Part shown: in pieces, positions 1 to 64,000 of the stretch
Layout: each line of letters starts with the position of its first letter
How positions within the stretch are numbered: the first letter of the stretch is position 1
Source of the DNA: a virus
Lineage: Duplodnaviria; Caudoviricetes
Strand: one strand, 5' to 3'
IMG/VR virus record: IMGVR_UViG_3300035208_007487
Length of the DNA: 64,000 nt
Translations under genes and position numbers: made by a program
The notes under the pieces: model-generated
The model's database searches: none
Seen by the model: only the letters and a program-made list of their open reading frames with translations
What the model was told of the DNA's origin: nothing

Positions 1-1169
1 TATTTGCCCGAAGGTGAATGTTTATCCATCAGCCAGAGCGCATAGTATTGTAGATTTTTAGCAGCGTTAACATCACGATCATGATGCACACCACAATTGC
101 TACAAGTCCATTCTCTATCTGATAGTTTCAATTCATTATGTTTATGCCCGCAAACACTACAATACCTAGAAGAAGCATAGAAGGTAGGAGCCATTATTAA
201 ATGGATTCTTGCCCATGCACACTTGTATTTCAAAGTATCTCTAATTTTACCAAAAGAAGAATCTAAAATAGAACTTGCTAATTTATGATTCTTGGACATA
301 TTTTTTGGCTTTAATGTTTCAATAACAATGGCCTTTGGTTTGGCTTTTACCAAAGAACTTGTCAATTTATGCACAGTATCATTGCGGATATCCGCAACTC
401 TTTTGTGAACTCTTGACAACCTTGTTATAGCTTTCTTTCTGTTGTTACTTCCTTTTATTCTTCTTGATACCATTCGCTGATATCGTTGAAGCTTCTTTAG
501 ATGCGATTTATATGCTTTCGGATTCTTGAAAGTATTACCTTCACTAGTAATCGCCAATTCTTTGATCCCTAAATCTACTCCTAATATATCATTAATTGAA
601 ATATCTTCAAGTTGTGATAATTCTGGGGTTTCAATATCTTCTTTAATAAAAAATGAAACAAACCATCTATCTGCTTGGCGGGATACAGTTGCTTGACTTA
701 ATTTTATCTTCCCTTCATGTATTGGATAATTCTTCTCCTTTAATCTAATCTTGCCTAATATTGGTAATTGAGCATAATTAGATGCAATAAAAGTTTGACC
801 GCATAATCTAAATGAATCTCTTTGGCCCCGCTTCTTGAATTTTGGATAACCTGATTTTTTAGCAAAGAATCGTTTAAATGCTTGTTCTAAGTCTCTTAAT
901 GATTCTTGCCCACAGCATTTAGACACTTGGCTTATCCAAGTTTTTTCTTTTTTTAATAATATTAAATCTTTATACCAATCTATGGCAGTACCTAATTTAA
1001 TTTTATATTTATTTGCATTTTGAGATATTTTGAATTCTTTGTAATTATTGCTTATTATGGCTAATCTATTATTATATGCAAAGCGAGCAACTCCTGCACT
1101 ATTATAACAAAGAGCTGTTTGAGTATTATTGAGTTTTAATTCAAGCACATATCCACGCCATTTTATCAC
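1..1169 (-). CDS. tnpB: TnpB RNA-guided nuclease (IS200/IS605/IS607 OrfB), 3' end outside window
   Basis: Manual translation from GTG at 1169 gives VIKWRGYVLELKLNNTQTALCYNSAGVARFAYN...SKCCGQESLRDLE...GVDLGIKELA...IETLKPKNM...CSVCG...CSNCGVHHDRDVNAAKN. RuvC D/E/D residues and the Zn finger are present. Close paralog of 52036..53325. Confidence 0.93.
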   Translation of the reverse strand, partial: MIKWRGYVLELKLNNTQTALCYNSAGVARFAYNNRLAIISNNYKEFKISQNANKYKIKLGTAIDWYKDLILLKKEKTWISQVSKCCGQESLRDLEQAFKRFFAKKSGYPKFKKRGQRDSFRLCGQTFIASNYAQLPILGKIRLKEKNYPIHEGKIKLSQATVSRQADRWFVSFFIKEDIETPELSQLEDISINDILGVDLGIKELAITSEGNTFKNPKAYKSHLKKLQRYQRMVSRRIKGSNNRKKAITRLSRVHKRVADIRNDTVHKLTSSLVKAKPKAIVIETLKPKNMSKNHKLASSILDSSFGKIRDTLKYKCAWARIHLIMAPTFYASSRYCSVCGHKHNELKLSDREWTCSNCGVHHDRDVNAAKNLQYYALWLMDKHSPSGK

Positions 1170-1187
1170 TAATATTATTTATCTATT

Positions 1188-1517
1188 TTATACACTTAAA
1201 AAATACTCCTTAATATATGCAACTTCTCCAGAAAACATATTAATAATATCTTCAACTGATAAATTTTCTTTATAGTAATATTCTTCACATACTTGGCATA
1301 ATGCATCAATAGCTGTTTCAAATATTTCTATTTCTCCATATGATATATATTCGTTTATATCATCTGCTTCAAATTTAATTGAATTATTTTTAGTTTGGTA
1401 AACTGTTAAATTATCTAAATTAACTAGTGAAAATAATAATGTTATTGCAATTCCTTTAATATTTTGAGAAATTTGTGACATATTGTTAATCTTATCAATT
1501 GTTTTCTTAACATTCAT
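1188..1517 (-). CDS. hypothetical protein (late-type promoter)
   Basis: 109-aa ORF preceded by TAAATA-N6-ATG. Confidence 0.7.
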   Translation of the reverse strand: MNVKKTIDKINNMSQISQNIKGIAITLLFSLVNLDNLTVYQTKNNSIKFEADDINEYISYGEIEIFETAIDALCQVCEEYYYKENLSVEDIINMFSGEVAYIKEYFLSV

Positions 1518-1526
1518 ATGAAATAT

Positions 1527-2120
1527 TTATTGATTAGGTTCTTCAACTTTAGCTTCACTATAAGGAAGTGTTTTAAGTATTTTTAATATATCTGGATTAT
1601 AGCAAATTAAATCAGTAACTCCATTACCAACATATACCATAAATCCATCAATCTGATGAACTCTTAATCTAGATAATAATATATCTTCATGCCCATGATA
1701 ACAATCATACCATATAGATTGAATTAATTCTAATAAGGTATCATTACTTTCTATAAGTGATTCTCTCATTAATCTTTTAGCTCTAATTGGATCTTCATCC
1801 CAATTACTAAGAACCTCTAATTCATCAGGAAGAGCTCTAGTTAGGGCATTAAGCAAACCAATTGGATACTTTGTTTTTGAACCTTTTATATTTGTTCGTC
1901 TGGTTAATCTAACTTCATTTAAAAATCCATCTGGATAGGCGTAGCTAATTGCTTTATCTCTGCTTAAACTTAGATAAAATCCTGGCCCTAATTGGGCATT
2001 ACTATTTTCAGTTAGGGCATATCTATCTTCAAATTTATTAAACTTTACTTTACTGCCATGATACCAAATCTGAGGAATTGCTACAGATTCGTATAAACAT
2101 CCATTATACTCTAATTTCAT
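1527..2120 (-). CDS. tagged putative virion-internal protein, ADP-ribosyltransferase-like (ART-PolyVal type)
   Basis: N-terminal MKLEYNGCLYE tag; WYHGS...F..F...GPGFYLS...A.SYA and IDGFMV...ICYNP motifs typical of ART-fold domains. Confidence 0.75.
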   Translation of the reverse strand: MKLEYNGCLYESVAIPQIWYHGSKVKFNKFEDRYALTENSNAQLGPGFYLSLSRDKAISYAYPDGFLNEVRLTRRTNIKGSKTKYPIGLLNALTRALPDELEVLSNWDEDPIRAKRLMRESLIESNDTLLELIQSIWYDCYHGHEDILLSRLRVHQIDGFMVYVGNGVTDLICYNPDILKILKTLPYSEAKVEEPNQ

Positions 2121-2146
2121 ACTAAGTATTTAGATATAATTAAAAT

Positions 2147-3470
2147 ATGAGTGATATAACGGGCTACGGAATTAAATTAAATAAAGAATATAGGCCATAT
2201 TCAAAACTATCATTTAATGAATTCAACAAATCAAATAGTAGCCTTTCTAAGAAAGATATTGAAGAATCTTATGAGAAAACAATACATAAGGTTATAAAAT
2301 ATATTATTGCAATCGGTGCCGAAGAATTACAATCTCAATTAAAAAAATACTCTGAATATGACCCTATTGTAATAAATAGAGAATCAATATCTGAAAAAGA
2401 ATATGCTGAGTCTGGTAGTATGATGGGATTTGAAGTTAGATTATATGCGGATACTGAAATATTAGATAAAATGGTCGAAGCTGCTAAAAAAATAAAGCAG
2501 GATGAAAATATATATACTGAACCTATTAATGGTAAAATTAAAGAAAGTAAATTTAAAGATACATTAGATACTATTATTAAAGTATCGGCTAGGAGAAATA
2601 ATAATGCGTGAAACAATAACTTCTCATCAATTAGCTAAAGCATTACTTGAAGATGAAGACTTGCCTATTCTTATGATTGTAAATGGCCACACATATAGTT
2701 CAGAAGCCCATAAGTATTCACATGGAGAAATTAAATTAGGAATAAGCACTATAATATATGCTAGTGGATATTCTAAACATATTGTTATAGGACATATGTT
2801 AGAAACTGAGGATAATATTATGGATATTCGAAGTATCAATAAAGATGTCTAGGCAAATATTAGAAACTTGTTATTTCTGTCCATTTTGTAAAAAGAAAAG
2901 TGGAACTTTAATTAATGGTAATTGTCCAGACTGTGGAAATCATTATGTAAATCATGAATTAATTCTTTCAAACGATTCAATAATAGTAGTTATTGCAATA
3001 TTACTATTTTTAATATTAATATGGCGCTATATATGAATGAATTATTTGCTTTAGTTATATTGGGATGTATCGAAATATTAGTATTGTTATTACATAATTT
3101 TATTGAAAATCATCCTACTTTATATAATACATTAAGATATTATGGGAAATTTACTAACTGCTGTGATATGGTTGGATATGATAAAAAATTATCAAAATTT
3201 TCATATGATACTTATATTTGCAAAAAATGTAATAGAAAATATATTGAAGTTGATGGGAGAAAGCTAGTAAAATTTAAAGCATTAACTATAAAACAAACTT
3301 ATAAAGAAATTACTTATACTATGCATAGAACTAAAGTTAAGCGTATTATTAATCCAATTCTACGCAAAATACAATTTTTTACAAATAAGCCTTATGTAAT
3401 TGCTTCGGTAACTGATCATGGCTATTTTTTGTATTATAAAATAATGCGAGTCTTATATATAAAAATATAA
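2147..3470 (+). CDS. four small hypothetical genes (2147-2611, 2604-2852, 2845-3036 CxxC plus TM helix, 3021-3470)
   Basis: Overlapping start/stop operon; first gene preceded by TATAAT-N6-ATG. Confidence 0.65.
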
Positions 3471-3475
3471 AATAA

Positions 3476-4216
3476 TCACATTTTCATTTGCTCTACTATT
3501 TCTGGTGAAAAATGCGATCTAATGACATTTGAAATTTTATGCTCAATAGCAGAAATCTTTTCATAGCTAACATTAAAATATTCATGACATTCAGCTAATG
3601 TTTTATATCCACATGAATGACTAATAAAAATCTTTTGTTCAGTTTTATCAAAATTGCATAATATCGAATCTATCTTATTTTTTATTGAAATAGCATCCAA
3701 GCCGTCTTCAGCTTCAGTGGATGAATAAGTTTCTTGTTCAATTGTGTCAAATATATCTAATTCTTCACCGTCTAAATTAATAACTTTATTAACATATTGA
3801 GTTTTTTCATTTGGCAATCCTTTTTTATAATTTCTAATTGAAGCATTTACTCTAGCTGCGGGCATCCTAATTACGCCATTATAACTAATATTCAAAAATA
3901 TTAACAGGCTTTTTTTAATATGCCAAACAATATACGTTAAAAATGTATTAGTTTTATCATCTTTAAATTCTTCAATTCCCTCACTAGCACCAATAATACC
4001 TTCATTAAAAATTTCATTAATATCTATTAATGTTTTAGTATAATAATATCTAGCACATGCAAATATGAATTTGTAAATAGAAGCTAATGCTAAATTCTTA
4101 TATGAAATATCATGAGTTTCATGATATTTTTTAACCAAAGCTTTTTGCTCATCTGAGCTTAATGAAATAGCTTTCTTTAAAATCAATTCCATGTTTGGAT
4201 TTAATTGAACATACAT
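3476..4216 (-). CDS. sigma70-family RNA polymerase sigma factor
   Basis: Region-2-like DINEIFNEGIIGASEGIEEF...FLTYIVWHIKKSL, VIRMP, and region-4 HTH TLAECHEYFNVSYEKISAIE. Confidence 0.8.
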   Translation of the reverse strand: MYVQLNPNMELILKKAISLSSDEQKALVKKYHETHDISYKNLALASIYKFIFACARYYYTKTLIDINEIFNEGIIGASEGIEEFKDDKTNTFLTYIVWHIKKSLLIFLNISYNGVIRMPAARVNASIRNYKKGLPNEKTQYVNKVINLDGEELDIFDTIEQETYSSTEAEDGLDAISIKNKIDSILCNFDKTEQKIFISHSCGYKTLAECHEYFNVSYEKISAIEHKISNVIRSHFSPEIVEQMKM

Positions 4217-4971
4217 TATTTTTTGCTCTTTTTAGTTGGCATTTTTCTAAAAGACCATTTATCGTATCCCTTAGATTCTGCTATAACTTTATCACTTCCA
4301 ACTGGCATTGGAGGAGTTTTAGTATTCGCAAGAATGCCTCCAAGATACATTTCAATCTCTTGAAAAGCAATATAAGGTTTAATTATTCTATGAAAATTAA
4401 AATCTTTAAGTATAGGATTTTTGATTAATATACTAAGAATTCCTTCTTTTAATAATACATTTGAAATATTACTTATAGGCATTCCAAATATTTTTTCTTC
4501 ACTAACTTGGGATAATCCTTCGCCCTTAAAAATCCTTTCACTTATTCCACAATCATAATAATAATAATTATCCCCAGACATAATTACAAAAATAGGGCAA
4601 TCTAAAGCCCTAAAGATATTATGATTAATTACTGGAGCAAAGCTAGGGGCTTTTCTCCAAGGAATGTCTTCAATTATGTTACAATAATCTTTATAAACAT
4701 TTTTCTTTTCAGCATACCTATCTTTAAGTATATTATAATCTTTTTCAAGATGAGGATATAAAATACCATCAATAGTGATAAGACATTGATACAATACTCC
4801 GCAAAATCCAATTACAGCATTGCAATTAGTATTGATTTTATATTTGTCAAATAGATCACTACCTAGTTCATAAGATTGAACTCTTGAATATATTGGATAA
4901 TCTTCAGAGTTTCCAGTAAAAGACATTCCAATATCATAATAATCTTTAATTTTTTCTCCAAGTATTCTCAT
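4216..4971 (-). CDS. conserved phage hypothetical protein
   Basis: 251-aa ORF translationally coupled to the sigma gene; C-terminal AFQEIEMYLGG...KGYDKWSFRK motif. Confidence 0.7.
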   Translation of the reverse strand: MRILGEKIKDYYDIGMSFTGNSEDYPIYSRVQSYELGSDLFDKYKINTNCNAVIGFCGVLYQCLITIDGILYPHLEKDYNILKDRYAEKKNVYKDYCNIIEDIPWRKAPSFAPVINHNIFRALDCPIFVIMSGDNYYYYDCGISERIFKGEGLSQVSEEKIFGMPISNISNVLLKEGILSILIKNPILKDFNFHRIIKPYIAFQEIEMYLGGILANTKTPPMPVGSDKVIAESKGYDKWSFRKMPTKKSKK

Positions 4972-4972
4972 T

Positions 4973-6776
4973 TCACACCTTTGTTTGAAAATTTCTCATG
5001 AATACTTTACGAATTAATGGACGATGATGATTTGATTTATATAATTCAATCCAGGAATGCCCGCAATCGCACCTACAATAAATTACATGAGATGGGCCTT
5101 CACATTTAGCCGAAATCGTGAAACTAGTTGAAGAACTAGCTCCTTCTTTTTCTAGCGCAATAGATGAATATTCAATTGCTCCACATTTAGGACAAGCAAA
5201 TTGTTCTTCTAAGGCTACATCATTTTCATCTAATTCAAGTTGGTTAACTTTATTTAATTGCATTTTCCACTTTCATTATGAAGGGGCACCAATCTGGAAC
5301 ACTTGATTCTTTTTTGGCATTATATGGACGACATCCAGTAGTTGAATAACAATCTTTTTTAAATTTGCAGCCGATTTTAATATCATCATCACAAAAATCA
5401 TCATATGGATCAGGATCAGATTCAATTGTATGAGCTGGGCATTCAATACAAGTAGAAATGCTTAAATCCCCTACATTAGCTATATTACTCATATTGGCTC
5501 CTTATTTATGGGCTGTCTAAAAATTATACAATTATACAGACTAGGTGTCAATTATTTTACCAGGAATTTTTACATCCTCGAACCATTCAGACAATAAAAA
5601 AGCTACAGCGGCTGATTTATGTTCATGCTTAGGTTCCCAACTACTCTGAATTGCCATCAAATGCTTTAAAGCAGTTTGTCCATCAATTCCTTCTTTTTCG
5701 ATAAAATCAGTATCTCCAGATAATCCTTCAAAGAACCAAATACTTTGAATTTTATTCCATTTACTCTGACCTTCTTTAAATTCATTTGGAATATCTTCCC
5801 ACTTAGGTAATAATTTTTCCATATCACCTCCAAAGACCATCTCAACTTTGCTAATTTCTTTAGGTAAATATTTCATGATTATCTCCTTTATTAAATAAAA
5901 TGCCTCTTCCTAGTTTTATAGAAAGAGGCATAATATTTACAATTTAGCTAATTACTTAGAGACAGTTGGCTTAACACTATCTTTTTCAATAGATATACTA
6001 TTGATAAAGAAATCTTCAGTGCAAAAAGTTGCACGAGCCTGTTGATAGTTAATTTTTAAGATGAAACCACTATCAATAGCCTTGTTGATTAATACTGCTT
6101 GCGAATCAGAAGTAACCACGAATTCATGGTCTTCTGTAGACATAGATCCCACACCATTCCGCATGATTCCCAAAGACGCATCTAATAATGTGTAATTAGG
6201 GCAAAGGATAGGATTCACTTTAATCAGTTTTTTAGGCTGTGCAATGGTATTATTATCAGTAGATGAATATCCAAAACATCCACCGAGCATGCAAAGCATG
6301 GTTAATCCGATTGCTAATCCAAGTTTCTTCATTGTTCTTCTTTCTGATTGAGTGGAAAATTATTCTTCGTCGTCATCATCTAGATCATGAACAATCTGAT
6401 TTAATCTATCAATTGTTCCAAATGGTGTATCATGATTATCATCATCATCAAATGCTCTAGACATTGGTCTAATTCCAGTTACATCTAAACCAATATCTAA
6501 AGGTAATTTGGCAATATCACCTAAAGCACTAAACAACCCCATTTTAAGCTCCTTTTATTCAATTATATCGCTAGCTAAATCAATGCATGCTTCAGTTATG
6601 CATACACAGCTATATTTTTCTCGTCCAGGTATTCTATCAATTTGCTTTACAATATAGGCTTGCCCATATGCCAATGATTCATCAATAGGTGCTCCTACAA
6701 TAATACCACGATATCCTTCTTTTTTATCATCTATTCGCTTGATAATAATTTCAGTTCCTTCTGGATAGTATCGCAC
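4973..6776 (-). CDS. cluster of small hypothetical genes (4973-5263 and 5250-5492 Cys-rich; 5541-5876; 5952-6332 lipoprotein; 6360-6542 acidic; 6555-6776)
   Basis: ORF track; GGAG RBS upstream of several; LGGC lipobox in 5952-6332. Confidence 0.65.
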
Positions 6777-6868
6777 ATATTCTCCTTTATTTTTGAGTGA
6801 ATATTTTTCACACTAAATAAAATATCTTGCTTAATGTGATGAAATCACCTAATTCTACGTTAAATAAT

Positions 6869-7780
6869 TTATTCATCCTCAACAAATTTTCCATTAATCA
6901 TTTTATAAAACGTATTGGCTTTAATGCGCTTTCCATCAATTTTCAAGGTGCTGCAATTAATGATTTCCCCATTAATCCATTCAGATAAAGTCAAAAAATC
7001 ACCTAAAGCTCCTTTGGCTTTGCTATCAGGTCCAAATGCAACTGCTAAAGATTGCTCTCCACTAACAATTGCTTGACTGCTAGTGCCTACTGTGGATGCT
7101 AAAGATTGTTTTCCACTATTTGAGGCTAATGAACGATATCCACTATTTGAGGCTGATGACCAATTTCCACTATTTGAGGCTAATGAACGATATCCACTAT
7201 TTGAGGCTGATGACCAATTTCCACTATTTGAGGCTGATGAACGATTTCCACTATTTGAGGCTGATGAACAATCTCCACTATTTGAAGCTGATGAACAATC
7301 TCCACTATTTGAAGCTGATGAACAATCTCCACTATTTGAGGCTGATGAACGATTTCCACTATTTGAGGCTGATGAACAATCTCCACTATTGCTGGCTAAT
7401 GAACAATCTCCACTATTTGAAGCTGATGAACAATCTCCACTATTTGAGGCTACTGAACAATCCTTAGTTTGATGCTCTTTAGACTTAGCATATTCAGCGC
7501 ATAATTGGGTATATTCAATAATATCAATTTCTTTAATAATAGTTATTTTTGTACCGGCCTGTTTAGAGTCCTTAGATTCACCATTAACAATTCCATCAAG
7601 TTCTACTTCACAGAATCTAGATTCTCCTGGATTATAGTAAGAAAATACATCTAGTGGGTTTGTGCAAGCATGAAAGCCCTCTTGACATAGCTCTGCATGA
7701 TCTGTTACATAGGTCTTACCTATTTCGTATTGAAAATCTCTGCACTGCAAATTCTTATCAAATCCCTTAAAACATTTCAT
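6869..7780 (-). CDS. phage protein (DUF7666-like N-domain) with 9-aa SSASNSG repeats
   Basis: KGFDKNLQCRDFQYEIGKTY...CQEGFHAC.NPLDVFSYY N-domain followed by about 13 xxS[SLV]ASNSG repeats. Confidence 0.8.
   Translation of the reverse strand: MKCFKGFDKNLQCRDFQYEIGKTYVTDHAELCQEGFHACTNPLDVFSYYNPGESRFCEVELDGIVNGESKDSKQAGTKITIIKEIDIIEYTQLCAEYAKSKEHQTKDCSVASNSGDCSSASNSGDCSLASNSGDCSSASNSGNRSSASNSGDCSSASNSGDCSSASNSGDCSSASNSGNRSSASNSGNWSSASNSGYRSLASNSGNWSSASNSGYRSLASNSGKQSLASTVGTSSQAIVSGEQSLAVAFGPDSKAKGALGDFLTLSEWINGEIINCSTLKIDGKRIKANTFYKMINGKFVEDE
7113..7462. repeat. 27-bp coding tandem repeat, about 13 units
   Basis: Unit approximately TCCACTATTTGAGGCTGATGAACAATC repeated head to tail with no spacers. 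Confidence 0.95.
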
Positions 7781-7846
7781 TTTCTAGCACTCTCTTTCCA
7801 TTTTATGGGTGTGATTATTCAGATCTAACTGGAGACTCATTAATTT

Positions 7847-9876
7847 TTATTTTTGGGTAAATATATCTCGGCTTAATTTTATGATTTTGACCAGCATACC
7901 AAAGTCATCTAATTCACCTACATATACTAAATTATCATTTTGAATAATTTTTAATTCGGCTGAATGTTTATAGCCATAACGATATATAGATAATTGTATA
8001 TTTCTTTGATGAAGTAATTCTAAATATTGAGTTTCCTCCAATGATAATGTCCAATAAAATCCATTATCATTGCAATAAATGTCACATTTAATATCTTCTA
8101 ATAATTTCAATAATGTTGCAATATCTTCATCTGTGAAATTATCAGCTACATAAAATAATCCATTTAAATAGGTAAATGATTTCATCTTAAGAATAGCTTT
8201 CTATATGTTTTTTATAGCAAGAAGGAATTTCGCCACTTTCAACCCTTAATGTAATTAATTTAAGATAGTTTGTAAACTCATTTGAATGATATTTGATTAT
8301 ACTTAATGCAACTAATATTGAATAACTAATTTGAGCATTAAAATTTGCTTCACTAAATTCTTTAATAAAATTATCCAAATGTTTTAGGTCATCTCTATTA
8401 CCTAATACTTCTTTATATATTAGTTGCATGGCTTCAAATTCACCTGCACTATTATTTAATTCTTGTAATTTATTAATTATTTCAAGCATATTGGATCTAT
8501 TAGTTATTAGGTTCTAGCTGCAATAGTTGTAGCTAATACAATGGTATCTGCAAAAATAATCATACATATATTATCATAGTCAATAGAATGATCTTTTTTA
8601 TATTCAATTATTGTTATTTTAATGAATTCTGCATTAATACAAATTAATAGAATCCAAAATATTAGCAGAATCATATTTTCGCCTTAGCCTTAAAGTAGCA
8701 AAAAAGTAAGCTACAATCTACAAAAACTATTGGAAATAATGCATACATTAAATACCAGCCTCTAATACATTTATCAATTATTATTTTCTTAATATAATCA
8801 AAATTTAAATAAACAACATATAATGCACAGATTATTAAAATTATTTTACTCATTTTATTATTTTCATCTAATTATTAGTTTTTGGCCTAATTCATACATT
8901 GGCATTTTTCCATCCCATTTGGACAATATTAACAACTTAACCGAATGCAAGATGCCTTCATATTTTGGATTATATCCCATATCAAGATAAGCCGCATGTA
9001 GTTTTGTTGCAATTTTACTATCATCCCAATCATGAATTAATGCTTGCCCAATATAGTCTTGCATACTCATTATAAGATTATGCTCTTTACAAAACTTCAA
9101 TGAATCAACTAATGGATAGCCACTTTCATCTTCCATTTCAAAAATACCATATACTAATCCATTAAATATTCTAAGACTCATAATATTTTTCGCTCCTTAA
9201 ACCAAGTTCAATTTTTCTATTATTAATCCAATTCTGCTTAACAGTATTTAAATACTCTTTATATTCATTTTCAAGTACGTCATATATTTTACTATCAATA
9301 TATTCAGAAATTTTCAATAAAAATTCTTCAGGTATCTTAAATTCTACCCGAAAGCGATCAATGTGATTTCCGAATGAATCCATATCATCATATACACGCA
9401 TATTAGCAACTAAAGCATAATAATCATCATTATAATAAATGAGACAGGTGGGAGTTATTTTATCAAATCTATACCAATTTATTTCATCTTCGATATTGTC
9501 AGTTACAATTAGACTTAATTTAATATATCGAATTATTGATTCTTTAGTAATTAATTTTCTTAATTCATTAATTAAATTTATATTATGTTCAATTTTAATG
9601 TTTTTTATTAACTTTAATTTCTTAGTTAATCTAGGCAATTTACGACTAATATCATTTTCAAACATTTTTAGCTTTCATATTATCTAATTCATTGTGCATT
9701 TCCAGCAAATTAATATTGAAATTATGATCTAAGCATTCATCATGAATAAATCCCTTAAAACTTATTAAATCAAATTTAGAACCAAATCCAAATCTAAATT
9801 CAACATATCCTCCATTATTTAAACAGCCATGCTCTTCAGTTACTTCATGCCCGCATACGAAACAGGTTTTTGGCAT
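7847..9876 (-). CDS. cluster of small hypothetical genes (7847-8185, 8187-8489, 8671-8853, 8864-9181, 9171-9665, 9658-9876)
   Basis: Closely packed co-oriented ORFs. Confidence 0.6.
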
Positions 9877-9993
9877 ACTTTCCCCTAAATTTATTAGTTA
9901 TTGAATATTACATATCTAATATAACAAAATTATATAAAGATGTAAATGTAAAAGTTAGTTAATTTCCATTTTTAACTAAAAACATACTAGAGA

Positions 9994-11280
9994 CTAATTT
10001 AATATTTCTAACTTTTCCTTAATATATTCTACAACATCACTTGACAAAGACTCATCATATTTGTTTTTATGTTCAATCCAATGCAATTTATTTTCTGCAC
10101 TTATTAATGGATTTTTAAACATCTCTAATAATTTAGCTAAATCTAAACCATTCACATTATCCATATGCAATACTGAACCAAGCATCATTGAAGTTGGAAC
10201 TAATATGAAGGCAGTAATATCCTCAGATGAAGCATTATTCTCAATTCCATACTTTAGCTCACTTTGGAAATTTTCAATATACTTAATATATTCATTAAAT
10301 TTAAACTCGCCAAATACATCAACAATCCAATCTATATTCTTTTCACTCAACTGCTGTAGCTCATCATAAAAAATAGAAGTCATCTCAATAATAGTTTTTT
10401 TATTAAACCCGAACATACAATGGGTATTAGTACTAAATCTACGAGATAATATGTTTCTAAATTTACTAGCAAATGGAATTTTATACTTATCAGGTATTGA
10501 ATCAAAAAATCCACTATTATTAAGTTTATATTCATAAAATTTAGGTATTTCATCAAATGATCTTAGTACCTTTTCACTACTTGAATTATAAAGAGCCTGT
10601 GATATTTCTTCATATGTAATTTTGTCATATAAATTAGGATGAGATTTAATATAATTGAATAAATCTACTTTAGTCTTTCCAACTATATTAGATGGAGTTT
10701 TGTCAAATAGAGTAACGTCTATTACATTGTACGAAGTAGGACTTAAAAATACTGCTTGGGCTGGTTCATTGGTATGTATAATTCCTCTATGATGATCAAC
10801 TACATAATCATATCCTAATTTCCGCAATAAAGAATTCCAGTTATTGGCATTTTTTGAATATTCCATAGTAGCATACCAAATATATCCCCCTGGACTTTTA
10901 AATAATGCCCCACTTTCTATATCGTGCATTTCTAAACTAGAAAAACCTAAAACTTTTAACTTTTCTAAATCATTGACTAAATTAGCCTCACTATAATGTT
11001 GTAGATCTAATTTAATAGTTCCTGGCCTAGGTTTTATAAAATATACATATCCATTTTTAGCTTCACTAGTATATTCTGGAACTTTTCCTTCCATGTCCTC
11101 TACATTATAGGCATAAATTCCATTTGGAGTCTCCCATTTAGATTTAGGATTAATTCCTATTTTATTAATATCTCTATATGAAAAATATACATCAGGATCT
11201 TGTTCATATTTTTCTCTTAATTCATCTACTGATGGATTTATTTTAGATTCATATAAAAATCCATTATAAGCAATCTTCAT
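9994..11280 (-). CDS. tagged putative virion-internal protein, paralog A (possible ART-fold N-domain)
   Basis: MKIAYNGFLYE tag; N-domain YFSYR.INKIGINPKS.W.TPNGIYAY...LGYDYVVD..GIIH.NEPAQAVFL shared with 11277 and 13135. Confidence 0.7.
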   Translation of the reverse strand: MKIAYNGFLYESKINPSVDELREKYEQDPDVYFSYRDINKIGINPKSKWETPNGIYAYNVEDMEGKVPEYTSEAKNGYVYFIKPRPGTIKLDLQHYSEANLVNDLEKLKVLGFSSLEMHDIESGALFKSPGGYIWYATMEYSKNANNWNSLLRKLGYDYVVDHHRGIIHTNEPAQAVFLSPTSYNVIDVTLFDKTPSNIVGKTKVDLFNYIKSHPNLYDKITYEEISQALYNSSSEKVLRSFDEIPKFYEYKLNNSGFFDSIPDKYKIPFASKFRNILSRRFSTNTHCMFGFNKKTIIEMTSIFYDELQQLSEKNIDWIVDVFGEFKFNEYIKYIENFQSELKYGIENNASSEDITAFILVPTSMMLGSVLHMDNVNGLDLAKLLEMFKNPLISAENKLHWIEHKNKYDESLSSDVVEYIKEKLEILN

Positions 11281-12584
11281 ATTATTCCTAATCCTTGTTT
11301 AATATACTCTTGAACCTCACCTTGAAGAGATTCGTCATTTATGTCTCCTAAACTAATCCAATCATTAGTATTATTAGCGGCTATTAATGAACTAGAAAAC
11401 TTTTTAAGTATTACGTTTAGCTTATTTTTATCAATATCCCCTAATGCCACATCAACCAATGGCTTATTTTTAATAGTTGGTCCTAATACAAAGTATTTAA
11501 TTTCATTAATATTAGCATTTTTCTCAATACCAATATCAAAGGAACTCTTGAATCTATCAATATATTTCATATATTCATCAAAACTAAATTCATCAACGAT
11601 TAATACAGCCCAATCTATTCTAGTTGTACTTAATTTCTGTAGATTCTCATTAAATATATCAGTTAATTCCAATATTGTTTTTTTATTTATTTTTTGCATA
11701 CATCCTTCATATACTGAAAATCTTCTATCTAATAATTTTTTGAATTTAAGTGCAAAAGCTACTTTATAATCATTAGGAATTGCACTAAAGAAACTATTTG
11801 GACTAACATTAATACAATATTCATAAAATGGCTTAATGGTGTCAAATGATGATAATACCTCTTCTTTAGATGAATCATCTATAGCATCAATTATTTTATA
11901 CATTTGACTGCCTAATAATTTCTTGTAGGTAGCAATGTTGTTATTAATTTTAAGATAATTGAACACATCCCATTTTGCTCCTCTTGGGATTTGCTTATCC
12001 TCAGAGTTATCAAACTTTGATACATCTAATACCGTAAATGATGATGGATTTAAAAACACTGCTTGTGCTGGCTCGTTAGAATGTATAATCCCCATATGAT
12101 GATCAACTACGTAATCATACCCCATTTTTCTAAATATTGCATTCCAGCTATTTGCACTAGTTGAATACTTCATCGTAACATACCAAATATACCCACCTGG
12201 AGTTTTATAATAAGATTTTTGCTCAATTTCGGCATCACTTAATTTAGAAAATCCTAATTGTTTTAATTTTTCTAAATCTTTTTTAAAATCATTACTATTA
12301 TAGGATTGTAAGTCTAATTTTATTGAACCTGGATTTGGCTTAATAAAATATACATATCCGCGATCCCCACCTGTATATTGTGCTTCTTGTTCCCCCATAT
12401 CATCTATATTATACGCATATATGCCATTTGGAGTTCTCCATTCAGATTTTGGATTTATTCCAATCTTATTAATACTTCGATATGAAAAATATACATTAAG
12501 ATCGTCTTCATATTTCTGTTTTAGTTCGTCCACTGTTGGAGTATTTTTAGATTCATATAAAAATCCATTATAACATATCTTCAT
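11277..12584 (-). CDS. tagged putative virion-internal protein, paralog B
   Basis: MKICYNGFLYE tag; homologous to 9994..11280 along most of its length; TAAATA-N6-ATG. Confidence 0.7.
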   Translation of the reverse strand: MKICYNGFLYESKNTPTVDELKQKYEDDLNVYFSYRSINKIGINPKSEWRTPNGIYAYNIDDMGEQEAQYTGGDRGYVYFIKPNPGSIKLDLQSYNSNDFKKDLEKLKQLGFSKLSDAEIEQKSYYKTPGGYIWYVTMKYSTSANSWNAIFRKMGYDYVVDHHMGIIHSNEPAQAVFLNPSSFTVLDVSKFDNSEDKQIPRGAKWDVFNYLKINNNIATYKKLLGSQMYKIIDAIDDSSKEEVLSSFDTIKPFYEYCINVSPNSFFSAIPNDYKVAFALKFKKLLDRRFSVYEGCMQKINKKTILELTDIFNENLQKLSTTRIDWAVLIVDEFSFDEYMKYIDRFKSSFDIGIEKNANINEIKYFVLGPTIKNKPLVDVALGDIDKNKLNVILKKFSSSLIAANNTNDWISLGDINDESLQGEVQEYIKQGLGII

Positions 12585-12611
12585 ATAAAATATTTATAAT
12601 AAATAATAAAC
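12585..12611. promoter_or_regulatory. back-to-back TAAATA late-type promoters
   Basis: TATTTA at 12591-12596 (minus-strand TAAATA, 6 nt from ATG 12584) and TAAATA at 12600-12605 (6 nt from ATG 12612). Confidence 0.75.
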
Positions 12612-13118
12612 ATGAAGATTGCTTTTAATAATTATCTATATGAAAGTATAGACAATCTACCATTTCCACCTAAAGGATCTATTCCTATCCCAAGTGGATA
12701 TACTAGAATGTATCACCAAACTGATCCAGCTAAAGTTCCAAGTATTCTGAAAGACGGATTACAAATATCTAAATCTAGAGGCAAACTTGTAGGAGATCCC
12801 GTTGGAATATGGGCTTCAGATAATCCAAAAGGATTTTATGGAGATAGCTCGCATCTAGATACTATAGAATTTAAAATCCCAACTGTCGAATATAATCAAT
12901 TACTTGGACATAGCTTAATAGAACGAGATGTACCCCCAGAAGATATACTTGCAGTCCATTCAGATTGGCAAAATACCGTCAATTATATGGTTAAAAATAA
13001 TATGATAGATCAAGTCAAAAATGGAGATTTCGACTATCTTATGAATAAAGAATATGAACATGCCTCAGATTATGACCAATATACAAAAGCAATTCAATAT
13101 GTAAAATCCCATTACTAA
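12612..13118 (+). CDS. tagged putative virion-internal protein, ART-fold (H-type) domain
   Basis: MKIAFNNYLYE tag; RMYHQT...SILKDGL...GIWAS...DVPPEDI pattern of the ART/Tpt1-like fold. Confidence 0.7.
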   Translation: MKIAFNNYLYESIDNLPFPPKGSIPIPSGYTRMYHQTDPAKVPSILKDGLQISKSRGKLVGDPVGIWASDNPKGFYGDSSHLDTIEFKIPTVEYNQLLGHSLIERDVPPEDILAVHSDWQNTVNYMVKNNMIDQVKNGDFDYLMNKEYEHASDYDQYTKAIQYVKSHY

Positions 13119-13134
13119 TTTATAAATATCTAGC

Positions 13135-14613
13135 ATGAAGATTGCATTTAATGGCTACTTATATGAAGCTAGAAATATTCCAACTGAAGATGAATTGAGA
13201 GAAAAATACGGATCATTAGGAGATTCTTATTTTTTCTCGTATAGATCAATTAATAAAATTGGATTAAATCCACAATCTCAATGGAATACCCCCAATGGAG
13301 TATACACATATAACTTCAAAGATCTTGGAAATAGAGAATCCCCATATAAGGGAACTTCTACAAATGGATATATATATGTTATTAAACTTAAACCAAACAT
13401 CAATGGAATAGATTCACGTACTTATAATACAATAGACCTAGAACAAGATCTTAATAAACTTAAACAATTTGGATATGAAATAGATTTAGAAAAATATTAT
13501 AGAATGAATAACCCATTTAAAGCTATCTGGACTGCTACATATGATGTTAAAAAATCACCTAATGATTGGACTAAAATATTATTAGCTTTGGGATATTATT
13601 ACGTTAGAGATAGAGGTGAAGGAGTTATTCATACTAATGAGCCATACCAAACAGTATTCTTATCACCTAAAGCTTATGATATAGTAGATTCAGGAACATA
13701 TGGAAATGTGGCTATATTTAATGGAACAATTGACCAAAAATGGATAAAAAAATACGCAGCATCTCTTACTGAAAAAAATGTAAAACCTGTTGCAAAATCT
13801 ATCTACAAATATTTTACTCAACATAATAATTTACCAAGATTCGATATATTTAATGCAACAAATACTAATATACTTACTGATATATATAAAACGGCTTTTA
13901 AACTAATAGGAACTTATTCAATTAATCAAATATTTCAAGAAAATCCAAAAATGTTAGTTGCACTTGGGATATCATCAGATTTTGCAAAAGAATTAATAAA
14001 TCAATACAAATCCGCTTTTACTAATTCTACTAGAGCTGAATGGCTAAAAGCTTTAAATGATGAAGATAGATTAGAATATGTTGATAAATTTATAGATACA
14101 TTTAAAAAAATAACAGAAGTTGATACTTATTGGATAGCTTATTTACAAATTAAAGATAGAATCCCAATGATAATAAAATTGGCCAAGGAAATCAATAGTA
14201 GTATAATTAATACACCAGATAATCTTAATGTCCTAATCTATGATATTAGGCCAATATCAAAAGAAGACCAATTGAAACTATTTGATATCCTTATCCCCTC
14301 AATAAAAGAAATAACTAATGATGGAAATGTACAGTGGCTTAATAACTTATTATATCAATATCCAGAACTTCAAGCTCAAAAATTAACTACTACTCTGCAT
14401 GATGAAGTTGCTAAATTAATAACAAATAATGAAATGTTTTTCTTAAGCTATTTTACTATCGAGGACAATAAGCATATGAAAGCATTTGAAATGATTATGC
14501 ATACTTTTAGCAAATATATTAATAGATCAATTAAAGAATACCCTGAAAATATCTTTTGGAAACATTACCCTACTCCATTTAAACAAGTATTTGAACCTAA
14601 AGAATTAAATTAA
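13135..14613 (+). CDS. tagged putative virion-internal protein, paralog C
   Basis: MKIAFNGYLYE tag; same N-domain as 9994/11277 with unrelated helical C-terminus; TATAAATA at 13121-13128. Confidence 0.7.
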   Translation: MKIAFNGYLYEARNIPTEDELREKYGSLGDSYFFSYRSINKIGLNPQSQWNTPNGVYTYNFKDLGNRESPYKGTSTNGYIYVIKLKPNINGIDSRTYNTIDLEQDLNKLKQFGYEIDLEKYYRMNNPFKAIWTATYDVKKSPNDWTKILLALGYYYVRDRGEGVIHTNEPYQTVFLSPKAYDIVDSGTYGNVAIFNGTIDQKWIKKYAASLTEKNVKPVAKSIYKYFTQHNNLPRFDIFNATNTNILTDIYKTAFKLIGTYSINQIFQENPKMLVALGISSDFAKELINQYKSAFTNSTRAEWLKALNDEDRLEYVDKFIDTFKKITEVDTYWIAYLQIKDRIPMIIKLAKEINSSIINTPDNLNVLIYDIRPISKEDQLKLFDILIPSIKEITNDGNVQWLNNLLYQYPELQAQKLTTTLHDEVAKLITNNEMFFLSYFTIEDNKHMKAFEMIMHTFSKYINRSIKEYPENIFWKHYPTPFKQVFEPKELN

Positions 14614-14699
14614 GTATAGGCCAAATAGATACTTTTCTAATAAAGTAAATGGAAATGGTGTTTAATAAATAATGAATAGCTCCTTTTTTATTGGAGCAC

Positions 14700-15115
14700 C
14701 TATATGCCCATAAAATTTTTTTACATATGGGGGTATTTAAATAATAATTTTTTTGAGGGTACTTAATAACCGCCCTTTAAAATATGATGATGGACATTTT
14801 TGAGAAATGTGACAATATGGGGCAAAATTTTTTAAATTAATGGGGGTCATTAATAACCCTCTTTTGAATGTGAAGAGCTATGGGGCAAAAATTTTTATTC
14901 TTTGGGGGTAGATTGAAATATGAATACTTGTAAGGATATTTAATAACCCCTTTGGGAATACTGGTTGACATTTTTGAGCATAGGGGGGAATATGGGGCAA
15001 AAATTTTTATTCTTTGGGGGTCTAAGATAAGATATAGGGGGCATACCTGCCACCCTCCCTATATAACAAGGGTGGCCCTACACCTTAGCCATAGCTATTT
15101 TAATACCCCCTAATA
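14700..15115. repeat. non-coding iteron-like repeat region (candidate origin or genome terminus/packaging site)
   Basis: 31-bp TATGGGGCAAAAATTTTTATTCTTTGGGGGT at 14879 and 14991, degenerate copies at about 14703 and 14816; TAATAACC x3; GACATTTTTGAG x2; no ORF. Confidence 0.6.
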
Positions 15116-15147
15116 GCCGATCTAAGGCCATCAATTAGCCAAAAGGT

Positions 15148-15837
15148 TTAGTTCTTCATTGGCTCATTTAACAAGCTACAAACGTCCTCAAATCGGAAAT
15201 AATAATCTGTCAAGATATAATAGAAATCGTTTTCCAAAGTTATTGTAAAGATATTGTATGGAGTAATCGTATGCTTGCCAGTATAAGGCTCAACACTTTT
15301 TGCATTAATCTTTTGACCGGCAAATAAAGTAATAGTTTCAAATCGCTTATTGATAGGATTATATAAACATTGCCTAGTAGTATGCAATATGATTATTTGC
15401 ATTTTACTTTTCTTTGTTAGTATTTTTAACTACATTCAAACAATAGTCACAAACAATTGAATTAAAATGGCTAGGCAATTCAATTAGATTATGGCAATGG
15501 GGGCATTTGATTTTAATGTATTTCATTCGGCTTCATCCCCCAAACAAGAAACCTTCCAAGAACCATTCACATACATCACAGTAAGGGCATAAGTTTCCCC
15601 TGAATTACAATAGTCAATTCCCTCTTCACATTCCACCCCGCAAGTGTGAATAATTTCATCAATGGCATATAGCTTGATAAGATATGCTTCAGGACGTCTA
15701 TAGCATGAACGAACATACTTAGTAGCTTTTTTAGAAACCTCTTCTGGATTGATTTCGTTGCGAATGATTCCGAGAATCTTATCGGCATCTTCCTCGGTTA
15801 CATCTTTGATTTGCAGTAGACGGTTTTTGAAAGACAT
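15148..15837 (-). CDS. two early hypothetical genes (15148-15402; 15523-15837, likely start MSFKNRLL)
   Basis: ORF track; start of the second gene reassigned by eye. Confidence 0.6.
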
Positions 15838-15916
15838 TTGAATACTCTTTAGTAAATTAGATTTGAACAGGTAAATGAGAAGGAAGCTAGATAACTTCCT
15901 TCCCTGATAGTTTCTT

Positions 15917-16141
15917 TTATTGGTGGTCCATATAAGAAACAGTTGCGCCGCATCCTTCCGGGACATTGGCGGCGATCATGTCGCGGGTATCGACGTATGC
16001 CACTTCCACGGGCTTCACAAGCTTGGATTCACGGGCCGAAGCGTCGAAGGTGGAAGCGGAAATCGCAGGGACGTTGACGGCCTTCGGAGCGGTGCGACCG
16101 TCGAGAGCGAGCAGCGAGAGAGCGATCATGAGCGTATCCAT
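15917..16141 (-). CDS. small GC-rich early protein
   Basis: Start MDTLMIALSLL downstream of TTGACA-N17-TATCTT (16196-16224); markedly higher GC than flanks. Confidence 0.65.
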   Translation of the reverse strand: MDTLMIALSLLALDGRTAPKAVNVPAISASTFDASARESKLVKPVEVAYVDTRDMIAANVPEGCGATVSYMDHQ

Positions 16142-16280
16142 TTGAGTATCTTTCTTTTTGAAGGGGAGCAACATTGCCCGTCCCTTATGTTATATAAGAT
16201 AATGCCAAAAATTAGCCATGTCAAGAGGTTGACTAAAAAAACATGAAAAAAGTTTGTTCTGCAAATTAGTGAAGAACATG

Positions 16281-16359
16281 AAAATAATTCCAAAATTTAG
16301 TCTAGCCAATCAGTCCAGTCTATACTAAATTCCAAGTATATACATAAAGGAATAATAGA
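16281..16359 (+). repeat. conserved ~80-bp intergenic element, copy 1 of 8
   Basis: AAAATAATTCCAAAATTTAG..T[AT]GC[AC]AATCAGT[CT]CAGTCTATACTAAATT.CAAGTATATAC..AAAGGAATAATAGA. Confidence 0.9.
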
Positions 16360-16416
16360 TATCTCACTCCATTAATAGCTCAAAAAGAATGGGGGAATAA
16401 TCGCTCCCCCAATATA

Positions 16417-17841
16417 TTAAGGATTGATTATGAATAGTTCATTTTTGGAACGAGTTATTGCCACATACCAAAGATTTCTTTCTTCTTGTTCTGAATGAGA
16501 ATAAGTATCGGCAAGAACATAAACAGTATCCGATTCTAATCCTTTGGCTTTATGAGTAGTAGAAAGCATAATAGCAGATTTATCATTTACATCCGAGAAT
16601 AGATTTTTAATGTTATCAATTAATTCATTTTTAGATTTACAATTACTTCCAATTATTCTAAGACATTGTGCCTTATCTTCAATCATATCCGTTTTGGGAT
16701 TAGCTATTCTTTTTTTAAGTCTAATTATTTCTTCATTTTCCCAATCATTAACATATTGAATGAATTCGGAATAATCTTCTTTGAAATTATTAACAACATT
16801 TAATAAGCCTTCACCGTAATCCTTTCCTCGAATCATTGCTTTTTTACCTTGAGATATGAACCCAAAAATAAGAGAAGCTAATGGAGCATTTTTTCTTGAC
16901 AATATGAAACTACCAGCACTTGCATTTTCTTTCATATATTCATAGTTTTCATATACAATAGAACCATCTATTGCATTAGGGGCGGCACTAAATTCAGGTA
17001 CATCCTTTGAGGCTAGTTCACAAATCAACTTAGGGCACCTATATGAAACAGAAAGAGGATATTCTTTAGCAGACATCTTTTCCTTGAAGATATCCATAGC
17101 ACCCGTAGCTGCTCCCCTGAAGCCATAGATAGCTTGAGCAGGATCCCCCACTACACAAATACGCCCATTTGTTTTAACCATTCGGCAAATGAATTCAATT
17201 TGGGCTTTATTAAAATCTTGTGATTCATCTCCAAAGACCCAATCAAATTTTGGAATAGAAAGATCTTGAACAACTGGCATATAAATCATATCATCAAAAT
17301 CAATATAGGAAGTCATTTCTTTTGAGATATTTAATGTGCGGAGAATCATTTGGACAAATATATCAAAAGAAAGACCAGAATCTTTATCTGAATAATTAAT
17401 GTCGAATTCCTCACAAATGGAATAAATATCCTCAATTGATTCGGCTAGATATGCTTTTGCTAATGAGACTGCCTTGTAAGCGGGGCCAAAAAAATTGCTT
17501 GGAAGATCTTTATAGGTTTCATTTAGAATCTTCCTAGTCTTATCATGCGAGCCATGAGCACAAAAGACCCTACCATAGGCCTTTCTAAGCACACCGAAGC
17601 CCGTTGAATGCAAGGTGGCTACTTTGATATGTCTATCTGTAGGGACTCTTGATTCAATCTCTTGAACAATAGCTTTTGCGAATGCTACAAAAGCTACTTT
17701 GTCAGTAGGTTTAGTATAGTCTAATGCTCCAATCAGTGTAGTAGTTTTGCCACTACCGGCTAGTGCTCTGATTTGAATGTGCCCGCTGCCATTTGCTATA
17801 GCGTCATAAATGTTGGCTTGCGGAATAGATGGTTCAAGCAT
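16417..17841 (-). CDS. UvrD/Rep-like SF1A helicase
   Basis: Motifs ALAGSGKTT, TLHS, DESQD, VGDPAQAIYGFRGA, SYRCP, STTHKAKGLE, YVAITRSK. Confidence 0.92.
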   Translation of the reverse strand: MLEPSIPQANIYDAIANGSGHIQIRALAGSGKTTTLIGALDYTKPTDKVAFVAFAKAIVQEIESRVPTDRHIKVATLHSTGFGVLRKAYGRVFCAHGSHDKTRKILNETYKDLPSNFFGPAYKAVSLAKAYLAESIEDIYSICEEFDINYSDKDSGLSFDIFVQMILRTLNISKEMTSYIDFDDMIYMPVVQDLSIPKFDWVFGDESQDFNKAQIEFICRMVKTNGRICVVGDPAQAIYGFRGAATGAMDIFKEKMSAKEYPLSVSYRCPKLICELASKDVPEFSAAPNAIDGSIVYENYEYMKENASAGSFILSRKNAPLASLIFGFISQGKKAMIRGKDYGEGLLNVVNNFKEDYSEFIQYVNDWENEEIIRLKKRIANPKTDMIEDKAQCLRIIGSNCKSKNELIDNIKNLFSDVNDKSAIMLSTTHKAKGLESDTVYVLADTYSHSEQEERNLWYVAITRSKNELFIINP

Positions 17842-18000
17842 TAAAACTCCTTTGGCAAAATTGCCCTAGGTAAAATATACATTATTTGGCAAAGCTTTGT
17901 CAAGGGATAGCTGAAGAAAATTAATATAGTATTGGATTATTATATCTATTATTACATATGAAAAAAAGGAAGAATTAATTATCTTCCTTTTTTAACAGAA

Positions 18001-18708
18001 TTAAATAGATGCAATAAGCTCTTTCATTTCTTCATTCAAAGTATTTTGGGATTCAGCCCAAGTCTTTACATTTTTCAGAAATTCGGGGCAAATGATTTCG
18101 TGGTCTTCAAGGTCATTAATTGCCACATAAATCATATGCTGAAAGGAAGATTGGTCACATTCCCAATCTTGCAGTATTCCCTTAAATGCAATGTTTGCAA
18201 CCAAACGGCGGCGATAGCCCATTGATTCATTGATGCAGGAAAGAATCTTGGCAACCTTTTCTTCTAGTTCAGAAGTGATTCTAACAGTTTCAGTATCATG
18301 TCCATAGGCAAATTTGAAAGTCATTACCATTGGCTTATATTCACCACGAACCAAGTATCCCAAATCTTCCTTCAATTTGGCAATACGATTTTCAACTATT
18401 TTGGAATAATTGTGATGTAGAAAGCCCGTAGCTAATTCAGGTAAATTACAAGTAGTGTCAACCCCCTCAAATTTGAATTCGGGATTCTTAAAGAGATGCG
18501 GATACGTATTCATAATTTCAATAATTTGCTTTTCCCTTTGATCCGCTTCATTTTGGCGATTAACTACTTCGGTTTCTAGCCGATTGATTTCATCCTTCAG
18601 ATCGGAAATGCGGGGATCATTCTTGATGCGCTCTGCATTGACCTTTTCAGCTAGCAGACGATCAATTTCCTTTTGAATTTCTTCAGGTGTGCGAGTCGTG
18701 GTATCCAT
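18001..18708 (-). CDS. early hypothetical protein with coiled-coil N-terminus
   Basis: Own promoter and terminator. Confidence 0.7.
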   Translation of the reverse strand: MDTTTRTPEEIQKEIDRLLAEKVNAERIKNDPRISDLKDEINRLETEVVNRQNEADQREKQIIEIMNTYPHLFKNPEFKFEGVDTTCNLPELATGFLHHNYSKIVENRIAKLKEDLGYLVRGEYKPMVMTFKFAYGHDTETVRITSELEEKVAKILSCINESMGYRRRLVANIAFKGILQDWECDQSSFQHMIYVAINDLEDHEIICPEFLKNVKTWAESQNTLNEEMKELIASI

Positions 18709-18848
18709 TTTCTATTCTTTCGGTTTAATGTCGGCAACATTGCCAATTTCTTATATACTAAAGATACTGTCAAACATTGAAGATGTCAAGAGCTTGAACA
18801 AAGAAAGATGAAAAAAATTTGGTGTTCTTCTAATTAGTGAAGAACATG

Positions 18849-18926
18849 AAAATTCTTCCAAAATTTACCCTAGCCAATCAGTCCACTCTATACTAAATTT
18901 CAAGTATATACAAAAGGAATAATAGA
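18849..18926 (+). repeat. conserved ~80-bp intergenic element, copy 2
   Basis: Matches copy 1. Confidence 0.9.
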
Positions 18927-18984
18927 GTTGGATATCTCTTATTAGCCAATAAAAAGGAAGACATATCAATCTTCCTTTTATCAA

Positions 18985-19251
18985 TTACACCTTAATGATT
19001 TCAAATTTATTACTTGCTTCACAAGAATCATAAAAAGTATTGCGATATTCTATTCCAATTTCTCCTAAATTAATAAGGGCATTCATTACTTCAGTATTTT
19101 CACCGGAAAATGAAGCGGTATTGTAAGTAGTATGTGCAATATGAATAGGATGATTATTAATAATCTTATAGATTTCTAATGTAATATAGCATTCACCATT
19201 AAATATAGGTTTTCCAACTTTTACAGTATAGTAAATGAATACGGTTTTCAT
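18985..19251 (-). CDS. hypothetical early protein
   Basis: ORF track. Confidence 0.6.
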   Translation of the reverse strand: MKTVFIYYTVKVGKPIFNGECYITLEIYKIINNHPIHIAHTTYNTASFSGENTEVMNALINLGEIGIEYRNTFYDSCEASNKFEIIKV

Positions 19252-19364
19252 TGTGAGATCTTTCTGTGATTAATTAAGATGCTTTACGAATACGATAGAT
19301 GCCATATAGCAGCATCGCAAGAACAATATAATGATTTGACATCCAATTAAGGACGCACATTTTA

Positions 19365-19976
19365 TTATATTCCCAACAATTCCCGATGATTAATCAAACG
19401 GTGTTCAATCTTATCATAGATTTGCCGAATACGTTCATGCGAAAGATTAAGAGCAATTCCAATATCTCGAAAGCTCTTTTCTTCTTTTTTCATGAGAAAG
19501 ATTTGCCTTTCTTTTTCATTCAAAAGCAGATTATTCAAAATGTAATTGAAAGCATCCAAATAATCATTAGTATTTTCTTCGGAAGTATTGCCAGCTACCA
19601 TATCTTCCAAAGTATCCGACGAATCATCACCCCCAATTGGAGCATCTAAAGAAACGATATCCATTTGCCGCTTTTGTGCTTTGAAATACAGAAGATAGCT
19701 ATTCGCGGCATTTCTGCCAACATAATAAACCACCACTCCCAAATCTTTATCTTTGCGACCTTCCCACAAACGGCGCATAGTATCAATGGATAGTTCACCC
19801 GTTTTCTTTGCATGGCTATTGAAGATAATAGAAAGCAAATCGCTAGGCTCTATCGCATAATACTTTGTCACAAGGTTGTAAGTAGTGTAAATAACCTTTG
19901 GAGACGTGAAAGGCATATGCGTAGCCTTTTCTAGTTCAGTCAAATATCCTCGAATCATTGACATATTGCCTGACAT
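19365..19976 (-). CDS. sigma70-family sigma factor-like protein (regions 3/4)
   Basis: VSLDAPIGGDD...TLEDMV and LNEKERQIF...KSFRDIGIALNLSHERIRQI. Confidence 0.8.
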   Translation of the reverse strand: MSGNMSMIRGYLTELEKATHMPFTSPKVIYTTYNLVTKYYAIEPSDLLSIIFNSHAKKTGELSIDTMRRLWEGRKDKDLGVVVYYVGRNAANSYLLYFKAQKRQMDIVSLDAPIGGDDSSDTLEDMVAGNTSEENTNDYLDAFNYILNNLLLNEKERQIFLMKKEEKSFRDIGIALNLSHERIRQIYDKIEHRLINHRELLGI

Positions 19977-20284
19977 TTTTTTGCTCCCTTGTTAGGTTTA
20001 CTGCTCTTTGATAATAAAGATATGATAAAACTTTGAAGATGTCAACTTTTTTCTAGGAAATCTTTGCTCTCAAATCTTCTAAGGTATTGACACCTGTCAT
20101 TAGATCAGACAGATCGGCCCTGAAGATGATATTTTGGGCATCCCTCAACATGATAGAAAAATACTCTTCATGGGTTTTTTGAACCTTGGGCAATTCTTCT
20201 AGCTGGAATGGAAATGCTTTGTTCATACTCTTAAACTATATTTTAATTTCTAAGATGTCAACTAATTTGATGAATAAAACAAAA

Positions 20285-20363
20285 ATAATAATTCCAAAAT
20301 TTACCCTTGCAAGTTTATTCACTCTATATTAAATTTCAAGACATATAATAAAAGAATAATAAA
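20285..20363 (+). repeat. conserved ~80-bp intergenic element, copy 3
   Basis: Degenerate match to copy 1. Confidence 0.85.
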
Positions 20364-20591
20364 TATCTCACTCCATTATTAGCTAATAAAAAAAAGGAAG
20401 ATTTTTAATCTTCCTTTTTCCAATCTACCAAAGTTCCCAAAAGAGTGACTTCTTGCAAGTCCTGTACAAATCTTTCTTGCAAGCCCTACGATATTTGCGA
20501 TTCAACCTTTTCTTAATATAGGCACGCTTTATTGCAGTATTCTTATTGCATTCAGATGCATGCGGATGGTATTTCATACTTCCTTCCTTAT

Positions 20592-21261
20592 TTAGTAGAC
20601 GATTTCGCCAAATTGATTTTCAACATGGGCAACCGAAAAATTCAGAATTCCTCCTTTTCCTTTAGCTGCCAAAAGATCATTAAGATGCTTTTTGGCAATG
20701 GATAATGTTTTCCATTCCATCTTTCCTTTGATAGAAAGATAAGAACCTTTGCCATCTTCCTTAATCAAATGAATGGAGTAATTCATTTTAGCACCTCTTG
20801 AATCCCTTCAAGAGGGAAGAAATTTCACGACGGGCCAAAGATTTTTGGACATTGGCTTGCCTAGCCTGAAGAGAAGAAACCGAATTGCCATAGACCGCCT
20901 TCAGATTGGCTTCAACCTTCGACCGCAAATTATCCATCTTCAGGGCTTTCCATGCGATGTAATTGGGAGAATGGACGATCTGCGATGTGTAAGCTTCCTC
21001 TGCAAGCTTGGCGTCAACTTCGCTCCTGAAAGGTTCCGACTGCAAGCCGTTCGTCCAGTCAAAAACGAGCATCCAACGAGCAGGAAGAAACTTTCCATGC
21101 AAGCGCTCACCAGAAATCTTCTGAATATGGCAAATACGGAAAACGGTAGGATCAGACAAAACGGCTTGCATTTCCTTATCAATAGCTTCCTTAGTTGCGT
21201 GAAAGTTCTTGACATGAGCAAAGCCCTTCTGAATCGCGTTAAGTTCCTTGGAAGTGTTCAT
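20592..21261 (-). CDS. two early hypothetical genes (20592-20786; 20788-21261, likely start MNTSKEL)
   Basis: ORF track; promoter at about 21316-21342. Confidence 0.65.
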
Positions 21262-21402
21262 TTTGTCGGTCCTATCGTTAAGGTTCAAGTGCGAGGCCGT
21301 TTACCTCTTCACATAATATAGCCCGAAATATTGGCCATGTCAAGGGCTTGATAAAAGAAAGATGAAAAAAAATTAGTGATCTGCTAATTAGTGAAGAACA
21401 TG

Positions 21403-21481
21403 AAAATAATTCCAAAATTTAGTCTTGCCAATCAGTCCAGTCTATACTAAATTACAAGTATATACATAAAGGAATAATAGA
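21403..21481 (+). repeat. conserved ~80-bp intergenic element, copy 4
   Basis: Near-identical to copy 1, including the upstream AATTAGTGAAGAACATG. Confidence 0.9.
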
Positions 21482-21907
21482 GTAAGATATCTCTTATTAG
21501 CCAATAAAAAAAGGAAGACATATTAATCTTCCTTTTTATCTCTTACTTGTATTTACGAATCATTTCCCGAATATCTGCTAAAGTTTCACCTGAACAATGT
21601 TGTCCATTTACGCTAGCAGTATATCTCAAAGCGAATCCAATTGCAGTATTTTTCCAAATTTGAACACCAAAATATACTGAATGCGGTTCCACTTTAGTAT
21701 CCTTTCGCTATATGCAAGGGTTTCCATCCCCAATTGTATTCGGTACTCATATCCTTCCAAAACACTGAATAAGTCTTATTCTTATTATTGGCAAGGAACC
21801 TATCCAATTGTTCTTTGGGAGTACCTGAACCGGATTTATTAGTAAAGAAAATTTCCGTTCCATCTTCATGAATTATTTTGTAATGAAGCATTTTATTATC
21901 CTTTTGA

Positions 21908-22522
21908 TTAAGTTGCTTCTGCCAAATCAAATTCGTAATTGGTATCAAGCTTTGGGAGATTATCTTTTGCCATTTGCAAGGCTTCATCCAAAGCATAAAT
22001 ATCCCCACACGAATCAATTATTTCCCCATGTTCATCAAAAGGATTGATAGCATGAGTATTATAGCAATATACATCGCCTCGAATGTATTGATCAAAGATA
22101 GCTATTTCGCCCTTCAATCGTTCTTCTACCGCCTTCCAATCAACGCTTCCGGTTTCTGGAATGATAATCTTTTCGGCCATAGCGGTAAGATTATTCATAT
22201 AGATATAACCTACCAAACCAGAATCCCAAGGATCGCCAAAAGGCTTAGTGCTAATGGTATCGCCAGAATGCGAATACATATAAATTGGCAAAACAAGAGC
22301 TTTGCCGCCCGTTGCGTAGTTGTAGAAACCTTCGCTATCTAGAATAAGCTTACCATCTTCATTAGTTTCCAAAGGAATTGCATCTTTATCAGAAGAAAAA
22401 TGCCTTGGAACCAAAGAAATAATCGTAGAAGAGCTTCCCCAACTACGAGGTGAATCATTATCGTTATCCAAGTAAATCTTGATGATAAAGTTACCAATCT
22501 TTTCAGTTTTGACAGAGTTCAT
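21908..22522 (-). CDS. conserved hypothetical protein of mobile elements/phages
   Basis: LPIYMYSHSG...WDSGLVGYIY...DQYIRGDVY...DSCG motifs; acidic. Confidence 0.7.
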   Translation of the reverse strand: MNSVKTEKIGNFIIKIYLDNDNDSPRSWGSSSTIISLVPRHFSSDKDAIPLETNEDGKLILDSEGFYNYATGGKALVLPIYMYSHSGDTISTKPFGDPWDSGLVGYIYMNNLTAMAEKIIIPETGSVDWKAVEERLKGEIAIFDQYIRGDVYCYNTHAINPFDEHGEIIDSCGDIYALDEALQMAKDNLPKLDTNYEFDLAEAT

Positions 22523-22599
22523 TTTTTAGCTCCTTAGAAGGTTTGGTTGAAGTTCTTAGAACAAAGATACATTGAAATTTTTAGTTTGTCAACTAATTT

Positions 22600-22866
22600 C
22601 TAGATTTCCTTTCCAAAATGACCTTCAAGCTCACCATAGGCCATTTCCATAAGATCACCATTAGGTGCGCTTTCATTCCGTCCGGGTGTATAGTCAGACA
22701 TAGAGAGAGCACTGTAAAGCTCGCTATCTTGCCCGCTATGGTAGTTTGAGGCATACCAATAAATAGCGCCCTCAATGTCGAATTCGTCAAAACCATAGAT
22801 CTTGAACTTGGGAAGATTGAGATATTCCCGCATTTCACTTGCGCTCGGATCAAAAAGCTTGCCCAT
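22600..22866 (-). CDS. acidic early hypothetical protein
   Basis: FDIEGAIYWYASNYHSGQDSELYSAL; GGAG RBS. Confidence 0.7.
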   Translation of the reverse strand: MGKLFDPSASEMREYLNLPKFKIYGFDEFDIEGAIYWYASNYHSGQDSELYSALSMSDYTPGRNESAPNGDLMEMAYGELEGHFGKEI

Positions 22867-22957
22867 GATTTTTCTCCATTGAAAGATTTTCTAGAATTCC
22901 TTATTAACAAGTATATATTCTAAATCCTAAGATGTCAAGAAAAAACATGAATAAAGA

Positions 22958-23040
22958 AAAAATAATTCTTCCAAAATTTAGCCTTGCAAATCAGTTCAGT
23001 CTATACTAAATTTCAAGAGATATTCAAAAGGAATAATAGA
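22958..23040 (+). repeat. conserved ~80-bp intergenic element, copy 5
   Basis: Matches copy 1. Confidence 0.9.
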
Positions 23041-23110
23041 TATATTAATCCATTATTCCATATTAAAAAATGAGTATATATAATATATACTCAATCACTC
23101 ACTCAATCAA

Positions 23111-23524
23111 TCAATTATGTTTTTGGGACGGTGTAAACCATTGATGAGTTTCAAAAATATCATTCAAATCATTTTTGTGAGCAATAGCACCTTGCCCATT
23201 TGAATCATATACAATAGTACTATTTTTCATATTCTTGATATGAATTAACCAACTGCATAATAGCTCTGGATATTCCAATTCAGTATTACATTTGGAAATA
23301 TCCTTTTCGCATTGTTCAATCAAGCCTTTAATCAAATCATGAATGAAATTATCAGAATCAAAAGGATCAAATGAACTTGGCATGAAAAACGTAGAAGGAA
23401 TACTATTGTAAAGGCTAAAGAAAAGATAGCCTACCAAATTGCTATTCCAAATAATAGCCGAAACCCCAAAATTGGCCTTGACGATGTGGTGCATATCGGC
23501 ATAGAAACTGCGCTCACTTGCCAT
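23111..23524 (-). CDS. hypothetical early protein
   Basis: ORF with own promoter. Confidence 0.65.
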   Translation of the reverse strand: MASERSFYADMHHIVKANFGVSAIIWNSNLVGYLFFSLYNSIPSTFFMPSSFDPFDSDNFIHDLIKGLIEQCEKDISKCNTELEYPELLCSWLIHIKNMKNSTIVYDSNGQGAIAHKNDLNDIFETHQWFTPSQKHN

Positions 23525-23594
23525 TTCATATCTTTCTTTTAGTGAGTAACATTACTCATAAGATGAATATAATAATTTTTGGAACTTTGGCAAC

Positions 23595-23866
23595 AAAAAA
23601 ACCCACCTATCACAAAGTAATAAATGGGAAAGCTTTCAAATTGTAAACCGCACAAGCTTAGAGAGTTGAAAGCTTTTTTGGGCCTTAACGCAGAACAAAT
23701 TGTAACGTGAGTTTTACGGCTCTCCGCGAATGTAATTCATTCGACCTCCAATGATGTACTGACAACGACAGCAAGCCCAAATAGAGCGTGCGAATTCTAT
23801 TTCTCACAATACCCAAGGTCGGGCAATAGTAGCGCCACCGAAAGTGCAGGCGGACTTCCTACACAT
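23595..23866 (-). ncRNA. candidate ~270-nt structured ncRNA
   Basis: Promoter 23869-23896 and terminator at about 23595-23628; no ORF longer than a few codons; GC-richer than flanks. Confidence 0.45.
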
Positions 23867-23989
23867 AGAATATAATAATTTGAAAGATGCTGTCAAGCTT
23901 TTTGGGAAGAAAATAATAGAGCAATGAATCCATTATTAGTATATAAAAATGAGCATACATATAATAGGTATGCTCAATCAATCACTCAC

Positions 23990-26349
23990 TCAATTAGGAA
24001 TTAGTACACACATTTCCAGGAAGTTTTCTTTTGTGATGACCACAAGGGTGTCACCATCTTTCTCATAAATGCCCTTCAGCTCCTTTAGAAGGTCTTTATA
24101 TTCTCCACAGGGGCAAGTAGCACTTTCCTCAATGTGGCCCTTTGAAACAGAGCTATGCTGACCAACATGGGCATAGCAAGTGAGATTTCCTTGTCTGTCG
24201 AAATTGACAGGAAAGGCTGCATAGATGTCGTCGTCCCCTTCGATGTCGCTATACTTGAGAAAAGTGACGTAATGAAGCATTTTCATTCTCCTTAAGAGTT
24301 AGAGCAACATTGCCCTTCACATAGAATATAAAAAAATCTAGAACTTTGGCAACTACTATTTTAGACTAATCCCAACAAGTATTCAGAACGGAAGCCTAAG
24401 AACTTTTTCAATTCTCCCTTGATTGTCTTATAAGGATGATTAAGGAATTGTAATAAAGAAGGCTTTTCACCTAATCCAATCATATTGTAAATCTCTTGCT
24501 TCTCATATCCATAATTGAATAAGGATTGTAATAAAATAATGTTATTTTCTGCATTCATCATTTCCTTCATGGTATCTACATATAGGGTAGTTTCTTTTTT
24601 CGGAGTAATGAATTTAATCTGCTTGGTTGGATAATCAATTTCAAAGGTGCTTTGAGCTTTACCATTCAAAAAATATAGGCTGTATTGCATTGTCATTCCT
24701 TATGTGGAGGTGAAGTAGTCCTAATATAATTAAATTAATATAATATGTAAACAAAAAAGGAAAGCATTGAAGCCTTCCTTTTCAATTCAGTCGATAATTA
24801 TTCTAAATTCTTGTGGCTAATCCAGTGGTTTGAACGAAAAGAAATTCCAATTGATCGCAATACACATCATCATGAGTTATTTTCAAATTCCAATAACCTT
24901 TGGAAATCCGATAAAAATCCATCCGATATGTATCTCGGCCTTCACAATAGCTCAAAATTAATCCATTCAAGCCATTATTTGCTTTGGCTTTGAAATGAAT
25001 CATTGCAGCATATTCACACTTACTAGCCTTGTAAGTATATGAATATGGAAGATTTGCTCCAATCATTTGAAGAAACCGGCTACCACCGATTTGATTCATC
25101 ATGGTAAAAACTACCTTTTTTACCTCTTCATCTGGAACAGTATTGTTTTCCATTTTATTCTACCTCATTAGAACCATGATAGAGTTTCCAATCCCGAATC
25201 TTTTTGTCAAGATATTTGATAAACCTTTCATCTTCAATCTCCGCCTGAGAAACCATATCGGTAATCCAGGAAAATTCTTCTCGCATTTTTTCAGTATAAA
25301 TTTTTACATTAGCGATAACTAATTCTAATGTATTGTGCATATTCCGATAAGCCTCGAATCTAGCTACATCTTTTTCTTGCTTGAATTTAGCATATTGAAT
25401 AGCCGCATTGGTATATGCGTCAACAGTGCCTTTATCCAGTTGATTAAGAAAGTCTAGCAATTGATCTTTGGCGCTCATTTTTTCACCTCTTAGGTTAAGT
25501 TGGGGGTTCTGTTATAAGTAATATAAAAATTCTTGAGGCTTTGGCAACAAAAAAGAGGATCTTTTTCAATCCTCTTATTATCCATTCTTCTGTACTTTGT
25601 TTGGTCCTTGAATGCTTGGCATCTTTGCTTTGGCAAAGGAATCCGAACTTTTGGTAATTCTAGCTTTCGCCTTTTGTAGTCTTTCATACCACAATTATTT
25701 ATCCTCTTACGTTGTAAGTATCTTCATTTACTATCCAGCCTGAAATGTTGCTTATTAGAATAGCATTAACAATTGGCTTTGCTGCTTCAATTGATACACC
25801 TTCCGATAATGGAGCTACTACTCTTTCAGTGGGAAGAAAACCTATTTTAAGGTCTTTTAATTCATCTCCTTCAAAAGCTTCCTCTGTTCCATCTGAATAT
25901 ACCTTGAAATATACTACTTCAGATGCTTCCTTGGCAAGCTCTGCAAGTGATTTATTTCCGCTAGAATAAGCCCTTAAATACTTTACTCCATCTTTTTCAA
26001 TGAGTATCTTAGATCCATCTACCCATTTTCCCCAAGGTAATGGTTTACTTTCAAAGTTGCGAACAAATCCATTCTCTGCTAATGTATCATTAACTCTATC
26101 TTCATAATCATCACCTATTGAATATAACTTAGTAGATTCTTTAACTACCCCCTCAATAGTAAGATTGGTAGGATGTGTGTAACATTCAGTAAGAGATACC
26201 TTAAGTTTACCAATAGATTTTATTCTATGGCCTTTCAATACTTTAGGATTAGTACGAGTAGTGATGAATAAATCAATTGGACCTTTACCATTAAATTCAT
26301 TCAATAATTCAGCTACTTTATTTGCGGGGATATTCTTTTTGCTAGACAT
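23990..26349 (-). CDS. early hypothetical genes (23990-24286, 24361-24696, 24803-25153, 25155-25478, 25490-25687, 25699-26349)
   Basis: ORF track; motifs such as CYAHVGQHS, NQIGGSRF, YEDRVN...LPWGKW recur in phage hypothetical families. Confidence 0.65.
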
Positions 26350-26460
26350 TAAATTACTCCAATTATTCTATGGTGTAATCTAATGGTAACATTTAATAAG
26401 GAACAATAAAAAAGGAGAGCTAATTTAGCCCTCCTTTAGATGAACATTGAAAATTGAAGA

Positions 26461-26976
26461 TTAGGCAGCGGCGGGAGTCGAAGTATCAGCCTTCGGAGCG
26501 GCACCGTTCTTTGATCCCTTGGGGGCACGGTGGGTAACTTCGCCCTTGAACTGCTCCTGCAAGCGCTTGATCATCTTGGAAATGGAGTTCAGGCGAATGG
26601 AATCCAGCTTGGCAGTGAACTTGCGAGGAGCCTTGATGCCCTCAGCCGCGCCGCGAACCTGGGCATTGATCGTGCATTCGTGGCCGAAAAGAGCCTCATT
26701 GAGAGCCACTTCGACCATTTCATCTTCGACCTTCACCAGAACCTTGGAATCCGGCAAAGTCTTGATGGAATCCAAGATGCTCTGACGAAGCTTCTGATCC
26801 TCGTCCTTACGAGCGCTCTTCTGAACACCCATCGCCTGCTTCACTTCGTCCTGCTTCTGCTTCAGAATGGACTGAATCTTCTTGAGGTCCGTGGTGGGGA
26901 TCGCATTGACATCCAGGGTGACAACCGGAGTATCGGTCTTGGGAGCAGCGGCTGGAGTGTTGATCGTGTTTTCCAT
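26461..26976 (-). CDS. GC-rich early protein, paralog 1 (basic Pro/Ala/Lys-rich tail)
   Basis: Likely start MENTINT; core shared with 28619..29269; two tandem promoters upstream. Confidence 0.8.
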   Translation of the reverse strand: MENTINTPAAAPKTDTPVVTLDVNAIPTTDLKKIQSILKQKQDEVKQAMGVQKSARKDEDQKLRQSILDSIKTLPDSKVLVKVEDEMVEVALNEALFGHECTINAQVRGAAEGIKAPRKFTAKLDSIRLNSISKMIKRLQEQFKGEVTHRAPKGSKNGAAPKADTSTPAAA

Positions 26977-27259
26977 TGTCTTGTCTTTCTGATTGTGGTG
27001 AGTTTGTGAGTGGCTTTCAAGAGTCATTCTTGATTACCCTCTTGTATCTCTAATATCATTTTTCCAAGTTGCCTTGTCAAGCGATATTTTGAGATTTTGA
27101 AGTGAGAGGTTTTTGATTCCCTCCCCTTCCTTACACATAGAATATAAAAATTTAGCGACTCATGTCAAGTCTTTTGGAAAGAAACTTTGAAATTCTTTGC
27201 TTTAGTAGTAGTGAGTCAACATGAGCAGAACAACATTAAAGATCTTTAATACTAGCCTA

Positions 27260-27337
27260 AAAATAATTCCAAAATTTAGCCTTGCAAATTTGTCCAGTCT
27301 ATACTAAATTTCAACTATATAAGAATGGAATAATAGA
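27260..27337 (+). repeat. conserved ~80-bp intergenic element, copy 6
   Basis: Matches copy 1. Confidence 0.88.
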
Positions 27338-27398
27338 TATCTTAATCCATTAATACTATATAAAAAATCCCCTAAAATTTCTCTTAGAGGATTAAATA

Positions 27399-27471
27399 TG
27401 TGCCCGGTGGGGCTTGGACCCACGACCCGCGACTTAAAAGGCCGCTGCTCTACCAACTGAGCTACAAGCAC
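27399..27471 (-). tRNA. trnK: tRNA-Lys(UUU)
   Basis: GTGCTTGTAGCTCAGTTGGTAGAGCA GCGGC CTTTTAA GTCGC...GTGGGTCCAAGCCCCAC CGGGCACA cloverleaf; CCA not encoded. Confidence 0.92.
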
Positions 27472-27609
27472 GTCTCAAATCTCAACACATTATGCTATCA
27501 TCCAATAGAGGTGAGAAGCTAATTGGACGATTCCTTGAAGGCTATCCTTCCTCATCTCTCATGTAAATAATATAATAATTTTACCCAGCTCTGTCAACTT
27601 TTTCTTCAA

Positions 27610-28401
27610 CTATCTCAAATCATATTGAGAAACCTGAACATTATCAATAATTATATTATTTAGATTAACTTTAGCTCTAGTAATAATATTATCAATTGCA
27701 GTATGTGATAATAATAATTCTTCACCTAATTCTCGTAATGTCTTTTTCTTCTTCCCAAACAATCCTTCATAATTAATCAAACAGAATTTTTCTCGTTCTT
27801 CTAATTGATTGATATATCTATGGATTAGATCTACCCTAGCCTTTACCAATATTTGGGTTAATGCATTCTCTGCATTAGGATCGGGCACAATCTCTTCCAA
27901 TGTAGTATCATTCCCATTACCTAATACAATGGGAGAATCAATTGGAGTAGTATTCAATAATGGTAGTATATTATCTTGCAATTCTTTTTTCAATTCAGTC
28001 TCTTCAGGGGTTAGATTATCCCGTTCAAAGATTCTTAGCTTTTTTGCCTTACTTAACAGAGTGTAATAGTTATGTGGAATATGAATGATTGGAGCATTTC
28101 GATATTCCTTTTGACATTCAGATCTCATATAGAATCCAATATGCTTGGCAAAATGTATCTCACCTAGATACATCTTATCATCTGCATACTTTTTGATTCC
28201 ATCCATGAATCCCTTAATACAGGCAGTCATTGCAATATCAAAAGATAAGCTACTTGCTCGCTTGGCAATTTTGATTCGTAAGGGTTGATACTGAATGAAT
28301 AATGAACTTACTAGGTTATTCCAATCTTGCCGATAAACTTTTCCATCTGGTCTACAAAATACTCTACAAAATTCAGCTTTATGTGTACTGTATTCAGGCA
28401 T
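27610..28401 (-). CDS. sigma70-family RNA polymerase sigma factor
   Basis: Likely start MPEYST; GFMDGIKKY...FAKHIGFYMRSE, IIHIP, TLEEIVPD, LEEREKFCL...KTLRELGEELLLSH region-4 HTH. Confidence 0.82.
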   Translation of the reverse strand: MPEYSTHKAEFCRVFCRPDGKVYRQDWNNLVSSLFIQYQPLRIKIAKRASSLSFDIAMTACIKGFMDGIKKYADDKMYLGEIHFAKHIGFYMRSECQKEYRNAPIIHIPHNYYTLLSKAKKLRIFERDNLTPEETELKKELQDNILPLLNTTPIDSPIVLGNGNDTTLEEIVPDPNAENALTQILVKARVDLIHRYINQLEEREKFCLINYEGLFGKKKKTLRELGEELLLSHTAIDNIITRAKVNLNNIIIDNVQVSQYDLR

Positions 28402-28618
28402 GGAATCCTTTTCTGGGAACAAAGAGGTTAAGCCATTAATATATTCCAATCTGATGAATAAAATTAAGATTATGAGTAAGGGGAAATTCCCTTGCCTGGA
28501 TTCTAATATAGTGCAGCTATCCATAGTGGGCAAGAGAAAATTTTACATATTTTGAAACACAAAAAAGGAGAACCAAAATGGTCCTCCCTTTCATCTTATC
28601 ACTTGGCTTGATTTTTGA

Positions 28619-29269
28619 TTAGGCTACGACTGCCTTGGGTGCCTTCTTGCCCTTGTGCTTGGGCACCTTGACGGTATCAACCACGGGAGCGGGAACAGGT
28701 GCAGGAATCTCGGCCTTGGGTGCTTCGGGAGCGTGGCCCTCTTCCATCGTGGATTCGGTCGGCTTCACATGGCGAGTGACTTCGCCCTTGAACTGAGCAT
28801 TCAGCCGGGCAATGGCCTTCTGAATTCCGGTCATGCGAATGGAGTCCAGCTTGGCCGTGAACTTGCGAGGGGCCTTTGTTCCCTCGGGCTGGCCCTTCAC
28901 CTGAGCCATGATCGTGCATTCGTGGCCGAAAAGAGCCTCTTCCAAGCTCACTTCCACGTACTCCCCTTCGACCTTCACCACCACAGGATGGCTCTTGAGG
29001 GCGCGAAGATCATCCAAGATCGTCTGACGAAGCTTCTGATCGTCACCCTTCCTGGCCTTCTTCTGGTCGTCGAGAACCTTCGAGGTGCTGGCCAGAGCCG
29101 CCTTCAGAAGCGAATCAGCCTTCTTCAGGACATCCTTGGGAAGAGCAGCCATTTCCTCGGAACTGAGAGCCGAAAACTTGGCGGCAGTGATGTTCTCGAC
29201 CGTGAGAACTTCATTGATGACGGTTTCGGTGAAAGCAGAGACAGGAGCGGAAGTAAGCGTGGTTTCCAT
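28619..29269 (-). CDS. GC-rich early protein, paralog 2
   Basis: Likely start METTLT; DQKLRQ.ILD...EALFGHECTI.AQV.G..EG.KAPRKFTAKLDSIR...QFKGEVT shared with 26461; C-terminal KVPKHKGKKAPK. Confidence 0.8.
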   Translation of the reverse strand: METTLTSAPVSAFTETVINEVLTVENITAAKFSALSSEEMAALPKDVLKKADSLLKAALASTSKVLDDQKKARKGDDQKLRQTILDDLRALKSHPVVVKVEGEYVEVSLEEALFGHECTIMAQVKGQPEGTKAPRKFTAKLDSIRMTGIQKAIARLNAQFKGEVTRHVKPTESTMEEGHAPEAPKAEIPAPVPAPVVDTVKVPKHKGKKAPKAVVA

Positions 29270-29457
29270 TGTAGTGTCTTTCTTTTGAGGTTGAGAGGCT
29301 TGGAGAACCATTCTCGTCGTCTCTTACACATAGAATATAAAAATCTAGTGACTTTTGGCAACTAAATCTGAAAGAAAGTTAAAGATAATTTGCAGAACTA
29401 GCTAGGAGGGATTTTCTTGCCTAGTTGCGAGTATATATAATAGCAGAATAGAAGTCA

Positions 29458-29535
29458 AAAATAATTCCAAAATTTAACCTTGCAAATCAGTTCAGTCTAT
29501 ACTAAATTTCAAGTATATACAAAAGGAATAATAGA
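29458..29535 (+). repeat. conserved ~80-bp intergenic element, copy 7
   Basis: Matches copy 1. Confidence 0.9.
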
Positions 29536-29658
29536 TATACTAATCCATTATTACATAAAAAGAAAGAGTATATATTACTGCATACTCAATCAATCACTCA
29601 ATTAAATGTTGTCGGAAATATATATAATAAGGAATTTATTATTTGCATAAATAGCAAT

Positions 29659-30438
29659 ATGTATAATAAATCAGTAATTAATTTAGCTAAAAAAATGAAA
29701 TTAAATGGAAGCTCAATTAGCGAAATAAGTAGAAAAATTTGTGCTAGTAGATCAGCCATTAAAGAATGGGTTACTCAATCAAAAAGATACACACCTAAAA
29801 ACATATTTTATAATATAACTACTTTTGAATCATTTACTAATAATATGGCAAAGTTTGAAGAATATAGAAAATCATATTATTACTTATTGGGCCAATATTT
29901 GGGAGATGGATGCATTAGCTTAATGAAAAATAAACGAACATACGAACTACGGATAATGTGTGCTGATTCACATCCTATGATAATTGAAGAAGTTAAGAAA
30001 TCCTTAAATATAGTATTTCCATATAATAAAATACAAGATGTGAAACGTCCAGGCTGTCGTTCAATTGGAATATATTGCAGTGCGTTACCTCAAATATTTC
30101 CTCACACTGGAAAGGGCAAAAAACATAATAGAATCATTAAATTAATAGATTGGCAACTTAATTATTTAGAATCAAATAAAATTTATTTACTAAAAGGACT
30201 ATTTCATTCAGATGGATCATATTATTATTCAAAAGCGACTAATAATTATCACTATAATTTTACCAATTGCTCATTAGATATTCATAATATTTTTCAAAAT
30301 TGTTTAGAGTCATTAAACATTAGATATACCTTTAATAAAAGAAAATGTAAAAAAATATTACCTAATGATATATATTTAACAATAATTTATCGCAAATCTG
30401 AAGTAGATAAATTATTTGAATTAATTGGGCCTAAATAA
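29659..30438 (+). CDS. free-standing HTH + double-motif LAGLIDADG homing endonuclease-like protein
   Basis: N-terminal HTH (SISEISRKICASRSAIKEWV); YYLLGQYLGDGCI and LLKGLFHSDGS motifs; TAAATA-N5-ATG. Confidence 0.85.
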   Translation: MYNKSVINLAKKMKLNGSSISEISRKICASRSAIKEWVTQSKRYTPKNIFYNITTFESFTNNMAKFEEYRKSYYYLLGQYLGDGCISLMKNKRTYELRIMCADSHPMIIEEVKKSLNIVFPYNKIQDVKRPGCRSIGIYCSALPQIFPHTGKGKKHNRIIKLIDWQLNYLESNKIYLLKGLFHSDGSYYYSKATNNYHYNFTNCSLDIHNIFQNCLESLNIRYTFNKRKCKKILPNDIYLTIIYRKSEVDKLFELIGPK

Positions 30439-30470
30439 AAAAACCTCCTAGAAATTAATCTAGGAGGATT
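30439..30470. terminator. bidirectional intrinsic terminator
   Basis: CCTCCTAGA-AATTAA-TCTAGGAGG hairpin between the convergent endonuclease and tRNA-Leu. Confidence 0.75.
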
Positions 30471-30475
30471 TATAG

Positions 30476-30840
30476 TGCCCAAGGCGGGACTTGAACCCGC
30501 ACGGCCTTACGGCCAAAGCATTTTACTTACCACTATTACTTTCGTAACCAATCAATTAGATTGTTTGTGGTCTGGACTATCCCTTCATCATATTCAATTT
30601 CTTGAAGTTAGATGGGCGATTATAGTCTCTACACCTTCCTATTACTAGGCTTGGCACGGTATTGGGTCAATATTGCTATTAGGCCGTTCACCGTTAGCAG
30701 CTTATCTAGATAAACTACCCTCAAGGGACTCTTATGTCACTACTTGAGATTACGCCTTACTACATATTCGTTTCCAAATATGCGACCCAACCCTATTACT
30801 AGGGTTTAGTGCTCAGTGTCTACCATTCCACCACCAGGGC
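30476..30840 (-). tRNA. trnL: tRNA-Leu(UAA) interrupted by a group I intron
   Basis: 5' exon GCCCTGG...GAGCACT (30840-30808) plus 3' exon TAAAATGCTT...GGTTCAAGTCC...TTGGGCA (30525-30476). Spliced loop is CT-TAA-AA; long variable arm. Confidence 0.9.
30526..30807 (-). ncRNA. group I self-splicing intron (282 nt, no ORF)
   Basis: P1 with U.G at the 5' splice site; R element TGTAGAGACTATAA and S element GGGATAGTCC (P7); terminal G. Confidence 0.88.
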
Positions 30841-30853
30841 ATGAGCTAAAAAA

Positions 30854-31219
30854 TGAAGCTAAAAAGAATTGCCTATTACCTTGTTTATATCTGCTTGATG
30901 CAGTATATTAGGTTCTGTTCATTGACTCGGATTAAGGTGAACCCGATGATTGTAAATGGCCTGAAAAACTAACAATGATCCGTTCAGTTTCATCTTCAGT
31001 TTGACGTGAGGGCTTTATTTACTATCATTTTATTACACTTGCGTTTTTGTAATTAGGCTACTGGACTAACTACAATCTATTTCAGTTTATGTGGATGACT
31101 GAAAAAAGATATTTTACCACAAGCCTATCATTCTTTTGATTTGATTTACCTCAAGGACTATGATTCACGAAGAGCGTAGCCATTAAGTGCTTCAAATGGT
31201 TATTGCTAACCTAGCTTCA
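30854..31219 (-). ncRNA. candidate ~365-nt structured ncRNA in the tRNA operon
   Basis: Ends pair (TGAAGCTA/TAGCTTCA); multiple internal hairpins; no ORF. Confidence 0.55.
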
Positions 31220-31245
31220 ACTATTCCAAAGATTTCAAAGAACAA

Positions 31246-31333
31246 TGGGGGATGATGGATTCGAACCACCGATATCAAGCAGTTCACTTGGTAGCTCACT
31301 GCTAGGTGCCTTAAGCCTCTGGGCTAATCCCCC
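31246..31333 (-). tRNA. tRNA-like RNA with enlarged anticodon arm
   Basis: Perfect acceptor GGGGGAT/ATCCCCC-A, D arm, T arm GGTGG-TTCGAAT-CCATC; anticodon arm AGCAGT/ACTGCT with 14-nt loop. Confidence 0.65.
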
Positions 31334-31574
31334 AATCTCATGTATTCAATATAATAATTTGGGCTACTGTTGGCAACTTTTGGGAGAAGATTTCTTAAAA
31401 TTCTGCAAGCTCTCAAACACACTGAACAAGCTAGCATCCTTGTTGCTCTGGCTTGCCTTTAGCTCGCTCATATTCACAACCGCTTCAAACAATAGATCAA
31501 CATCCTTCATCATATACTCTTTCTGATTGATTTATCTTGCTGCCTTACCATAAGGTGTAGCAAACATAGTAAAG

Positions 31575-31800
31575 AAAAAAGAGACTTGCAAGGGTTTATT
31601 CTTACAAGTCTCAATAGCACACTTCACATTTTTTAACTAGTGTACGGTAGTGTCTCACCTAGCTTACGCCCTAGCTTTTTGCATTTTGATATTTAAGGCA
31701 TATGCGGAGCAAAGTCACCTGTGCCCAAGGGGATTTAGCTAGTCTCTTCTCATGTTCGCGGCCTGAGTCAAGACTTGCATGGCTTCCTAGATCCACCTCA
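31575..31800 (-). ncRNA. candidate ~220-nt sRNA
   Basis: Promoter 31804-31832 and terminator GAGACTTGT...GCAAGTCTC-T7; only very short ORFs. Confidence 0.4.
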
Positions 31801-31835
31801 ACCAATATAATAAATGAATTTAATTCTGGCAAGCC

Positions 31836-32488
31836 CTACATGTACAGTTCTTCAACCGTCTTTCTACTCTTGCATTTGGATAGTGACAATTCATGCCACC
31901 AAAGAGGAGTAGAATATCCATCCATTTTTACTAGACAATATTCTTTCTGGTGTACTCTAATGATCTGTCCAGTTGAACAAATCATGTGCTGTCTGTCACG
32001 ATATTGATGGTAATCTTGTTTAATGTCTATGTGTTCTTCAGTTGGTCGAAGACACATGACAATGACAAAATCCTTAGCAGAAAATGACATTGCATGCTCC
32101 TGGTCGATGGGAATATTCCCCTACTAGGAATATAAAATTCTAGCCAACCTTGCCAACTACAAAATGAACTATTTTCGGCTTTGTCAACTACTATTTTGAC
32201 TTTTTTGAAGATCTCAAAATTCCAATGTTCATCACTAATTAACACCTAAGATTAGCTCAGATACAGAAAAAGACAGTGATTAGCGTCACTGCCTTCTTCC
32301 TGGAATTAGATGCCACTCTTTTTCCTACTTTTGACTTTCAGGAGAGAATGCTGCCATCCCATTGGGATGGCCTCCCTATTATCAAAAGTAATTGCTAGAT
32401 TAAGCTCGTTTCTCAGTTCAAGCTCGTTCATATCCCTTTCACTAAATGCCGCAACTGTGCATTTAGATATTCCATCTATGACTAACAT
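31836..32488 (-). CDS. small hypothetical genes (31836-32090, 32306-32488)
   Basis: ORF track; RBS AGGAG upstream of the first. Confidence 0.5.
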
Positions 32489-32688
32489 TCCAGAAAAATG
32501 GACAAATTTTCTGGGCCTGATAGGTTATAATTTAAGCTCAATGTACTAAGCCTACACCACATGAGCCGAGTTTTCTGAGGATTACCAGGGATTGGCTCAT
32601 CCTCTCCAACAATATGAATATAATAAATTGAACTACATGTGGCAACCTATTTGAGAAGAAAAATCTATCAACAACTTATCAACATACG

Positions 32689-32890
32689 AAAAAAGGTTCC
32701 CATTGCTGGAAGCCTTAAGAGTGTGTCGTATTGGTATTGTTTCAATCTGCGCCCCTTTAGAAGGCGGTACTAATAGCTAAAATTACAAGAGGGGTGCAAT
32801 TAATTCCCCATCTCAAATAGGCCAAATGAAGCTAAACACCTATTTGAAACTTTTTTGCATCCTAACTATATACAATCACTTGGACTGCTC
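32689..32890 (-). ncRNA. candidate ~200-nt sRNA
   Basis: Promoter 32895-32922; hairpin TTTCAAATAGG/CCTATTTGAGA; terminator at about 32689-32716; no ORF. Confidence 0.4.
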
Positions 32891-32943
32891 ATTGAATATA
32901 AAAATATTTGACTATGTGGCAACCTTTTCTACACAAATCCTAA

Positions 32944-33024
32944 AAAATAATTCTTCCAAAATTTAACCTTGCAAAGTGATCCACTCTATACTAAATTTCA
33001 AATATATACATAAAAGAATAATAT
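32944..33024 (+). repeat. conserved ~80-bp intergenic element, copy 8
   Basis: Matches copy 1. Confidence 0.88.
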
Positions 33025-33106
33025 ATATCTTTATCTATTATTAATCTCAACTCACTCACTCATTTTTTATTACTACTTTACTATTATTGAATTTATTATA
33101 TCACTA

Positions 33107-33598
33107 TCATGGTATTAACTCTTCAATAATCTCAAAATTATTATTGCTAGTTGTAAAATATACTATCCGACTCAATCCTATTGATTTTAAAAATATCTCA
33201 CAAGATGGACAAGGTTTAGATGATTTAACTAAATTTATTCCACTCTTACTTATTCCAACTATATATAATGTCATCTTTCTACTAATTGTATTGTTCCGAC
33301 TAATATGCTTAGTTATACAATTAATCTCAGAATGTGTGGGAATTGGATATGAATATATCTGAGGGGTATTCTTATTACTTTTATTATAATTGTTGACGCC
33401 ACGACTTACTATCTTATTATTAACACTTAAATATGAAACCATTGTATATCTACCATGCTTTTGTAAATTATTTCTACAATAATTTAAAGCAGAATTGATC
33501 ATCTTTATGTCATATGATTTAATCATCCTAGTACTTTTCGGGTAGGTTGACCCTATTATTTTTAAATATACTAGGGGCTTTTTGTCGTATATTAGCAC
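33107..33598 (-). CDS. zinc-dependent nucleoside/nucleotide deaminase-like protein
   Basis: HSE (HxE) and PCPSC (PCxxC) motifs. Confidence 0.82.
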   Translation of the reverse strand: MLIYDKKPLVYLKIIGSTYPKSTRMIKSYDIKMINSALNYCRNNLQKHGRYTMVSYLSVNNKIVSRGVNNYNKSNKNTPQIYSYPIPTHSEINCITKHISRNNTISRKMTLYIVGISKSGINLVKSSKPCPSCEIFLKSIGLSRIVYFTTSNNNFEIIEELIP

Positions 33599-33629
33599 TT
33601 TTCGGATTTTATTGATTATTTACTCTATA

Positions 33630-33706
33630 TGGGCCAGGAGGGGCTCGAACCCTCATGTAACCAATTACCATTTCAGCACCTTATAAGAGTGAGTGGATAC
33701 TGGCCC
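33630..33706 (-). tRNA. tRNA-like RNA with rearranged cloverleaf (CUUAUAA loop, Ile-UAU-like)
   Basis: Acceptor GGGCCAG/CTGGCCC-A and T arm GAGGG-TTCGAGC-CCCTC are canonical; no canonical D arm; CACT-CTTATAA-GGTG hairpin directly after the acceptor. Confidence 0.65.
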
Positions 33707-33872
33707 GATGTCAATTTGCTAGACACATTTATATTGGCTAAAAAATGCTAATGTAATTTGTTGCTGTTAGTGTCTAATATATGCTTAATAGTTGTTTAGC
33801 TATTGCTTCACTTCCCTTTGGGCATGTATTCAATATAATAAAAGCATTTATCCTTGTAAAGTTTTTGAGCAT

Positions 33873-33975
33873 AAAAAAGGGGGAGAGGAACCTAAGCTCA
33901 CTCTCCCCGAAGTTAAAGAAGACTTGGCACTAACAATTCCCCGCGTTCGGTGCCTAATCTCCTACTAACCTGTGC
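33873..33975 (-). ncRNA. candidate ~100-nt sRNA
   Basis: Promoter 33980-34007; hairpin GGAGATTAGGCAC/GTGCCAAGTCTTC; terminator GGGGAGAG...CTCTCCCC-T6. Confidence 0.45.
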
Positions 33976-34119
33976 ATAGAATATAATAATTCTAGGCATC
34001 TTGTCAAGTATTTTGAACAGAAGTTTGTCTCAATCTGGTGCGAGTTTGAGACAATATTCTGATTTTTCCCAGGGGGTTTTTCAATTTCCTTGAGAATTAG
34101 TCTCAAAGATGCCCAAAAA

Positions 34120-35586
34120 TCATCGAGCTAATTCTACCAATGGAATATTGTCTACTGCCTCCAAAATGTGGGCTTCACATTCGCTGATCTTGGCTAGAAT
34201 GGCTTCAGTATTGTTGTGAGTATCCACCAGGGCTTCAGTGAGGCTATGCTTGAATACTTGATTGAAAGCCCGCTTAAGCTCTCCATGAAAGCCTAATACT
34301 TCCCATTTGGAGCGGCTTTCTCCCTTACCTTCCCCTCTCCTGGCAATAACATTGTCCTTATGAATTACTGTAGCAAAATTCATCTTATCAAACTTGATAA
34401 TACGAATATTACCACCATCATAAATCATAGGACGATCACCACCACTTACCATTTCTTCATCAAATACTTCTTGAGCCATTGTATTACTTTCTTTTGTGCT
34501 ATGGTTTTCTCTACTATTAAACTATTCAGCAATTACTGCTAAATTAACTTTTTCATTTTTTCTTCAATGATGTATAAATAAAAGAATATGCAACGGATGG
34601 CAACTTAGACCAAAAACGCCCTCAAAAATCCTAATCAATCAAATCAATTATTCAGCATAAAATTTCCCAAGATCTATAAACAATCAATCAACATATTATT
34701 AACAATTGTTAATAATCATAATTAAAGTAATTTAATTATTGCTCAAAAAACGAGTTGGGACCGACCTTTTTTATTACTCGGCTACCCGATAATAATTAAA
34801 ATCCAATAGTATATTGCCAGTTAGCGAGATATTATTATCCCTAAGAATTTGGTTAAGTTCAAAGGATCTTATAAAATCATTCTTATTTGGGTTCCAGTAG
34901 TAGTAAGCATTATTAGAGACTTCAAGATAAGTAATAAGCTCATCCATTAAATCTTTAGGAATATTAAGTTTATTCATATTTACTATAATAGCAGATCTTA
35001 CTATTTCAGGGCATACAAGTTTTTCAAAGTCACAAAGATCATGAATTTCCTGAGTAATCCCGCTATATTTTTCAAGTTCTTGTAAAGTATCGTATGCTTG
35101 TTTTTTATTATAGAATAGAGTAAAATTAGCAATACCTAGATTAGAGTCATTAAATCTAGCATACATTGGTCTTCCAGTAGGAGTCAATCCAGCGTATACA
35201 GTTTTGTCAGTTGGGCAGTAAATGAAGTACATAGTTGAGATCCCTTTGAGTGAGTTGAGAATATTCTCTTCACGTAGTAATATAAAAATTTTAGGGAAGT
35301 TGGCAAGGGGGAATTGAAGGTATGCTCATTATTTTAGGCCACTCACTCAAGATCTAATTAAGGCTCCACAGTTTTGTGTATCATCGTCCTGAGAATTTAT
35401 AACATTATTATTTTTATCATAAGCAGTAACAATAATAGATCCATTGCTTGGAGACAGTGCTAGATAAGTTCCATCAATAAATTCTATATGTATTCTTCCA
35501 GTTGGGTTAGGTTGAATGATATTAGAAATGACTTTACCGATAGAATGTCTACGGGTATATGGAGTAATGAAATAGCTCATGCTCAA
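34120..35586 (-). CDS. hypothetical genes (34120-34479, 34774-35232, 35347-35586)
   Basis: ORF track. Confidence 0.6.
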
Positions 35587-35620
35587 TCTTTCTGTTTAGT
35601 AGATTTTGTTATATAAAATT

Positions 35621-36181
35621 TCATTGGTTATTTCGTTCAAAATATAGTGCATGGAATCTATATTTAATGAAAGTCCGGTATTCATTTGTATAGTATTCTA
35701 TTGTAGAAGTGCTAGAGGAAGTACTATTTCCATTGTAATTGCCATTATAAGTTCCATAAGAATAGTTACTATCCCAAGATCCACTAAATGACCCATTATT
35801 GTTTGTTTGAGTCGTAGTATTTACGTTTGCAGTATGATATACTGGGACTAATAATGTCTGAGATGATAATTCTTTTGGATACATGACAACTACAAGATCA
35901 GCACCCACATTTTCACCTTGGGTTGTAGCGCAATCTATAGTGGTTCTATCACTATATCCTCCAATAAAAGCCGAATATCCTAATAATGTTAAATTATATT
36001 TGTTTACAGTATCTTGAGTTGGTAATGTATTTACTACAATTGTTTTAGGTTCTTTTCGCTTATTTGGAATCTTGGCAATATTGACTTCATGATAAAAATC
36101 ACCATATGCGCCCGCACACCCTACTAATGATGTAGTAAATAATGCAATAATTAGTGTGATTATATTATGCTTGAGTTTCAT
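35621..36181 (-). CDS. lipoprotein, paralog of 38003..38536
   Basis: LVGC lipobox; GAYGD.Y...LLGYSAFIG...QG..V.ADLV. Confidence 0.75.
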   Translation of the reverse strand: MKLKHNIITLIIALFTTSLVGCAGAYGDFYHEVNIAKIPNKRKEPKTIVVNTLPTQDTVNKYNLTLLGYSAFIGGYSDRTTIDCATTQGENVGADLVVVMYPKELSSQTLLVPVYHTANVNTTTQTNNNGSFSGSWDSNYSYGTYNGNYNGNSTSSSTSTIEYYTNEYRTFIKYRFHALYFERNNQ

Positions 36182-36431
36182 GTGTATCCTTTTAGTTTTG
36201 ATTTATATATTTAAGTATTTTTGCTTAGATTTTCTTCCATGTCTTTATTAAGTCGAGTAAAATACTTTACACATTCTTGGGTTAAATTGAAAGTATTCAC
36301 ATCACTCTCAATAAATATGTTTGGAATATATGTGGATACTTTATCTATGCTGTGCGGAGTTTTGAATAAATTAGTAATCCCACATTGTTTAGATAGCTCT
36401 AATTCTACTATTTGAATAATCGCAGACATAC

Positions 36432-37481
36432 TCATTTCTTATCAATTTCTGCGCGGAGTTGTGTCACTTCCTTTTGGAGTTCGGCTGACGGTTTAACCTT
36501 ACTCCAATCTTTTTCCGAATCTTCATTCCAATTTCGTTCAGTCGTGATGTAGAAATTTCCCTTACGAGTTGGATATATTGCAGGATGCCCAACCAAAGAT
36601 ATTAAGGTATGCCTTTCTATCTTGATAGTTTTGTAATATGATCCACTGGTATACAGTAACTTGATTTCAAAGGAATCTGAATACTCGCCTTGATCATTAA
36701 AAACAGTATCATTGTATTTCAAGAAATGTGCATAGAATTCACAGTCAATTTCATTTGCTGCAAGCCCGGCATACTTTCCATGTAGAGAAAATCTCTGGGT
36801 GGCCTTTGAACTATCGAGTACACCATTATTAACAAAGGTGTCGTGAACAACCTTAGTTATGGTATCATACTTAATCTTATCCACTCCGAGTACGGAATTG
36901 CAAGATACCCACGATGGGGAAATTTTATCAACCTTAATTACTGTATCAATCTTAAATACAGTATCATGGGCACATATAGTGTCAACCTTAACTAAACTGT
37001 TAACTACACTGTCAATCTTAATTAATGTATCATGAATATATACTTTTTTGGCACCCCCATATACATATATACTGTCAACCTTAACTATGGTGTCATGTAG
37101 ATATTTAGTTTTGAATCCATCTTGATAGTAATCATCGCTCCAACCATGAGATATGGTGCAAGTTACTTCTCCAGTATTCAATGTCCAGGTTGCCGGAATT
37201 CCGTATCTCAATCCATAGTCTGAACGTAGTCCTCGATATTCATTTCCGTCAAAAATATCGAAAGAGAATGCCCCACCATTTGCATAAATAGCTTTACGAT
37301 TATGCCCACTACTACCGTCAGCATTGTACAGGTTATTGTCATCTAGGATGAGATTCACACTATATGCTTTGCTAGCATACCCTGCGGCAACTGCATCGAA
37401 TCGGCAAGTCATATTGACTCGTTCAGTCGCATTAAGTCTAATGACAAAGAGCGCAAGAATCAAAATCAACAATTGTTTCAT
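36432..37481 (-). CDS. secreted protein with HDT..K.D repeats
   Basis: Signal peptide MKQLLILILALFVIRLNA-TERV; repeated (H/V)DT(I/V/L)xK(V/I)D. Confidence 0.7.
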   Translation of the reverse strand: MKQLLILILALFVIRLNATERVNMTCRFDAVAAGYASKAYSVNLILDDNNLYNADGSSGHNRKAIYANGGAFSFDIFDGNEYRGLRSDYGLRYGIPATWTLNTGEVTCTISHGWSDDYYQDGFKTKYLHDTIVKVDSIYVYGGAKKVYIHDTLIKIDSVVNSLVKVDTICAHDTVFKIDTVIKVDKISPSWVSCNSVLGVDKIKYDTITKVVHDTFVNNGVLDSSKATQRFSLHGKYAGLAANEIDCEFYAHFLKYNDTVFNDQGEYSDSFEIKLLYTSGSYYKTIKIERHTLISLVGHPAIYPTRKGNFYITTERNWNEDSEKDWSKVKPSAELQKEVTQLRAEIDKK

Positions 37482-37495
37482 TACTTATCTCCTTT

Positions 37496-37987
37496 TTATT
37501 TGGGTAATGCTACGCCTTTAATTTCATACTTTTGCATAAGTCTAGATAATTCTGTACGTTCTTTTTCTTCTATAATTTTTTTATTATTTTTATCTTCTAG
37601 TAATTTAGCTGCCTTTATTTCATCATTATATTTTTTAAGAATTAGAGAAGATTTCAATAACTTTCTAGCTAATTTAGTATGATGATTTTGATTAGATTCG
37701 GGAATATCTAAAAATCCAAATTTTTCAACATCATCTTTAGTATATTCACGATCTCCACGTTCAAAGAATTTACGGCCATCTACTTCAACCATATCAACCA
37801 AAGTTGCATAAGCGGAATAGATGTTTAATTGTGTGACCCTATATTCATCAGATTCAAAGGCATCATTAATAGCTTCTACGAGATTATTTCCAAAGCCTTC
37901 AATATCCCAATCATCTCCACAATCGTCACATCCAGGATCATTACTTATAGTAACCTTGACAATTGTTTTAATATTTGCTTCTGACAT
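37496..37987 (-). CDS. hypothetical protein
   Basis: ORF track; GGAG RBS. Confidence 0.65.
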   Translation of the reverse strand: MSEANIKTIVKVTISNDPGCDDCGDDWDIEGFGNNLVEAINDAFESDEYRVTQLNIYSAYATLVDMVEVDGRKFFERGDREYTKDDVEKFGFLDIPESNQNHHTKLARKLLKSSLILKKYNDEIKAAKLLEDKNNKKIIEEKERTELSRLMQKYEIKGVALPK

Positions 37988-38002
37988 GTTTACTCCACCT
38001 CT

Positions 38003-38536
38003 TTATTTTCTTTCTAAGTATATTGCATGAAATTTATAGGTATTGAATGTTCGGTATTCATCAGTAGTATATTGAATAGTAGATCTTGAATTGCTATATG
38101 CATTGCCTGAATAACCAATAGATGAATTATTTCCATATATTGTTCCATTATAAGTAGTATTACTATTTGTATTTACTGTAGCTTCATGATCAATTGGTAC
38201 TAACCTAGTAGTTGAATTAATTAATTCAGGGGTAGTTACAATTACTAAATCTGCATCTACTTCAGAGCCTTGTTCAGTTGCACAACCTATACTAGTAGTA
38301 TTTGAATTATAATATCCAATGAAAGCAGAATATCCTAATAACCTTAAATTATATTTTTCTAAAGTATCATAATCAATATATGGGGTATTTTCAACAACAA
38401 TTGTATTGGGCATTTTATTTTTATTTTTAATTTGAGCTATATTAATAGTATGATAATAATCCCCATATGCACCAGCACACCCAAGTAATGTATTTAAACA
38501 TAAGATTAAGACAGCAAATGCTAAGATTTTTTTCAT
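38003..38536 (-). CDS. lipoprotein, paralog of 35621..36181
   Basis: LLGC lipobox; shared motifs. Confidence 0.75.
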   Translation of the reverse strand: MKKILAFAVLILCLNTLLGCAGAYGDYYHTINIAQIKNKNKMPNTIVVENTPYIDYDTLEKYNLRLLGYSAFIGYYNSNTTSIGCATEQGSEVDADLVIVTTPELINSTTRLVPIDHEATVNTNSNTTYNGTIYGNNSSIGYSGNAYSNSRSTIQYTTDEYRTFNTYKFHAIYLERK

Positions 38537-38836
38537 TAAACTATTTCTCCGTGTAAATTAGTTATTCTAAATCTTTTTGATTATAGTGTGAAATGTTTAT
38601 GTAATTGGGATTCAGTTGGTTCAGTCATTTGGACGACTTTCTTGTAGTTCAATTAATTTTTTAACCAAATCATATTGATTTTGTGCATTAGGTGGAAACC
38701 AAATATCAATCATATAACAATCAATATATTTGATTAATTTTTTTACTTCTTCTAATAAATCAGCATTTTCTTTAGATTCTACACATAATTCATTAATTTT
38801 ATCATATATTTTATTAATAGCTAATAATAAATTATT

Positions 38837-41448
38837 TCATTGGGCTTCGGCTGCTTCATGATATAGTTCATTAAGCCAAAGAGTTACTTGCCTCAAATTA
38901 ATAAAAATAGTATATTCTTCTTTATTTGTTAATCGTTCATATAATTCACAATAAAAATCTCCAGTAGATTTAATATTTTCTTTCACCCATTCTGTAAATA
39001 TTTCTAGTGCATTTTTCATTTGTTACCTATTCCAGCCCATTTCATTAATTCAGTTGCATACTCAGAAGCTATAAGTATCCAAGCATCTTTAATAGTAAGA
39101 TTTGATAGATTATATTCAATAATAGTAGTTTCTTCATCATATTCATTGCTATAAAAATAAGGCAATGCTCCTAATGTATATGAAAATTCTGCTAAGTTTT
39201 TAGTAGTCCATTTCCATTTTGGTCCTCGATATTCATCATTTATCATTGTAGCAAATGCAATTCCAGTGCATTTGATTACCATTTGAATAAATTCTGCTAT
39301 TCTTACTCCTTTTAATTCTTTCATAATATTGTAGCCTTTATTTTATCATTAATTTTAGAATGAGAGCTAAATTAACATCTGTTTTTACAGTAGTATTCAT
39401 AATTAAAAATGAATATCTGAATGAATTATATAGCCTCTTTTGAGGGCTTTTATTTTAAGTATAGTTGGTAATTGCTCAACATCTGGCTTAGATTCAATCT
39501 GAATTTGGCCTATTGATATTATAATTTTTGCATATTTGTAATCTTGATCTAAATCTTTTTTTAACTTATTTACGAAATGACTACCTATTTTATTTAATTC
39601 TAATATATTGAAATTATTTACAATATAAGTAAAAGGATCGAAAGTAGTATTCAATTTAAACGTATTTCTAAACAATTTACCAGAATATGTTAAGATGAAT
39701 AAATCTTCGGCTGGATTAATTATATCAAATTCATTATCATTCTGGACAATATAGTTGGGTAGATTAAATTCATATCCTAGATACCATGCAATTGCTTTAA
39801 CTACATGGCTTTTAGATATACTGGTATCAATATCATCTATCATAGACATTTTTATTTTCTTTCTGTTTAGCTTCATTTTCTATACATTGTTTAGATCGAA
39901 CTATAGTATTGCCACTTGGACTGATATATTCAATAGTTCCACATAGATATTCATATGCATCATTCATAATCATAGGAGATTCTAATTCATTACAGCAAGG
40001 GCATTTACCCATAATTGGGGGATATTCTTTAAATTCCATTATGTATCCTTACGTATTTAATGGGCAATTAGGGTGGATATTTTTAAACATATTAAAATCA
40101 CCAATTCCAACTTTAAATCCAGGTCCATCTTTTTCTAAACATTCCCAAACACCAATTGGAGCAGAAGTAAAAGGATCATCATGATCCCAAGCTGAATTAT
40201 AAATTCTAGGACAATCATGACAACATTCTACATCATGAGTAATTTGAACTTGCATTATATTTTACTTTCTTTTGAATTTAGTAGTGCGTTTTAAAACATC
40301 AATAAAACATGCAATGTCTTCTAAAGAAGAAGTTCTAGCATATATAATTTCATCATTTTTAATAATCACTCGTTCTTTGCATCCATCTGGATGAATTGTA
40401 ACAAAGCAATCACATTTTAATGAAACATTCCCATTTAATTTATCTTTGGCATATTGAGTTGTATCCTCATCAATGAACCATTTAATAGGACCATTTGGAC
40501 CATCTGTTAGAAAGTCTGGATCTTTATTGAAATCAATCATTTAATTTCTTTTTGTTTAGCTTCATTTTCTATACATTGTTTAGATCTTGTTACATTATCT
40601 TTAATAGCTCTAAGATACTTGAAAGTTCCGCATGGATATCTAATAGCATCCAGCATATTCCGATAACTTATTGCTTCGGCTCCGCAAAATGGACATTTAA
40701 TTGTTTTCATTGTAAACCTTATTATTTTGGATTATATTATTTTATTAAGATAAATTTATATGAATCTGGGATAATCATATCCATATTCCAAGATAACGCA
40801 TGGGGATCATTAATACCAGATGAACTCCCTAATTGCGGTATTGGTGTTAAATTAAACGATGAAAGAGATTCACTTCTATTTGGATTATTTGCATATATAG
40901 TAGGCCATTTATAATATTTAATAGTAATATCTAACCATTTATCTAAATTTACTCTATATGAAATAATATGCGCTATTTTAGGGTCAATAGATAATTTACC
41001 TTGTTTAGGTAAATCAATCCCTCCAATTGACTTATTATCAATGCACAATAAATCAATAAATTCATATTCAATTATTGGAGCATTTTTAATTTTAATTATA
41101 AATTGAGCAAATTTATAATTTTCAAGTATCCATTTAATATCATCTTGATCTTCTAGAATTTCCCAGACTTTACCTAATGGAAATATATTGGGCAATGAAA
41201 CATTACGTATTGATAATATTTCATATTTTTCTTCATCTGTTAATATTGACATATTAATTTCCTTTGTTTTTTAAATCTTCTCTTTTATCATTAATTGCAG
41301 CATCTGTTCTTTTTAAATCTTTAGCAGTATTATGCGCTGGAATTTTATTTTTTTCATCCCTTAATATTTTTTGACATTCTGGTTCAGTATAATGTTTTCC
41401 AGCGTTTTCTGCTAAATTTTTTGATTTTGGTAAATACCTTTTCATCAT
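38837..41448 (-). CDS. run of small hypothetical genes, including CxxC paralogs 39833-40039 and 40537-40710 (the latter absent from the ORF track)
   Basis: 40537-40710 translates as MKTIKCPFCG...YPCGT...RSKQCIENEAKQKEIK. Confidence 0.6.
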
Positions 41449-41507
41449 TAATTCCTCATTAGAAAGACGGTATTGCCTTTCATCTGCTCAAATTATATCA
41501 TTTAATA

Positions 41508-43741
41508 TTAATGCCATCCTTTTTCTAGCCATAATTCTACATTTGAAGTTGGAGTGCCTTGTATCCAATGTGAACCTGTTATTAACAATGGTAGTGGAAA
41601 TCCTGGATCATATATTAATCTCATTAGCATTGTGCTATCTGTTGTAAATATGCAAGAATCTAATCCATTAACACGCTTACAAATATAAATAGGCGTAGAT
41701 TGAAATCTAATATCCGACCCATTTATATTAAGTAATTGCCATTTATTATCCTCATTACTTAATATTAAATGAGCAATTACTTTATATTCACTATTATTAA
41801 TAGTAACTGGATTATTTGAAAATATAAAAGTAACTCTTTCAGTTGCAAAAGAAACGCCAAAGAATAGTAAGAGTATTGCAATTAGATTCTTCATTTTATA
41901 TCCCTATTATTAATAAAGGATGAATTTATTTTCATCATGATAGCAAATCTATTACCTTCTTCATTTGCATTTTCTTTAACAATCATTCTATCATTAATTA
42001 ATGTTAATACTTTATAACCAGCTTGCTTTTTATTTCTTTGCATAAATCTAATATGATCGTTATTGGTTATATAAGTGAAATCTTCCATTATTGCTTGTTT
42101 TTTAGATAAAGCAACTCCACTAAGAATTAGTCCTAGTATATTTATATTTCGATTATGTTTAATAATTGAATCCGCCTCAAACCATTCATAACTATGGCTG
42201 TTTTCAAATTCTATATAATGAAATCTATTAAATTTCATATTACTACCTAATGTGGTAAATTTTTTAAAATTCCAAAGCCCCTTCAAATTATTAAAATCAA
42301 TTTTCCCGCTATTTATTACCACACATTTGCTAATTGCAGCAGTATAATTACCTAAAGAATCTTTACCTCTAATTAATACATTAAAAATTCCAGGTAATAA
42401 TGAAGAATCAGGCGTTATTACTACAAAGCCATTGTTATTGCTACTTTTTGTAAGAGGGATCTCAATAAATTCATTAGATGAATCTACCTCAATACTAATC
42501 GCTTTAATATCTCCCATTTTTGAATTCCAATTTATATTAATAGTATCTTTATTATAATCATTTAATACAATTACTTCATTTTTAAATTTAATTTTTATTT
42601 TAGAATATCCTAGCTTTAGACTACTATCAATATTATGAATTGTTGAATTGTCTGCAATGAATCTAGAAGCAACTCCTTTAGAAACTTTCATCGGATCAAT
42701 TGAGTCTAATTTTTTAGGATAATGCTCAGAGTCACAACCAATTAATATAGCAAATAGTAACATAATTAATTTATTCATTATTCAATCCCTTTATTTTTTA
42801 ATAATAATAGTACAAGATCAGATTCCAATTTATCTAAAGTATTAGGAGTTATTTCACTAAAGTCATCCCAATCAAATTCATTTTTATTAAATTCAATGGG
42901 ATTTCCTTTAGCATTATAAGCCACAAGAAGTTTTTGCCTAACATAAATAGAAAGACCATAAACATATTCCCTTTTAATTACAATTCCAGAATCACTATTA
43001 TTTGGAGAAAATGCTTCAAATACAAATACATGAAGATTTTTAACAGAATCCCTGTAATACATTAAATCAGAAGTATCAATATATCTAGCTAAACTACGAT
43101 TTTTTGTAGTAATACATACATAAGGTGCATCTCTAAAAGGAGAATGAGTAATGTGTCTTTTTTGGGCAAAACATATTGATGTTGCAAATAGTAATCCAAG
43201 TATTAGCTTTTTCATCTCAAATCTTTCTGTGAAGTTATTGAAAAAATATGGCCGTTTAAAGCAGCTCAATCATTAGTCTATGTAGTTCTTCACAAAACTA
43301 ATAAAAGTACTTTCAAATGGCTAAAATCAGGCTTAGAATTGAATCTAGTTAGTTACAACCAGCTTCTCGTTTAGCTTCTTCATATGCAGCTTCAATGCCC
43401 TGCTCTCTAGCAACATGATCATCGGTAGCTTGATCATTATACAAAGGAGTTTGACTTTCAGCTTTAACTTGATTGAGGTGAGTAATTTCAAGATTATTGC
43501 AAGCTTCTTTTTTAATTAATTCTTTTTGCTGTTCATTAATATTCGCATCTTGAGCAGCGGAAGGAGTATTTGCTGGTGCAGTAATTGGAGTTGATGGAGT
43601 GGAAGAATAATCGGCATCTTCTGGTTTATTGCAAGAACGAATAACATATATGCAGAATCCAAGTATAATAAGTCCAATAGTTAGTTTTAATGTGCTATGG
43701 GAAGATTTAGAAGTTTTGGGCTGTTCATTTTCTTCAGACAT
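41508..43741 (-). CDS. four secreted/lipo/membrane proteins (41508-41894, 41891-42778, 42778-43269, 43349-43741)
   Basis: Signal peptides (VSFA-TERV, LIGC lipobox, ICFA-QK) or TM helix. Confidence 0.7.
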
Positions 43742-43810
43742 GGTTGGTCCTTTCTGAGTAATCAGTGGCTAGTATTGACTAATATAACAAAACTGAATGC
43801 GCATGTAGTC

Positions 43811-44182
43811 TCATTCAGTTAGTAGCTTAAAGCCTTTAGAATGAATTCTTTCAAGTAGTATTATTCTATCATTTATAGATTCTGAATAATCATTCATTAA
43901 TTCCTCTGGAAGATTTTCAAATGAATCTCCATAATATTGCACATTTAGCTGCCTATGAATACATGTATAATATATTAGTTCATATCTATTTTTTAAATAA
44001 GCCAATTTATTATAGAAAAATTTTACATGACCTGTTCCCAAAGTAAAAGCAGGTGGAATATTTTGCATACTCACTCGACCTGCTTTTACCATATTTGGAA
44101 TTCTTTTAATTTCTCTATGTTCAGCTAAAAGTAATTTAGTTGGCAATTCATCTGGAATTATTCCTACATTAATTCTTGTCAT
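43811..44182 (-). CDS. denV: pyrimidine-dimer DNA glycosylase (T4 endonuclease V family)
   Basis: MTRIN...LLAEHREIKRIP...FTLGTGHVKFFYNKL.YL..RY. Confidence 0.93.
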   Translation of the reverse strand: MTRINVGIIPDELPTKLLLAEHREIKRIPNMVKAGRVSMQNIPPAFTLGTGHVKFFYNKLAYLKNRYELIYYTCIHRQLNVQYYGDSFENLPEELMNDYSESINDRIILLERIHSKGFKLLTE

Positions 44183-44666
44183 CTACATCTATAATACAAA
44201 ACCCAGATAGATCTTTAATGAAGGCATCAATGTATTTTTTACAATTAAGGTGCCATTCCATATTACGAATGAAATCATTGGCTTGCTCATATGCATCTTC
44301 ACCAACAGTAGTTTTTAAGTCAGTTCCCCAATATCCATGACTAATCATAGTAAAAACAGAATGATCATAATTAAGATCTGAATTATCTAGTTCAATTCTC
44401 CAGTTATTACCATATCGCCAATATCTACGATCAATGCATCTTCCCAAAAATCGCAAACCAAGTTCAGAAGTGCATCTGAACCAAATGGCAAAAGGTTTTT
44501 TACCATGCCCGCAACAAGATTCACAAGTCTGTATTCCTGGTAAACTATTAAGAGCATCACATAATGGAATACATTCAACATCCATCTGTTCATCATAGTT
44601 TTGACTATAGTTTAATTTAAACATTATTTTATGTCCTCGTATAATAGATAACCTTTTGCTCTGCAT
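44169..44666 (-). CDS. hypothetical protein, possible TYW3-like N-domain
   Basis: DVECIPLCDALNSLPGIQTCESCCGH motif. Confidence 0.45.
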   Translation of the reverse strand: MQSKRLSIIRGHKIMFKLNYSQNYDEQMDVECIPLCDALNSLPGIQTCESCCGHGKKPFAIWFRCTSELGLRFLGRCIDRRYWRYGNNWRIELDNSDLNYDHSVFTMISHGYWGTDLKTTVGEDAYEQANDFIRNMEWHLNCKKYIDAFIKDLSGFCIIDVDDKN

Positions 44667-47123
44667 TCTTTCACCGCATCTTCTAATGTTTTTGCATCTA
44701 ATGGAATCTTTTCCATATTAGGCACGGTACACCATCCAACAAAGTGTGGCGCAAGATGTTCCTGGCAATATATGATTTGATTGAAACCAAATTCTTTTTC
44801 ATCTTCCGTTCTCGGTTTTTTAATATCACTCAATTTAATCTCATCTTTCTCCAGATTTATTTCCAGATTTATTGTTTGAATCAATCATCGTGAGGTTGAG
44901 GTTTAAATTTAAGAGGGAAAATAGTAAGATTATATTCATATTTGGGCTTCTTAGGTTCAGATATATCAATAATAATTAAACATTTACCTCTAGAAGTTTT
45001 AATATCATATCCGCCCATATCCAATCTTTCACTGCTAAAAATATTGGATAGTGCAGATTTGGTATTTAATCCTAATAGCTCTTTTACAATAGGATTTAAT
45101 TCTTCTTCTGCAAGATTTGGCTCTATTTGAACTTCTTCATCTACATCATCAAAGTGGATATGATAATGCATAAATTCACCTTTAAGATCTTTGATGATCT
45201 GTTCTTTATTGGCAATAATATGATCTCTTACTAATTGAATAGATTTAGTTGTATTCATTTTTATTTACCTTTCTTTAGGAGGTTCATTTATGAAAGGAAT
45301 ATTAGGTAGAAAGCTTTCCCATTTCTTTACAATCTTTAGTTTATTTTCAATGATAGGTCTAGGCGGAGCTTTAGCTTTTTGAAGTTCATAAACTTCTATT
45401 TCAGCTTCTTCAATATATTGATTGATTTCATTAATTACAATATTGACATAAAATCGCAAGCCTCCAAATTTTTCCTTTACTTGCATAACTTGAAATTCAA
45501 TACCTGGATGAGCGATTAAGTAATTCTCAATCTTCTCACTCAATCTATTAAGAATATCAAACCATTCATCAGGTGCCCAAAATCCACATACGATATCTTT
45601 TTCATATGTTTTGGGATACAATTCTTTAAGTTTAATGTAGGAATCTTTTAGCATTATTTTTTGCTCATTAAATGATTAGCATTGGTATCAATCTTTTTAG
45701 TGCTATCATTTAGCTTGTAAAAATTGATACCAATATTATCACCAATTTTAAACTTTTCACAAGTATCTAAGATACCATAATCATCAGTAGCACCTTCACC
45801 TCCAAAGAAAGAAGCCACATTACTGACATCTTCTTTAATAATAGCAGTCGTATAATATATGCATAAACCATGTCCATTATAATTTTCAATTTTATAAACT
45901 TTTTCTTTAGCATCAATTGGATGATAATAATTCTCGCATCCACTTAGAATAGCAAATGCAAACAAACACATGAGTATCTTTTTCATTATTCAGCTTCTTT
46001 CAGGTAAAGAGTATGTTCAGGAATGAATGGAGCAATTTTGAACAATTCTTTCTTATAACGAGTTTTCAACTCGCTACATTCTTTTTCATAATTCTCCTTA
46101 AGTTCTTGGATCTTTTCCATAAGAGCAATGCCTTCAGATTCTTCAAGGATCATTATAGGCTTTACAATCATTTCCTGATAACCATAAACACGAAAATTTC
46201 CATTGGGTAGAATCTCTTTAGCCTTATCTCCTAAACAATAAGGATAAAGATCATATTTCCAAAACACATAGAGGGAATTCATTCTTTTACTTCCTTATTT
46301 TGATTAAGCATAGTATCAAAAACATGTTGATCTGTTAAAAGATCCTTAACAGTTTCCGTTTCTAGAGCTTCAAGCAATGGAGTATTAGTGCAATTAAGAG
46401 TAGCTTTAAAAATTTTGTCAACTAAATTAGCTGCAATTTTCTTTTTCCAAAGTTCTTGAGTTTTTTCCAATCTATAAGCAGATTTTCCAATTGCCCAATT
46501 AGCTCCATAATGCCCAAAACCACAATAAGGGCATCCATTTGGATATTTGGATTCCCTGAAAATAAATTCACAGCTTGCGCATATCCTTAGATCGGCTTTT
46601 TTATTAGACAAAATATAGCCTTTCATCAAGAATTTGAGCCTTTAATGAATATCACTAAAGGCTCAAATTGAATACAATATTACTTTTTAGAGCTTGAATC
46701 AATATTCAAATTGATGATTTGCTTGGGTATGAATTTATTAGTGGGGATCGCAATTGTATCAACGTAGACGCCGTTAGTATTGAAATGACTCCACATAAAA
46801 GTATGCTCTTTGTAGGCATAATATTTTTGATCCTGATTAAATTTTAAGGCATTAGCCAAATTAGTTGCATTATAATCTTCATTTAGTAGCCTAACGTATG
46901 TTGCTCGCTGGTTCATGTAGTTTTGAAAAGTAAGATCCTTAGTAATTACATCACCTAAAGTGAATAAGTAAAATAGCGCAGCATTACCAGCAAGGGCACC
47001 ACCTGCTATTACCGCACAAGTATACATACAATCCAAAAAATTATTCATTGTATAATTTCTTAGAATTGCACCTGCAAGACCAAGCACGATTCCGATTGCC
47101 AGGATGATGAGCATGAATCCCAT
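44624..47123 (-). CDS. run of small hypothetical, lipoprotein and membrane genes
   Basis: ORF track; QVKEKFGGLRFY family (45265-45654); LSGC lipobox (45654-45986); TM helices (46680-47123). Confidence 0.6.
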
Positions 47124-47261
47124 TTTTATTCCTTACTATATGTTGTTGATTATTATGCCAATCTGATCATTGTCGAATTTAGTCAAGCAGATTGGCTTCA
47201 AAGTAGAATATAAAATTTTATAGCAGAGTGGCTAGCTGAATTTTAGGGATATTTAATAAAT

Positions 47262-47292
47262 CTATCAACAACTTATCCACAATCTATTAACA
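47262..47292 (+). promoter_or_regulatory. tandem DnaA-box-like array
   Basis: CTATCAACA-ac-TTATCCACA-at-CTATTAACA; the middle box is a perfect consensus. Confidence 0.5.
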
Positions 47293-47414
47293 TTTTCTAC
47301 TAAATGAGCTTTAAAAAAGTCTTTAAAGGTATTGGTTTAGCAGATTGGCAACATGTACTATTTGCAAATTTTATTTGTGGAAGTAATTTAAAAGATAAAG
47401 AGAAATAACTATTT

Positions 47415-48014
47415 TTACCACTCTCGTTCAAGCAGAGCACATGCAACATCGCTAAGAATTTCATTATTATCAAATGCTCGAAATACTTGTTCTTTTACAA
47501 TTCTCTTTTTAGTAATTGAGTACCATGTTTGTGCTTCTGATATTGTTTTAAATGCCTTTTTAATTAGCTCTCCATATCCATCATTACACTGCGCCCTATA
47601 TGTGATATTAATTCTACTTGATTTAATTGAAGGTTTTAATGCACTAACTCCTAATGGCAAATCACCACGAGCTGCACCGGAATCTGCTAATAATGAATTT
47701 AAATACACTGGGATAAATCTACAATATTCTGGAGAGTATATTTTATTGCCTATTTTTAGAATATCCTTATCAAGCACAAATCCTTTTTTATAATTATCAT
47801 CATAAAATTTTTTAAAATTAGAAAATAATAACCATTCCTCACAGACAATACAACCTATATAAGTTGGGTGAATTACTTGGCATTTTGCGGAATAACAACG
47901 GTTGAGCATATTATTCCAACAATGATATGATGGAATCATGTGTCCACTTGTACCTACAGATCCATCGTAATCATTTTCTCCCACACCGCACACTAATTTA
48001 TTCTTTTTACGCAT
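47415..48014 (-). CDS. HNH-family homing endonuclease-like protein
   Basis: Likely start MRKKNKLVCGVG; YHCWNNMLNRCY...VCEEWLLFSNF...LDKDIL..GNKIYSPEYC. Confidence 0.8.
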   Translation of the reverse strand: MRKKNKLVCGVGENDYDGSVGTSGHMIPSYHCWNNMLNRCYSAKCQVIHPTYIGCIVCEEWLLFSNFKKFYDDNYKKGFVLDKDILKIGNKIYSPEYCRFIPVYLNSLLADSGAARGDLPLGVSALKPSIKSSRINITYRAQCNDGYGELIKKAFKTISEAQTWYSITKKRIVKEQVFRAFDNNEILSDVACALLEREW

Positions 48015-48249
48015 ATTCACAAGATAATATAAAACTAATGTCATGTCAACACTAAAAACCACATCGGCTATAATAAATGATATGAGCCATTTAGCCCTGA
48101 TAAGTAATTTTATTTGACAATAAATCGACAAATCTGGCAAACCTGCGACTGGAGCTAAGAGCTACACATATGAATCTCAAACGTATATTAATAAAAACAC
48201 ATATTCAGATTGTGAAGGATTTTAATTTTAGCATTATATATCTTTTTGT

Positions 48250-49365
48250 TTATAGTATTAATGTGACTTGTTCAGCCGCCCTAGTAACGGCTGTATATAA
48301 ATGTCTAGCTGAATTTTCACCAAAGACGCTACTTTCATCTAGAATTAAAACATTATCCCATTGGCTACCTTGACTTTTATGAACAGTCAAAGCATCTCCA
48401 AAAGTAAACTCATCAATAGATTTTTTATATTTCCAATTAAGAGTATTTTCAGTTCCCATAAAGAATTCTCTAGGAACCTTAGCATCAAAATCTTCATCTC
48501 CTAGTTCATCTAATGATTCAACTCTTAGATAATATTCTTTAATTTTCTCAACAGATTGAACTTTCCACATACTACCATTTAATAATCCTTTTTTATGATT
48601 ATTCTTAATACATATTAATTTGTCATTAACTCTTGGCTCAAATAAGTCATCAGGATTCGCAACTCCCTTTGATAGCCTAATTCTAGTATTCAGATGAGTT
48701 CTAGTTTTATTCATTCCACAAATAACCTGATCAGCTTTTATTAACATAGCATTGAATTCAGGATTAGCTAAATTTTTACGATATAATATTTGACATTCAT
48801 CATAATCTTCTTTACGAAAATCTACACCCATTCTAATATCTGAAGCTAGTCTAATAATTGGATTATCTTTAGCTTGCCTATGAATTTCAGTTAGCATTAC
48901 ATCCGGTGTAGTGGATGTAAAATATCCTTGCCCTTTAATGGGAGGAAGCTGGAATGGATCACCAATAATTAATATTTTTCTTCCAAATTTAACAAGATCT
49001 TCTCCTATTTCTGGATTAACCATTGAAACTTCATCAATAATAATTAGATCTGCACTAGAAGCTATAGAATCATAGTTCAATACAAATTCTATTTTTCCAT
49101 TTGATTTATCTTCAATTGGACGATAAATTGCACTATGTATTGTTGTTGCATCTGCGCAACCTTTTTTTCTCATAATAAGTGCAGCTTTTCCAGTATATGC
49201 CATATATACTACTACACCTTTAACCAAACTAGCAATTTCACTAATTAATGTAGTTTTACCAGTGCCAGCATATCCAAATAATCTAAAAAGTTGGGGACTT
49301 TTTCTAGTATTCAACCATTTTGATATTTTGCCTAAAGCTTTTTCTTGTTGATTTGACCATTCCAT
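48250..49365 (-). CDS. RecD/Dda-like SF1B helicase
   Basis: GYAGTGKTT, TIHS, IDEVSMV, GDPFQLPP, LTEIHRQ, TVHKSQGSQW, YTAVTRA. Confidence 0.92.
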   Translation of the reverse strand: MEWSNQQEKALGKISKWLNTRKSPQLFRLFGYAGTGKTTLISEIASLVKGVVVYMAYTGKAALIMRKKGCADATTIHSAIYRPIEDKSNGKIEFVLNYDSIASSADLIIIDEVSMVNPEIGEDLVKFGRKILIIGDPFQLPPIKGQGYFTSTTPDVMLTEIHRQAKDNPIIRLASDIRMGVDFRKEDYDECQILYRKNLANPEFNAMLIKADQVICGMNKTRTHLNTRIRLSKGVANPDDLFEPRVNDKLICIKNNHKKGLLNGSMWKVQSVEKIKEYYLRVESLDELGDEDFDAKVPREFFMGTENTLNWKYKKSIDEFTFGDALTVHKSQGSQWDNVLILDESSVFGENSARHLYTAVTRAAEQVTLIL

Positions 49366-49368
49366 TAA

Positions 49369-50954
49369 TCATTTTTTCCTTATATCAGTTAACACATCTT
49401 TAAAATATTCCAATATTGTACCATCATCTGTAGTATATATAACAGTCTTATCGTTTGGAGATACCACAACATCCATTACATGTTTACAATACGCATGGCC
49501 ATTTTGTATATACCTAATATTAGGTATTCCATGAAGTCTATATATATCAGAACTTTGCCCACTAATCTTAGACGTAAAAAATGGGCTATGTATAGATAGT
49601 TTAGCCAAAGAAATGCCAGTAACAATTCCAGCCAAAGTTATTAATATTATTTTATACTTACTCATCAATCGTTGTTTAATTCAATTGTAACATTACTAGC
49701 TAAATCTTCAAAAGATTCCATTATCCAATTTTGACCAGCTTCACCAATTGCATGATATTTATTTGGAATAATAACTACGCCCATTCCTCTTGATAAATCT
49801 CGATTCGATCTAATATCAATGGCTGTCATTAGCACTATTAAATCACTTTTTGCATCTTTCATCAATTTTGGGAAAGGTAATTCTTTAGCCTGACTCTCAG
49901 CATTATCTTTTATTCTTGCTTTCATTAGTTTCTTCCTTGTTTTTAATTGTTGCTTAATTCAATTGTAACATTACTATCTAAATCTGCAAAATTATCCATA
50001 TACCAATTTTCTTCAAATTCACCAATAGGATGAATATTTGAATTATTTGTTGCCACTACATAACCAATTCCTATTACCCGATCTGAGCTTGATTGATTTG
50101 CTTTAATTCCAGTCATCAATACTACTACGATATAATGATCCGACTTAAATTTCATTAATTTAGGGAATTCAGACACTTTAGCTATACTTTTGTCATTAAT
50201 TATTGATTTCATTTATAGCCTTCTTGTTCATTTTTTCTAAGCAATTACTTATAAGTGAGGATTCTAATTCTTCAGTCATTTTCATTACTATTTCATTTTC
50301 AATATCTATATGCTTTTCTACTACATGAGGTATTATTTCATCTTTGGTATTTACCAAATAATGTTTATATACTTCAATTGCGCCCATCAAGCGATAAGCA
50401 TTCCTGATATATGATTTTTCATCTTTCCAATAATCTAAACTAGCATCATACTTAATATAAAATAATGCATTTACTAATTCATGCAGTTCTTTGACAGTTG
50501 GAATTGCCTGAATATCCCAACCACCTTTAGTTACATCTATTCTATCATTTCCAAAATTAGTGCCATGAACTAAATACAATTCTTCAGTACCATCATCCAA
50601 TTGAACTTCTATTCCACCTGTACTGCAATCTCTATAGAAATCGAAATGCTTGATTTTCATTTAATGTAGGTCCATTTGAAGTTGAAGATTTAAAATAGAT
50701 TCTTCAGTTGTTTCACTAATATCATTACAATTAGTTACATAAAATTCACATAATTCATCAATATCATATAGCATAACTTCGTTTACTAGATATATTACAT
50801 ATTCATTATTACTATATTTTAGAGCTTTTTCAACTATTCCTTTTCCATAAAAACCATGCAAGTAATAGATAATCTCATCACCATTACTTAGCGCACTCAC
50901 TTTTTTGAACATTGTTAGCTCTTTCTTTATTGTATTGTTCCAATGGACTACCAA
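49369..50954 (-). CDS. small hypothetical genes, including FPKLMK paralogs 49665-49925 and 49943-50212
   Basis: ORF track; the paralogs share C-terminal DL.SNVTIEL. Confidence 0.6.
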
Positions 50955-51681
50955 ATTTATCTAAGTAATCTCTAAGACCTTGCGCCATATGTCTACGGCC
51001 AGTTCTAAGCCATTTATAATATTTTGCTAAATCTCTCTTGAATAATTTTATCTTTTCTTCATGAACCTTAGTTGGATGATTCCAAAAGCTATACATAATA
51101 TCATCAATACGTTTTTCTGTTAGTTTAGCTCCATTAGCTGCATCATAGAGAAGTAGACTTTTGTAAGCTCTAATAAAACCTCTATGTTCGTTTATAAGCT
51201 CTTCTTTAAAGGTTGGATAATCTCGCCTCACTAGGTTTTTAGTATCCCAAAACCAGACCCTAGGCAATGGTAATTCCAATTCGATTAAATAAAATTTAAT
51301 CAATGGAAAGTGCCTCTTGTAGTTGTTAAATATAACAATATTTGAATCAGAAATAAATGAATAGAAATCTTTAAAGACCTCAAAGGTGCTACGGCAATCT
51401 TTAATATTCTCATCATTTAACCCAATCAAATCACTCCAATATTTCCTAGTTTCTTTCATCTTATTATTAATTGGGCTATAACAGGGCCTAGCTAATACAT
51501 GAAACGTTTCTATCTTATCATTATAGCACTTAATTGCAGAATATTCTACTATACGCCCACCATCTTTTATACTACCATGTTGTATTTGGAAATCTATGAA
51601 GCATATTGTTTTATCTAAATGCCCAATAAAATTAGGTTTATCAATCCCACATTCTCTATCTAATAAACTAAAATATTCCAT
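50884..51681 (-). CDS. DEDDh/DnaQ-like 3'-5' exonuclease homolog with degenerate catalytic motifs
   Basis: FIDFQ...RIVEYSAIK...ETFHVLARP...DT..L pattern; ExoI E>Q and ExoII/III acidic residues not evident. Confidence 0.6.
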   Translation of the reverse strand: MEYFSLLDRECGIDKPNFIGHLDKTICFIDFQIQHGSIKDGGRIVEYSAIKCYNDKIETFHVLARPCYSPINNKMKETRKYWSDLIGLNDENIKDCRSTFEVFKDFYSFISDSNIVIFNNYKRHFPLIKFYLIELELPLPRVWFWDTKNLVRRDYPTFKEELINEHRGFIRAYKSLLLYDAANGAKLTEKRIDDIMYSFWNHPTKVHEEKIKLFKRDLAKYYKWLRTGRRHMAQGLRDYLDKFGSPLEQYNKERANNVQKSECAK

Positions 51682-52035
51682 TATCTAATCTCCTTTGGAT
51701 TTAGTATTTTTAATCCATTCAATAGTTTCTTCTTTAATCAATCTTTGAATTTTATTATGACGGTATTCAAATCCTTTTTCTTCAGCAATATTTAACTCAA
51801 CTAATTGTAATATTTCTTTGGCTAGCAGAGTATCTTTATTTTTAAAATATTCTATATAATAAGGATATAAGTAATCTCTTATTATTTGATGATTGTGAAT
51901 ATTAAATAAAGCTTTTTTGCTAATTTGTGGGGCCATTAATAATTATTTAACAATAATTAAAACATTTTAATAATTTATAAAAAGACTATATAAAATCCTA
52001 ATAGATCAGCCTAATCTCAAATAGTTCTAGTAATG

Positions 52036-53325
52036 CTAAATAATAGTATACATAGCATTAAATTCTTGTTTCATAGACGAGCACTGTTCCGTAAGAAACT
52101 GTAACCTCTCATCTCCACAAGCATAACTTTGGCTGGAACTCAGCCTAGTTGCAGTTTCCCGCAAATGTTTATCCATCAACCATAGGGCATAATATTGTAG
52201 ATTTTTAGCAGCGTTAACATCGCGATCATGATGCACTCCACAATTGCTACAAGTCCATTCTCTATCTGACAGTTTCAATTCGTTATGTTTATGCCCGCAA
52301 ACACTACAATACCTAGAAGAAGCATAGAAGGTAGGAGCCATTATTAAATGGATTCCAGCCCAGCTACATTTATACTTCAAAGTATCTCTAATTTTACCAA
52401 AAGAAGAATCTAAAATAGAACTGGCTAATTTATGATTTTTGGACATATTTTTTGGTTTTAATGTTTCAATAACAATGACTTTTGGCTTGGCTTTTACCAA
52501 AGAACTTGCCAATTTATGCACAGCATCATTGCGGATATCCGCAACTTTCTTGTGAACTCTTGACAATCTTGTTATTGCTTTCTTTCTATTGGTACTTCCT
52601 TTAACTCTTCTAGATACCATTCTTTGATATCGTTGAAGTTTCTTTAAATGACTCTTGTATGCTTTCGGATTGTTAAATGCCTCACCTTCACTAGTAATCG
52701 CTAACTCTTTGATTCCTAAATCTACACCTAGAATATCATTAGTTTCTATTTCGCTAATTGGAGCCAACTCAGGGGCTTCAATATCTTCTTTTATTAAAAA
52801 TGAAACAAACCATCTATCTGCTTGGCGTGATACTGTTGCTTGACTTAATTTTAATTTCCCTTCTTGTATTGGATAATTCTTCTCCTTTAATCTAATCTTG
52901 CCTAATATTGGTAATTGAGCATAATTAGATGCAATATATATTGAACCTGTTAATCTAAATGAATCTTTATTTCCCTTTTTCTTAAATTTTGGATAATCTG
53001 ACTTTTTAGTGAAAAATTGTTTAAAAGCATATTCTAAGTCTCTTAATGATTCCTGGCCGCAGCATTTAGACACTTCACGAATCCAAGGAAACTCATTTTT
53101 GAGCAAGACCCATTCTTTGTGCCAATCTTGAGCATTGCCTAAAGTGCAGGGAATTTTAGGCAAATCATACATTATAGCTAAAGATTTATTAGCTTCATAT
53201 TCTCTAATAAGTTTGTCTAATTCCCAATTATATGCATAACGACTAATTCCAGCACTTTTAGCACATAAAGCTTTTTGACTATTATTGATTTTTAATTCAA
53301 TCTTATAACTGTGCATTCTAATCAT
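52036..53325 (-). CDS. tnpB: TnpB RNA-guided nuclease without adjacent TnpA
   Basis: GVDLGIK, VIETL, CSVCG/CSNCG, HDRDVNAAKN; the 3' end overlaps an omegaRNA-like scaffold. Confidence 0.95.
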   Translation of the reverse strand: MIRMHSYKIELKINNSQKALCAKSAGISRYAYNWELDKLIREYEANKSLAIMYDLPKIPCTLGNAQDWHKEWVLLKNEFPWIREVSKCCGQESLRDLEYAFKQFFTKKSDYPKFKKKGNKDSFRLTGSIYIASNYAQLPILGKIRLKEKNYPIQEGKLKLSQATVSRQADRWFVSFLIKEDIEAPELAPISEIETNDILGVDLGIKELAITSEGEAFNNPKAYKSHLKKLQRYQRMVSRRVKGSTNRKKAITRLSRVHKKVADIRNDAVHKLASSLVKAKPKVIVIETLKPKNMSKNHKLASSILDSSFGKIRDTLKYKCSWAGIHLIMAPTFYASSRYCSVCGHKHNELKLSDREWTCSNCGVHHDRDVNAAKNLQYYALWLMDKHLRETATRLSSSQSYACGDERLQFLTEQCSSMKQEFNAMYTII

Positions 53326-53436
53326 TTTATATTATTTGCCCATTATTTTTTTGTATAAAATTTATTTATACCATCAAACTCCCACTGAATTTTAACTCAG
53401 TATTGTAATATTAACATATTTAGATAAATAATAGAT

Positions 53437-54135
53437 ATGTTTTTGCATGAGTTCCCTGCCTCAATAAAGTCGCAAACTCCTTTCAATTTAGTTATATCTA
53501 ACAGAGTTAAAACTATTACATTACCTATTCCTAAGTTTACCATCAATTCTAATTTAATATCTTCAAATAATTTAAATATACTTTTTACAACTCCTTACAA
53601 AGAACAAGAATTATTCAAAACATTTAATGCCTCAGAAATAGAATATTTAATAACCAGAATAACTGCTGTTTTATCTAATATAAATCTTCCAGAAAATATA
53701 TCAATATATCACTATGATCAAATATTTAACAATAATCTATTTAAATCATATAAACACTATACTAAATTAACTCATATTATTGCTAGCAATAATCAAATTT
53801 ATCCAATATATGAAAAAAATGATATAATAATAACTGAACCATCTCTAGTAATAGATGAATTAAATAGCAAAAAACTCATTAACAAAATTGCTAATGAAGT
53901 TTCAAATTCACTTATATTCATTAAAATAAAGCGGGATAACTTAACAAACATAAGTCACATATTTGGAGTATTATCACAAGTAGCTAATATATTAAATTAT
54001 GATGACTATGATAAAATATTTGCAATAAACCTTAAACAACCTATTGATCTATATGGAGTGCTCACTCAATCGGGTGTTAATAGCTCATTGGCAGTTATTG
54101 ATAGATCTAATGAATTATTTGAATTCCTACAATAA
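53437..54135 (+). CDS. hypothetical protein (late-type promoter)
   Basis: TAAATA-N6-ATG. Confidence 0.7.
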   Translation: MFLHEFPASIKSQTPFNLVISNRVKTITLPIPKFTINSNLISSNNLNILFTTPYKEQELFKTFNASEIEYLITRITAVLSNINLPENISIYHYDQIFNNNLFKSYKHYTKLTHIIASNNQIYPIYEKNDIIITEPSLVIDELNSKKLINKIANEVSNSLIFIKIKRDNLTNISHIFGVLSQVANILNYDDYDKIFAINLKQPIDLYGVLTQSGVNSSLAVIDRSNELFEFLQ

Positions 54136-54136
54136 G

Positions 54137-55282
54137 TTATAAATTAATATTATGTTTTTTAAGCTCTGAGGTTTCTTCTTGAATTTTATTAGCAGCATCT
54201 TTTGCATTATCGCTATGTTTTTTTACACCATCAGCATCTCCTCTATTTTTTGCAGAAATAGCTTGATTATTTTCAAATACGCAATCTTTGATGGCTTGAT
54301 TAAGAGCGGTTTTTTCTAAAGATATTGCAGGCTCATCATCACGATTTATTTCAACATTAGAACTTCCAAATGAAATATTTCTAATTTGATTAATATTATA
54401 GTTATGTAATTGATTACTTATATATAACGCATATTCATAGGCTGAATCAGATTCAACTAATGCTTCATCAACATCTATATATTCGTCATGATTACATGAA
54501 TCTAAAGATGGACAGCCATGAACACTTATTAGAAATGCCGCACCTAAGCAAATACTAGCCCAAATTCCTTTAGACATATTTCAATCCTCCGTATCATTAT
54601 CTTCAAATTCCCAAGATGGTTTAAGTTCTCCATCTGACTCTTGTTTCCAAGTAATATCAAAATCATCTTCAGGGCTATCCATATCAGAATCAATGAAAGT
54701 ATTGGGTGATTTTTTAAACAAATTCTTAATAAAATTGAATATGCTCATAGCCCAAATATATCTGCAAATATGCTTAATCCTTCTAATGCAATACCGGCTC
54801 CTGCTGCTAAGATATCTCCAGGAATACCTCCTAAGTCATCATCAATTGCTAAAGCAATTCCTGCGGCTGTTGCAAATGAGACTAATAATAGATTTGCATC
54901 TTCACTATTCGAGCAATCTTTTTTATGTAAAATTACATCATATGCAAAATCACTAGCTTCAGTTTTGCTCAATCCTTTTGATTGAGCATATTTAATTAAT
55001 TCATCATAGCTCATGGGCGCTTACTCCATATCTATTTAATTCAAATATTTCACATTCAGCTTCAACGAATACTTCAAATCCAAGTTCAGTTGTTTTTGAA
55101 ATAATTTTCATACTGGTAGGAATACCTGTAGACAATGAATCAATTGAAACATTCTTTAACATATCCAATGCTAAATTAGTAGCTTCACTAAATCCTTCGG
55201 ATTCAGATATTACCTCAGTTTTCACTTTATTATAATAAGGGAAATCACTACCAATCATTTTTGTTGTGATATATACGAACAT
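54137..55282 (-). CDS. small genes 54137-54577 (lipoprotein-like), 54581-54748 (acidic, absent from track), 54745-55014, 55004-55282
   Basis: Overlapping ATGA junctions; manual translation of 54581-54748. Confidence 0.6.
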
Positions 55283-55296
55283 GATGCGCTCCTTTA

Positions 55297-55734
55297 TTAA
55301 ATGCGTTCAATACCAAAATTAAATTTAGCATCAAGGCTTAAAAGCTCAGTTCCAGGTAATACTTCAATCTTCTTTCGCATATTCACATTTCTGTCAATAG
55401 ATCCTGAAATGGTGCTAATGTAAGTTGGCAGTTGATTAATTGGAAGATTACTTAATCCATCCAGGACAAAATCAAATCCCCCATCTAAAAATAGAATATC
55501 ATATTTATTTTTAGAAATGAAATTTAATGCAGTAATTCCATCCATAGCAACATCTGAAAATAGTTCGCCTGATTTTTCAGCAATTGATTTTTTAAGATTT
55601 GCATAATCTTCTGAATCAAAATAGTGGCAGTGCTTCAAGATAATGAAATGTAGAGCGGCAAATGCTCCATCTCCAGGAAACATATTTGCAAATTCTCCAA
55701 AATCATCATCAACTAGCAGAATTTTAAGAGACAC
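55297..55734 (-). CDS. receiver (REC)-like domain protein
   Basis: LKILLVDDD...DGITALNFI...YDILFLDG. Confidence 0.7.
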   Translation of the reverse strand: MSLKILLVDDDFGEFANMFPGDGAFAALHFIILKHCHYFDSEDYANLKKSIAEKSGELFSDVAMDGITALNFISKNKYDILFLDGGFDFVLDGLSNLPINQLPTYISTISGSIDRNVNMRKKIEVLPGTELLSLDAKFNFGIERI

Positions 55735-55913
55735 ACAAACCCTTTCATTGATTCAAGCTCTTCCTAAAGGAGGTCTACATTATGCACCAACTATCAATAT
55801 AATATTTTTTAGAAATGCTGGCAAGTGAATTCAGCCTTCTTTTGATTTTACATGATATTTTGTTTTTATTATATTAAGCTGGAACTTTTAAAATTTCGTA
55901 TTGAAAGGATAAT

Positions 55914-58409
55914 ATGTCATTTTTGCTAATATTGGGAATAAGTGGCTGGATATTAAATATCCTATTTTATGTCATATTTTGGAAAATAATAGATAAAGAA
56001 GAATTTGATATTAATGATTTAGGAGGAGAATGCATTCTTCATATTTTAGTATTAATACCATTTTTATTTATAATAGGATATTTGTTCGCTTGTGCATTGT
56101 TTGAATTAAGCATAGGAGATGACGAATGAAAGAAGCCGTATATTCTGTTAAATTTTTCCGTCTAAAAAATGGAATTTTAACTGGTCCTAGCCAAGGATAC
56201 AAATACACCAAACCGTCTAATTTTGGGGAGTTTGGAAGATGGCATACTATGGGTAAAAACGATGAAGATCCTGGCATATGCACTTGTGATAAAGGATTTC
56301 ACGCTCCTATATTAGAGTCTATAGAATATTGGAAAAACAATTATTATTATGAAGCAGATAAAATGCCTATTAAAGCATATATTGTACAATTAGGGGAATT
56401 TTGCTCATATGAAATTGATCCACTATTTAGTGGGAAAATAGCTTGTCAAAGAATTAGATTAATTAGAGAATTAAAGGGATTTAGTTTATGCAAGGCTGCT
56501 ATTAATTATTTAAACAAAGAATATAATTTAATAAGTGATAAATTAATTAGCGAATGTATTGCAAAGTATGGCAAATTTGACTATATTGACTATAAAGAGG
56601 CTAAGTGATGATACGAGGAATTAAAATATTAGATGAAAGTTGTACCAGTTTATTATTTAAATATAAATTTGGATTTGATCTACTTAATCATACGTTAGGA
56701 TATCAAACTTGGGGCCATACTGTTAAATGCGGAGAATGGGGATTTCATGCTATGGCCCGAGATGTTAGTAATTATTATTTGTATAAAAAGATTTCTAGCA
56801 AAATTAAAAATCGAGCATTTATTGTAGAAATGACTGATGCTCTTGATTATGATTACGATTTAAAAATAATGGCAACTAGCTATATTAAATTTATATATGA
56901 ATTTGAACCATCTTGTTTATTAGATAAGGCAATTTTCAATAAAATATGTGATAAATTTAATGTAATTTCTTCTAAAGATTTCCCAACAAAAGGCATAATG
57001 TAATGGCTAAAGCTATAAAATTTTTCAAGAATAACGGTGGATTTATTACTAGCCCGCATACTGGTTTAGCTTATGTTCCAGGTAATTTATATCGTACTTC
57101 TTTACCATTAGTGATGTGCGCAAATGGATTTCATTTTCCAAGCAATTTACTTGGAATAGAAAAATGGGGATTAAACTATTATACTAGTCATTTAACAAGC
57201 TGGATAATTGAAATTAGTGGAGCTATTATAGAAGACGATATTTATAATAAATTTGCAGTTCAAAATATGAAATTAATTGAAGAAGTGTCAATTACAATTA
57301 GATCATTTGATCGAAGAAATTCTCTAAGAGAATTAAAAAGCACCTTAAGAAATAATCATCCAGATTTAATATATTTTAATAGGAAATTTAGAAGCACTTT
57401 ATTATCAGTACCCGAAAAGCAGTGTTATTTAATAAAGGATTAATAATGTCAATAGCAAAATTAAATAAATTATGCTCATACTTATTATGGGATGATACTC
57501 ATCTGGACCGTATTAATTTTCATTTGCCTAATGATGGAAATAATCATTTAACATTTTTTATAGAAAAAGGTTTGCATGACTGCCGAATATGTATTAAGAT
57601 TAAACGCATATCAGATGCTAAGATTAGAATATACCCAAAACAATTGCTAGAAATTACTAATTTTGGAATCAATATTGATGCTATAAAAAATATGATTAGA
57701 ATATTATCTGATTGGGATTCATTTGATATATGTCAAAAGGATCTTAAAAATTTTAATTATGATTACACTGGATTACCTAACTACGAAGGAGATTCTAATG
57801 AATGAATTTACCACAGAAAAGCCTCATACTAAACTATTAGCCTTAAAAAAAGCATTACATGCATTAGGTTTTAAGTGTGAATTTTGGCCTGTTAATTTTG
57901 CAGATGGAACCCAAGGTCATTCTATTCACGTATTAGCTCCTAAGAGCAATACTACCCCAAATATGAAATCTCAATTACTTGAAGATACTTCTATGTTTTC
58001 AATTAGTGTATTATTAGATGGAACTGTTAAAGATTATGATGATAATGGCTTGTCTATTTTATTTAATGAAGATCTTTCCCCTAAATCCTTATCTCAAGCC
58101 ACTATTATTGAAGGGATTCCGCATATCCAGAGTGTGATTTTGGATAGATTAGTAACCGCACTTGTACCAGAATTTGCTTGGGTTAGTATTCAAGCTAATG
58201 AATTAATTAGTAAATTTGCTTGTTGTAAAGATCCAATAAAAGTGAGAAAGATTATTAATTCTCTTATTAATAATGTATTTACTTCAAGTACTTGTGAAAG
58301 CGCTAGTGAATGGGGATTTAATGATACTTGTGTAAGAGATAGTATGTGTGAGGATATTGATAATAAGTTTGAATATGTTAAAGAAGTTATTGAAAAATAT
58401 GCGGAATAA
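55914..58409 (+). CDS. operon with three C..GFH (DUF7666-like) paralogs (56126-56608, 56605-57003, 57003-57443) and hypotheticals
   Basis: CDKGFHA, CGEWGFHA, CANGFHF followed by [IV][VI][EQ]...K...[RK][LF]I.E. Confidence 0.65.
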
Positions 58410-58419
58410 AGGAATCATA

Positions 58420-58547
58420 ATGAATAGGATAGTTAATACAAATTCAGCAACTTTATAATTATATACTCCATGATAATATTCTTTACTTAATATTATGCTA
58501 TTTGGAATAGCCATTTCATATAAAAAACCATTATATGCAATCTTCAT
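58420..58547 (-). pseudogene. truncated tagged ART-like gene relic
   Basis: TATAAATA-N6-ATG, MKIAYNGFLYE tag, YYHG motif; the ORF then runs antisense into the convergent gene ending at 58409. Confidence 0.6.
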
Positions 58548-58584
58548 GCTTACTATTTATATTACTATAATATATAATTAAAAT

Positions 58585-59232
58585 ATGAATCCAGATATAT
58601 TAGAAGAAGAAATATTATCAAAAACCACTAGAATTATTATGAATAAATTAGATGAGGCTAAAATATGTAAAAGAATAAAAATTGGAAAAATACCAAAAAA
58701 TCAAATAACTAGAATGATAACAAGTACTATATCAATGGAACTACTGCAAGACTTAACTTGTTTTCATGGTATTAATATGGATATTTCTGAAACTGTAACT
58801 TATGATATTTTGTATCAAGTGTATTGTGATCTTATTAAGTTCATTAAAGAAAAAGCAAATGTACTTAATAAAGATTATTATCCAACAGCAGACGGGGCAT
58901 TAGCTCGTATGTATGAATTATTGCATAAAGGAGATATTGTCATTAGCCCTTCCATCCCAACTATCCTAAATTTAAAATACAAAAGAATAAACGACTATAC
59001 ATTACTAGATATTGAAACAAATAAATTAATGTATACTTCACCAAATATTAATGAACCATTAACTATAATAAGTGCTCCTAATGATTTAACTATTAATATA
59101 GAAAGCATTTCTGATGAATTGAATATCAGAAAGGAAGACTTTTCTCCCCTATATACAATAAAGCTAACGTATTCATTATATACTAACTACGAATCTCTAG
59201 AGTCTTATATTTTATCTAATCCATGTGATTAA
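58585..59232 (+). CDS. divergent partial homolog of T4-type major capsid protein gp23/gp24
   Basis: TRMITSTISMELLQDLTCFHGINMD resembles gp23 SRQLKAAYSIELAQDLRAVHGMD (recalled from memory). Confidence 0.55.
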   Translation: MNPDILEEEILSKTTRIIMNKLDEAKICKRIKIGKIPKNQITRMITSTISMELLQDLTCFHGINMDISETVTYDILYQVYCDLIKFIKEKANVLNKDYYPTADGALARMYELLHKGDIVISPSIPTILNLKYKRINDYTLLDIETNKLMYTSPNINEPLTIISAPNDLTINIESISDELNIRKEDFSPLYTIKLTYSLYTNYESLESYILSNPCD

Positions 59233-59244
59233 TAAATACCTAAT

Positions 59245-60291
59245 ATGAAGCTGCTATTTAAGGGATTTATCTACGAATCTCAACAAGTCAAAATTAAGTA
59301 CATTGAACCAGGAACTGAATTATATCATGGAACAGGAGAATCTATCAATGGTAATTTAGGTATTGGTGACACTGATAAAATATTATGGTTAGCTGATAAT
59401 ACGGCAATTGCCCAATCATATATTCATTGTTCACTAAAAACAATGATATATTCTAAATCATTAATAGCTCCATTAAATAAAAAAGAAACAACTTTAGCTA
59501 AAATCCAAAAACAATTAGGTATTATTTTTAATATTGAATCATATGATTCTAATGGAAATCCTATTAAGTATAGTATTGTTAAACCGGATAGCTTTAATTC
59601 ATCACATGAGAATAACAAAAAAACATATGAAACAAAGCTAAAACCACTATCTGATGAAATAAAAACAACTAAACATGAACTAGATAAGGTAAATGCCGAA
59701 ATAGTCAAATACTTAAAAGATAAATCATATAAAATAAATACGCAAGAACTAGATTCAAAATACATGAACTTGTCAGCTAAATTGGAGGAATTAAATAAAA
59801 AATATTCTAAAATCCAATCTTCAAATCCAGATCCAACCCAAAGTAAAATAAAATACGTAGATGATAAATTAAAAGAATATGGATATACTGGAGACTATCA
59901 AAATAAATATGATGGATCAATATACAATCTATACCTAGATGAAGATGATAATCTTCTACCTTATGATCATCAAGATATGGGAAAATTATATATCGTTAAA
60001 CCAAAAAGAAGACTCAAATTTTTAGATATGTCTAGCGGAATATCAGATGAAGATTACTTGCTTTATAATGATCTTGAATTATTGAGAAGAACAGAAAAAC
60101 AAGGATACGATGGAATTATAATTGATGATATAGCGCAGCATGATAAATTAGGAAATGTTCCCCATATTAGCTATGGTGTGTTTAAAAAAACAATCCCAGA
60201 TCTGGAAATTGAATCTATTAATGCTTGCCACCCTAAAGAAATAAAAAATGAACCAACCTCAGAGTATTCTAAATATAAAGAATCAAAATGA
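59245..60291 (+). CDS. tagged putative virion-internal protein, ART-like domain split by a coiled-coil insert
   Basis: MKLLFKGFIYE tag; LYHGT...LWLAD...AQSY; GKLY; GYDGIIIDD; TAAATA-N6-ATG. Confidence 0.72.
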   Translation: MKLLFKGFIYESQQVKIKYIEPGTELYHGTGESINGNLGIGDTDKILWLADNTAIAQSYIHCSLKTMIYSKSLIAPLNKKETTLAKIQKQLGIIFNIESYDSNGNPIKYSIVKPDSFNSSHENNKKTYETKLKPLSDEIKTTKHELDKVNAEIVKYLKDKSYKINTQELDSKYMNLSAKLEELNKKYSKIQSSNPDPTQSKIKYVDDKLKEYGYTGDYQNKYDGSIYNLYLDEDDNLLPYDHQDMGKLYIVKPKRRLKFLDMSSGISDEDYLLYNDLELLRRTEKQGYDGIIIDDIAQHDKLGNVPHISYGVFKKTIPDLEIESINACHPKEIKNEPTSEYSKYKESK

Positions 60292-60362
60292 AAATAGTAT
60301 ATAATGCCTTTTAATATGAAAGTATAGACAATCTACCATTCCCACCTAAAGGATCTATACCT
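60288..60362 (+). pseudogene. decayed copy of the 5' end of 12612..13118
   Basis: MKIVYNAF*YESIDNLPFPPKGSIP; TATGAAAGTATAGACAATCTACCATT identical to the 12612 gene. Confidence 0.85.
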
Positions 60363-60488
60363 ACAGCCCATATTCCAATTTTTTCTACTTTTAAAGGCAT
60401 CAAAGATCAGCTAGATAGTTTTACTCAACCTGTTGGATTGATTTGGGTAATTGCTGCATATGATTCAATTAACCATATTATATTAATG

Positions 60489-60934
60489 GGTTCGTAGCAG
60501 CACATTAATCTCTAAATAAAAGTATGCAAAGTTATGTAAAAAGGATATAAATTTGCATATTTTTAATTTTAATGAAAAAATAAGATATTTGCAGTAATTT
60601 TTTGTTATACTTAATATTAGATGAAGAGGCGGTTGTAAGACCGCCACATCAAGCAAAAACCACGCTTGATGATTCAACATCTGATTGTTGGCCAATGGCC
60701 AACAGCCCCGACTAGAAATAGTCAAAGAGTTGTGTAAATACAACAATTGTACTTGAAAAACAGTACTGGATACGGGAAGTTCTCCCGGAATCCGGCTTTG
60801 CCTAGGCAAAGCCTAACGCTTGCAGAGATCGGAGGTTTCAGTTTGGTGAAAGTCAAACAGTGCGGGTCGTTGAAGCAAGAAATCAAAAGTACAAAATCAG
60901 GCTTGCCTAGTTTTGCACACTTTTGGTGGAACGG
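60489..60934 (+). mobile_element. non-autonomous IS607-like mini-element carrying a stand-alone omegaRNA-like scaffold
   Basis: GG-bounded (TGGG|TTCGTAGCAG ... GGTGGAACGG); 60771-60885 is homologous to the 3' end of TnpB 52036; extended -10 TGTTATACT at 60603; no TnpA or TnpB ORF. Confidence 0.7.
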
Positions 60935-60986
60935 TTATCTTCCCATTTTATGATTAGTTTAATTTCACTCATGTTATCTCCTATTC

Positions 60987-61740
60987 TTATTTAATTAAAT
61001 ATTTATTTTTACCATTGGAATCAACATATTCCGTAGTAAAATTCGTATGATAGCATGTACGATAATGTTTATTAAACTTAGGAATATAATCTTTTAATTC
61101 TTGAGAAGTATGTATTGGTAATTCATTAATCTTTAAATTAGGATAAGAATAATATGTATATGGAGTAGCATTGTTTTGCATATATTTCACTAATCGAATT
61201 GGTTCTTCAATTATATTTTTCACAATTAATCCTTTATGCTGAATAGTTAGCTGCAATGGTTCTTTTATTAAGTCCAAATAAATTGAAAATACTTGGGCGA
61301 TCTTTCAAGGTTAGTAAATCATCATAATTAGCAACTCCAGCAGCTTTAGCCTTCGTAATAATATTAGCAATATATCTATCAGTAATCAGTGCAGAGTACT
61401 TAGACTCAAGTTGGCTAATGAATTTCATATTTTGGCAAGAAAGTTTAATTTTATTCCCTTCAATTTCATCATACTCATCAATAAAGTTAACGTCTAGCAC
61501 TCCACTTACTTCAACTAAATAAGCATCCAATTTAAGATCTCCCCAAAATTGAATACCTTCAATTGGAACTGCATGATATCCATACTTGCAGTTTTCAACT
61601 TTTAATCCCAAAAATTTAGAATATTTACGGCTAGGCAAATTATTTAAATCTAAATCATCATAACCGCATAGTTGGTATGGAGCATACCCGTTATGTAAAA
61701 ATTTAACAAGTTTTATTGGTTGTCTAGTATATATTTTCAT
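60987..61740 (-). CDS. two related hypothetical genes (61234-61740 with C.YGYHA motif; 60987-61277)
   Basis: Shared PI[KR]LVK...[AT]PY motif. Confidence 0.6.
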
Positions 61741-62585
61741 CGGAACTCCTGCAAATACTGTTTATTGAAAGTAGGAATAGTTATTTTAGGCAAAGGCTCT
61801 AATCCAGTTCTAGCTAATTTCCAATAATTTAATGTGGTTGGGTCAGGTTGGAAATTCAAATTTTTGCATCTTGTTAGTATAATATCAAATACTTTAGATG
61901 CTTTATTTTCACCGAGTAGATAAAAAGTAGATTTAATAATTCGAGTAATTCTTAGATGATTATGATCGTGCATTACTGCCCATTTACTAGTTCTATTATA
62001 ATAATCCAATAATTTATCTAACCCATTTAGGAAATTTGCAATTGCATCTGAGGAATCTTTAATTTGCTTTTCTACTTCAGGTGTTAAGACTGGAACAACG
62101 AAATTAAATAAGCTAGCTTCTCTTAGTGGAAATATCCATTGAATATAATCATGGCATCTTTCTAAATTACGATCACTGAATCGCATAATATCTGAAAAAA
62201 ATCTGCCTTCATCATTTTTAACTTTATCACTAAGAAAATCACATAGATTTACTGTAGATGGAAGTAATGGTACAAAATCTCCAAAAACATCTTCATAATC
62301 AAGCGGAACTGAGGGAAGCAATTCATCTTTAATTTTTAATATTTCATTTGGATTAAATGTAGATATCATTGAAGAGTTACAATAAACATATCTATTCTTT
62401 TTAATACTATTTGCTATCCTTTTTTGTTCACTAGCCATAGGCATAATTGAAAAGAAAGCTTTGAAGTGATCATATAAAAATAACCACTCTGTTGCACTAA
62501 GAGTATCATGAAACCACATATTGCAAAATTCTGAATAATAAAATTTGTCAGCTAATATTTCTTTAGGGTTAAGTTTTTTTGTCAT
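61737..62585 (-). CDS. OGFr (opioid growth factor receptor) conserved-domain protein
   Basis: LERCHDYIQWIFPL.E.S.FN..P.LT...HNHLRITRIIKS. Confidence 0.85.
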   Translation of the reverse strand: MTKKLNPKEILADKFYYSEFCNMWFHDTLSATEWLFLYDHFKAFFSIMPMASEQKRIANSIKKNRYVYCNSSMISTFNPNEILKIKDELLPSVPLDYEDVFGDFVPLLPSTVNLCDFLSDKVKNDEGRFFSDIMRFSDRNLERCHDYIQWIFPLREASLFNFVVPVLTPEVEKQIKDSSDAIANFLNGLDKLLDYYNRTSKWAVMHDHNHLRITRIIKSTFYLLGENKASKVFDIILTRCKNLNFQPDPTTLNYWKLARTGLEPLPKITIPTFNKQYLQEFR

Positions 62586-63971
62586 ATAGAAGTAGCTCCG
62601 TTATCCTTTGTATATTTAAAGTTACCATATTCTGGATGTTCTGTTAAATATTCGTTAATATTGACTTCTACTGAACTATTGATTTTCAAATCATGCCCAA
62701 TAGATATTTTATTGAAATTAGGTATAGCTGAATGTTTGGTTAATAATTCTCTAAAAGTAATATTATTATATAAAAATAATGTTTTACCTTTTTTAGTTAT
62801 AAAGAATTCTCGCCAATAATTATTATTTTCATCATCATCTTCCCAATCAATAATTACAAATAAATCTACATCTTTTTGGTATAGAACAGTTAAAGGGCCA
62901 TCAAACCAAAGAATATCCATTACATATTCTCCAAAAGGCGATGCATTCATTTCTTATACTCCAAATATTTTGTTAAACCAACTAGATTTCTGCTTTGGCT
63001 CCGAAGTAGTTAGAATTGCAGATTCATCTTCAGCAATTTTTCTTTTAAATTCTGAATATGATTTGGAATCAGAATATTTCATCTTACTCTTATATCGTTG
63101 AAATAGTTCTTCTAATAATTTTGCTTTATTGGGCTTTTTTACAGGATCTATCTTTCTAGTATCAACATAATCAATAGGCTCATTCCCTTCGTCCCATTTC
63201 TTCACATAGATATTTTTAATATTCACACTTAAAGCTTTCTTTTTATTTTTGTACCAAAATGTATTATAGTTCTAGTTCCATCTGCAAAATCTGTTAAATC
63301 AGTATCACATTCAGGGCAATCGTCAGATGGAACTTTTCCTTTAGCTATGCAATAATCTGATCTATGATCTTGACCACAGTGATTACAACGAATTATTTCG
63401 ATATTATTGGGCAAGAAAAGCCTTAAATTCTTTTATTTTAGATAATCTTCCTTTTAAATATGATTCATGTATTTTTTCTTCAAATAATTCTTTAAATTTA
63501 TTTAAAGGAATATTCTTAATAACAAGATCAAGTAAATAATCATCAATTATTTCATATTCTTTATTTTCAATAAGTCGGCTAAGTTTAATACCTTCTATAG
63601 TATTTTTAAGTATACTAAAACCACTTCCTAATTCTGTATAAACAATCCAATATGATTTAGAATTTTGAGAAACACTGCTTTTAATTGGAAGACCCATATT
63701 AATAGAGCTATTTAATGTATCGCCACTTCCAATGGTAAAATCATCCCACATTTATTGTCTCCTGATATTTTGAACTTGTAAGTTTTACTTGTGAGTTGGA
63801 TTTTCTAATAGATTCTAAGGATCTGGATATTTGCTCAATAGTAAATTTGTTTAAATATTCAAATTCACCGTAGCATAAAACTGTCAAAACTACTAAAGTT
63901 TCTTTACTAATAGTGAAAAGTAAATAGTTAGATTTCAAATAATAATTATGCCGATTCTTTTTGATATCCAT
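62582..63971 (-). CDS. five small hypothetical genes
   Basis: ORF track, closely packed. Confidence 0.6.
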
Positions 63972-64000
63972 TTGCAGATGTTTTTCATCAATAAATGGAG

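Follow-up and report, generated by a model that had tools for sequence, protein, structure and literature searches.

A short N-terminal tag on diverse late proteins of an uncultured giant T4-like phage: a probable counterpart of the T4 capsid targeting sequence

Introduction

T4 Alt is a head-packaged, injected ADP-ribosyltransferase (ART) belonging to the Alt/VIP2 (R-S-E) clade. The capsid targeting sequence (CTS), found on IPI, IPII and IPIII and in the Alt propeptide, is an N-terminal peptide of about 10-11 residues that the prohead protease gp21 removes. [quoted passage not shown] In the T4 record, two genes start with MKTYQEFIAE.

In the phiKZ-like giants (phiKZ, 201phi2-1 and SPN3US) the propeptides of ejection or inner-body proteins are processed by the gp175/gp245 protease, and SPN3US gp53 and gp54 are paralogues with identical N-terminal propeptides (PMC5694885). 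These phages share with the phage described here a short Glu-ending motif, at which many of their head-internal proteins are processed, but their protease belongs to family S80, with A/S/G-x-E as the motif, most of their propeptides are long, and they represent another phage lineage. Delivery from virion to host has also been proposed for the ART-PolyVal domains (Pfam PF18760) of phage polyvalent proteins by Iyer, Burroughs, Anand, de Souza and Aravind in 2017 (PMC5512222).

Results and discussion

The shared peptide and its distribution

The window, i.e. the whole stretch of 64,000 nucleotides analysed here, is a part of contig C18 (212.8 kb) from an uncultured giant T4-like phage. At least 12 otherwise unrelated late proteins of this phage, about half of them with a predicted ART fold, begin with one 11-residue peptide, hereafter the tag, with the consensus M-K-[IL]-x-[YF]-[NK]-x-x-[LI]-Y-E. 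A regex scan of the window covering all start codons found exactly the eight tagged starts listed in an earlier sequence-only reading, located on both strands (a hyphen marks the end of the tag):

1527-2120, minus strand: tagged gene, MKLEYNGCLYE-S, 197 aa, ART-PolyVal-type (H-Y-D) domain at residues ~17-185
9994-11280, minus strand: tagged gene, MKIAYNGFLYE-S, 428 aa, no promoter of its own, start overlapping the stop of 11277-12584
11277-12584, minus strand: tagged gene, MKICYNGFLYE-S, 435 aa, 52% identity to 9994-11280, TAAATA 6 nt upstream
12612-13118, plus strand: tagged gene, MKIAFNNYLYE-S, 168 aa, YHQT and GIW motifs present
13135-14613, plus strand: tagged gene, MKIAFNGYLYE-A, 492 aa, third paralogue, 32% identity to 9994-11280
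58284-58547, minus strand: truncated tagged gene, MKIAYNGFLYE-M, 87 aa, tag and YYHG motif, then low-complexity sequence
59245-60291, plus strand: tagged gene, MKLLFKGFIYE-S, 348 aa, YHGT close to the start and GYDGIIIDD close to the end of the protein
60288-60365, plus strand: tagged-gene relic, MKIVYNAF(stop)YE-SIDNLPFPPKGSIP, codon 9 being the stop codon TAA

All the intact tags finish with LYE or IYE, as had been claimed, and the residue following the tag Glu is S, A, M or E. The scan of the whole contig raised the count to 10 intact genes with the strict motif, two with variant tags (MSALIEYNGFLYE and MIIEYDSALYE), one truncated gene and one relic, so that the observation is both confirmed and wider than first listed; the assembly scan placed all the tagged genes on C18 except for a single one on contig C172. 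Beyond the window lie:

C18:17287-17598 and C18:204347-204733: further strict-tag genes
C18:126772-127392 and C18:207810-208208: variant-tag genes

The codons of the tag vary synonymously (AAA/AAG, TTA/CTA/ATT/ATC, GGA/GGG/GGC/GGT, TAT/TAC), which shows that the conserved thing is the peptide and not a DNA or RNA element. In pairwise comparison, non-paralogous tagged proteins were alike in the tag only. The cargoes had been described as diverging sharply after the tag, which is true of most pairs but not of 9994-11280, 11277-12584 and 13135-14613, the only ones that are paralogues past the tag.

Like the T4 CTS, the tag is a peptide of about this length on late proteins that have little else in common. 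Hydrophobic-x-Glu closes both peptides, a gp21-type protease is encoded in the head gene module in either case, and the cargo of the T-even CTS is likewise diverse, fast-changing and united by the tag alone (PMC3012670, PMC5694885). The sequences themselves differ, MK[IL]x[YF]Nxx[LI]YE here against MKTYQEFIAE in T4, and all that they have in common is Met-Lys, a central aromatic residue and the final hydrophobic-x-Glu. The set is also larger, with at least 12 tagged genes coding for up to 492 aa compared to three small internal proteins and Alt in T4, and the tags differ in DNA, unlike the two T4 copies, which have identical DNA. Cleavage and packaging are established for the T4 CTS and are here predictions from sequence and modelled structure.

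Tagged proteins with an ART fold

The ART fold of the 1527-2120 product and its assignment to the ART-PolyVal family are well supported. Alone, the protein matches Pfam ART-PolyVal with an E-value of 6e-4, which falls short of the cut-off, while 55 of its 56 aligned homologues match this family (best E 4e-16); it also matches phrog_25279 (1.6e-20), and its AF2 model (pLDDT 93.0) has ART-fold proteins as PDB matches. The domain, of the H-Y-D type and the Tox-ART-HYD2 clade (PMC5512222), belongs to the same family as that of the polyvalent proteins and has the same proposed delivery route, but it is a stand-alone domain of ~185 aa, whereas theirs is fused to MuF, portal or giant polyvalent proteins; its addressing would rely on a short cleavable tag instead of a fusion. 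Among 150 representatives of the family, a short leader with hydrophobic-x-Glu precedes the YHG strand in 53, the protein starts directly at this strand in 35, and the domain lies within large multidomain proteins in 22. Close relatives retain the exact tag type (MKIVFNNYLYE, MQVIYKGLLYE and MKVIHKGFVYE).

A new, distantly related ART-fold family is made up of the three paralogues, an assignment supported by both structure and profile comparison. The 9994-11280 product consists of an N-terminal divergent ART-fold domain of ~185 aa followed by a helical part of ~230 aa. Its AF2 model has a pLDDT of 90.3, with residues 1-12 below 50, and in the comparison with Foldseek and VIA the ART-fold proteins were the best among the matches listed after the ejection protein of phage A4 (see below), with Z of 5.0-5.4 and rmsd of 4-5 A, i.e. 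moderate matches. Aligned with hhalign, this family and the ART-PolyVal-type family gave a probability of 80.6% and an E-value of 1.3e-5. The position of the ART-PolyVal strand-1 His is occupied by Ser, so these proteins may not be active transferases. T4 Alt resembles the cargo here in being a late ART-fold protein whose N-terminal propeptide ends in a protease motif and for which early action in the host is proposed, but the cargoes do not belong to its R-S-E clade, the paralogues representing a further divergent branch next to ART-PolyVal.

Other tagged proteins

The AlphaFold and Foldseek check proposed earlier supports the ART fold for 1527-2120 and, at moderate Z, for 9994-11280. For 12612-13118, only four close homologues were found, all tagged; Pfam, PHROG and PDB sequences gave no support for any fold, the hhalign alignment covers the tag only, and the Atlas search yields no more than leads to ART-clan clusters, which leaves an ART fold of this cargo unsupported.

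The product of 59245-60291 has a coiled-coil-like stretch between its two motifs, and its homologues with 36-42% identity keep the tag (MRITYKNYLYE-S and MNKLVYKGFLYE-S). The hhalign alignment comprises 21 columns over the GYDG strand, the homologue P0186 matches ART-PolyVal with an E-value of 0.033 and the Atlas score is 0.85; this weakly points to an ART fold, probably an ART-PolyVal-like domain with an insertion. The frame 58284-58547 turns low-complexity after about 17 residues and YYHG, and is accordingly a truncated remnant, probably of an ART-PolyVal-type gene, the ART fold being again weakly indicated. In the 60288 relic, the first 25 codons are copied from 12612-13118, with no similarity beyond them.

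The remaining tagged cargoes of C18 are a DUF5661 protein of 92 aa, two small ParB-C-like proteins and others with no assigned fold, and the Pfam search gave no match to the Alt-type toxin ART families at E <= 0.1. The label of a family of ART-like effectors therefore suits 1527-2120 and the three paralogues but is too broad for 12612-13118, the DUF5661 protein, the ParB-C-like pair and the others. It was only partly right, the cargo being a mixed set of one ART-PolyVal, three distant-ART paralogues, one or two more plausible ARTs and these unrelated proteins.

Capsid targeting and alternative explanations

The capsid-targeting part of the earlier proposal fits every computational test applied, including the disorder of the tag outside the folded domain, its modularity across homologues, the late-promoter-like boxes of the tagged genes and the tags of other T4-like phages. 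On the sequence and model evidence we consider it probable (about 70%) that the peptide is the form which the T4 CTS takes in this phage lineage. A gp21-like protease, on which that proposal depended, is encoded at C18:71646-72386 (Peptidase_S77, 58.5 bits, cut-off 27), and its own N-terminus reads TPIYE-S, while the protein in the scaffold position contains LIE-A and LLE-S. The maturation site of the capsid protein, GFLPE-S, is identical to the tag end GFLYE-S in 5 of 6 residues, a likeness of five residues only, and the invariant Glu of this site aligns with the cleavage Glu65 of gp23 in T4 and with four other T4-like phages. The best PDB match of both AF2 models, 9994-11280 and 1527-2120, is 9k3a_B (E 4.7e-6 and 3.1e-6, respectively), an ejection protein inside the cyanophage A4 capsid, with an rmsd of 8.4 A. 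[LI]-x-E is a short motif, and hydrophobic-x-Glu occurs in the first 16 residues of about a quarter of unrelated ORFs as well (288/1224), compared to 78/109 N-terminal homologues of the 9994 family (Fisher p 1e-23).

[quoted passage not shown] There, most likely, the ART-fold members would modify host macromolecules with NAD+ as soon as infection begins, by analogy with T4 Alt; host RNA polymerase or defence systems as the targets, and NAD+-dependent activity of the cargo as such, are pure conjecture.

The peptide might instead be a propeptide which silences potentially toxic enzymes until its removal late in maturation and has no addressing role, so that location in the head is not required. 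The protease motif at the tag end would suit this, as would the fold that several cargoes share with NAD+-consuming enzymes and toxins (MbcT, RES, NatT). Yet the T4 gp21-type protease works inside the prohead (PMC5694885), so cleavage would already imply packaging. In both models the tag residues lie outside the fold with pLDDT of ~45-52, and many homologues elsewhere have no tag; it is a disordered N-terminal add-on. With the predicted active-site strands lying far from it, these 11 residues are unlikely to act as an inhibitor. The tag is also present on the DUF5661 protein, which has no obvious toxicity, and we regard silencing as an unlikely explanation.

Somewhat less likely still, the tag may direct its carriers to a late structure other than the head core, for instance the tail, the baseplate or a site in the membrane. 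The tagged genes are indeed dispersed among late genes and have the promoter layout of tail and baseplate genes, but the likeness of the tag end to the capsid-protein site and the head-protease N-terminus, the scaffolding core as the target of the closest precedent, the T4 CTS, and the nearest structural match being a protein within a capsid all favour the head.

It was confirmed that six tagged genes have TAAATA 6 nt before the ATG, and that the starts of 9994-11280 and the 60288 relic overlap the stop codon of an upstream tagged gene. Two such boxes serve divergent genes:

12585-12611, no strand: 27-bp intergenic spacer with two back-to-back late-promoter-like TAAATA boxes read from the sequence, one per divergent tagged gene (11277-12584 and 12612-13118)

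With this spacing the mRNAs may be leaderless, and the conserved start could be a nucleic-acid feature, either a leaderless-mRNA start context or a recombination cassette for swapping cargo behind one promoter, the 25 codons copied in the relic showing that 5' ends do duplicate. This is very improbable given the synonymous codon variation, the 53 other ORFs which share TAAATA-N6-ATG and mostly lack the tag, the tagged 9994-11280 with no promoter of its own and the relatives of 36-42% identity which retain the peptide. The spacing is a contig-wide late-gene layout and is not tag-specific. Genes with a common 5' end may well recombine there, but this would result from the tag and not be the reason for it. 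Least likely of all is that a modifying enzyme recognises the tag as its leader, as happens in RiPP-like radical-SAM systems: a radical-SAM gene lies ~5.5 kb from the sole tagged gene of C172, but none of the 22 radical-SAM matches of the assembly is on C18, and the tag ends in a head-protease motif.

Tags in other T4-like phages

In IMG/VR loci, where adjoining genes with different cargo were compared, other uncultured T4-like phages were found to have a tag of their own, M-x-x-F-K-x-F-L-x-E, which is close to T4 MKTYQEFIAE and is carried by mixed cargo. Neighbouring genes start with MINFKDFLLE, MISFKEFLSE and MINFKKYIIE in locus L010 and with MNFKEWLINE, MNFKQWLLTE and MTTFKQFLE in L016. Peptidase_S77 is present in records G002 and G005. 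At L060:1182-1676, a canonical ART-PolyVal domain (69 bits) begins directly after the tag MKFKQWLIIE-S.

The phage contig and its head genes

The window corresponds to positions 128001-192000 of C18, a contig of 212,780 bp and 29% GC binned with a MAG. C18 has its head genes in the T4 order, namely protease, scaffold-position protein and capsid protein, the last being a major capsid protein of the T4 type (Pfam Gp23, E 3e-71). No cultured phage has a capsid protein more than about 31% identical to it, which left the analysis without an annotated relative as reference, and a megablast search of the tagged cluster (window positions 9900-14700) against 50,697 phage records gave no match. Together these two results point to an uncultured, distant T4-like jumbo phage.

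The tagged genes

A scan of every start codon in the window recovered all eight gene starts listed in the sequence-only reading, with the peptides correctly given, each beginning with an 11-residue tag of the form M-K-[IL]-x-[YF]-[NK]-x-x-[LI]-Y-E. Every intact tag ends in LYE or IYE. The sequence also bore out two further statements of that reading, that TAAATA stands exactly 6 nt upstream of the ATG in six tagged genes of the window and that in 9994-11280 and the 60288 relic the start overlaps the stop codon of an upstream tagged gene. The scan counted five of the eight starts on the minus strand (four as listed here). In total, C18 carries ten intact tagged genes with the strict motif and two with variants of it. 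In the list, bare coordinates are window positions and a slash marks the expected protease cut.

Tagged genes of C18 and of a second contig, C172, from the same bin
1527-2120, minus strand, tagged gene similar to ART-PolyVal
9994-11280, minus strand, tagged gene, paralogue of the next and of 13135-14613
11277-12584, minus strand, tagged gene
12612-13118, plus strand, tagged gene
13135-14613, plus strand, tagged gene
58284-58547, minus strand, tagged stump starting at 58547
59245-60291, plus strand, tagged gene
from 60288, plus strand, tagged relic
C18:17287-17598, tagged gene outside the window
C18:204347-204733, tagged gene outside the window
C18:126772-127392, variant-tag gene outside the window, N-terminus MSALIEYNGFLYE/E
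C18:207810-208208, variant-tag gene outside the window, N-terminus MIIEYDSALYE/A
C172:25652-26338, minus strand, tagged gene, MKILYSGALYE/E, 228 aa with a HEFIH motif inside

In all-against-all BLASTP of the tagged proteins, the products of 9994-11280, 11277-12584 and 13135-14613 are paralogues (52% and 32% identity), and in all non-paralogous pairs the similarity is limited to the first 11-13 residues. The ORF starting at 58547 is an 87-aa stump consisting of the tag, about 17 residues, YYHG and low-complexity sequence, while the relic at 60288 copies 12612-13118 over its first 25 codons, the ninth being a TAA stop, and loses the similarity thereafter. The second contig is AT-rich and has TnpB-type mobile elements in common with C18 at 95-97% identity, its DNA being otherwise different. 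A radical-SAM gene (C172:19677-20108) lies about 5.5 kb from its tagged gene; a radical-SAM recognition leader was rejected as an explanation for the tags of C18, which has no radical-SAM gene.

The codons inside the tag vary synonymously between tagged genes, so it is the peptide that is under selection. The idea that the conserved start is a nucleic-acid element is contradicted by this variation, by the untagged genes that have an equally spaced promoter and by one tagged gene that lacks a promoter. TAAATA-N5-8-ATG precedes 53 C18 ORFs of at least 50 aa, tail- and baseplate-sized genes among them, so the spacing is not peculiar to the tagged genes and is the general late-gene layout of C18. 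Between the divergent tagged genes 11277-12584 and 12612-13118 there are only 27 bp (12585-12611), in which two TAAATA boxes stand back to back, 6 nt from their respective ATGs. This implies that the late promoters of the two genes overlap; the mRNAs from these boxes are probably leaderless.

The prohead protease and its predicted cleavage sites

A prohead protease of the gp21 type, the absence of which would have spoken against the sequence-only reading, is encoded at C18:71646-72386 (Peptidase_S77, 58.5 bits against a cut-off of 27). Its own N-terminus reads ..TPIYE/S, and the scaffold-position protein contains LIE/A and LLE/S near its start. The N-termini of the capsid proteins of T4, the C18 phage and four other uncultured T4-like phages were aligned and contain one invariant Glu, at the position of T4 gp23 Glu65, the residue after which gp21 cuts in T4. 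The site of the C18 phage at this Glu is GFLPE/S, compared with GFLYE/S for the commonest tag end, and in three further T4-like records it is LAE, LME and LRE.

The tag as a probable capsid targeting sequence

Six lines of computational and literature evidence agree that the tag is probably a capsid targeting sequence (CTS), predicted to direct packaging and to be clipped off. All the internal head proteins of T4 bind the core through such a sequence, and gp21 acts on gp23, gp24, Alt and the internal proteins by removing their propeptides (PMC5694885), while the internal proteins of T-even phages are a diverse set with the CTS as their only common feature (PMC3012670). Two confident AF2 models (pLDDT 90.3 and 93.0) place the tag outside the domain and have low confidence nowhere else. 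The tag is kept in orthologues of 12612-13118 and 59245-60291 of only 36-54% identity. An exhaustive search found 355 relatives of 1527-2120, some of which carry the same type of tag (MKIVFNNYLYE, MQVIYKGLLYE, MKVIHKGFVYE, MRMIHRGYVYE). Of the 150 representatives listed, the YHG strand is preceded by a short leader with hydrophobic-x-Glu in 53 and is the very start of the protein in 35, and in 22 the domain is inside large proteins.

Two other functions could account for a common start, namely a pure zymogen propeptide, or an address for another assembly; both fit less well than a capsid targeting sequence, being a poorer fit to the match between the tag end and the protease sites. It was also considered that the tag might be the first strand of, or otherwise part of, the ART fold, and this was rejected: the tag is outside the domain in the models, is found on non-ART cargo as well and is absent from the 35 representatives that start at the YHG strand. 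The proposal that the tag is a capsid-targeting-like address label came through the tests that can be run on sequence (motif, gp21-type protease, unrelated cargo), none of which failed. A late-promoter-like TAAATA precedes the ATG of most tagged genes by 6 nt, and these genes may be expressed late with the head proteins.

Cargo with a predicted ART fold

The product of 1527-2120 matches Pfam ART-PolyVal (PF18760) with 21 bits and E 6e-4, below the cut-off of 31.2 bits, and 55 of its 56 aligned homologues match the same family (best E 4.2e-16). The H-Y-D site described for ART-PolyVal comprises His on strand 1, Tyr on strand 2 and Asp on strand 5 (PMC5512222). The residues of 1527-2120 fit this site: in the family alignment H21 is nearly invariant and Y49 invariant, and the Asp of the G-x-D-G strand (residues 156-159) is conserved, the strand positions having been taken from the AF2 model and the Asp assigned by motif and strand position rather than by superposition.

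The N-terminal region of about 185 residues in 9994-11280, 11277-12584 and 13135-14613 belongs to no Pfam or PHROG family, and its relatives are numerous on large viral contigs, which reach 561 kb. Invariant residues of this family are Ser34, Gly54, Tyr58, Asp162, Glu172 and Gln175, with Ser at the position of the ART-PolyVal His, and hhalign of this family against the 1527-2120 family gave a probability of 80.6%. The Foldseek and VIA lists for the models of 1527-2120 and 9994-11280 are mostly made up of AcrIF11 (6kyf), MbcT, RES/NatT toxins, diphtheria-type toxins, PARPs and tankyrases, at moderate values (E 2e-3 to 0.1, Z 5.0-5.4); MbcT, AcrIF11, diphtheria-type toxins and PARPs are all matched by the 1527-2120 model, and for 9994-11280 ART-fold proteins are the best listed matches (Z 5.0-5.4) after the top one. 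That top match, the best in the PDB for both models, is a segment (about residues 905-1608) of the large ejection protein inside the cyanophage A4 capsid (9k3a chain B, pre-ejectosome), with a high rmsd. The A4 paper describes no ART-like domain in this protein; since both ART-fold models match it best, an ART-PolyVal-like domain may have gone unannotated there. We predict from alignment and models that the 9994-11280 type is a new ART-fold family, in which catalysis is a candidate function.

The sequence-only reading had assigned the whole tagged set to a candidate ADP-ribosylation arsenal. As a set of ART-type proteins this holds for four genes (1527-2120, 9994-11280, 11277-12584 and 13135-14613) and is plausible for two more, and it does not extend to the rest of the tagged genes. 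The motifs seen in the tagged cargo are YHG, GFY and GYDG, as opposed to the R / S-T-S / E-x-E of the Alt/VIP2 (R-S-E) clade, and no toxin-type ART Pfam family was matched at E <= 0.1 by any tagged protein.

Other tagged proteins

The product of 59245-60291 contains YHGT and GYDGIIIDD with a coiled-coil-like stretch between them, and its family support is weak, consisting of a 21-column hhalign match, a match of a homologue to ART-PolyVal with E 0.033 and an Atlas score of 0.85. For 12612-13118 there was no Pfam or PDB match, the PDB profile search giving only chance-level results and Atlas only leads, and hhalign of its family against both ART families aligned nothing except the tag. Outside the window, C18:17287-17598 is a DUF5661 protein (38.8 bits), and the PHROG matched by C18:207810-208208 is annotated as ParB C-terminal domain; this second protein has a SPKFA motif in common with C18:204347-204733, for which hhalign against the ART-PolyVal-type family gave no support.

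Tags in other phages

With a profile of the 9994-11280 family, 74 IMG/VR loci from other uncultured phages were recovered; a search with the single protein found no locus, and the alignment-based scan succeeded. The closest homologues are on long contigs, up to 268 kb. In many of the loci, neighboring genes with different cargo start with that phage's own tag, for example MINFKDFLLE, MISFKEFLSE and MINFKKYIIE in L010, MKLKEYLKE, MKFELYLNE and MKFLNYLLLE in L015, and MNFKEWLINE, MNFKQWLLTE and MTTFKQFLE in L016, all close to MKTYQEFIAE of T4, which was confirmed twice in the T4 record. Hydrophobic-x-Glu occurs within the first 16 residues of 78 of the 109 N-terminal homologues, compared with 288 of the 1224 remaining ORFs of these loci (odds ratio 8.2, p 1e-23). 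Peptidase_S77 was found in two of the five such records searched, the other three being fragments estimated to be 19-33% complete.

In L016 (record G002), the genes at 6374-12145 are three paralogues in tandem (567-725 aa), each with the start M[RH]FK[QE]WLLLSEKIEVNGVQFRD and an ART-fold domain of the 9994 type, and the same 70-kb fragment also has a head module with a Peptidase_S77 protease. L031 (record G008, 295 kb) and L030 (record G010, 168 kb) gave no Pfam Gp23 match. In the former, the leader MRK[IV]V[IL]A.. stands on seven different cargoes, and in the latter a run of genes has the common leader MKY.K.P.N[GS]/ARRNP; neither leader ends in Glu, which suggests tag systems matched to proteases of other specificities.

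Comparison with T4 and significance

The principle of tagged, clipped head proteins is textbook T4 biology. Head-packaged ARTs beyond T4 have already been predicted from gene context and comparative genomics (PMC5512222, PMC9503650), so the advance is one of scope and not of kind. The system of C18 would work like the CTS and gp21 of T4 and agrees with it in every comparison that can be run on sequence, while differing in the tag sequence, in the number and size of tagged proteins and in the ARTs carried, which are of the H-Y-D ART-PolyVal type and of a new branch, whereas Alt of T4 belongs to the R-S-E clade. The ART-PolyVal domains are present here as small tagged proteins and not inside polyvalent fusions.

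Putting all of this into one picture, to which we give roughly a 30% chance as a whole, an uncultured T4-like jumbo phage clade would have turned the internal-protein signal of T4 into a general loading dock, with the C18 phage packing a dozen different proteins into its head, among them five to seven NAD+-using ART-fold enzymes of two families, one being an undescribed Ser-Tyr-Asp/Glu branch widespread in giant phages and nearly always tagged, the whole forming an injected NAD+-warfare kit that acts before any phage gene is expressed.

Should the tag work as it does in T4, the injected cargo of uncultured giant phages could be listed from their genomes by a simple rule, namely that each phage has its own short leader with its protease motif at the end. 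Such cargo would be candidate anti-defense or host-takeover enzymes active before transcription, and ART-PolyVal-type enzymes would have a second delivery route, stand-alone with a clip-off label, in addition to the predicted giant fusions. What is most useful here is the tag rule, by which virion cargo could be read out, together with the new 9994-type ART-fold family.

Further genes possibly related to head proteins

Between two tagged genes, at 58585-59232 on the plus strand, there is a 215-aa ORF with a weak Pfam Gp23 match (E 7.6e-4) and 29% identity over 87 aa to the phage's own capsid protein (pairwise E 2e-4), which may be a small gene derived from a capsid-protein fragment. In the head module, C18:75196-76335 on the minus strand encodes a 379-aa late protein adjoining the portal and protease genes; its N-terminus, MNELIYKGRYYLLEE, is a looser relative of the tag, and the product may belong to the core or to the internal head proteins.

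Follow-up and report, generated by a model that had tools for sequence, protein, structure and literature searches.

[quoted passage not shown] The question is raised by a tRNA-Leu(UAA) locus in a 64,000-nt stretch of DNA (hereafter the window; G000:C18:128001-192000), which comes from a 212,780-bp contig in a bin of 194 contigs. A preliminary description of the locus had treated the replicon as a phage and had proposed that the endonuclease cuts intron-less tRNA-Leu genes of rival phages or of the host, and that the intron confers immunity. We considered the possibility that the phage label was wrong, given the 194-contig bin, and rejected it on the phage hallmark genes that the contig carries: it encodes a DNA polymerase, a large terminase, a ribonucleotide reductase and a baseplate wedge protein, together with Dda-like helicases, a sigma-like protein and a dCMP deaminase. 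A locus identical to that of the window is also present on a 268,450-bp contig of an independent ENA assembly (L126). The replicon is a jumbo phage whose contig went into the bin of a bacterial genome.

The tRNA-Leu(taa) gene at 30475-30840 was missed by ARAGORN in its default run. With introns allowed, the program reported a tRNA-Leu(taa) in the window with a 282-nt intron from tRNA position 34. The features of the locus, in coordinates of the window, are as follows.

29600-30468, plus strand: endonuclease cassette of 869 nt, delimited by blastn break points and boundary sequences against the related alleles L134-L136 and L138
29659-30438, plus strand: free-standing HTH-LAGLIDADG homing endonuclease gene (P0001, 259 aa, 25% GC), from Pfam, alignment, AlphaFold and structure match
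30444-30467, no strand assigned: terminator hairpin with a minus-strand T-run, from a terminator scan
30475-30840, minus strand: split tRNA-Leu(UAA) gene, from ARAGORN with introns allowed
30475-30525, minus strand: 3′ exon of tRNA-Leu(UAA), beginning UAAAAUG and containing U34, from ARAGORN -i
30526-30807, minus strand: ORF-less IC3 group I intron of 282 nt, omega-G at 30526, from the family covariance model and alignments
30530-30570, minus strand: intron P9
30574-30580, minus strand: 3′ strand of P7
30586-30614, minus strand: intron P8
30621-30637, minus strand: J6/7 and 5′ strand of P7
30694-30748, minus strand: 55-nt insertion of two hairpins between P3 and P4 (J3/4 region), from alignments and folding
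30753-30756 with 30615-30618, minus strand: intron P3
30763-30782, minus strand: intron P2
30782-30787, minus strand: guide sequence GGU(C)GC
30789-30806, minus strand: P1 extension hairpin
30808-30840, minus strand: 5′ exon of tRNA-Leu(UAA), nt 1-33, ending CACU (U33), from ARAGORN -i
31348-31376, minus strand: promoter-like site TTGCCA-17-TATATT, a consensus match only

The 5′ exon ends in GAGCACU and the 3′ exon begins with UAAAAUGCUU. When the possible splits of the 7-nt loop were compared, only CU/UAAAA (the slash marks the splice junction) gave U33 followed by the anticodon UAA while also placing a U ahead of the 5′ splice site and ending the intron in G. Since this split alone fits, the intron occupies 30526-30807 and lies between U33 and U34. 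Joined in this way, the exons are read by ARAGORN as tRNA-Leu(taa) and still make a normal tRNA, and the 5′ exon runs collinearly with L134-L136 and L127, alleles of related phages that have no intron. The promoter-like site stands upstream of a tRNA-His-like gene (31246-31333), which is followed by a spacer and then by tRNA-Leu; at the other end, the hairpin at 30444-30467 terminates the tRNA transcript and is part of the endonuclease cassette. The endonuclease ORF, which carries the HTH, is convergent with tRNA-Leu, as had been described, although the distance from the end of the ORF to the 3′ end of the tRNA is 36 nt and not the 37 nt first given. Only 88 bp separate the omega-G (30526) from the endonuclease stop codon (30438), such that the ORF-less intron directly adjoins the free-standing gene. 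GC content is about 58% in the exons, 40% in the intron and 25% in the endonuclease gene.

Rfam at its gathering threshold returned no intron in the window; model RF00028 scored 20.8 bits, as compared with a gathering score of 50. According to a preprint by Williams (2020, bioRxiv 10.1101/2020.01.27.920355), the Rfam seed contains no bacterial sequences. Given the low RF00028 score, we built a family-specific covariance model from an alignment of 61 ORF-less related introns, with the window left out. Its consensus comprises P2-P6, P8 and P9, with compensatory changes in 31 of 42 pairs, and it matched the window at 30526-30740 with 117.6 bits (E = 2.8e-28), the match ending exactly at the omega-G; a second match was not found in the 64 kb. 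Over 60 homologous introns that end in GTRGTAAG can be aligned position by position with the 3′ end of the intron, and the core strings AAGGUGUAGAGACUA, AUAGUCCAGACCACAAAC and GUGGUAAG are those of IC3 tRNA introns. J6/7, P7, J8/7, P9 and the omega-G are all intact. In two places the window differs from its relatives in a manner that keeps pairing by compensatory changes, namely P3 (GGCG with CGCC here, GGUG with CACC in relatives) and the first pair of P4 (A-U here, U-A in relatives).

Support for the position of the 5′ splice site came from P1. RNAfold pairs the exon sequence GCACU with GGU(C)GC through U.G, C-G, A-U, a bulged C, C-G and G-C, and this pairing supports U33 as the −1 nucleotide. 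The guide region of the window reads GGGUCGC, in which GGGUCG is common to other tRNA-Leu introns at position 33/34. Across the family, the guide covaries with the site: introns at 34/35 in tRNA-Leu pair ACUU with GAGU, those at 33/34 in tRNA-Leu and tRNA-Met pair GACU with GGUC, and those at 33/34 in tRNA-Arg(UCU) pair GCCU with GGGC. On the strength of these alignments, the element is confirmed as a genuine group I intron of subgroup IC3 (tRNA type). The preliminary description had reported an ORF-less 282-nt intron after U33 with a P1 U.G, P7 elements and an omega-G, and all of this was borne out, the intron and its position by ARAGORN, the reading of the exon split and the family covariance model, and its elements by the RNAfold P1, the family alignments and the covariance match. 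The core looks maintained, and splicing is predicted.

This copy of the intron nevertheless has its peculiarities, which raise the possibility that it is a decaying relic. The loop of P1 contains a perfect 7-bp hairpin capped by GUAA (30789-30806); hairpins at this place also occur in other 33/34 tRNA-Leu introns. In contrast, the 55-nt insertion in J3/4 is absent from about 100 aligned relatives, in which J3/4 is short and uninterrupted and extra sequence sits in P5, P6, P8 or P9. We also asked if the 55-nt insertion or the P1 hairpin might be a dispersed repeat, and rejected this idea, as there are no other copies of either in the assembly. In the case of decay, the insertion and a weakened P1 would have stopped splicing, leaving tRNA-Leu as a tolerated pseudogene. 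The insertion does break the P3-P4 junction, the canonical 4-bp P1 (GACU with GGUC) is down to 3 bp plus a bulged extension, and the intron sits on a long branch (0.58-0.72), outside any supported clade, in both of our maximum-likelihood trees (69 and 101 introns). However, the conserved core is intact, with P3 and the first P4 pair kept by compensatory changes, and the insertion folds into two self-contained hairpins (−17.6 kcal/mol) between A-rich junction residues. Furthermore, the exons still make a normal tRNA and the identical locus recurs in the independent 268-kb assembly. We consequently consider decay unlikely, while accepting that the 55-nt insertion might impair splicing.

Relatives of the intron are widespread. 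By blastn against phage records, homologous 3′ intron halves with tRNA-Leu 3′ exons were found in the huge phages LR756501 and LR756511 and in the isolated Agrobacterium phage Atu_ph07, where the copy is unannotated; all three introns are at the canonical site between U34 and A35. A search of IMG/VR with the shared P7-P9 pattern gave at least 120 matches, and tRNAs were assigned by joining each upstream U to the 3′ exon and asking ARAGORN for a tRNA. Among the matches listed, 65 introns are in tRNA-Leu(UAA) at 34/35, 3 besides the window are in tRNA-Leu(UAA) at 33/34, and 9 are in tRNA-Met(CAU) at 33/34, whilst tRNA-Arg(UCU) has introns at both 33/34 and 34/35, and others are found in tRNA-Lys(UUU), tRNA-Asn(GUU), tRNA-Thr(UGU), tRNA-Ile(UAU) and tRNA-Arg(CCU). 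The IC3 family was seen on more than 120 contigs of IMG/VR, where it occupies the anticodon loop in at least nine species of tRNA. A survey directed at 33/34, in which we scanned for an omega-G followed by UAAAAU and checked the hits by the same exon-join test, added 21 IMG/VR contigs and 39 bacterial species (Armatimonadota, Lewinellaceae, Gammaproteobacteria, Kuenenia and others); the exon reads GGACU in nearly all of them and the guide GGGUC in most.

The preliminary description had contrasted the 33/34 site with the classic one, and it was right that the two are a single nucleotide apart, but the site is not special, as it recurs in at least 24 viral contigs besides the window and in the 39 bacterial species. 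The Williams preprint (bioRxiv 10.1101/2020.01.27.920355) lists Leu.3Ug, fMet.2Ug, Arg.5Ug and Ile2.5Ug as classical types, to which 17 new ones are added, so 33/34 is the classical tRNA-fMet position. The window intron is an IC3 tRNA intron at an already known position of the loop. Both trees contain frequent changes of tRNA species (18 in the tree of 69 introns), and two other 33/34 tRNA-Leu introns group with phage tRNA-Met(CAU) introns at 33/34 (92/97 support). Descent of the window intron itself from a tRNA-Met 33/34 intron was considered and dropped, as both trees fail to place it; a recent jump between tRNA-Lys and tRNA-Leu was likewise rejected, because the intron that related phages carry in tRNA-Lys is not closely related to the window intron. 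As judged from its distribution and phylogeny, the family is one that moves among the tRNA anticodon loops of phages and bacteria, and the window intron occupies its minor site in tRNA-Leu, 33/34.

We then turn to the neighbor. The P0001 protein matches Pfam LAGLIDADG_3 (PF14528) with 43.7 bits against a cut-off of 22.5 (E = 3e-11) and has an N-terminal HTH of the Tc3 type. It contains two motifs, LLGQYLGDG (D83) and LKGLFHSDG (D185), in which both catalytic aspartates are invariant in 18 homologues. Its AlphaFold model has a pLDDT of 91.2, and the best match among solved structures is I-DmoI (TM 0.73 by target, Foldseek probability 1.0, E = 3e-8). Based on this model, P0001 is a monomeric, double-motif HTH-LAGLIDADG homing endonuclease with a pseudo-dimeric alpha-beta fold, for which cleavage is predicted; the assignment of the neighbor as a LAGLIDADG homing endonuclease is upheld by the Pfam match, the two motifs and the I-DmoI-like fold alike.

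A tblastn search with the endonuclease against 50,697 phage records gave no matches, and homologues were located elsewhere. All six of those with accompanying DNA have a tRNA-Leu (UAA, CAA, UAG or GAG) within 60 nt, and nine of ten endonuclease loci in IMG/VR are inside tRNA-Leu clusters, the most distant one being located by tRNA-Lys genes. In JGI metagenomes, tRNA-Leu is within 300 nt of the endonuclease gene at 67 of 80 loci, 60 of which have a tRNA with a CAA anticodon 35-130 nt upstream on the same strand. Many members of the family are located within runs of three to six tRNA-Leu genes of different anticodons. This endonuclease clade is almost always found beside tRNA-Leu genes.

The preliminary description had pointed to co-occurrence in relatives as a way to check the proposed pair. 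A search of IMG/VR with the neighboring 230-aa ORF found no relatives, and relatives of the locus were obtained from a large protein collection. Together with the window they form four types of allele.

Window type (the window and L126): identical; endonuclease present; intron present
L127 type (L127-L129, from three samples): about 81% nucleotide identity; endonuclease present (P0002, 74% identical); intron absent
L134 type (L134, L135 and L136): 88-97% nucleotide identity; endonuclease absent; intron absent
L138 type (L138): about 85% nucleotide identity; endonuclease absent; intron absent

In place of the 869-nt cassette (29600-30468), L134-L136 have 53 nt, and in L138 the corresponding spacer is unrelated and about 250 nt long. 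The right edge of the cassette is 6 nt beyond the 3′ end of tRNA-Leu in both endonuclease-plus lineages, which also have the terminator hairpin in common, whereas the endonuclease-minus alleles have a different hairpin. Close relatives either have or lack the endonuclease gene at this one site, as befits a mobile element. The cassette is also the only difference that is common to both pairs of plus and minus alleles, which share no tRNA substitutions: the L127 and L138 tRNAs differ by one base in the D loop and one in the acceptor stem and are otherwise equal, whilst pair 30-40, position 43 and a single variable-arm base distinguish the window exons from the L134 type.

How do these alleles bear on the idea that the two elements cooperate? 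In strict collaborative homing, the site of the endonuclease would span the anticodon loop of an intron-less tRNA-Leu(UAA), and the intron, by splitting this site, would protect its carrier. The intron would also be copied along with the endonuclease gene into the genomes that are cut. Several observations fit such a scheme: the ORF-less intron is 88 bp from the free-standing endonuclease gene, both elements are polymorphic among relatives, the one allele with the intron has the endonuclease as well, the endonuclease family is associated with tRNA-Leu genes, and there is precedent for the mechanism in phages (PMC3984707). However, L127-L129 have an intact, convergent endonuclease gene at a distance of 36 nt from a tRNA-Leu(UAA) that has no intron. 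When this type is aligned with the window by blastn, the alignment is interrupted exactly across 30526-30816, and the insertion site of L127-L129, CACT/TAAAATG, is identical to the spliced junction of the window; the same site, CACUUAAAAUG, is common to the L127 tRNA and that of the endonuclease-minus L138, and the D-loop and acceptor-stem bases noted above are all that separates these two tRNAs.

The wider families point in the same direction. At about 100 other endonuclease loci, which adjoin tRNA-Leu genes with UAA, UAG, CAA, GAG and CAG anticodons, the family covariance model found zero introns of the window's family in the adjacent tRNA-Leu; the single family intron among the endonuclease loci, at L288, splits a different tRNA-Leu at 34/35 and lies 1.6 kb away. 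With anticodons so varied, a shared target centered on the anticodon is unlikely. Nor did a search of 212 intron-family loci find an endonuclease of the P0001 family, apart from one weak 44-aa fragment, and the intron family is to that extent unlinked to the endonuclease. Intron and endonuclease are side by side in the window type only. Co-occurrence across relatives is absent, the homing pair that had been proposed is not supported on this evidence, and we regard strict collaborative homing as quite improbable.

We are equally doubtful of a broader version, in which the HTH-LAGLIDADG clade would be a tRNA-Leu-specific homing system of phages and bacteria that, at this locus, cuts the intron-less tRNA-Leu(UAA) of rival phages or the host within or close to the anticodon stem-loop, with the 33/34 intron as a resistance allele. 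If true, the pair would be the first of the collaborative-homing kind in a viral tRNA gene, and the three allele states (neither element, endonuclease only, and both) would be snapshots of its assembly.

The idea that the endonuclease mainly serves the phage in the manner of SegB, by cutting in or beside tRNA genes and so promoting recombination, with preferential inheritance or amplification of the tRNA-Leu array (for example, against host defences that target tRNA), draws on the runs of three to six tRNA-Leu genes around many family members and on SegB itself, a free-standing enzyme whose cuts fall within tRNA genes, which it amplifies as a way of escaping defence (PMC13096335), but it is very unlikely here, as the window has a single tRNA-Leu and no tandem amplification, and as the patchy distribution of the endonuclease among close relatives suits a selfish element, any benefit to the phage being putative.

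From the anatomy of the locus, the membership of each element in its own family, the presence/absence polymorphism and the family-level neighborhoods, we think it likely that this tRNA-Leu(UAA) locus of a jumbo phage has been colonized by two selfish elements independent of each other. The intron would use its guide, GGU(C)GC, to pair with exon GCACU and so set the 5′ splice site after U33, with the omega-G preceding U34, and splicing should restore the normal CUUAAAA anticodon loop. The endonuclease, on the other hand, would arrive on the 869-nt cassette, inserted 6 nt past the 3′ end of the tRNA. It most likely recognizes the end of the tRNA-Leu gene together with downstream DNA, in which case insertion of the cassette would destroy the site, and it would spread by double-strand-break repair during co-infection. 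A target made up of the gene end and its flank at the insertion point would explain both the association with one isotype and self-immunity by the cassette. As the intron is 88-370 bp from the cassette, a nearby double-strand break could co-convert it, which makes hitchhiking plausible; the intron would be at most a passive hitchhiker and not an immunity device of the endonuclease. The adjacency of intron and endonuclease is accordingly best read, in so far as sequences can tell, as a coincidence of shared habitat and not as the mark of a co-evolved pair. The intron was probably gained in this phage lineage, because seven related alleles are without it.

Apart from the possible cost of the J3/4 insertion to splicing, three observations count against two independent elements. 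The intron-plus state is seen only with the endonuclease, in a single lineage. With just 74% identity between them, the window and L127 endonucleases could have different specificities, and the L127 tRNA could owe protection to a few substitutions located 5-10 nt from the insertion site. Finally, the swap at pair 30-40 between the window and its nearest intron-less alleles is compensatory and lies beside the splice site. We looked for a co-conversion tract in the window exons and found no clear one, the substitutions forming a mosaic with respect to both types of allele.

Of the known systems, the canonical tRNA-Leu(UAA) intron, between U34 and A35, is in the same tRNA and the same anticodon loop as the window intron and has the same IC3 core (AAGGUGUAGAGACU, P7, and a P9 ending in G). 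The window intron differs in that it is one nucleotide upstream, between U33 and U34, has GGUC and not GAGU as its guide, is carried by a phage, and bears additional hairpins within the P1 loop and J3/4. The cyanobacterial tRNA-fMet intron (fMet.2Ug) has the same position in the loop, after U33, and the same P1 logic of GACU with GGUC, but its host tRNA is different. In Synechocystis, the tRNA-fMet intron encodes its own PD-(D/E)XK endonuclease inside the intron. A review from 2014 stated that all known phage group I introns were in protein-coding genes, despite the many tRNA genes of phages (PMC3984707); the phage tRNA setting of the IC3 family runs counter to this statement, and our literature search found no later paper on phage tRNA introns.

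The archaeal enzyme I-DmoI, which is encoded in an rRNA intron, has the same fold as P0001 and two motifs, each with a catalytic acidic residue, but is only 16-18% identical to it and is without the N-terminal HTH. A LAGLIDADG clade tied to tRNA-Leu was not found described in our search of the literature. It parallels SegB of T4 and T6, which is likewise a free-standing homing endonuclease in a phage tRNA region, and which cuts tRNA genes and causes the region to be inherited preferentially (PMC13096335). SegB is, however, a GIY-YIG enzyme with no preference for a tRNA isotype, whereas the HTH-LAGLIDADG clade of P0001 prefers one isotype and is found almost only with tRNA-Leu.

The closest parallels in arrangement are F-CphI with the psbA intron of cyanophage S-PM2 and mobE with the I-TevIII intron of T4, where a free-standing endonuclease also adjoins an intron that is ORF-less or endonuclease-defective and where, as here, co-conversion could move both elements (PMC3984707, PMC2790892). 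Homing in trans driven by mobE is in addition a precedent for passive hitchhiking of an intron (PMC2790892). The present locus differs from both systems in that an endonuclease-plus, intron-less relative exists and in that the two families do not co-occur. The natural series of alleles in closely related phages is a ready system in which to ask if an ORF-less intron and a neighboring endonuclease cooperate or coexist.

In related phages, the tRNA-Lys(UUU) gene is split at position 34/35 by a group I intron that belongs to the same family as the one in the tRNA-Leu(UAA) of the window. The split genes lie in three related loci that carry neither the endonuclease nor the tRNA-Leu intron:

L135:6119-6337, tRNA-Lys(UUU) with a group I intron at 34/35
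L136:6380-6598, tRNA-Lys(UUU) with a group I intron at 34/35
L138:2440-2658, tRNA-Lys(UUU) with a group I intron at 34/35

The tRNA-Lys of the window (27399-27471) has no intron at the corresponding position, and that of the related locus L134 is likewise intron-less. An ORF resembling DUF559 nucleases directly adjoins the split tRNA-Lys in L136 and L137.

Members of the LAGLIDADG endonuclease family are also found beside tRNA genes in metagenomes. In 60 of the 80 JGI metagenome loci (L257-L334), a tRNA with a CAA anticodon is located 35-130 nt upstream of the endonuclease gene. At just 74-77 nt, the majority of them are without the long variable arm that a tRNA-Leu should have. Several of the JGI loci inspected share a short conserved motif, ATGTCAGTG, in the spacer ahead of the endonuclease gene. 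Both the LAGLIDADG and intron families occur, without being adjacent, in a single tRNA array (L288:2501-5122), where the LAGLIDADG gene abuts a tRNA-Leu(CAA), and a 34/35 intron is located 1.6 kb away in a tRNA-Leu(UAA).

In the window, the endonuclease cassette is adjoined by a 230-aa ORF (28619-29311) with a GC content of 56%, compared to 29% for the phage, and with frames open on both strands. A paralogous stretch lies ~2 kb away (26591-26824), and the ORF has homologues in related phages that are 82-92% identical. A promoter-like site, TTAACC-18-TATACT (29474-29503, plus strand), is located within a repeated inter-cassette element ~100 nt upstream of the cassette and could drive the endonuclease gene.

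Upstream of the tRNA-Leu is a spacer of ~400 nt (30841-31244) that has no ORF and no match in Rfam. Relatives L134-L136 contain ~550 additional nt at window position ~31216-31220. The spacer is bordered by a tRNA-His-like gene (31246-31333; Rfam tRNA, 38.4 bits) of 88-90 nt, in which the anticodon or variable part is oversized. Elsewhere on the contig, the large-terminase ORF (L157; G000:C18:117520-120495) encodes 991 aa, of which only the first ~200 match terminase families; the remainder may be an intein or other insertion.

In the isolated Agrobacterium phage Atu_ph07 (L004; MF403008.1, ~112.9-113.3 kb), a group I intron of 278 nt interrupts a tRNA-Leu(UAA) at 34/35. This split gene is unannotated; the record instead places a "hypothetical protein" CDS over it. 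The homologous intron of a huge phage (L003; LR756511.1) contains an HNH endonuclease ORF.

Follow-up and report, generated by a model that had tools for sequence, protein, structure and literature searches.

A protein-less IS607-type element with a structured, omegaRNA-like scaffold in a probable giant phage

Introduction

Guide RNAs that are carried by a transposon without its nuclease gene have been described in the IS200/IS605 family, in which PATEs encode omegaRNAs that need TnpB in trans (Meers et al. 2023, PMC10055086); until now, such protein-less guide-RNA elements have been noted only for these PATEs. Within the IS607 family, the CboIStron element has a TGGG target-adjacent motif (TAM) that is also the target of its TnpA, a GG core, and a CGG-terminated scaffold (Zedaveinyte et al., bioRxiv 10.1101/2023.11.20.567912). 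Its TnpB is fully active with omegaRNA supplied in trans, and approximately 40 bp of left end (LE) together with 60 bp of right end (RE) suffice for excision (10.1101/2023.11.20.567912). IS607 TnpBs of the ISFba1 type use a RAGATH-18-derived reRNA, with GAGGG as one of two measured TAMs, and 36% of RAGATH-18 RNAs do not adjoin an IS607 TnpB (Cell Res 2024, PMC11061315). A further comparison is offered by SegB of phage T4, cited in PMC13565253 as a homing nuclease of the tRNA region.

The cassette described here resembles PATEs in being protein-less and non-autonomous, in sharing its ends with TnpB-coding siblings, and in carrying an omegaRNA for a TnpB encoded elsewhere. It differs in having IS607-like ends (both junctions carry GG, the flank reads NGGG, and inverted repeats lie subterminally), whereas the Y1-type palindromic subterminal hairpins of PATEs are absent from it, in an added conserved RNA module of about 150 nt with its own -10 box, and in its setting, which is a probable giant phage and often a tRNA array. 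With CboIStron it has in common the G-rich TAM-like flank, the GG core and the CGG scaffold end; however, no group I intron was detected, neither tnpA nor tnpB lies inside it, and it is a natural element of only 444 bp, whereas the published mini-IS is an engineered construct. The conserved core with its closing stem and ..UGAAGCAAGAA recalls the ISFba1 type, but the scaffold is approximately 315 nt rather than 187 nt, its RAGATH-18 score of 17.8 bits falls short of the gathering score (44.9), the core overlaps the C-terminal TnpB codons in the parents of the cassette, and the TnpBs concerned are nearer to ISDra2. As with SegB in the account cited above, the setting is that of large phages with a nuclease-driven, preferentially inherited tRNA-gene region, here with a LAGLIDADG gene in the same array; in contrast to SegB as described there, recognition would be RNA-guided and the guide gene would lie apart from the nuclease gene. 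TnpB-less omegaRNA elements are already known as PATEs; the present one is new in being of the IS607 type, in its additional, conserved 5′ RNA module and in its placement within phage tRNA arrays.

Genomic Context

The window, by which is meant the whole 64,000-nt stretch that was analyzed, corresponds to C18:128001-192000 of a metagenome bin (assembly G000) of 2.36 Mb in 194 contigs. The bin is mixed: 26 long contigs, together 1.24 Mb, have a GC content of 24-34%, and another 168, together 1.11 Mb, have one of 38-46%. It looks like a chimera in which the long, low-GC contigs resemble at least one giant phage and the 38-46% GC contigs are possibly the host. The window itself has a GC content of 31% and encodes two tRNAs, helicases and a sigma-factor-like gene product, its large open reading frames being mostly without family assignment; a search of the whole window against Rfam at gathering scores returned a tRNA as its sole match. 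Because the sister contig C172 carries 24 tRNAs and a tmRNA, and a related IMG/VR contig of 36 kb has a completeness rating of 12%, the replicon carrying the cassette is probably a giant phage. Metagenomes of 16 studies contain the stretch, their sources being landfill, groundwater, wastewater and aquatic habitats, and a comparison with GenBank phages gave no DNA match for either the cassette or the sequence around it. Elsewhere in the bin, contig C67 (34% GC) encodes six more tnpB genes of a different type, and the first 100 nucleotides of C172 (C172:1-100) are repeated at position 50220 of the same contig.

The 444-bp Element and Its Copies

The element spans window positions 60491-60934 on the positive strand (444 bp), encodes no protein, and lies between a left edge TGGG| and a right edge GAACGG|. 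The TGGG flank (60487-60490, positive strand) is a TAM-like target motif in which GG is the putative crossover dinucleotide. Five copies are present in the assembly: the window copy, C18:205458-205904 (96% identical to the window copy), C172:64711-65159 (95%), C172:60616-61017 (74%) and C172:54095-54530 (71%). In the other four, homology is lost left of G60488 and right of G60934 and the flanks are unrelated, so that the GG-bounded edges proposed in the first-pass annotation prove to be exact. Further cassettes, which that annotation had left to be looked for, exist outside the bin as well, with at least nine copies recovered by pattern scans in eight other loci (one IMG/VR contig and seven metagenome loci).

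The GAACGG terminus is invariant across all copies and is followed directly by divergence, the right flank being different at every insertion site. On the left, NGGG precedes 11 of 12 distinct cassette insertions (three GAGGG and three TGGG among them) and both full TnpB elements described below, the twelfth cassette being preceded by TAGG. The GG core is identical at both junctions (left ..GG|G, right ..CGG|) at all 12 cassette sites and in both full elements, and a G-rich TAM-like motif abuts the LE while the scaffold ends in ..CGG, the arrangement of IS607 elements. With no conserved open reading frame, ends in common with a coding sibling, copies at multiple sites and precise insertion, the element also has the traits of MITE- and PATE-type transposons. 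A conserved peptide-coding frame beginning at the relic ATG was considered and rejected, since the frames vary among lineages and the codon is GTG in one copy. The earlier description of a stand-alone guide-RNA cassette without TnpB is therefore supported, as is that of a mobile, GG-bounded element whose guide comes from the right flank, the copy edges, the NGGG sites and a restored tRNA-Leu gene (below) attesting to present or past mobility.

A second, shorter type of protein-less cassette occurs on higher-GC metagenome contigs (L022:1150-1500 on the negative strand, L028:410-744 on the positive strand, L024 and L020), with the same GGG|..GAACGG| ends and core and without the 5′ module. Exact-pattern scans of IMG/VR with the promoter block and with hairpin Y (below) gave no match, and a lone pattern match among species-representative genomes was dismissed as chance, lying in coding DNA of 70% GC. 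One metagenomic cassette (L019:603-1044) joins an A-type left end to a B-type RNA body, a mosaic that suggests recombination between cassette subfamilies. In sequencing run X9, a contig tracks the left flank of the cassette (window 60322-60492) as far as ..GGGTT and continues with unrelated GAACGCTGTAATTC..; this departure at 60492 was considered as an empty site and rejected in favor of a variant arrangement in a relative.

Descent from TnpB-Encoding Elements

Two complete TnpB elements are found on C18, with tnpB at 15843-17168 and at 192289-193593, the latter gene beginning 289 bp, and its element lying 254 bp, beyond the window end. Both are preceded by AAGGG and have the right termini TAGAACGG. 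The left ends of both elements read GGG|T(T/A)AGTAGCTGCTCCAATAAATCTACGCAAA and can be aligned to that of the cassette up to TAGATGAAGA, the tnpB start codon included, and their right ends, TAGTTTTGCA..AGAACGG, align with its right end. In the window, the LE (60491-60545, positive strand) aligns with the sequences that precede the two tnpB genes (C18:17.2 kb and 193.7 kb), and the region comprising the 3′ hairpin, the RE and the scaffold terminus GAACGG (60884-60934, positive strand) is homologous to the RE at C18:15.8 kb and 192.3 kb. As the LE, RE and start-codon region match the full elements, the cassette is, by sequence alignment, an internal-replacement derivative of an IS607-type TnpB element in which tnpB has been swapped for about 150 nt of hairpins. 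An inverted AAATCTAYGCAAAACTA, a motif that occurs within the bin only in the known copies, is also common to the left and right ends, and in B- and C-type copies the LE holds AAATCTACGCAAA, an inverted repeat of the right end.

A profile built from cassette copies matched the 3′ ends of all four tnpB genes of C18 (E = 1.9e-12, 3.6e-10, 7.3e-7 and 2.5e-6), the last of these values belonging to tnpB 52036-53325 in the window. Positions 60818-60881 align with the negative-strand 3′ end of this gene (about 52127-52065), with the common motif string GCTTG..GAGAT..GAGGTT.CAGTTT..AACAGTGC..GTC..TGAA.CAAGAA, and the likeness to the RNA scaffold at this 3′ end, first noticed in the annotation, is thereby confirmed. 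The two full elements (C18:15.8 kb and 192.3 kb) are nonetheless the best match to the scaffold and both ends of the cassette, TnpB 52036 being a weaker one.

Structure of the RNA Scaffold

Consensus folding with RNAalifold on 12 sequences yields a chain of helices from GATGAAGAGG (60620) to GAACGG, a scaffold of approximately 315 nt. Over its 89 base pairs and the 12 sequences, 97.4% of cells are paired, and 31 of the 89 pairs are changed on both sides, compared with 15.2 ± 2.5 in shuffles (none of 500 reaching 31) and two to seven with the partners slid. G·U pairs outnumber A·C combinations 97 to 10, and this excess identifies the positive strand as the RNA. The cassette is under structural selection at the RNA level, on the positive strand, and the unusually long 5′ scaffold that had been claimed for it gains the support of these covarying pairs.

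The same counts bear on whether the cassette is an inert remnant, a decaying internal-deletion product of a TnpB element that is now functionless, which was the outcome that the first-pass annotation named as contrary to its proposal. The cassette has no protein, no proven transcript and no TnpA, and one base pair is broken in copy c3, all of which would suit such a remnant. Neutral decay, however, predicts broken pairs at the shuffled rate, whereas the 31 compensatory pairs are spread across lineages of about 70% identity from separate metagenomes, with termini, -10 box and loops invariant; an inert remnant is accordingly disfavored and seems to us highly improbable.

Upstream of the scaffold proper, an AT-rich stem-loop in the LE (TATTTTT..AAAAATA; 60558-60582, positive strand) has a covarying counterpart at the equivalent place in other lineages; copy c4 lacks it. 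The scaffold opens with the extra 5′ RNA module (60620-60768, positive strand), with covariation in helices 2, 3, 5, 6 and 8, which consists in order of a GATG/CATC stem, two hairpins in a junction, the conserved GATTCAACATCT, and four hairpins (60687-60703, 60710-60723, 60729-60744 and 60749-60766), the loops of which are mostly of the GNRA type. The short hairpins proposed earlier are thus real at 60628-60766 and covary across lineages. The module showed no likeness to tnpB or to other sequence in the assembly, and no Rfam family matched it.

The following segment (60768-60813, positive strand) holds hairpin Y (60773-60787, loop AGTTC) within a GGAT/ATCC stem, then hairpin Z (60794-60813). 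Hairpin Y is common to the 3′ ends of all four C18 TnpB genes and hairpin Z is found only in the cassette. The covariation previously claimed for this hairpin holds, with CGGGA-AGTTC-TCCCG in the cassette, GGCTG-AGTTC-CAGCC in TnpB 52036 and CGGTG-AGTTC-CACCG in the TnpB at C18:192 kb, the loop being invariant and the stem covarying. The complementarity of the loop GUUC to the terminal GAAC suggests a pseudoknot, and the variants of relatives, GUUU/GAAC and GUUC/GAAU, keep this putative pairing by means of wobbles.

The conserved omegaRNA core (60818-60881, positive strand), the part that aligns with the TnpB 3′ ends, is weakly RAGATH-18-like (Rfam RF03064, E = 1.8 at the score given above); by sequence it resembles RAGATH-18 and, being below the gathering score, is not a member. 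Besides this match, the search of the cassette against Rfam at E <= 10 returned noise, with no intron and no ribozyme, and six related loci searched at E <= 1 returned tRNA, tmRNA and noise only, with no RAGATH-18. As in other omegaRNAs, the structured scaffold ends at the transposon RE and the guide would come from the flank.

Promoter and Expression

The putative promoter of the RNA is a -10-like box, TGnTATACT (60603-60611, positive strand), which is the extended -10 TGTTATACT recognized earlier and is conserved as TATACT, TACAAT, TATAAT or TACAGT. The TAnnnT box is present in all lineages and is preceded by TG in most; it generally lies 5-6 nt before the first RNA stem (TAGATGAAGAGG), with a 24-nt insertion at this point in copies m30 and m26. 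No -35 box was found at the cassette and a simple sigma-70 scan calls no promoter there. Stem-loops upstream of the -10 box covary too, so transcription may start further upstream and, given the missing -35 box, read-through from upstream is also possible. The shorter cassette type has a sigma-70-like promoter, TTGACA-17-TATCTT, at the same place directly upstream of its scaffold. Contigs from three RNA libraries overlap parts of the element at a depth of only about 2x, for which DNA carry-over or relatives are possible sources; one of them, X20, runs on into a TnpB-type hairpin and therefore derives from a relative.

TnpB Partners, the Search for TnpA and Predicted Guides

Within the window, tnpB 52036-53325 (negative strand) encodes a 429-aa protein with matches to the Pfam OrfB_IS605, Cas12f1-like TNB and HTH domains and an intact RuvC D-E-D triad, D191, E278 and D361 being kept in alignment to ISDra2 TnpB, and is a possible partner in trans. 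Its omegaRNA-like 3′ region (52022-52160, negative strand) ends in TAGAAC-TA rather than GAACGG, the right end TAGAACTA is without a GG core, and no left end is recognizable upstream (53326-53700, negative strand), such that this gene looks immobilized. A second tnpB, cut by the window start (3-1169, negative strand), encodes a product 79% identical to TnpB 52036 and likewise has no recognizable LE; both genes keep the scaffold core, the right end being TAGAACTA in tnpB 52036 and GAATCGG in this second gene. The four C18 TnpBs (15.8, 128, 180 and 192 kb) are 73-79% identical, all with RuvC D-E-D, and are nearer in sequence to ISDra2 of the IS605 family than to the solved IS607 TnpB; their relatives in GenBank phages have at most 41% identity. 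The parent elements thus combine a RuvC-intact TnpB with a 3′ omegaRNA, the core of which overlaps the C-terminal TnpB codons.

No cognate serine-recombinase TnpA was found among the three resolvase-domain genes of the assembly, which is incomplete. One of the three, on contig C25, is IS607-like, and the ends associated with it are unrelated to those of the cassette. It forms part of an IS607-type pair at the contig end (L016, C25:1-2611), in which a 197-aa serine recombinase with an N-terminal HTH is followed by the start of a tnpB-like open reading frame, and the region upstream of the pair is unrelated to the cassette ends. TnpB relatives in the metagenomic loci L021 and L031 have no adjoining TnpA. 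The L031 TnpB shares 50% identity with that of C18:192 kb, and directly upstream of it lie two overlapping fragments of RtcB, an RNA ligase (L031:53-906).

The copies diverge to the right of G60934, and the guide is therefore predicted to begin with TTATCTTCCC at 60935, immediately after the invariant GAACGG, in agreement with the guide start proposed earlier. The predicted guide, TTATCTTCCCATTTTATGAT (60935-60954, positive strand), is the right flank itself and differs from site to site. As the scaffold ends in CGG, here with an RE of ACGG, the end of the element would itself escape cutting. Nine guides (five of cassettes, two of full elements and two putative ones of the window TnpBs) were searched against the 2.36-Mb assembly, contigs of 40-46% GC included, and none had a second match flanked by NGGG; a few matches with 1-2 mismatches occur, all without an adjacent GGG. 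The guide matches that the annotation had suggested seeking thus yielded no second target in the bin, and selfish homing fits this outcome better than a dedicated two-component defense.

The annotation had further regarded the system as one of domesticated TnpBs, which the best matches of the scaffold and ends, to two TnpBs still in intact mobile elements rather than to TnpB 52036, do not support. Domestication could instead concern the guides, with fixed cassettes acting as a dispersed guide array that gives resident TnpBs selected guides against host or competing-phage DNA, or for gene repression. The two window TnpBs without transposon left ends, the promoter-like box owned by each cassette, the lack of a detected TnpA, and the presence of several cassettes in the tRNA region, where phage T4 keeps SegB according to the account cited above, are compatible with such guide genes. 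Each guide, however, is merely the flank of an NGGG insertion site, the absence of a second match in the assembly (guides of the four TnpBs included) argues against selected guides, the 95-96% identical copies indicate recent spread, and the element ends are intact, and we therefore regard domesticated guide genes as very unlikely.

Proposed Mode of Action

These observations are best accounted for, and in our view with good probability, by a non-autonomous, IS607-type element with an omegaRNA as its single gene, on which resident TnpBs draw in trans to bring about homing. The RNA of approximately 315 nt, extended by a guide of about 16-20 nt, would be transcribed either by read-through or from a -10-type promoter of its own, and its scaffold would be bound by one of the four C18 TnpBs, which are close relatives with intact catalytic residues. 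We infer that the resulting ribonucleoprotein cuts NGGG plus guide, that is, the same locus without the element, in co-infecting relatives or excised donors; recombinational repair would then copy the element into the cut locus, completing homing. Movement to new NGGG sites would require a serine-recombinase TnpA acting in trans. Against this reading stand the missing -35 box, the lack of a detected cognate TnpA, and the greater sequence similarity of the TnpBs to ISDra2 than to the solved IS607 TnpB. A simple homing model also leaves the 5′ module unexplained; the module may stabilize the RNA or aid its folding.

If this is correct, IS607-type transposons can lose both of their protein genes and survive as mobile genes for guide RNAs, relying on the TnpB of sister elements. 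The covariation-supported scaffold with its 5′ domain would also be an object for studies of omegaRNA stabilization, processing and loading, and the arrangement would represent a natural trans-guide design for compact genome editors.

Insertion into tRNA Genes

Removal of copy c5 (C172:54095-54530) between GAGGG and TTCAAGT restores exactly an 85-nt tRNA-Leu(CAA) gene, and c5 is therefore an insertion in the T-loop. The ARAGORN fold of this tRNA has a G53:A61 mismatch, which suggests decay of the gene. Seven of the 12 cassette sites lie in phage tRNA arrays, invariably on the tRNA strand, and the one-strand, phage-type array at C172:52796-64009 (L010, L012 and L013), comprising the 24 tRNAs and the tmRNA, holds three cassettes. 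At two further sites, v18 and m23, ARAGORN made no call after tRNA reconstruction, though the flanks are tRNA-like.

An insertion that is harmless in tRNA genes would be expected if the cassette were intron-like, a mini-IStron or new ribozyme in which the 5′ module and scaffold remove the element from host transcripts and guide-RNA function is secondary or competing, as in IS607 IStrons. The position of c5, the location of other copies in or beside tRNA-like sequence, the orientation of the array copies with the tRNAs, the many GNRA-type loops, an RNA ending in G, and the existence of IS607 IStrons with the same TGGG/CGG logic all speak for it. No group I intron core (Intron_gpI) or ribozyme family was detected at E <= 10 in the cassette or at E <= 1 in its relatives, however, and the scaffold is preceded by only about 270 nt, compared with an LE of 581 bp in the CboIStron construct. 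In addition, the copies are mostly intergenic and the conserved -10 box stands immediately before the first RNA stem. As no intron or ribozyme model fits and the split tRNA-Leu shows a mismatch suggestive of decay, an intron-like element is considered very unlikely.

Under the trans-acting omegaRNA reading, the placement of cassettes in the tRNA arrays of giant phages would offer a case in which RNA-guided homing from phage to phage can be tested. A broader version of it can be imagined, which we hold to be doubtful, whereby giant phages keep dispersed, separately transcribed guide genes that aim a few TnpBs at the uninterrupted alleles of co-infecting relatives, notably in the tRNA array, as an RNA-guided form of T4-type marker exclusion. 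The 5′ module would then be a new functional domain that might, for example, stabilize or process the RNA, help to load TnpB, or allow removal of the element from tRNA precursors.

A sixth copy was suspected at C172:59138 and rejected, the sequence being a remnant of a right-end junction only, beside a LAGLIDADG gene. In this region (C172:59118-59959), AAGAACGG|TTCAAGTCCCTCTTTGCGCA resembles a right-end junction joined to a tRNA 3′ fragment and is identical to the guide of c5 at 18 of 20 positions. The remnant lies directly 3′ of an open reading frame for a 257-aa protein resembling HTH- and LAGLIDADG-containing homing endonucleases (L012:71-844), and a single tRNA site on C172 may have brought together homing elements of two kinds.
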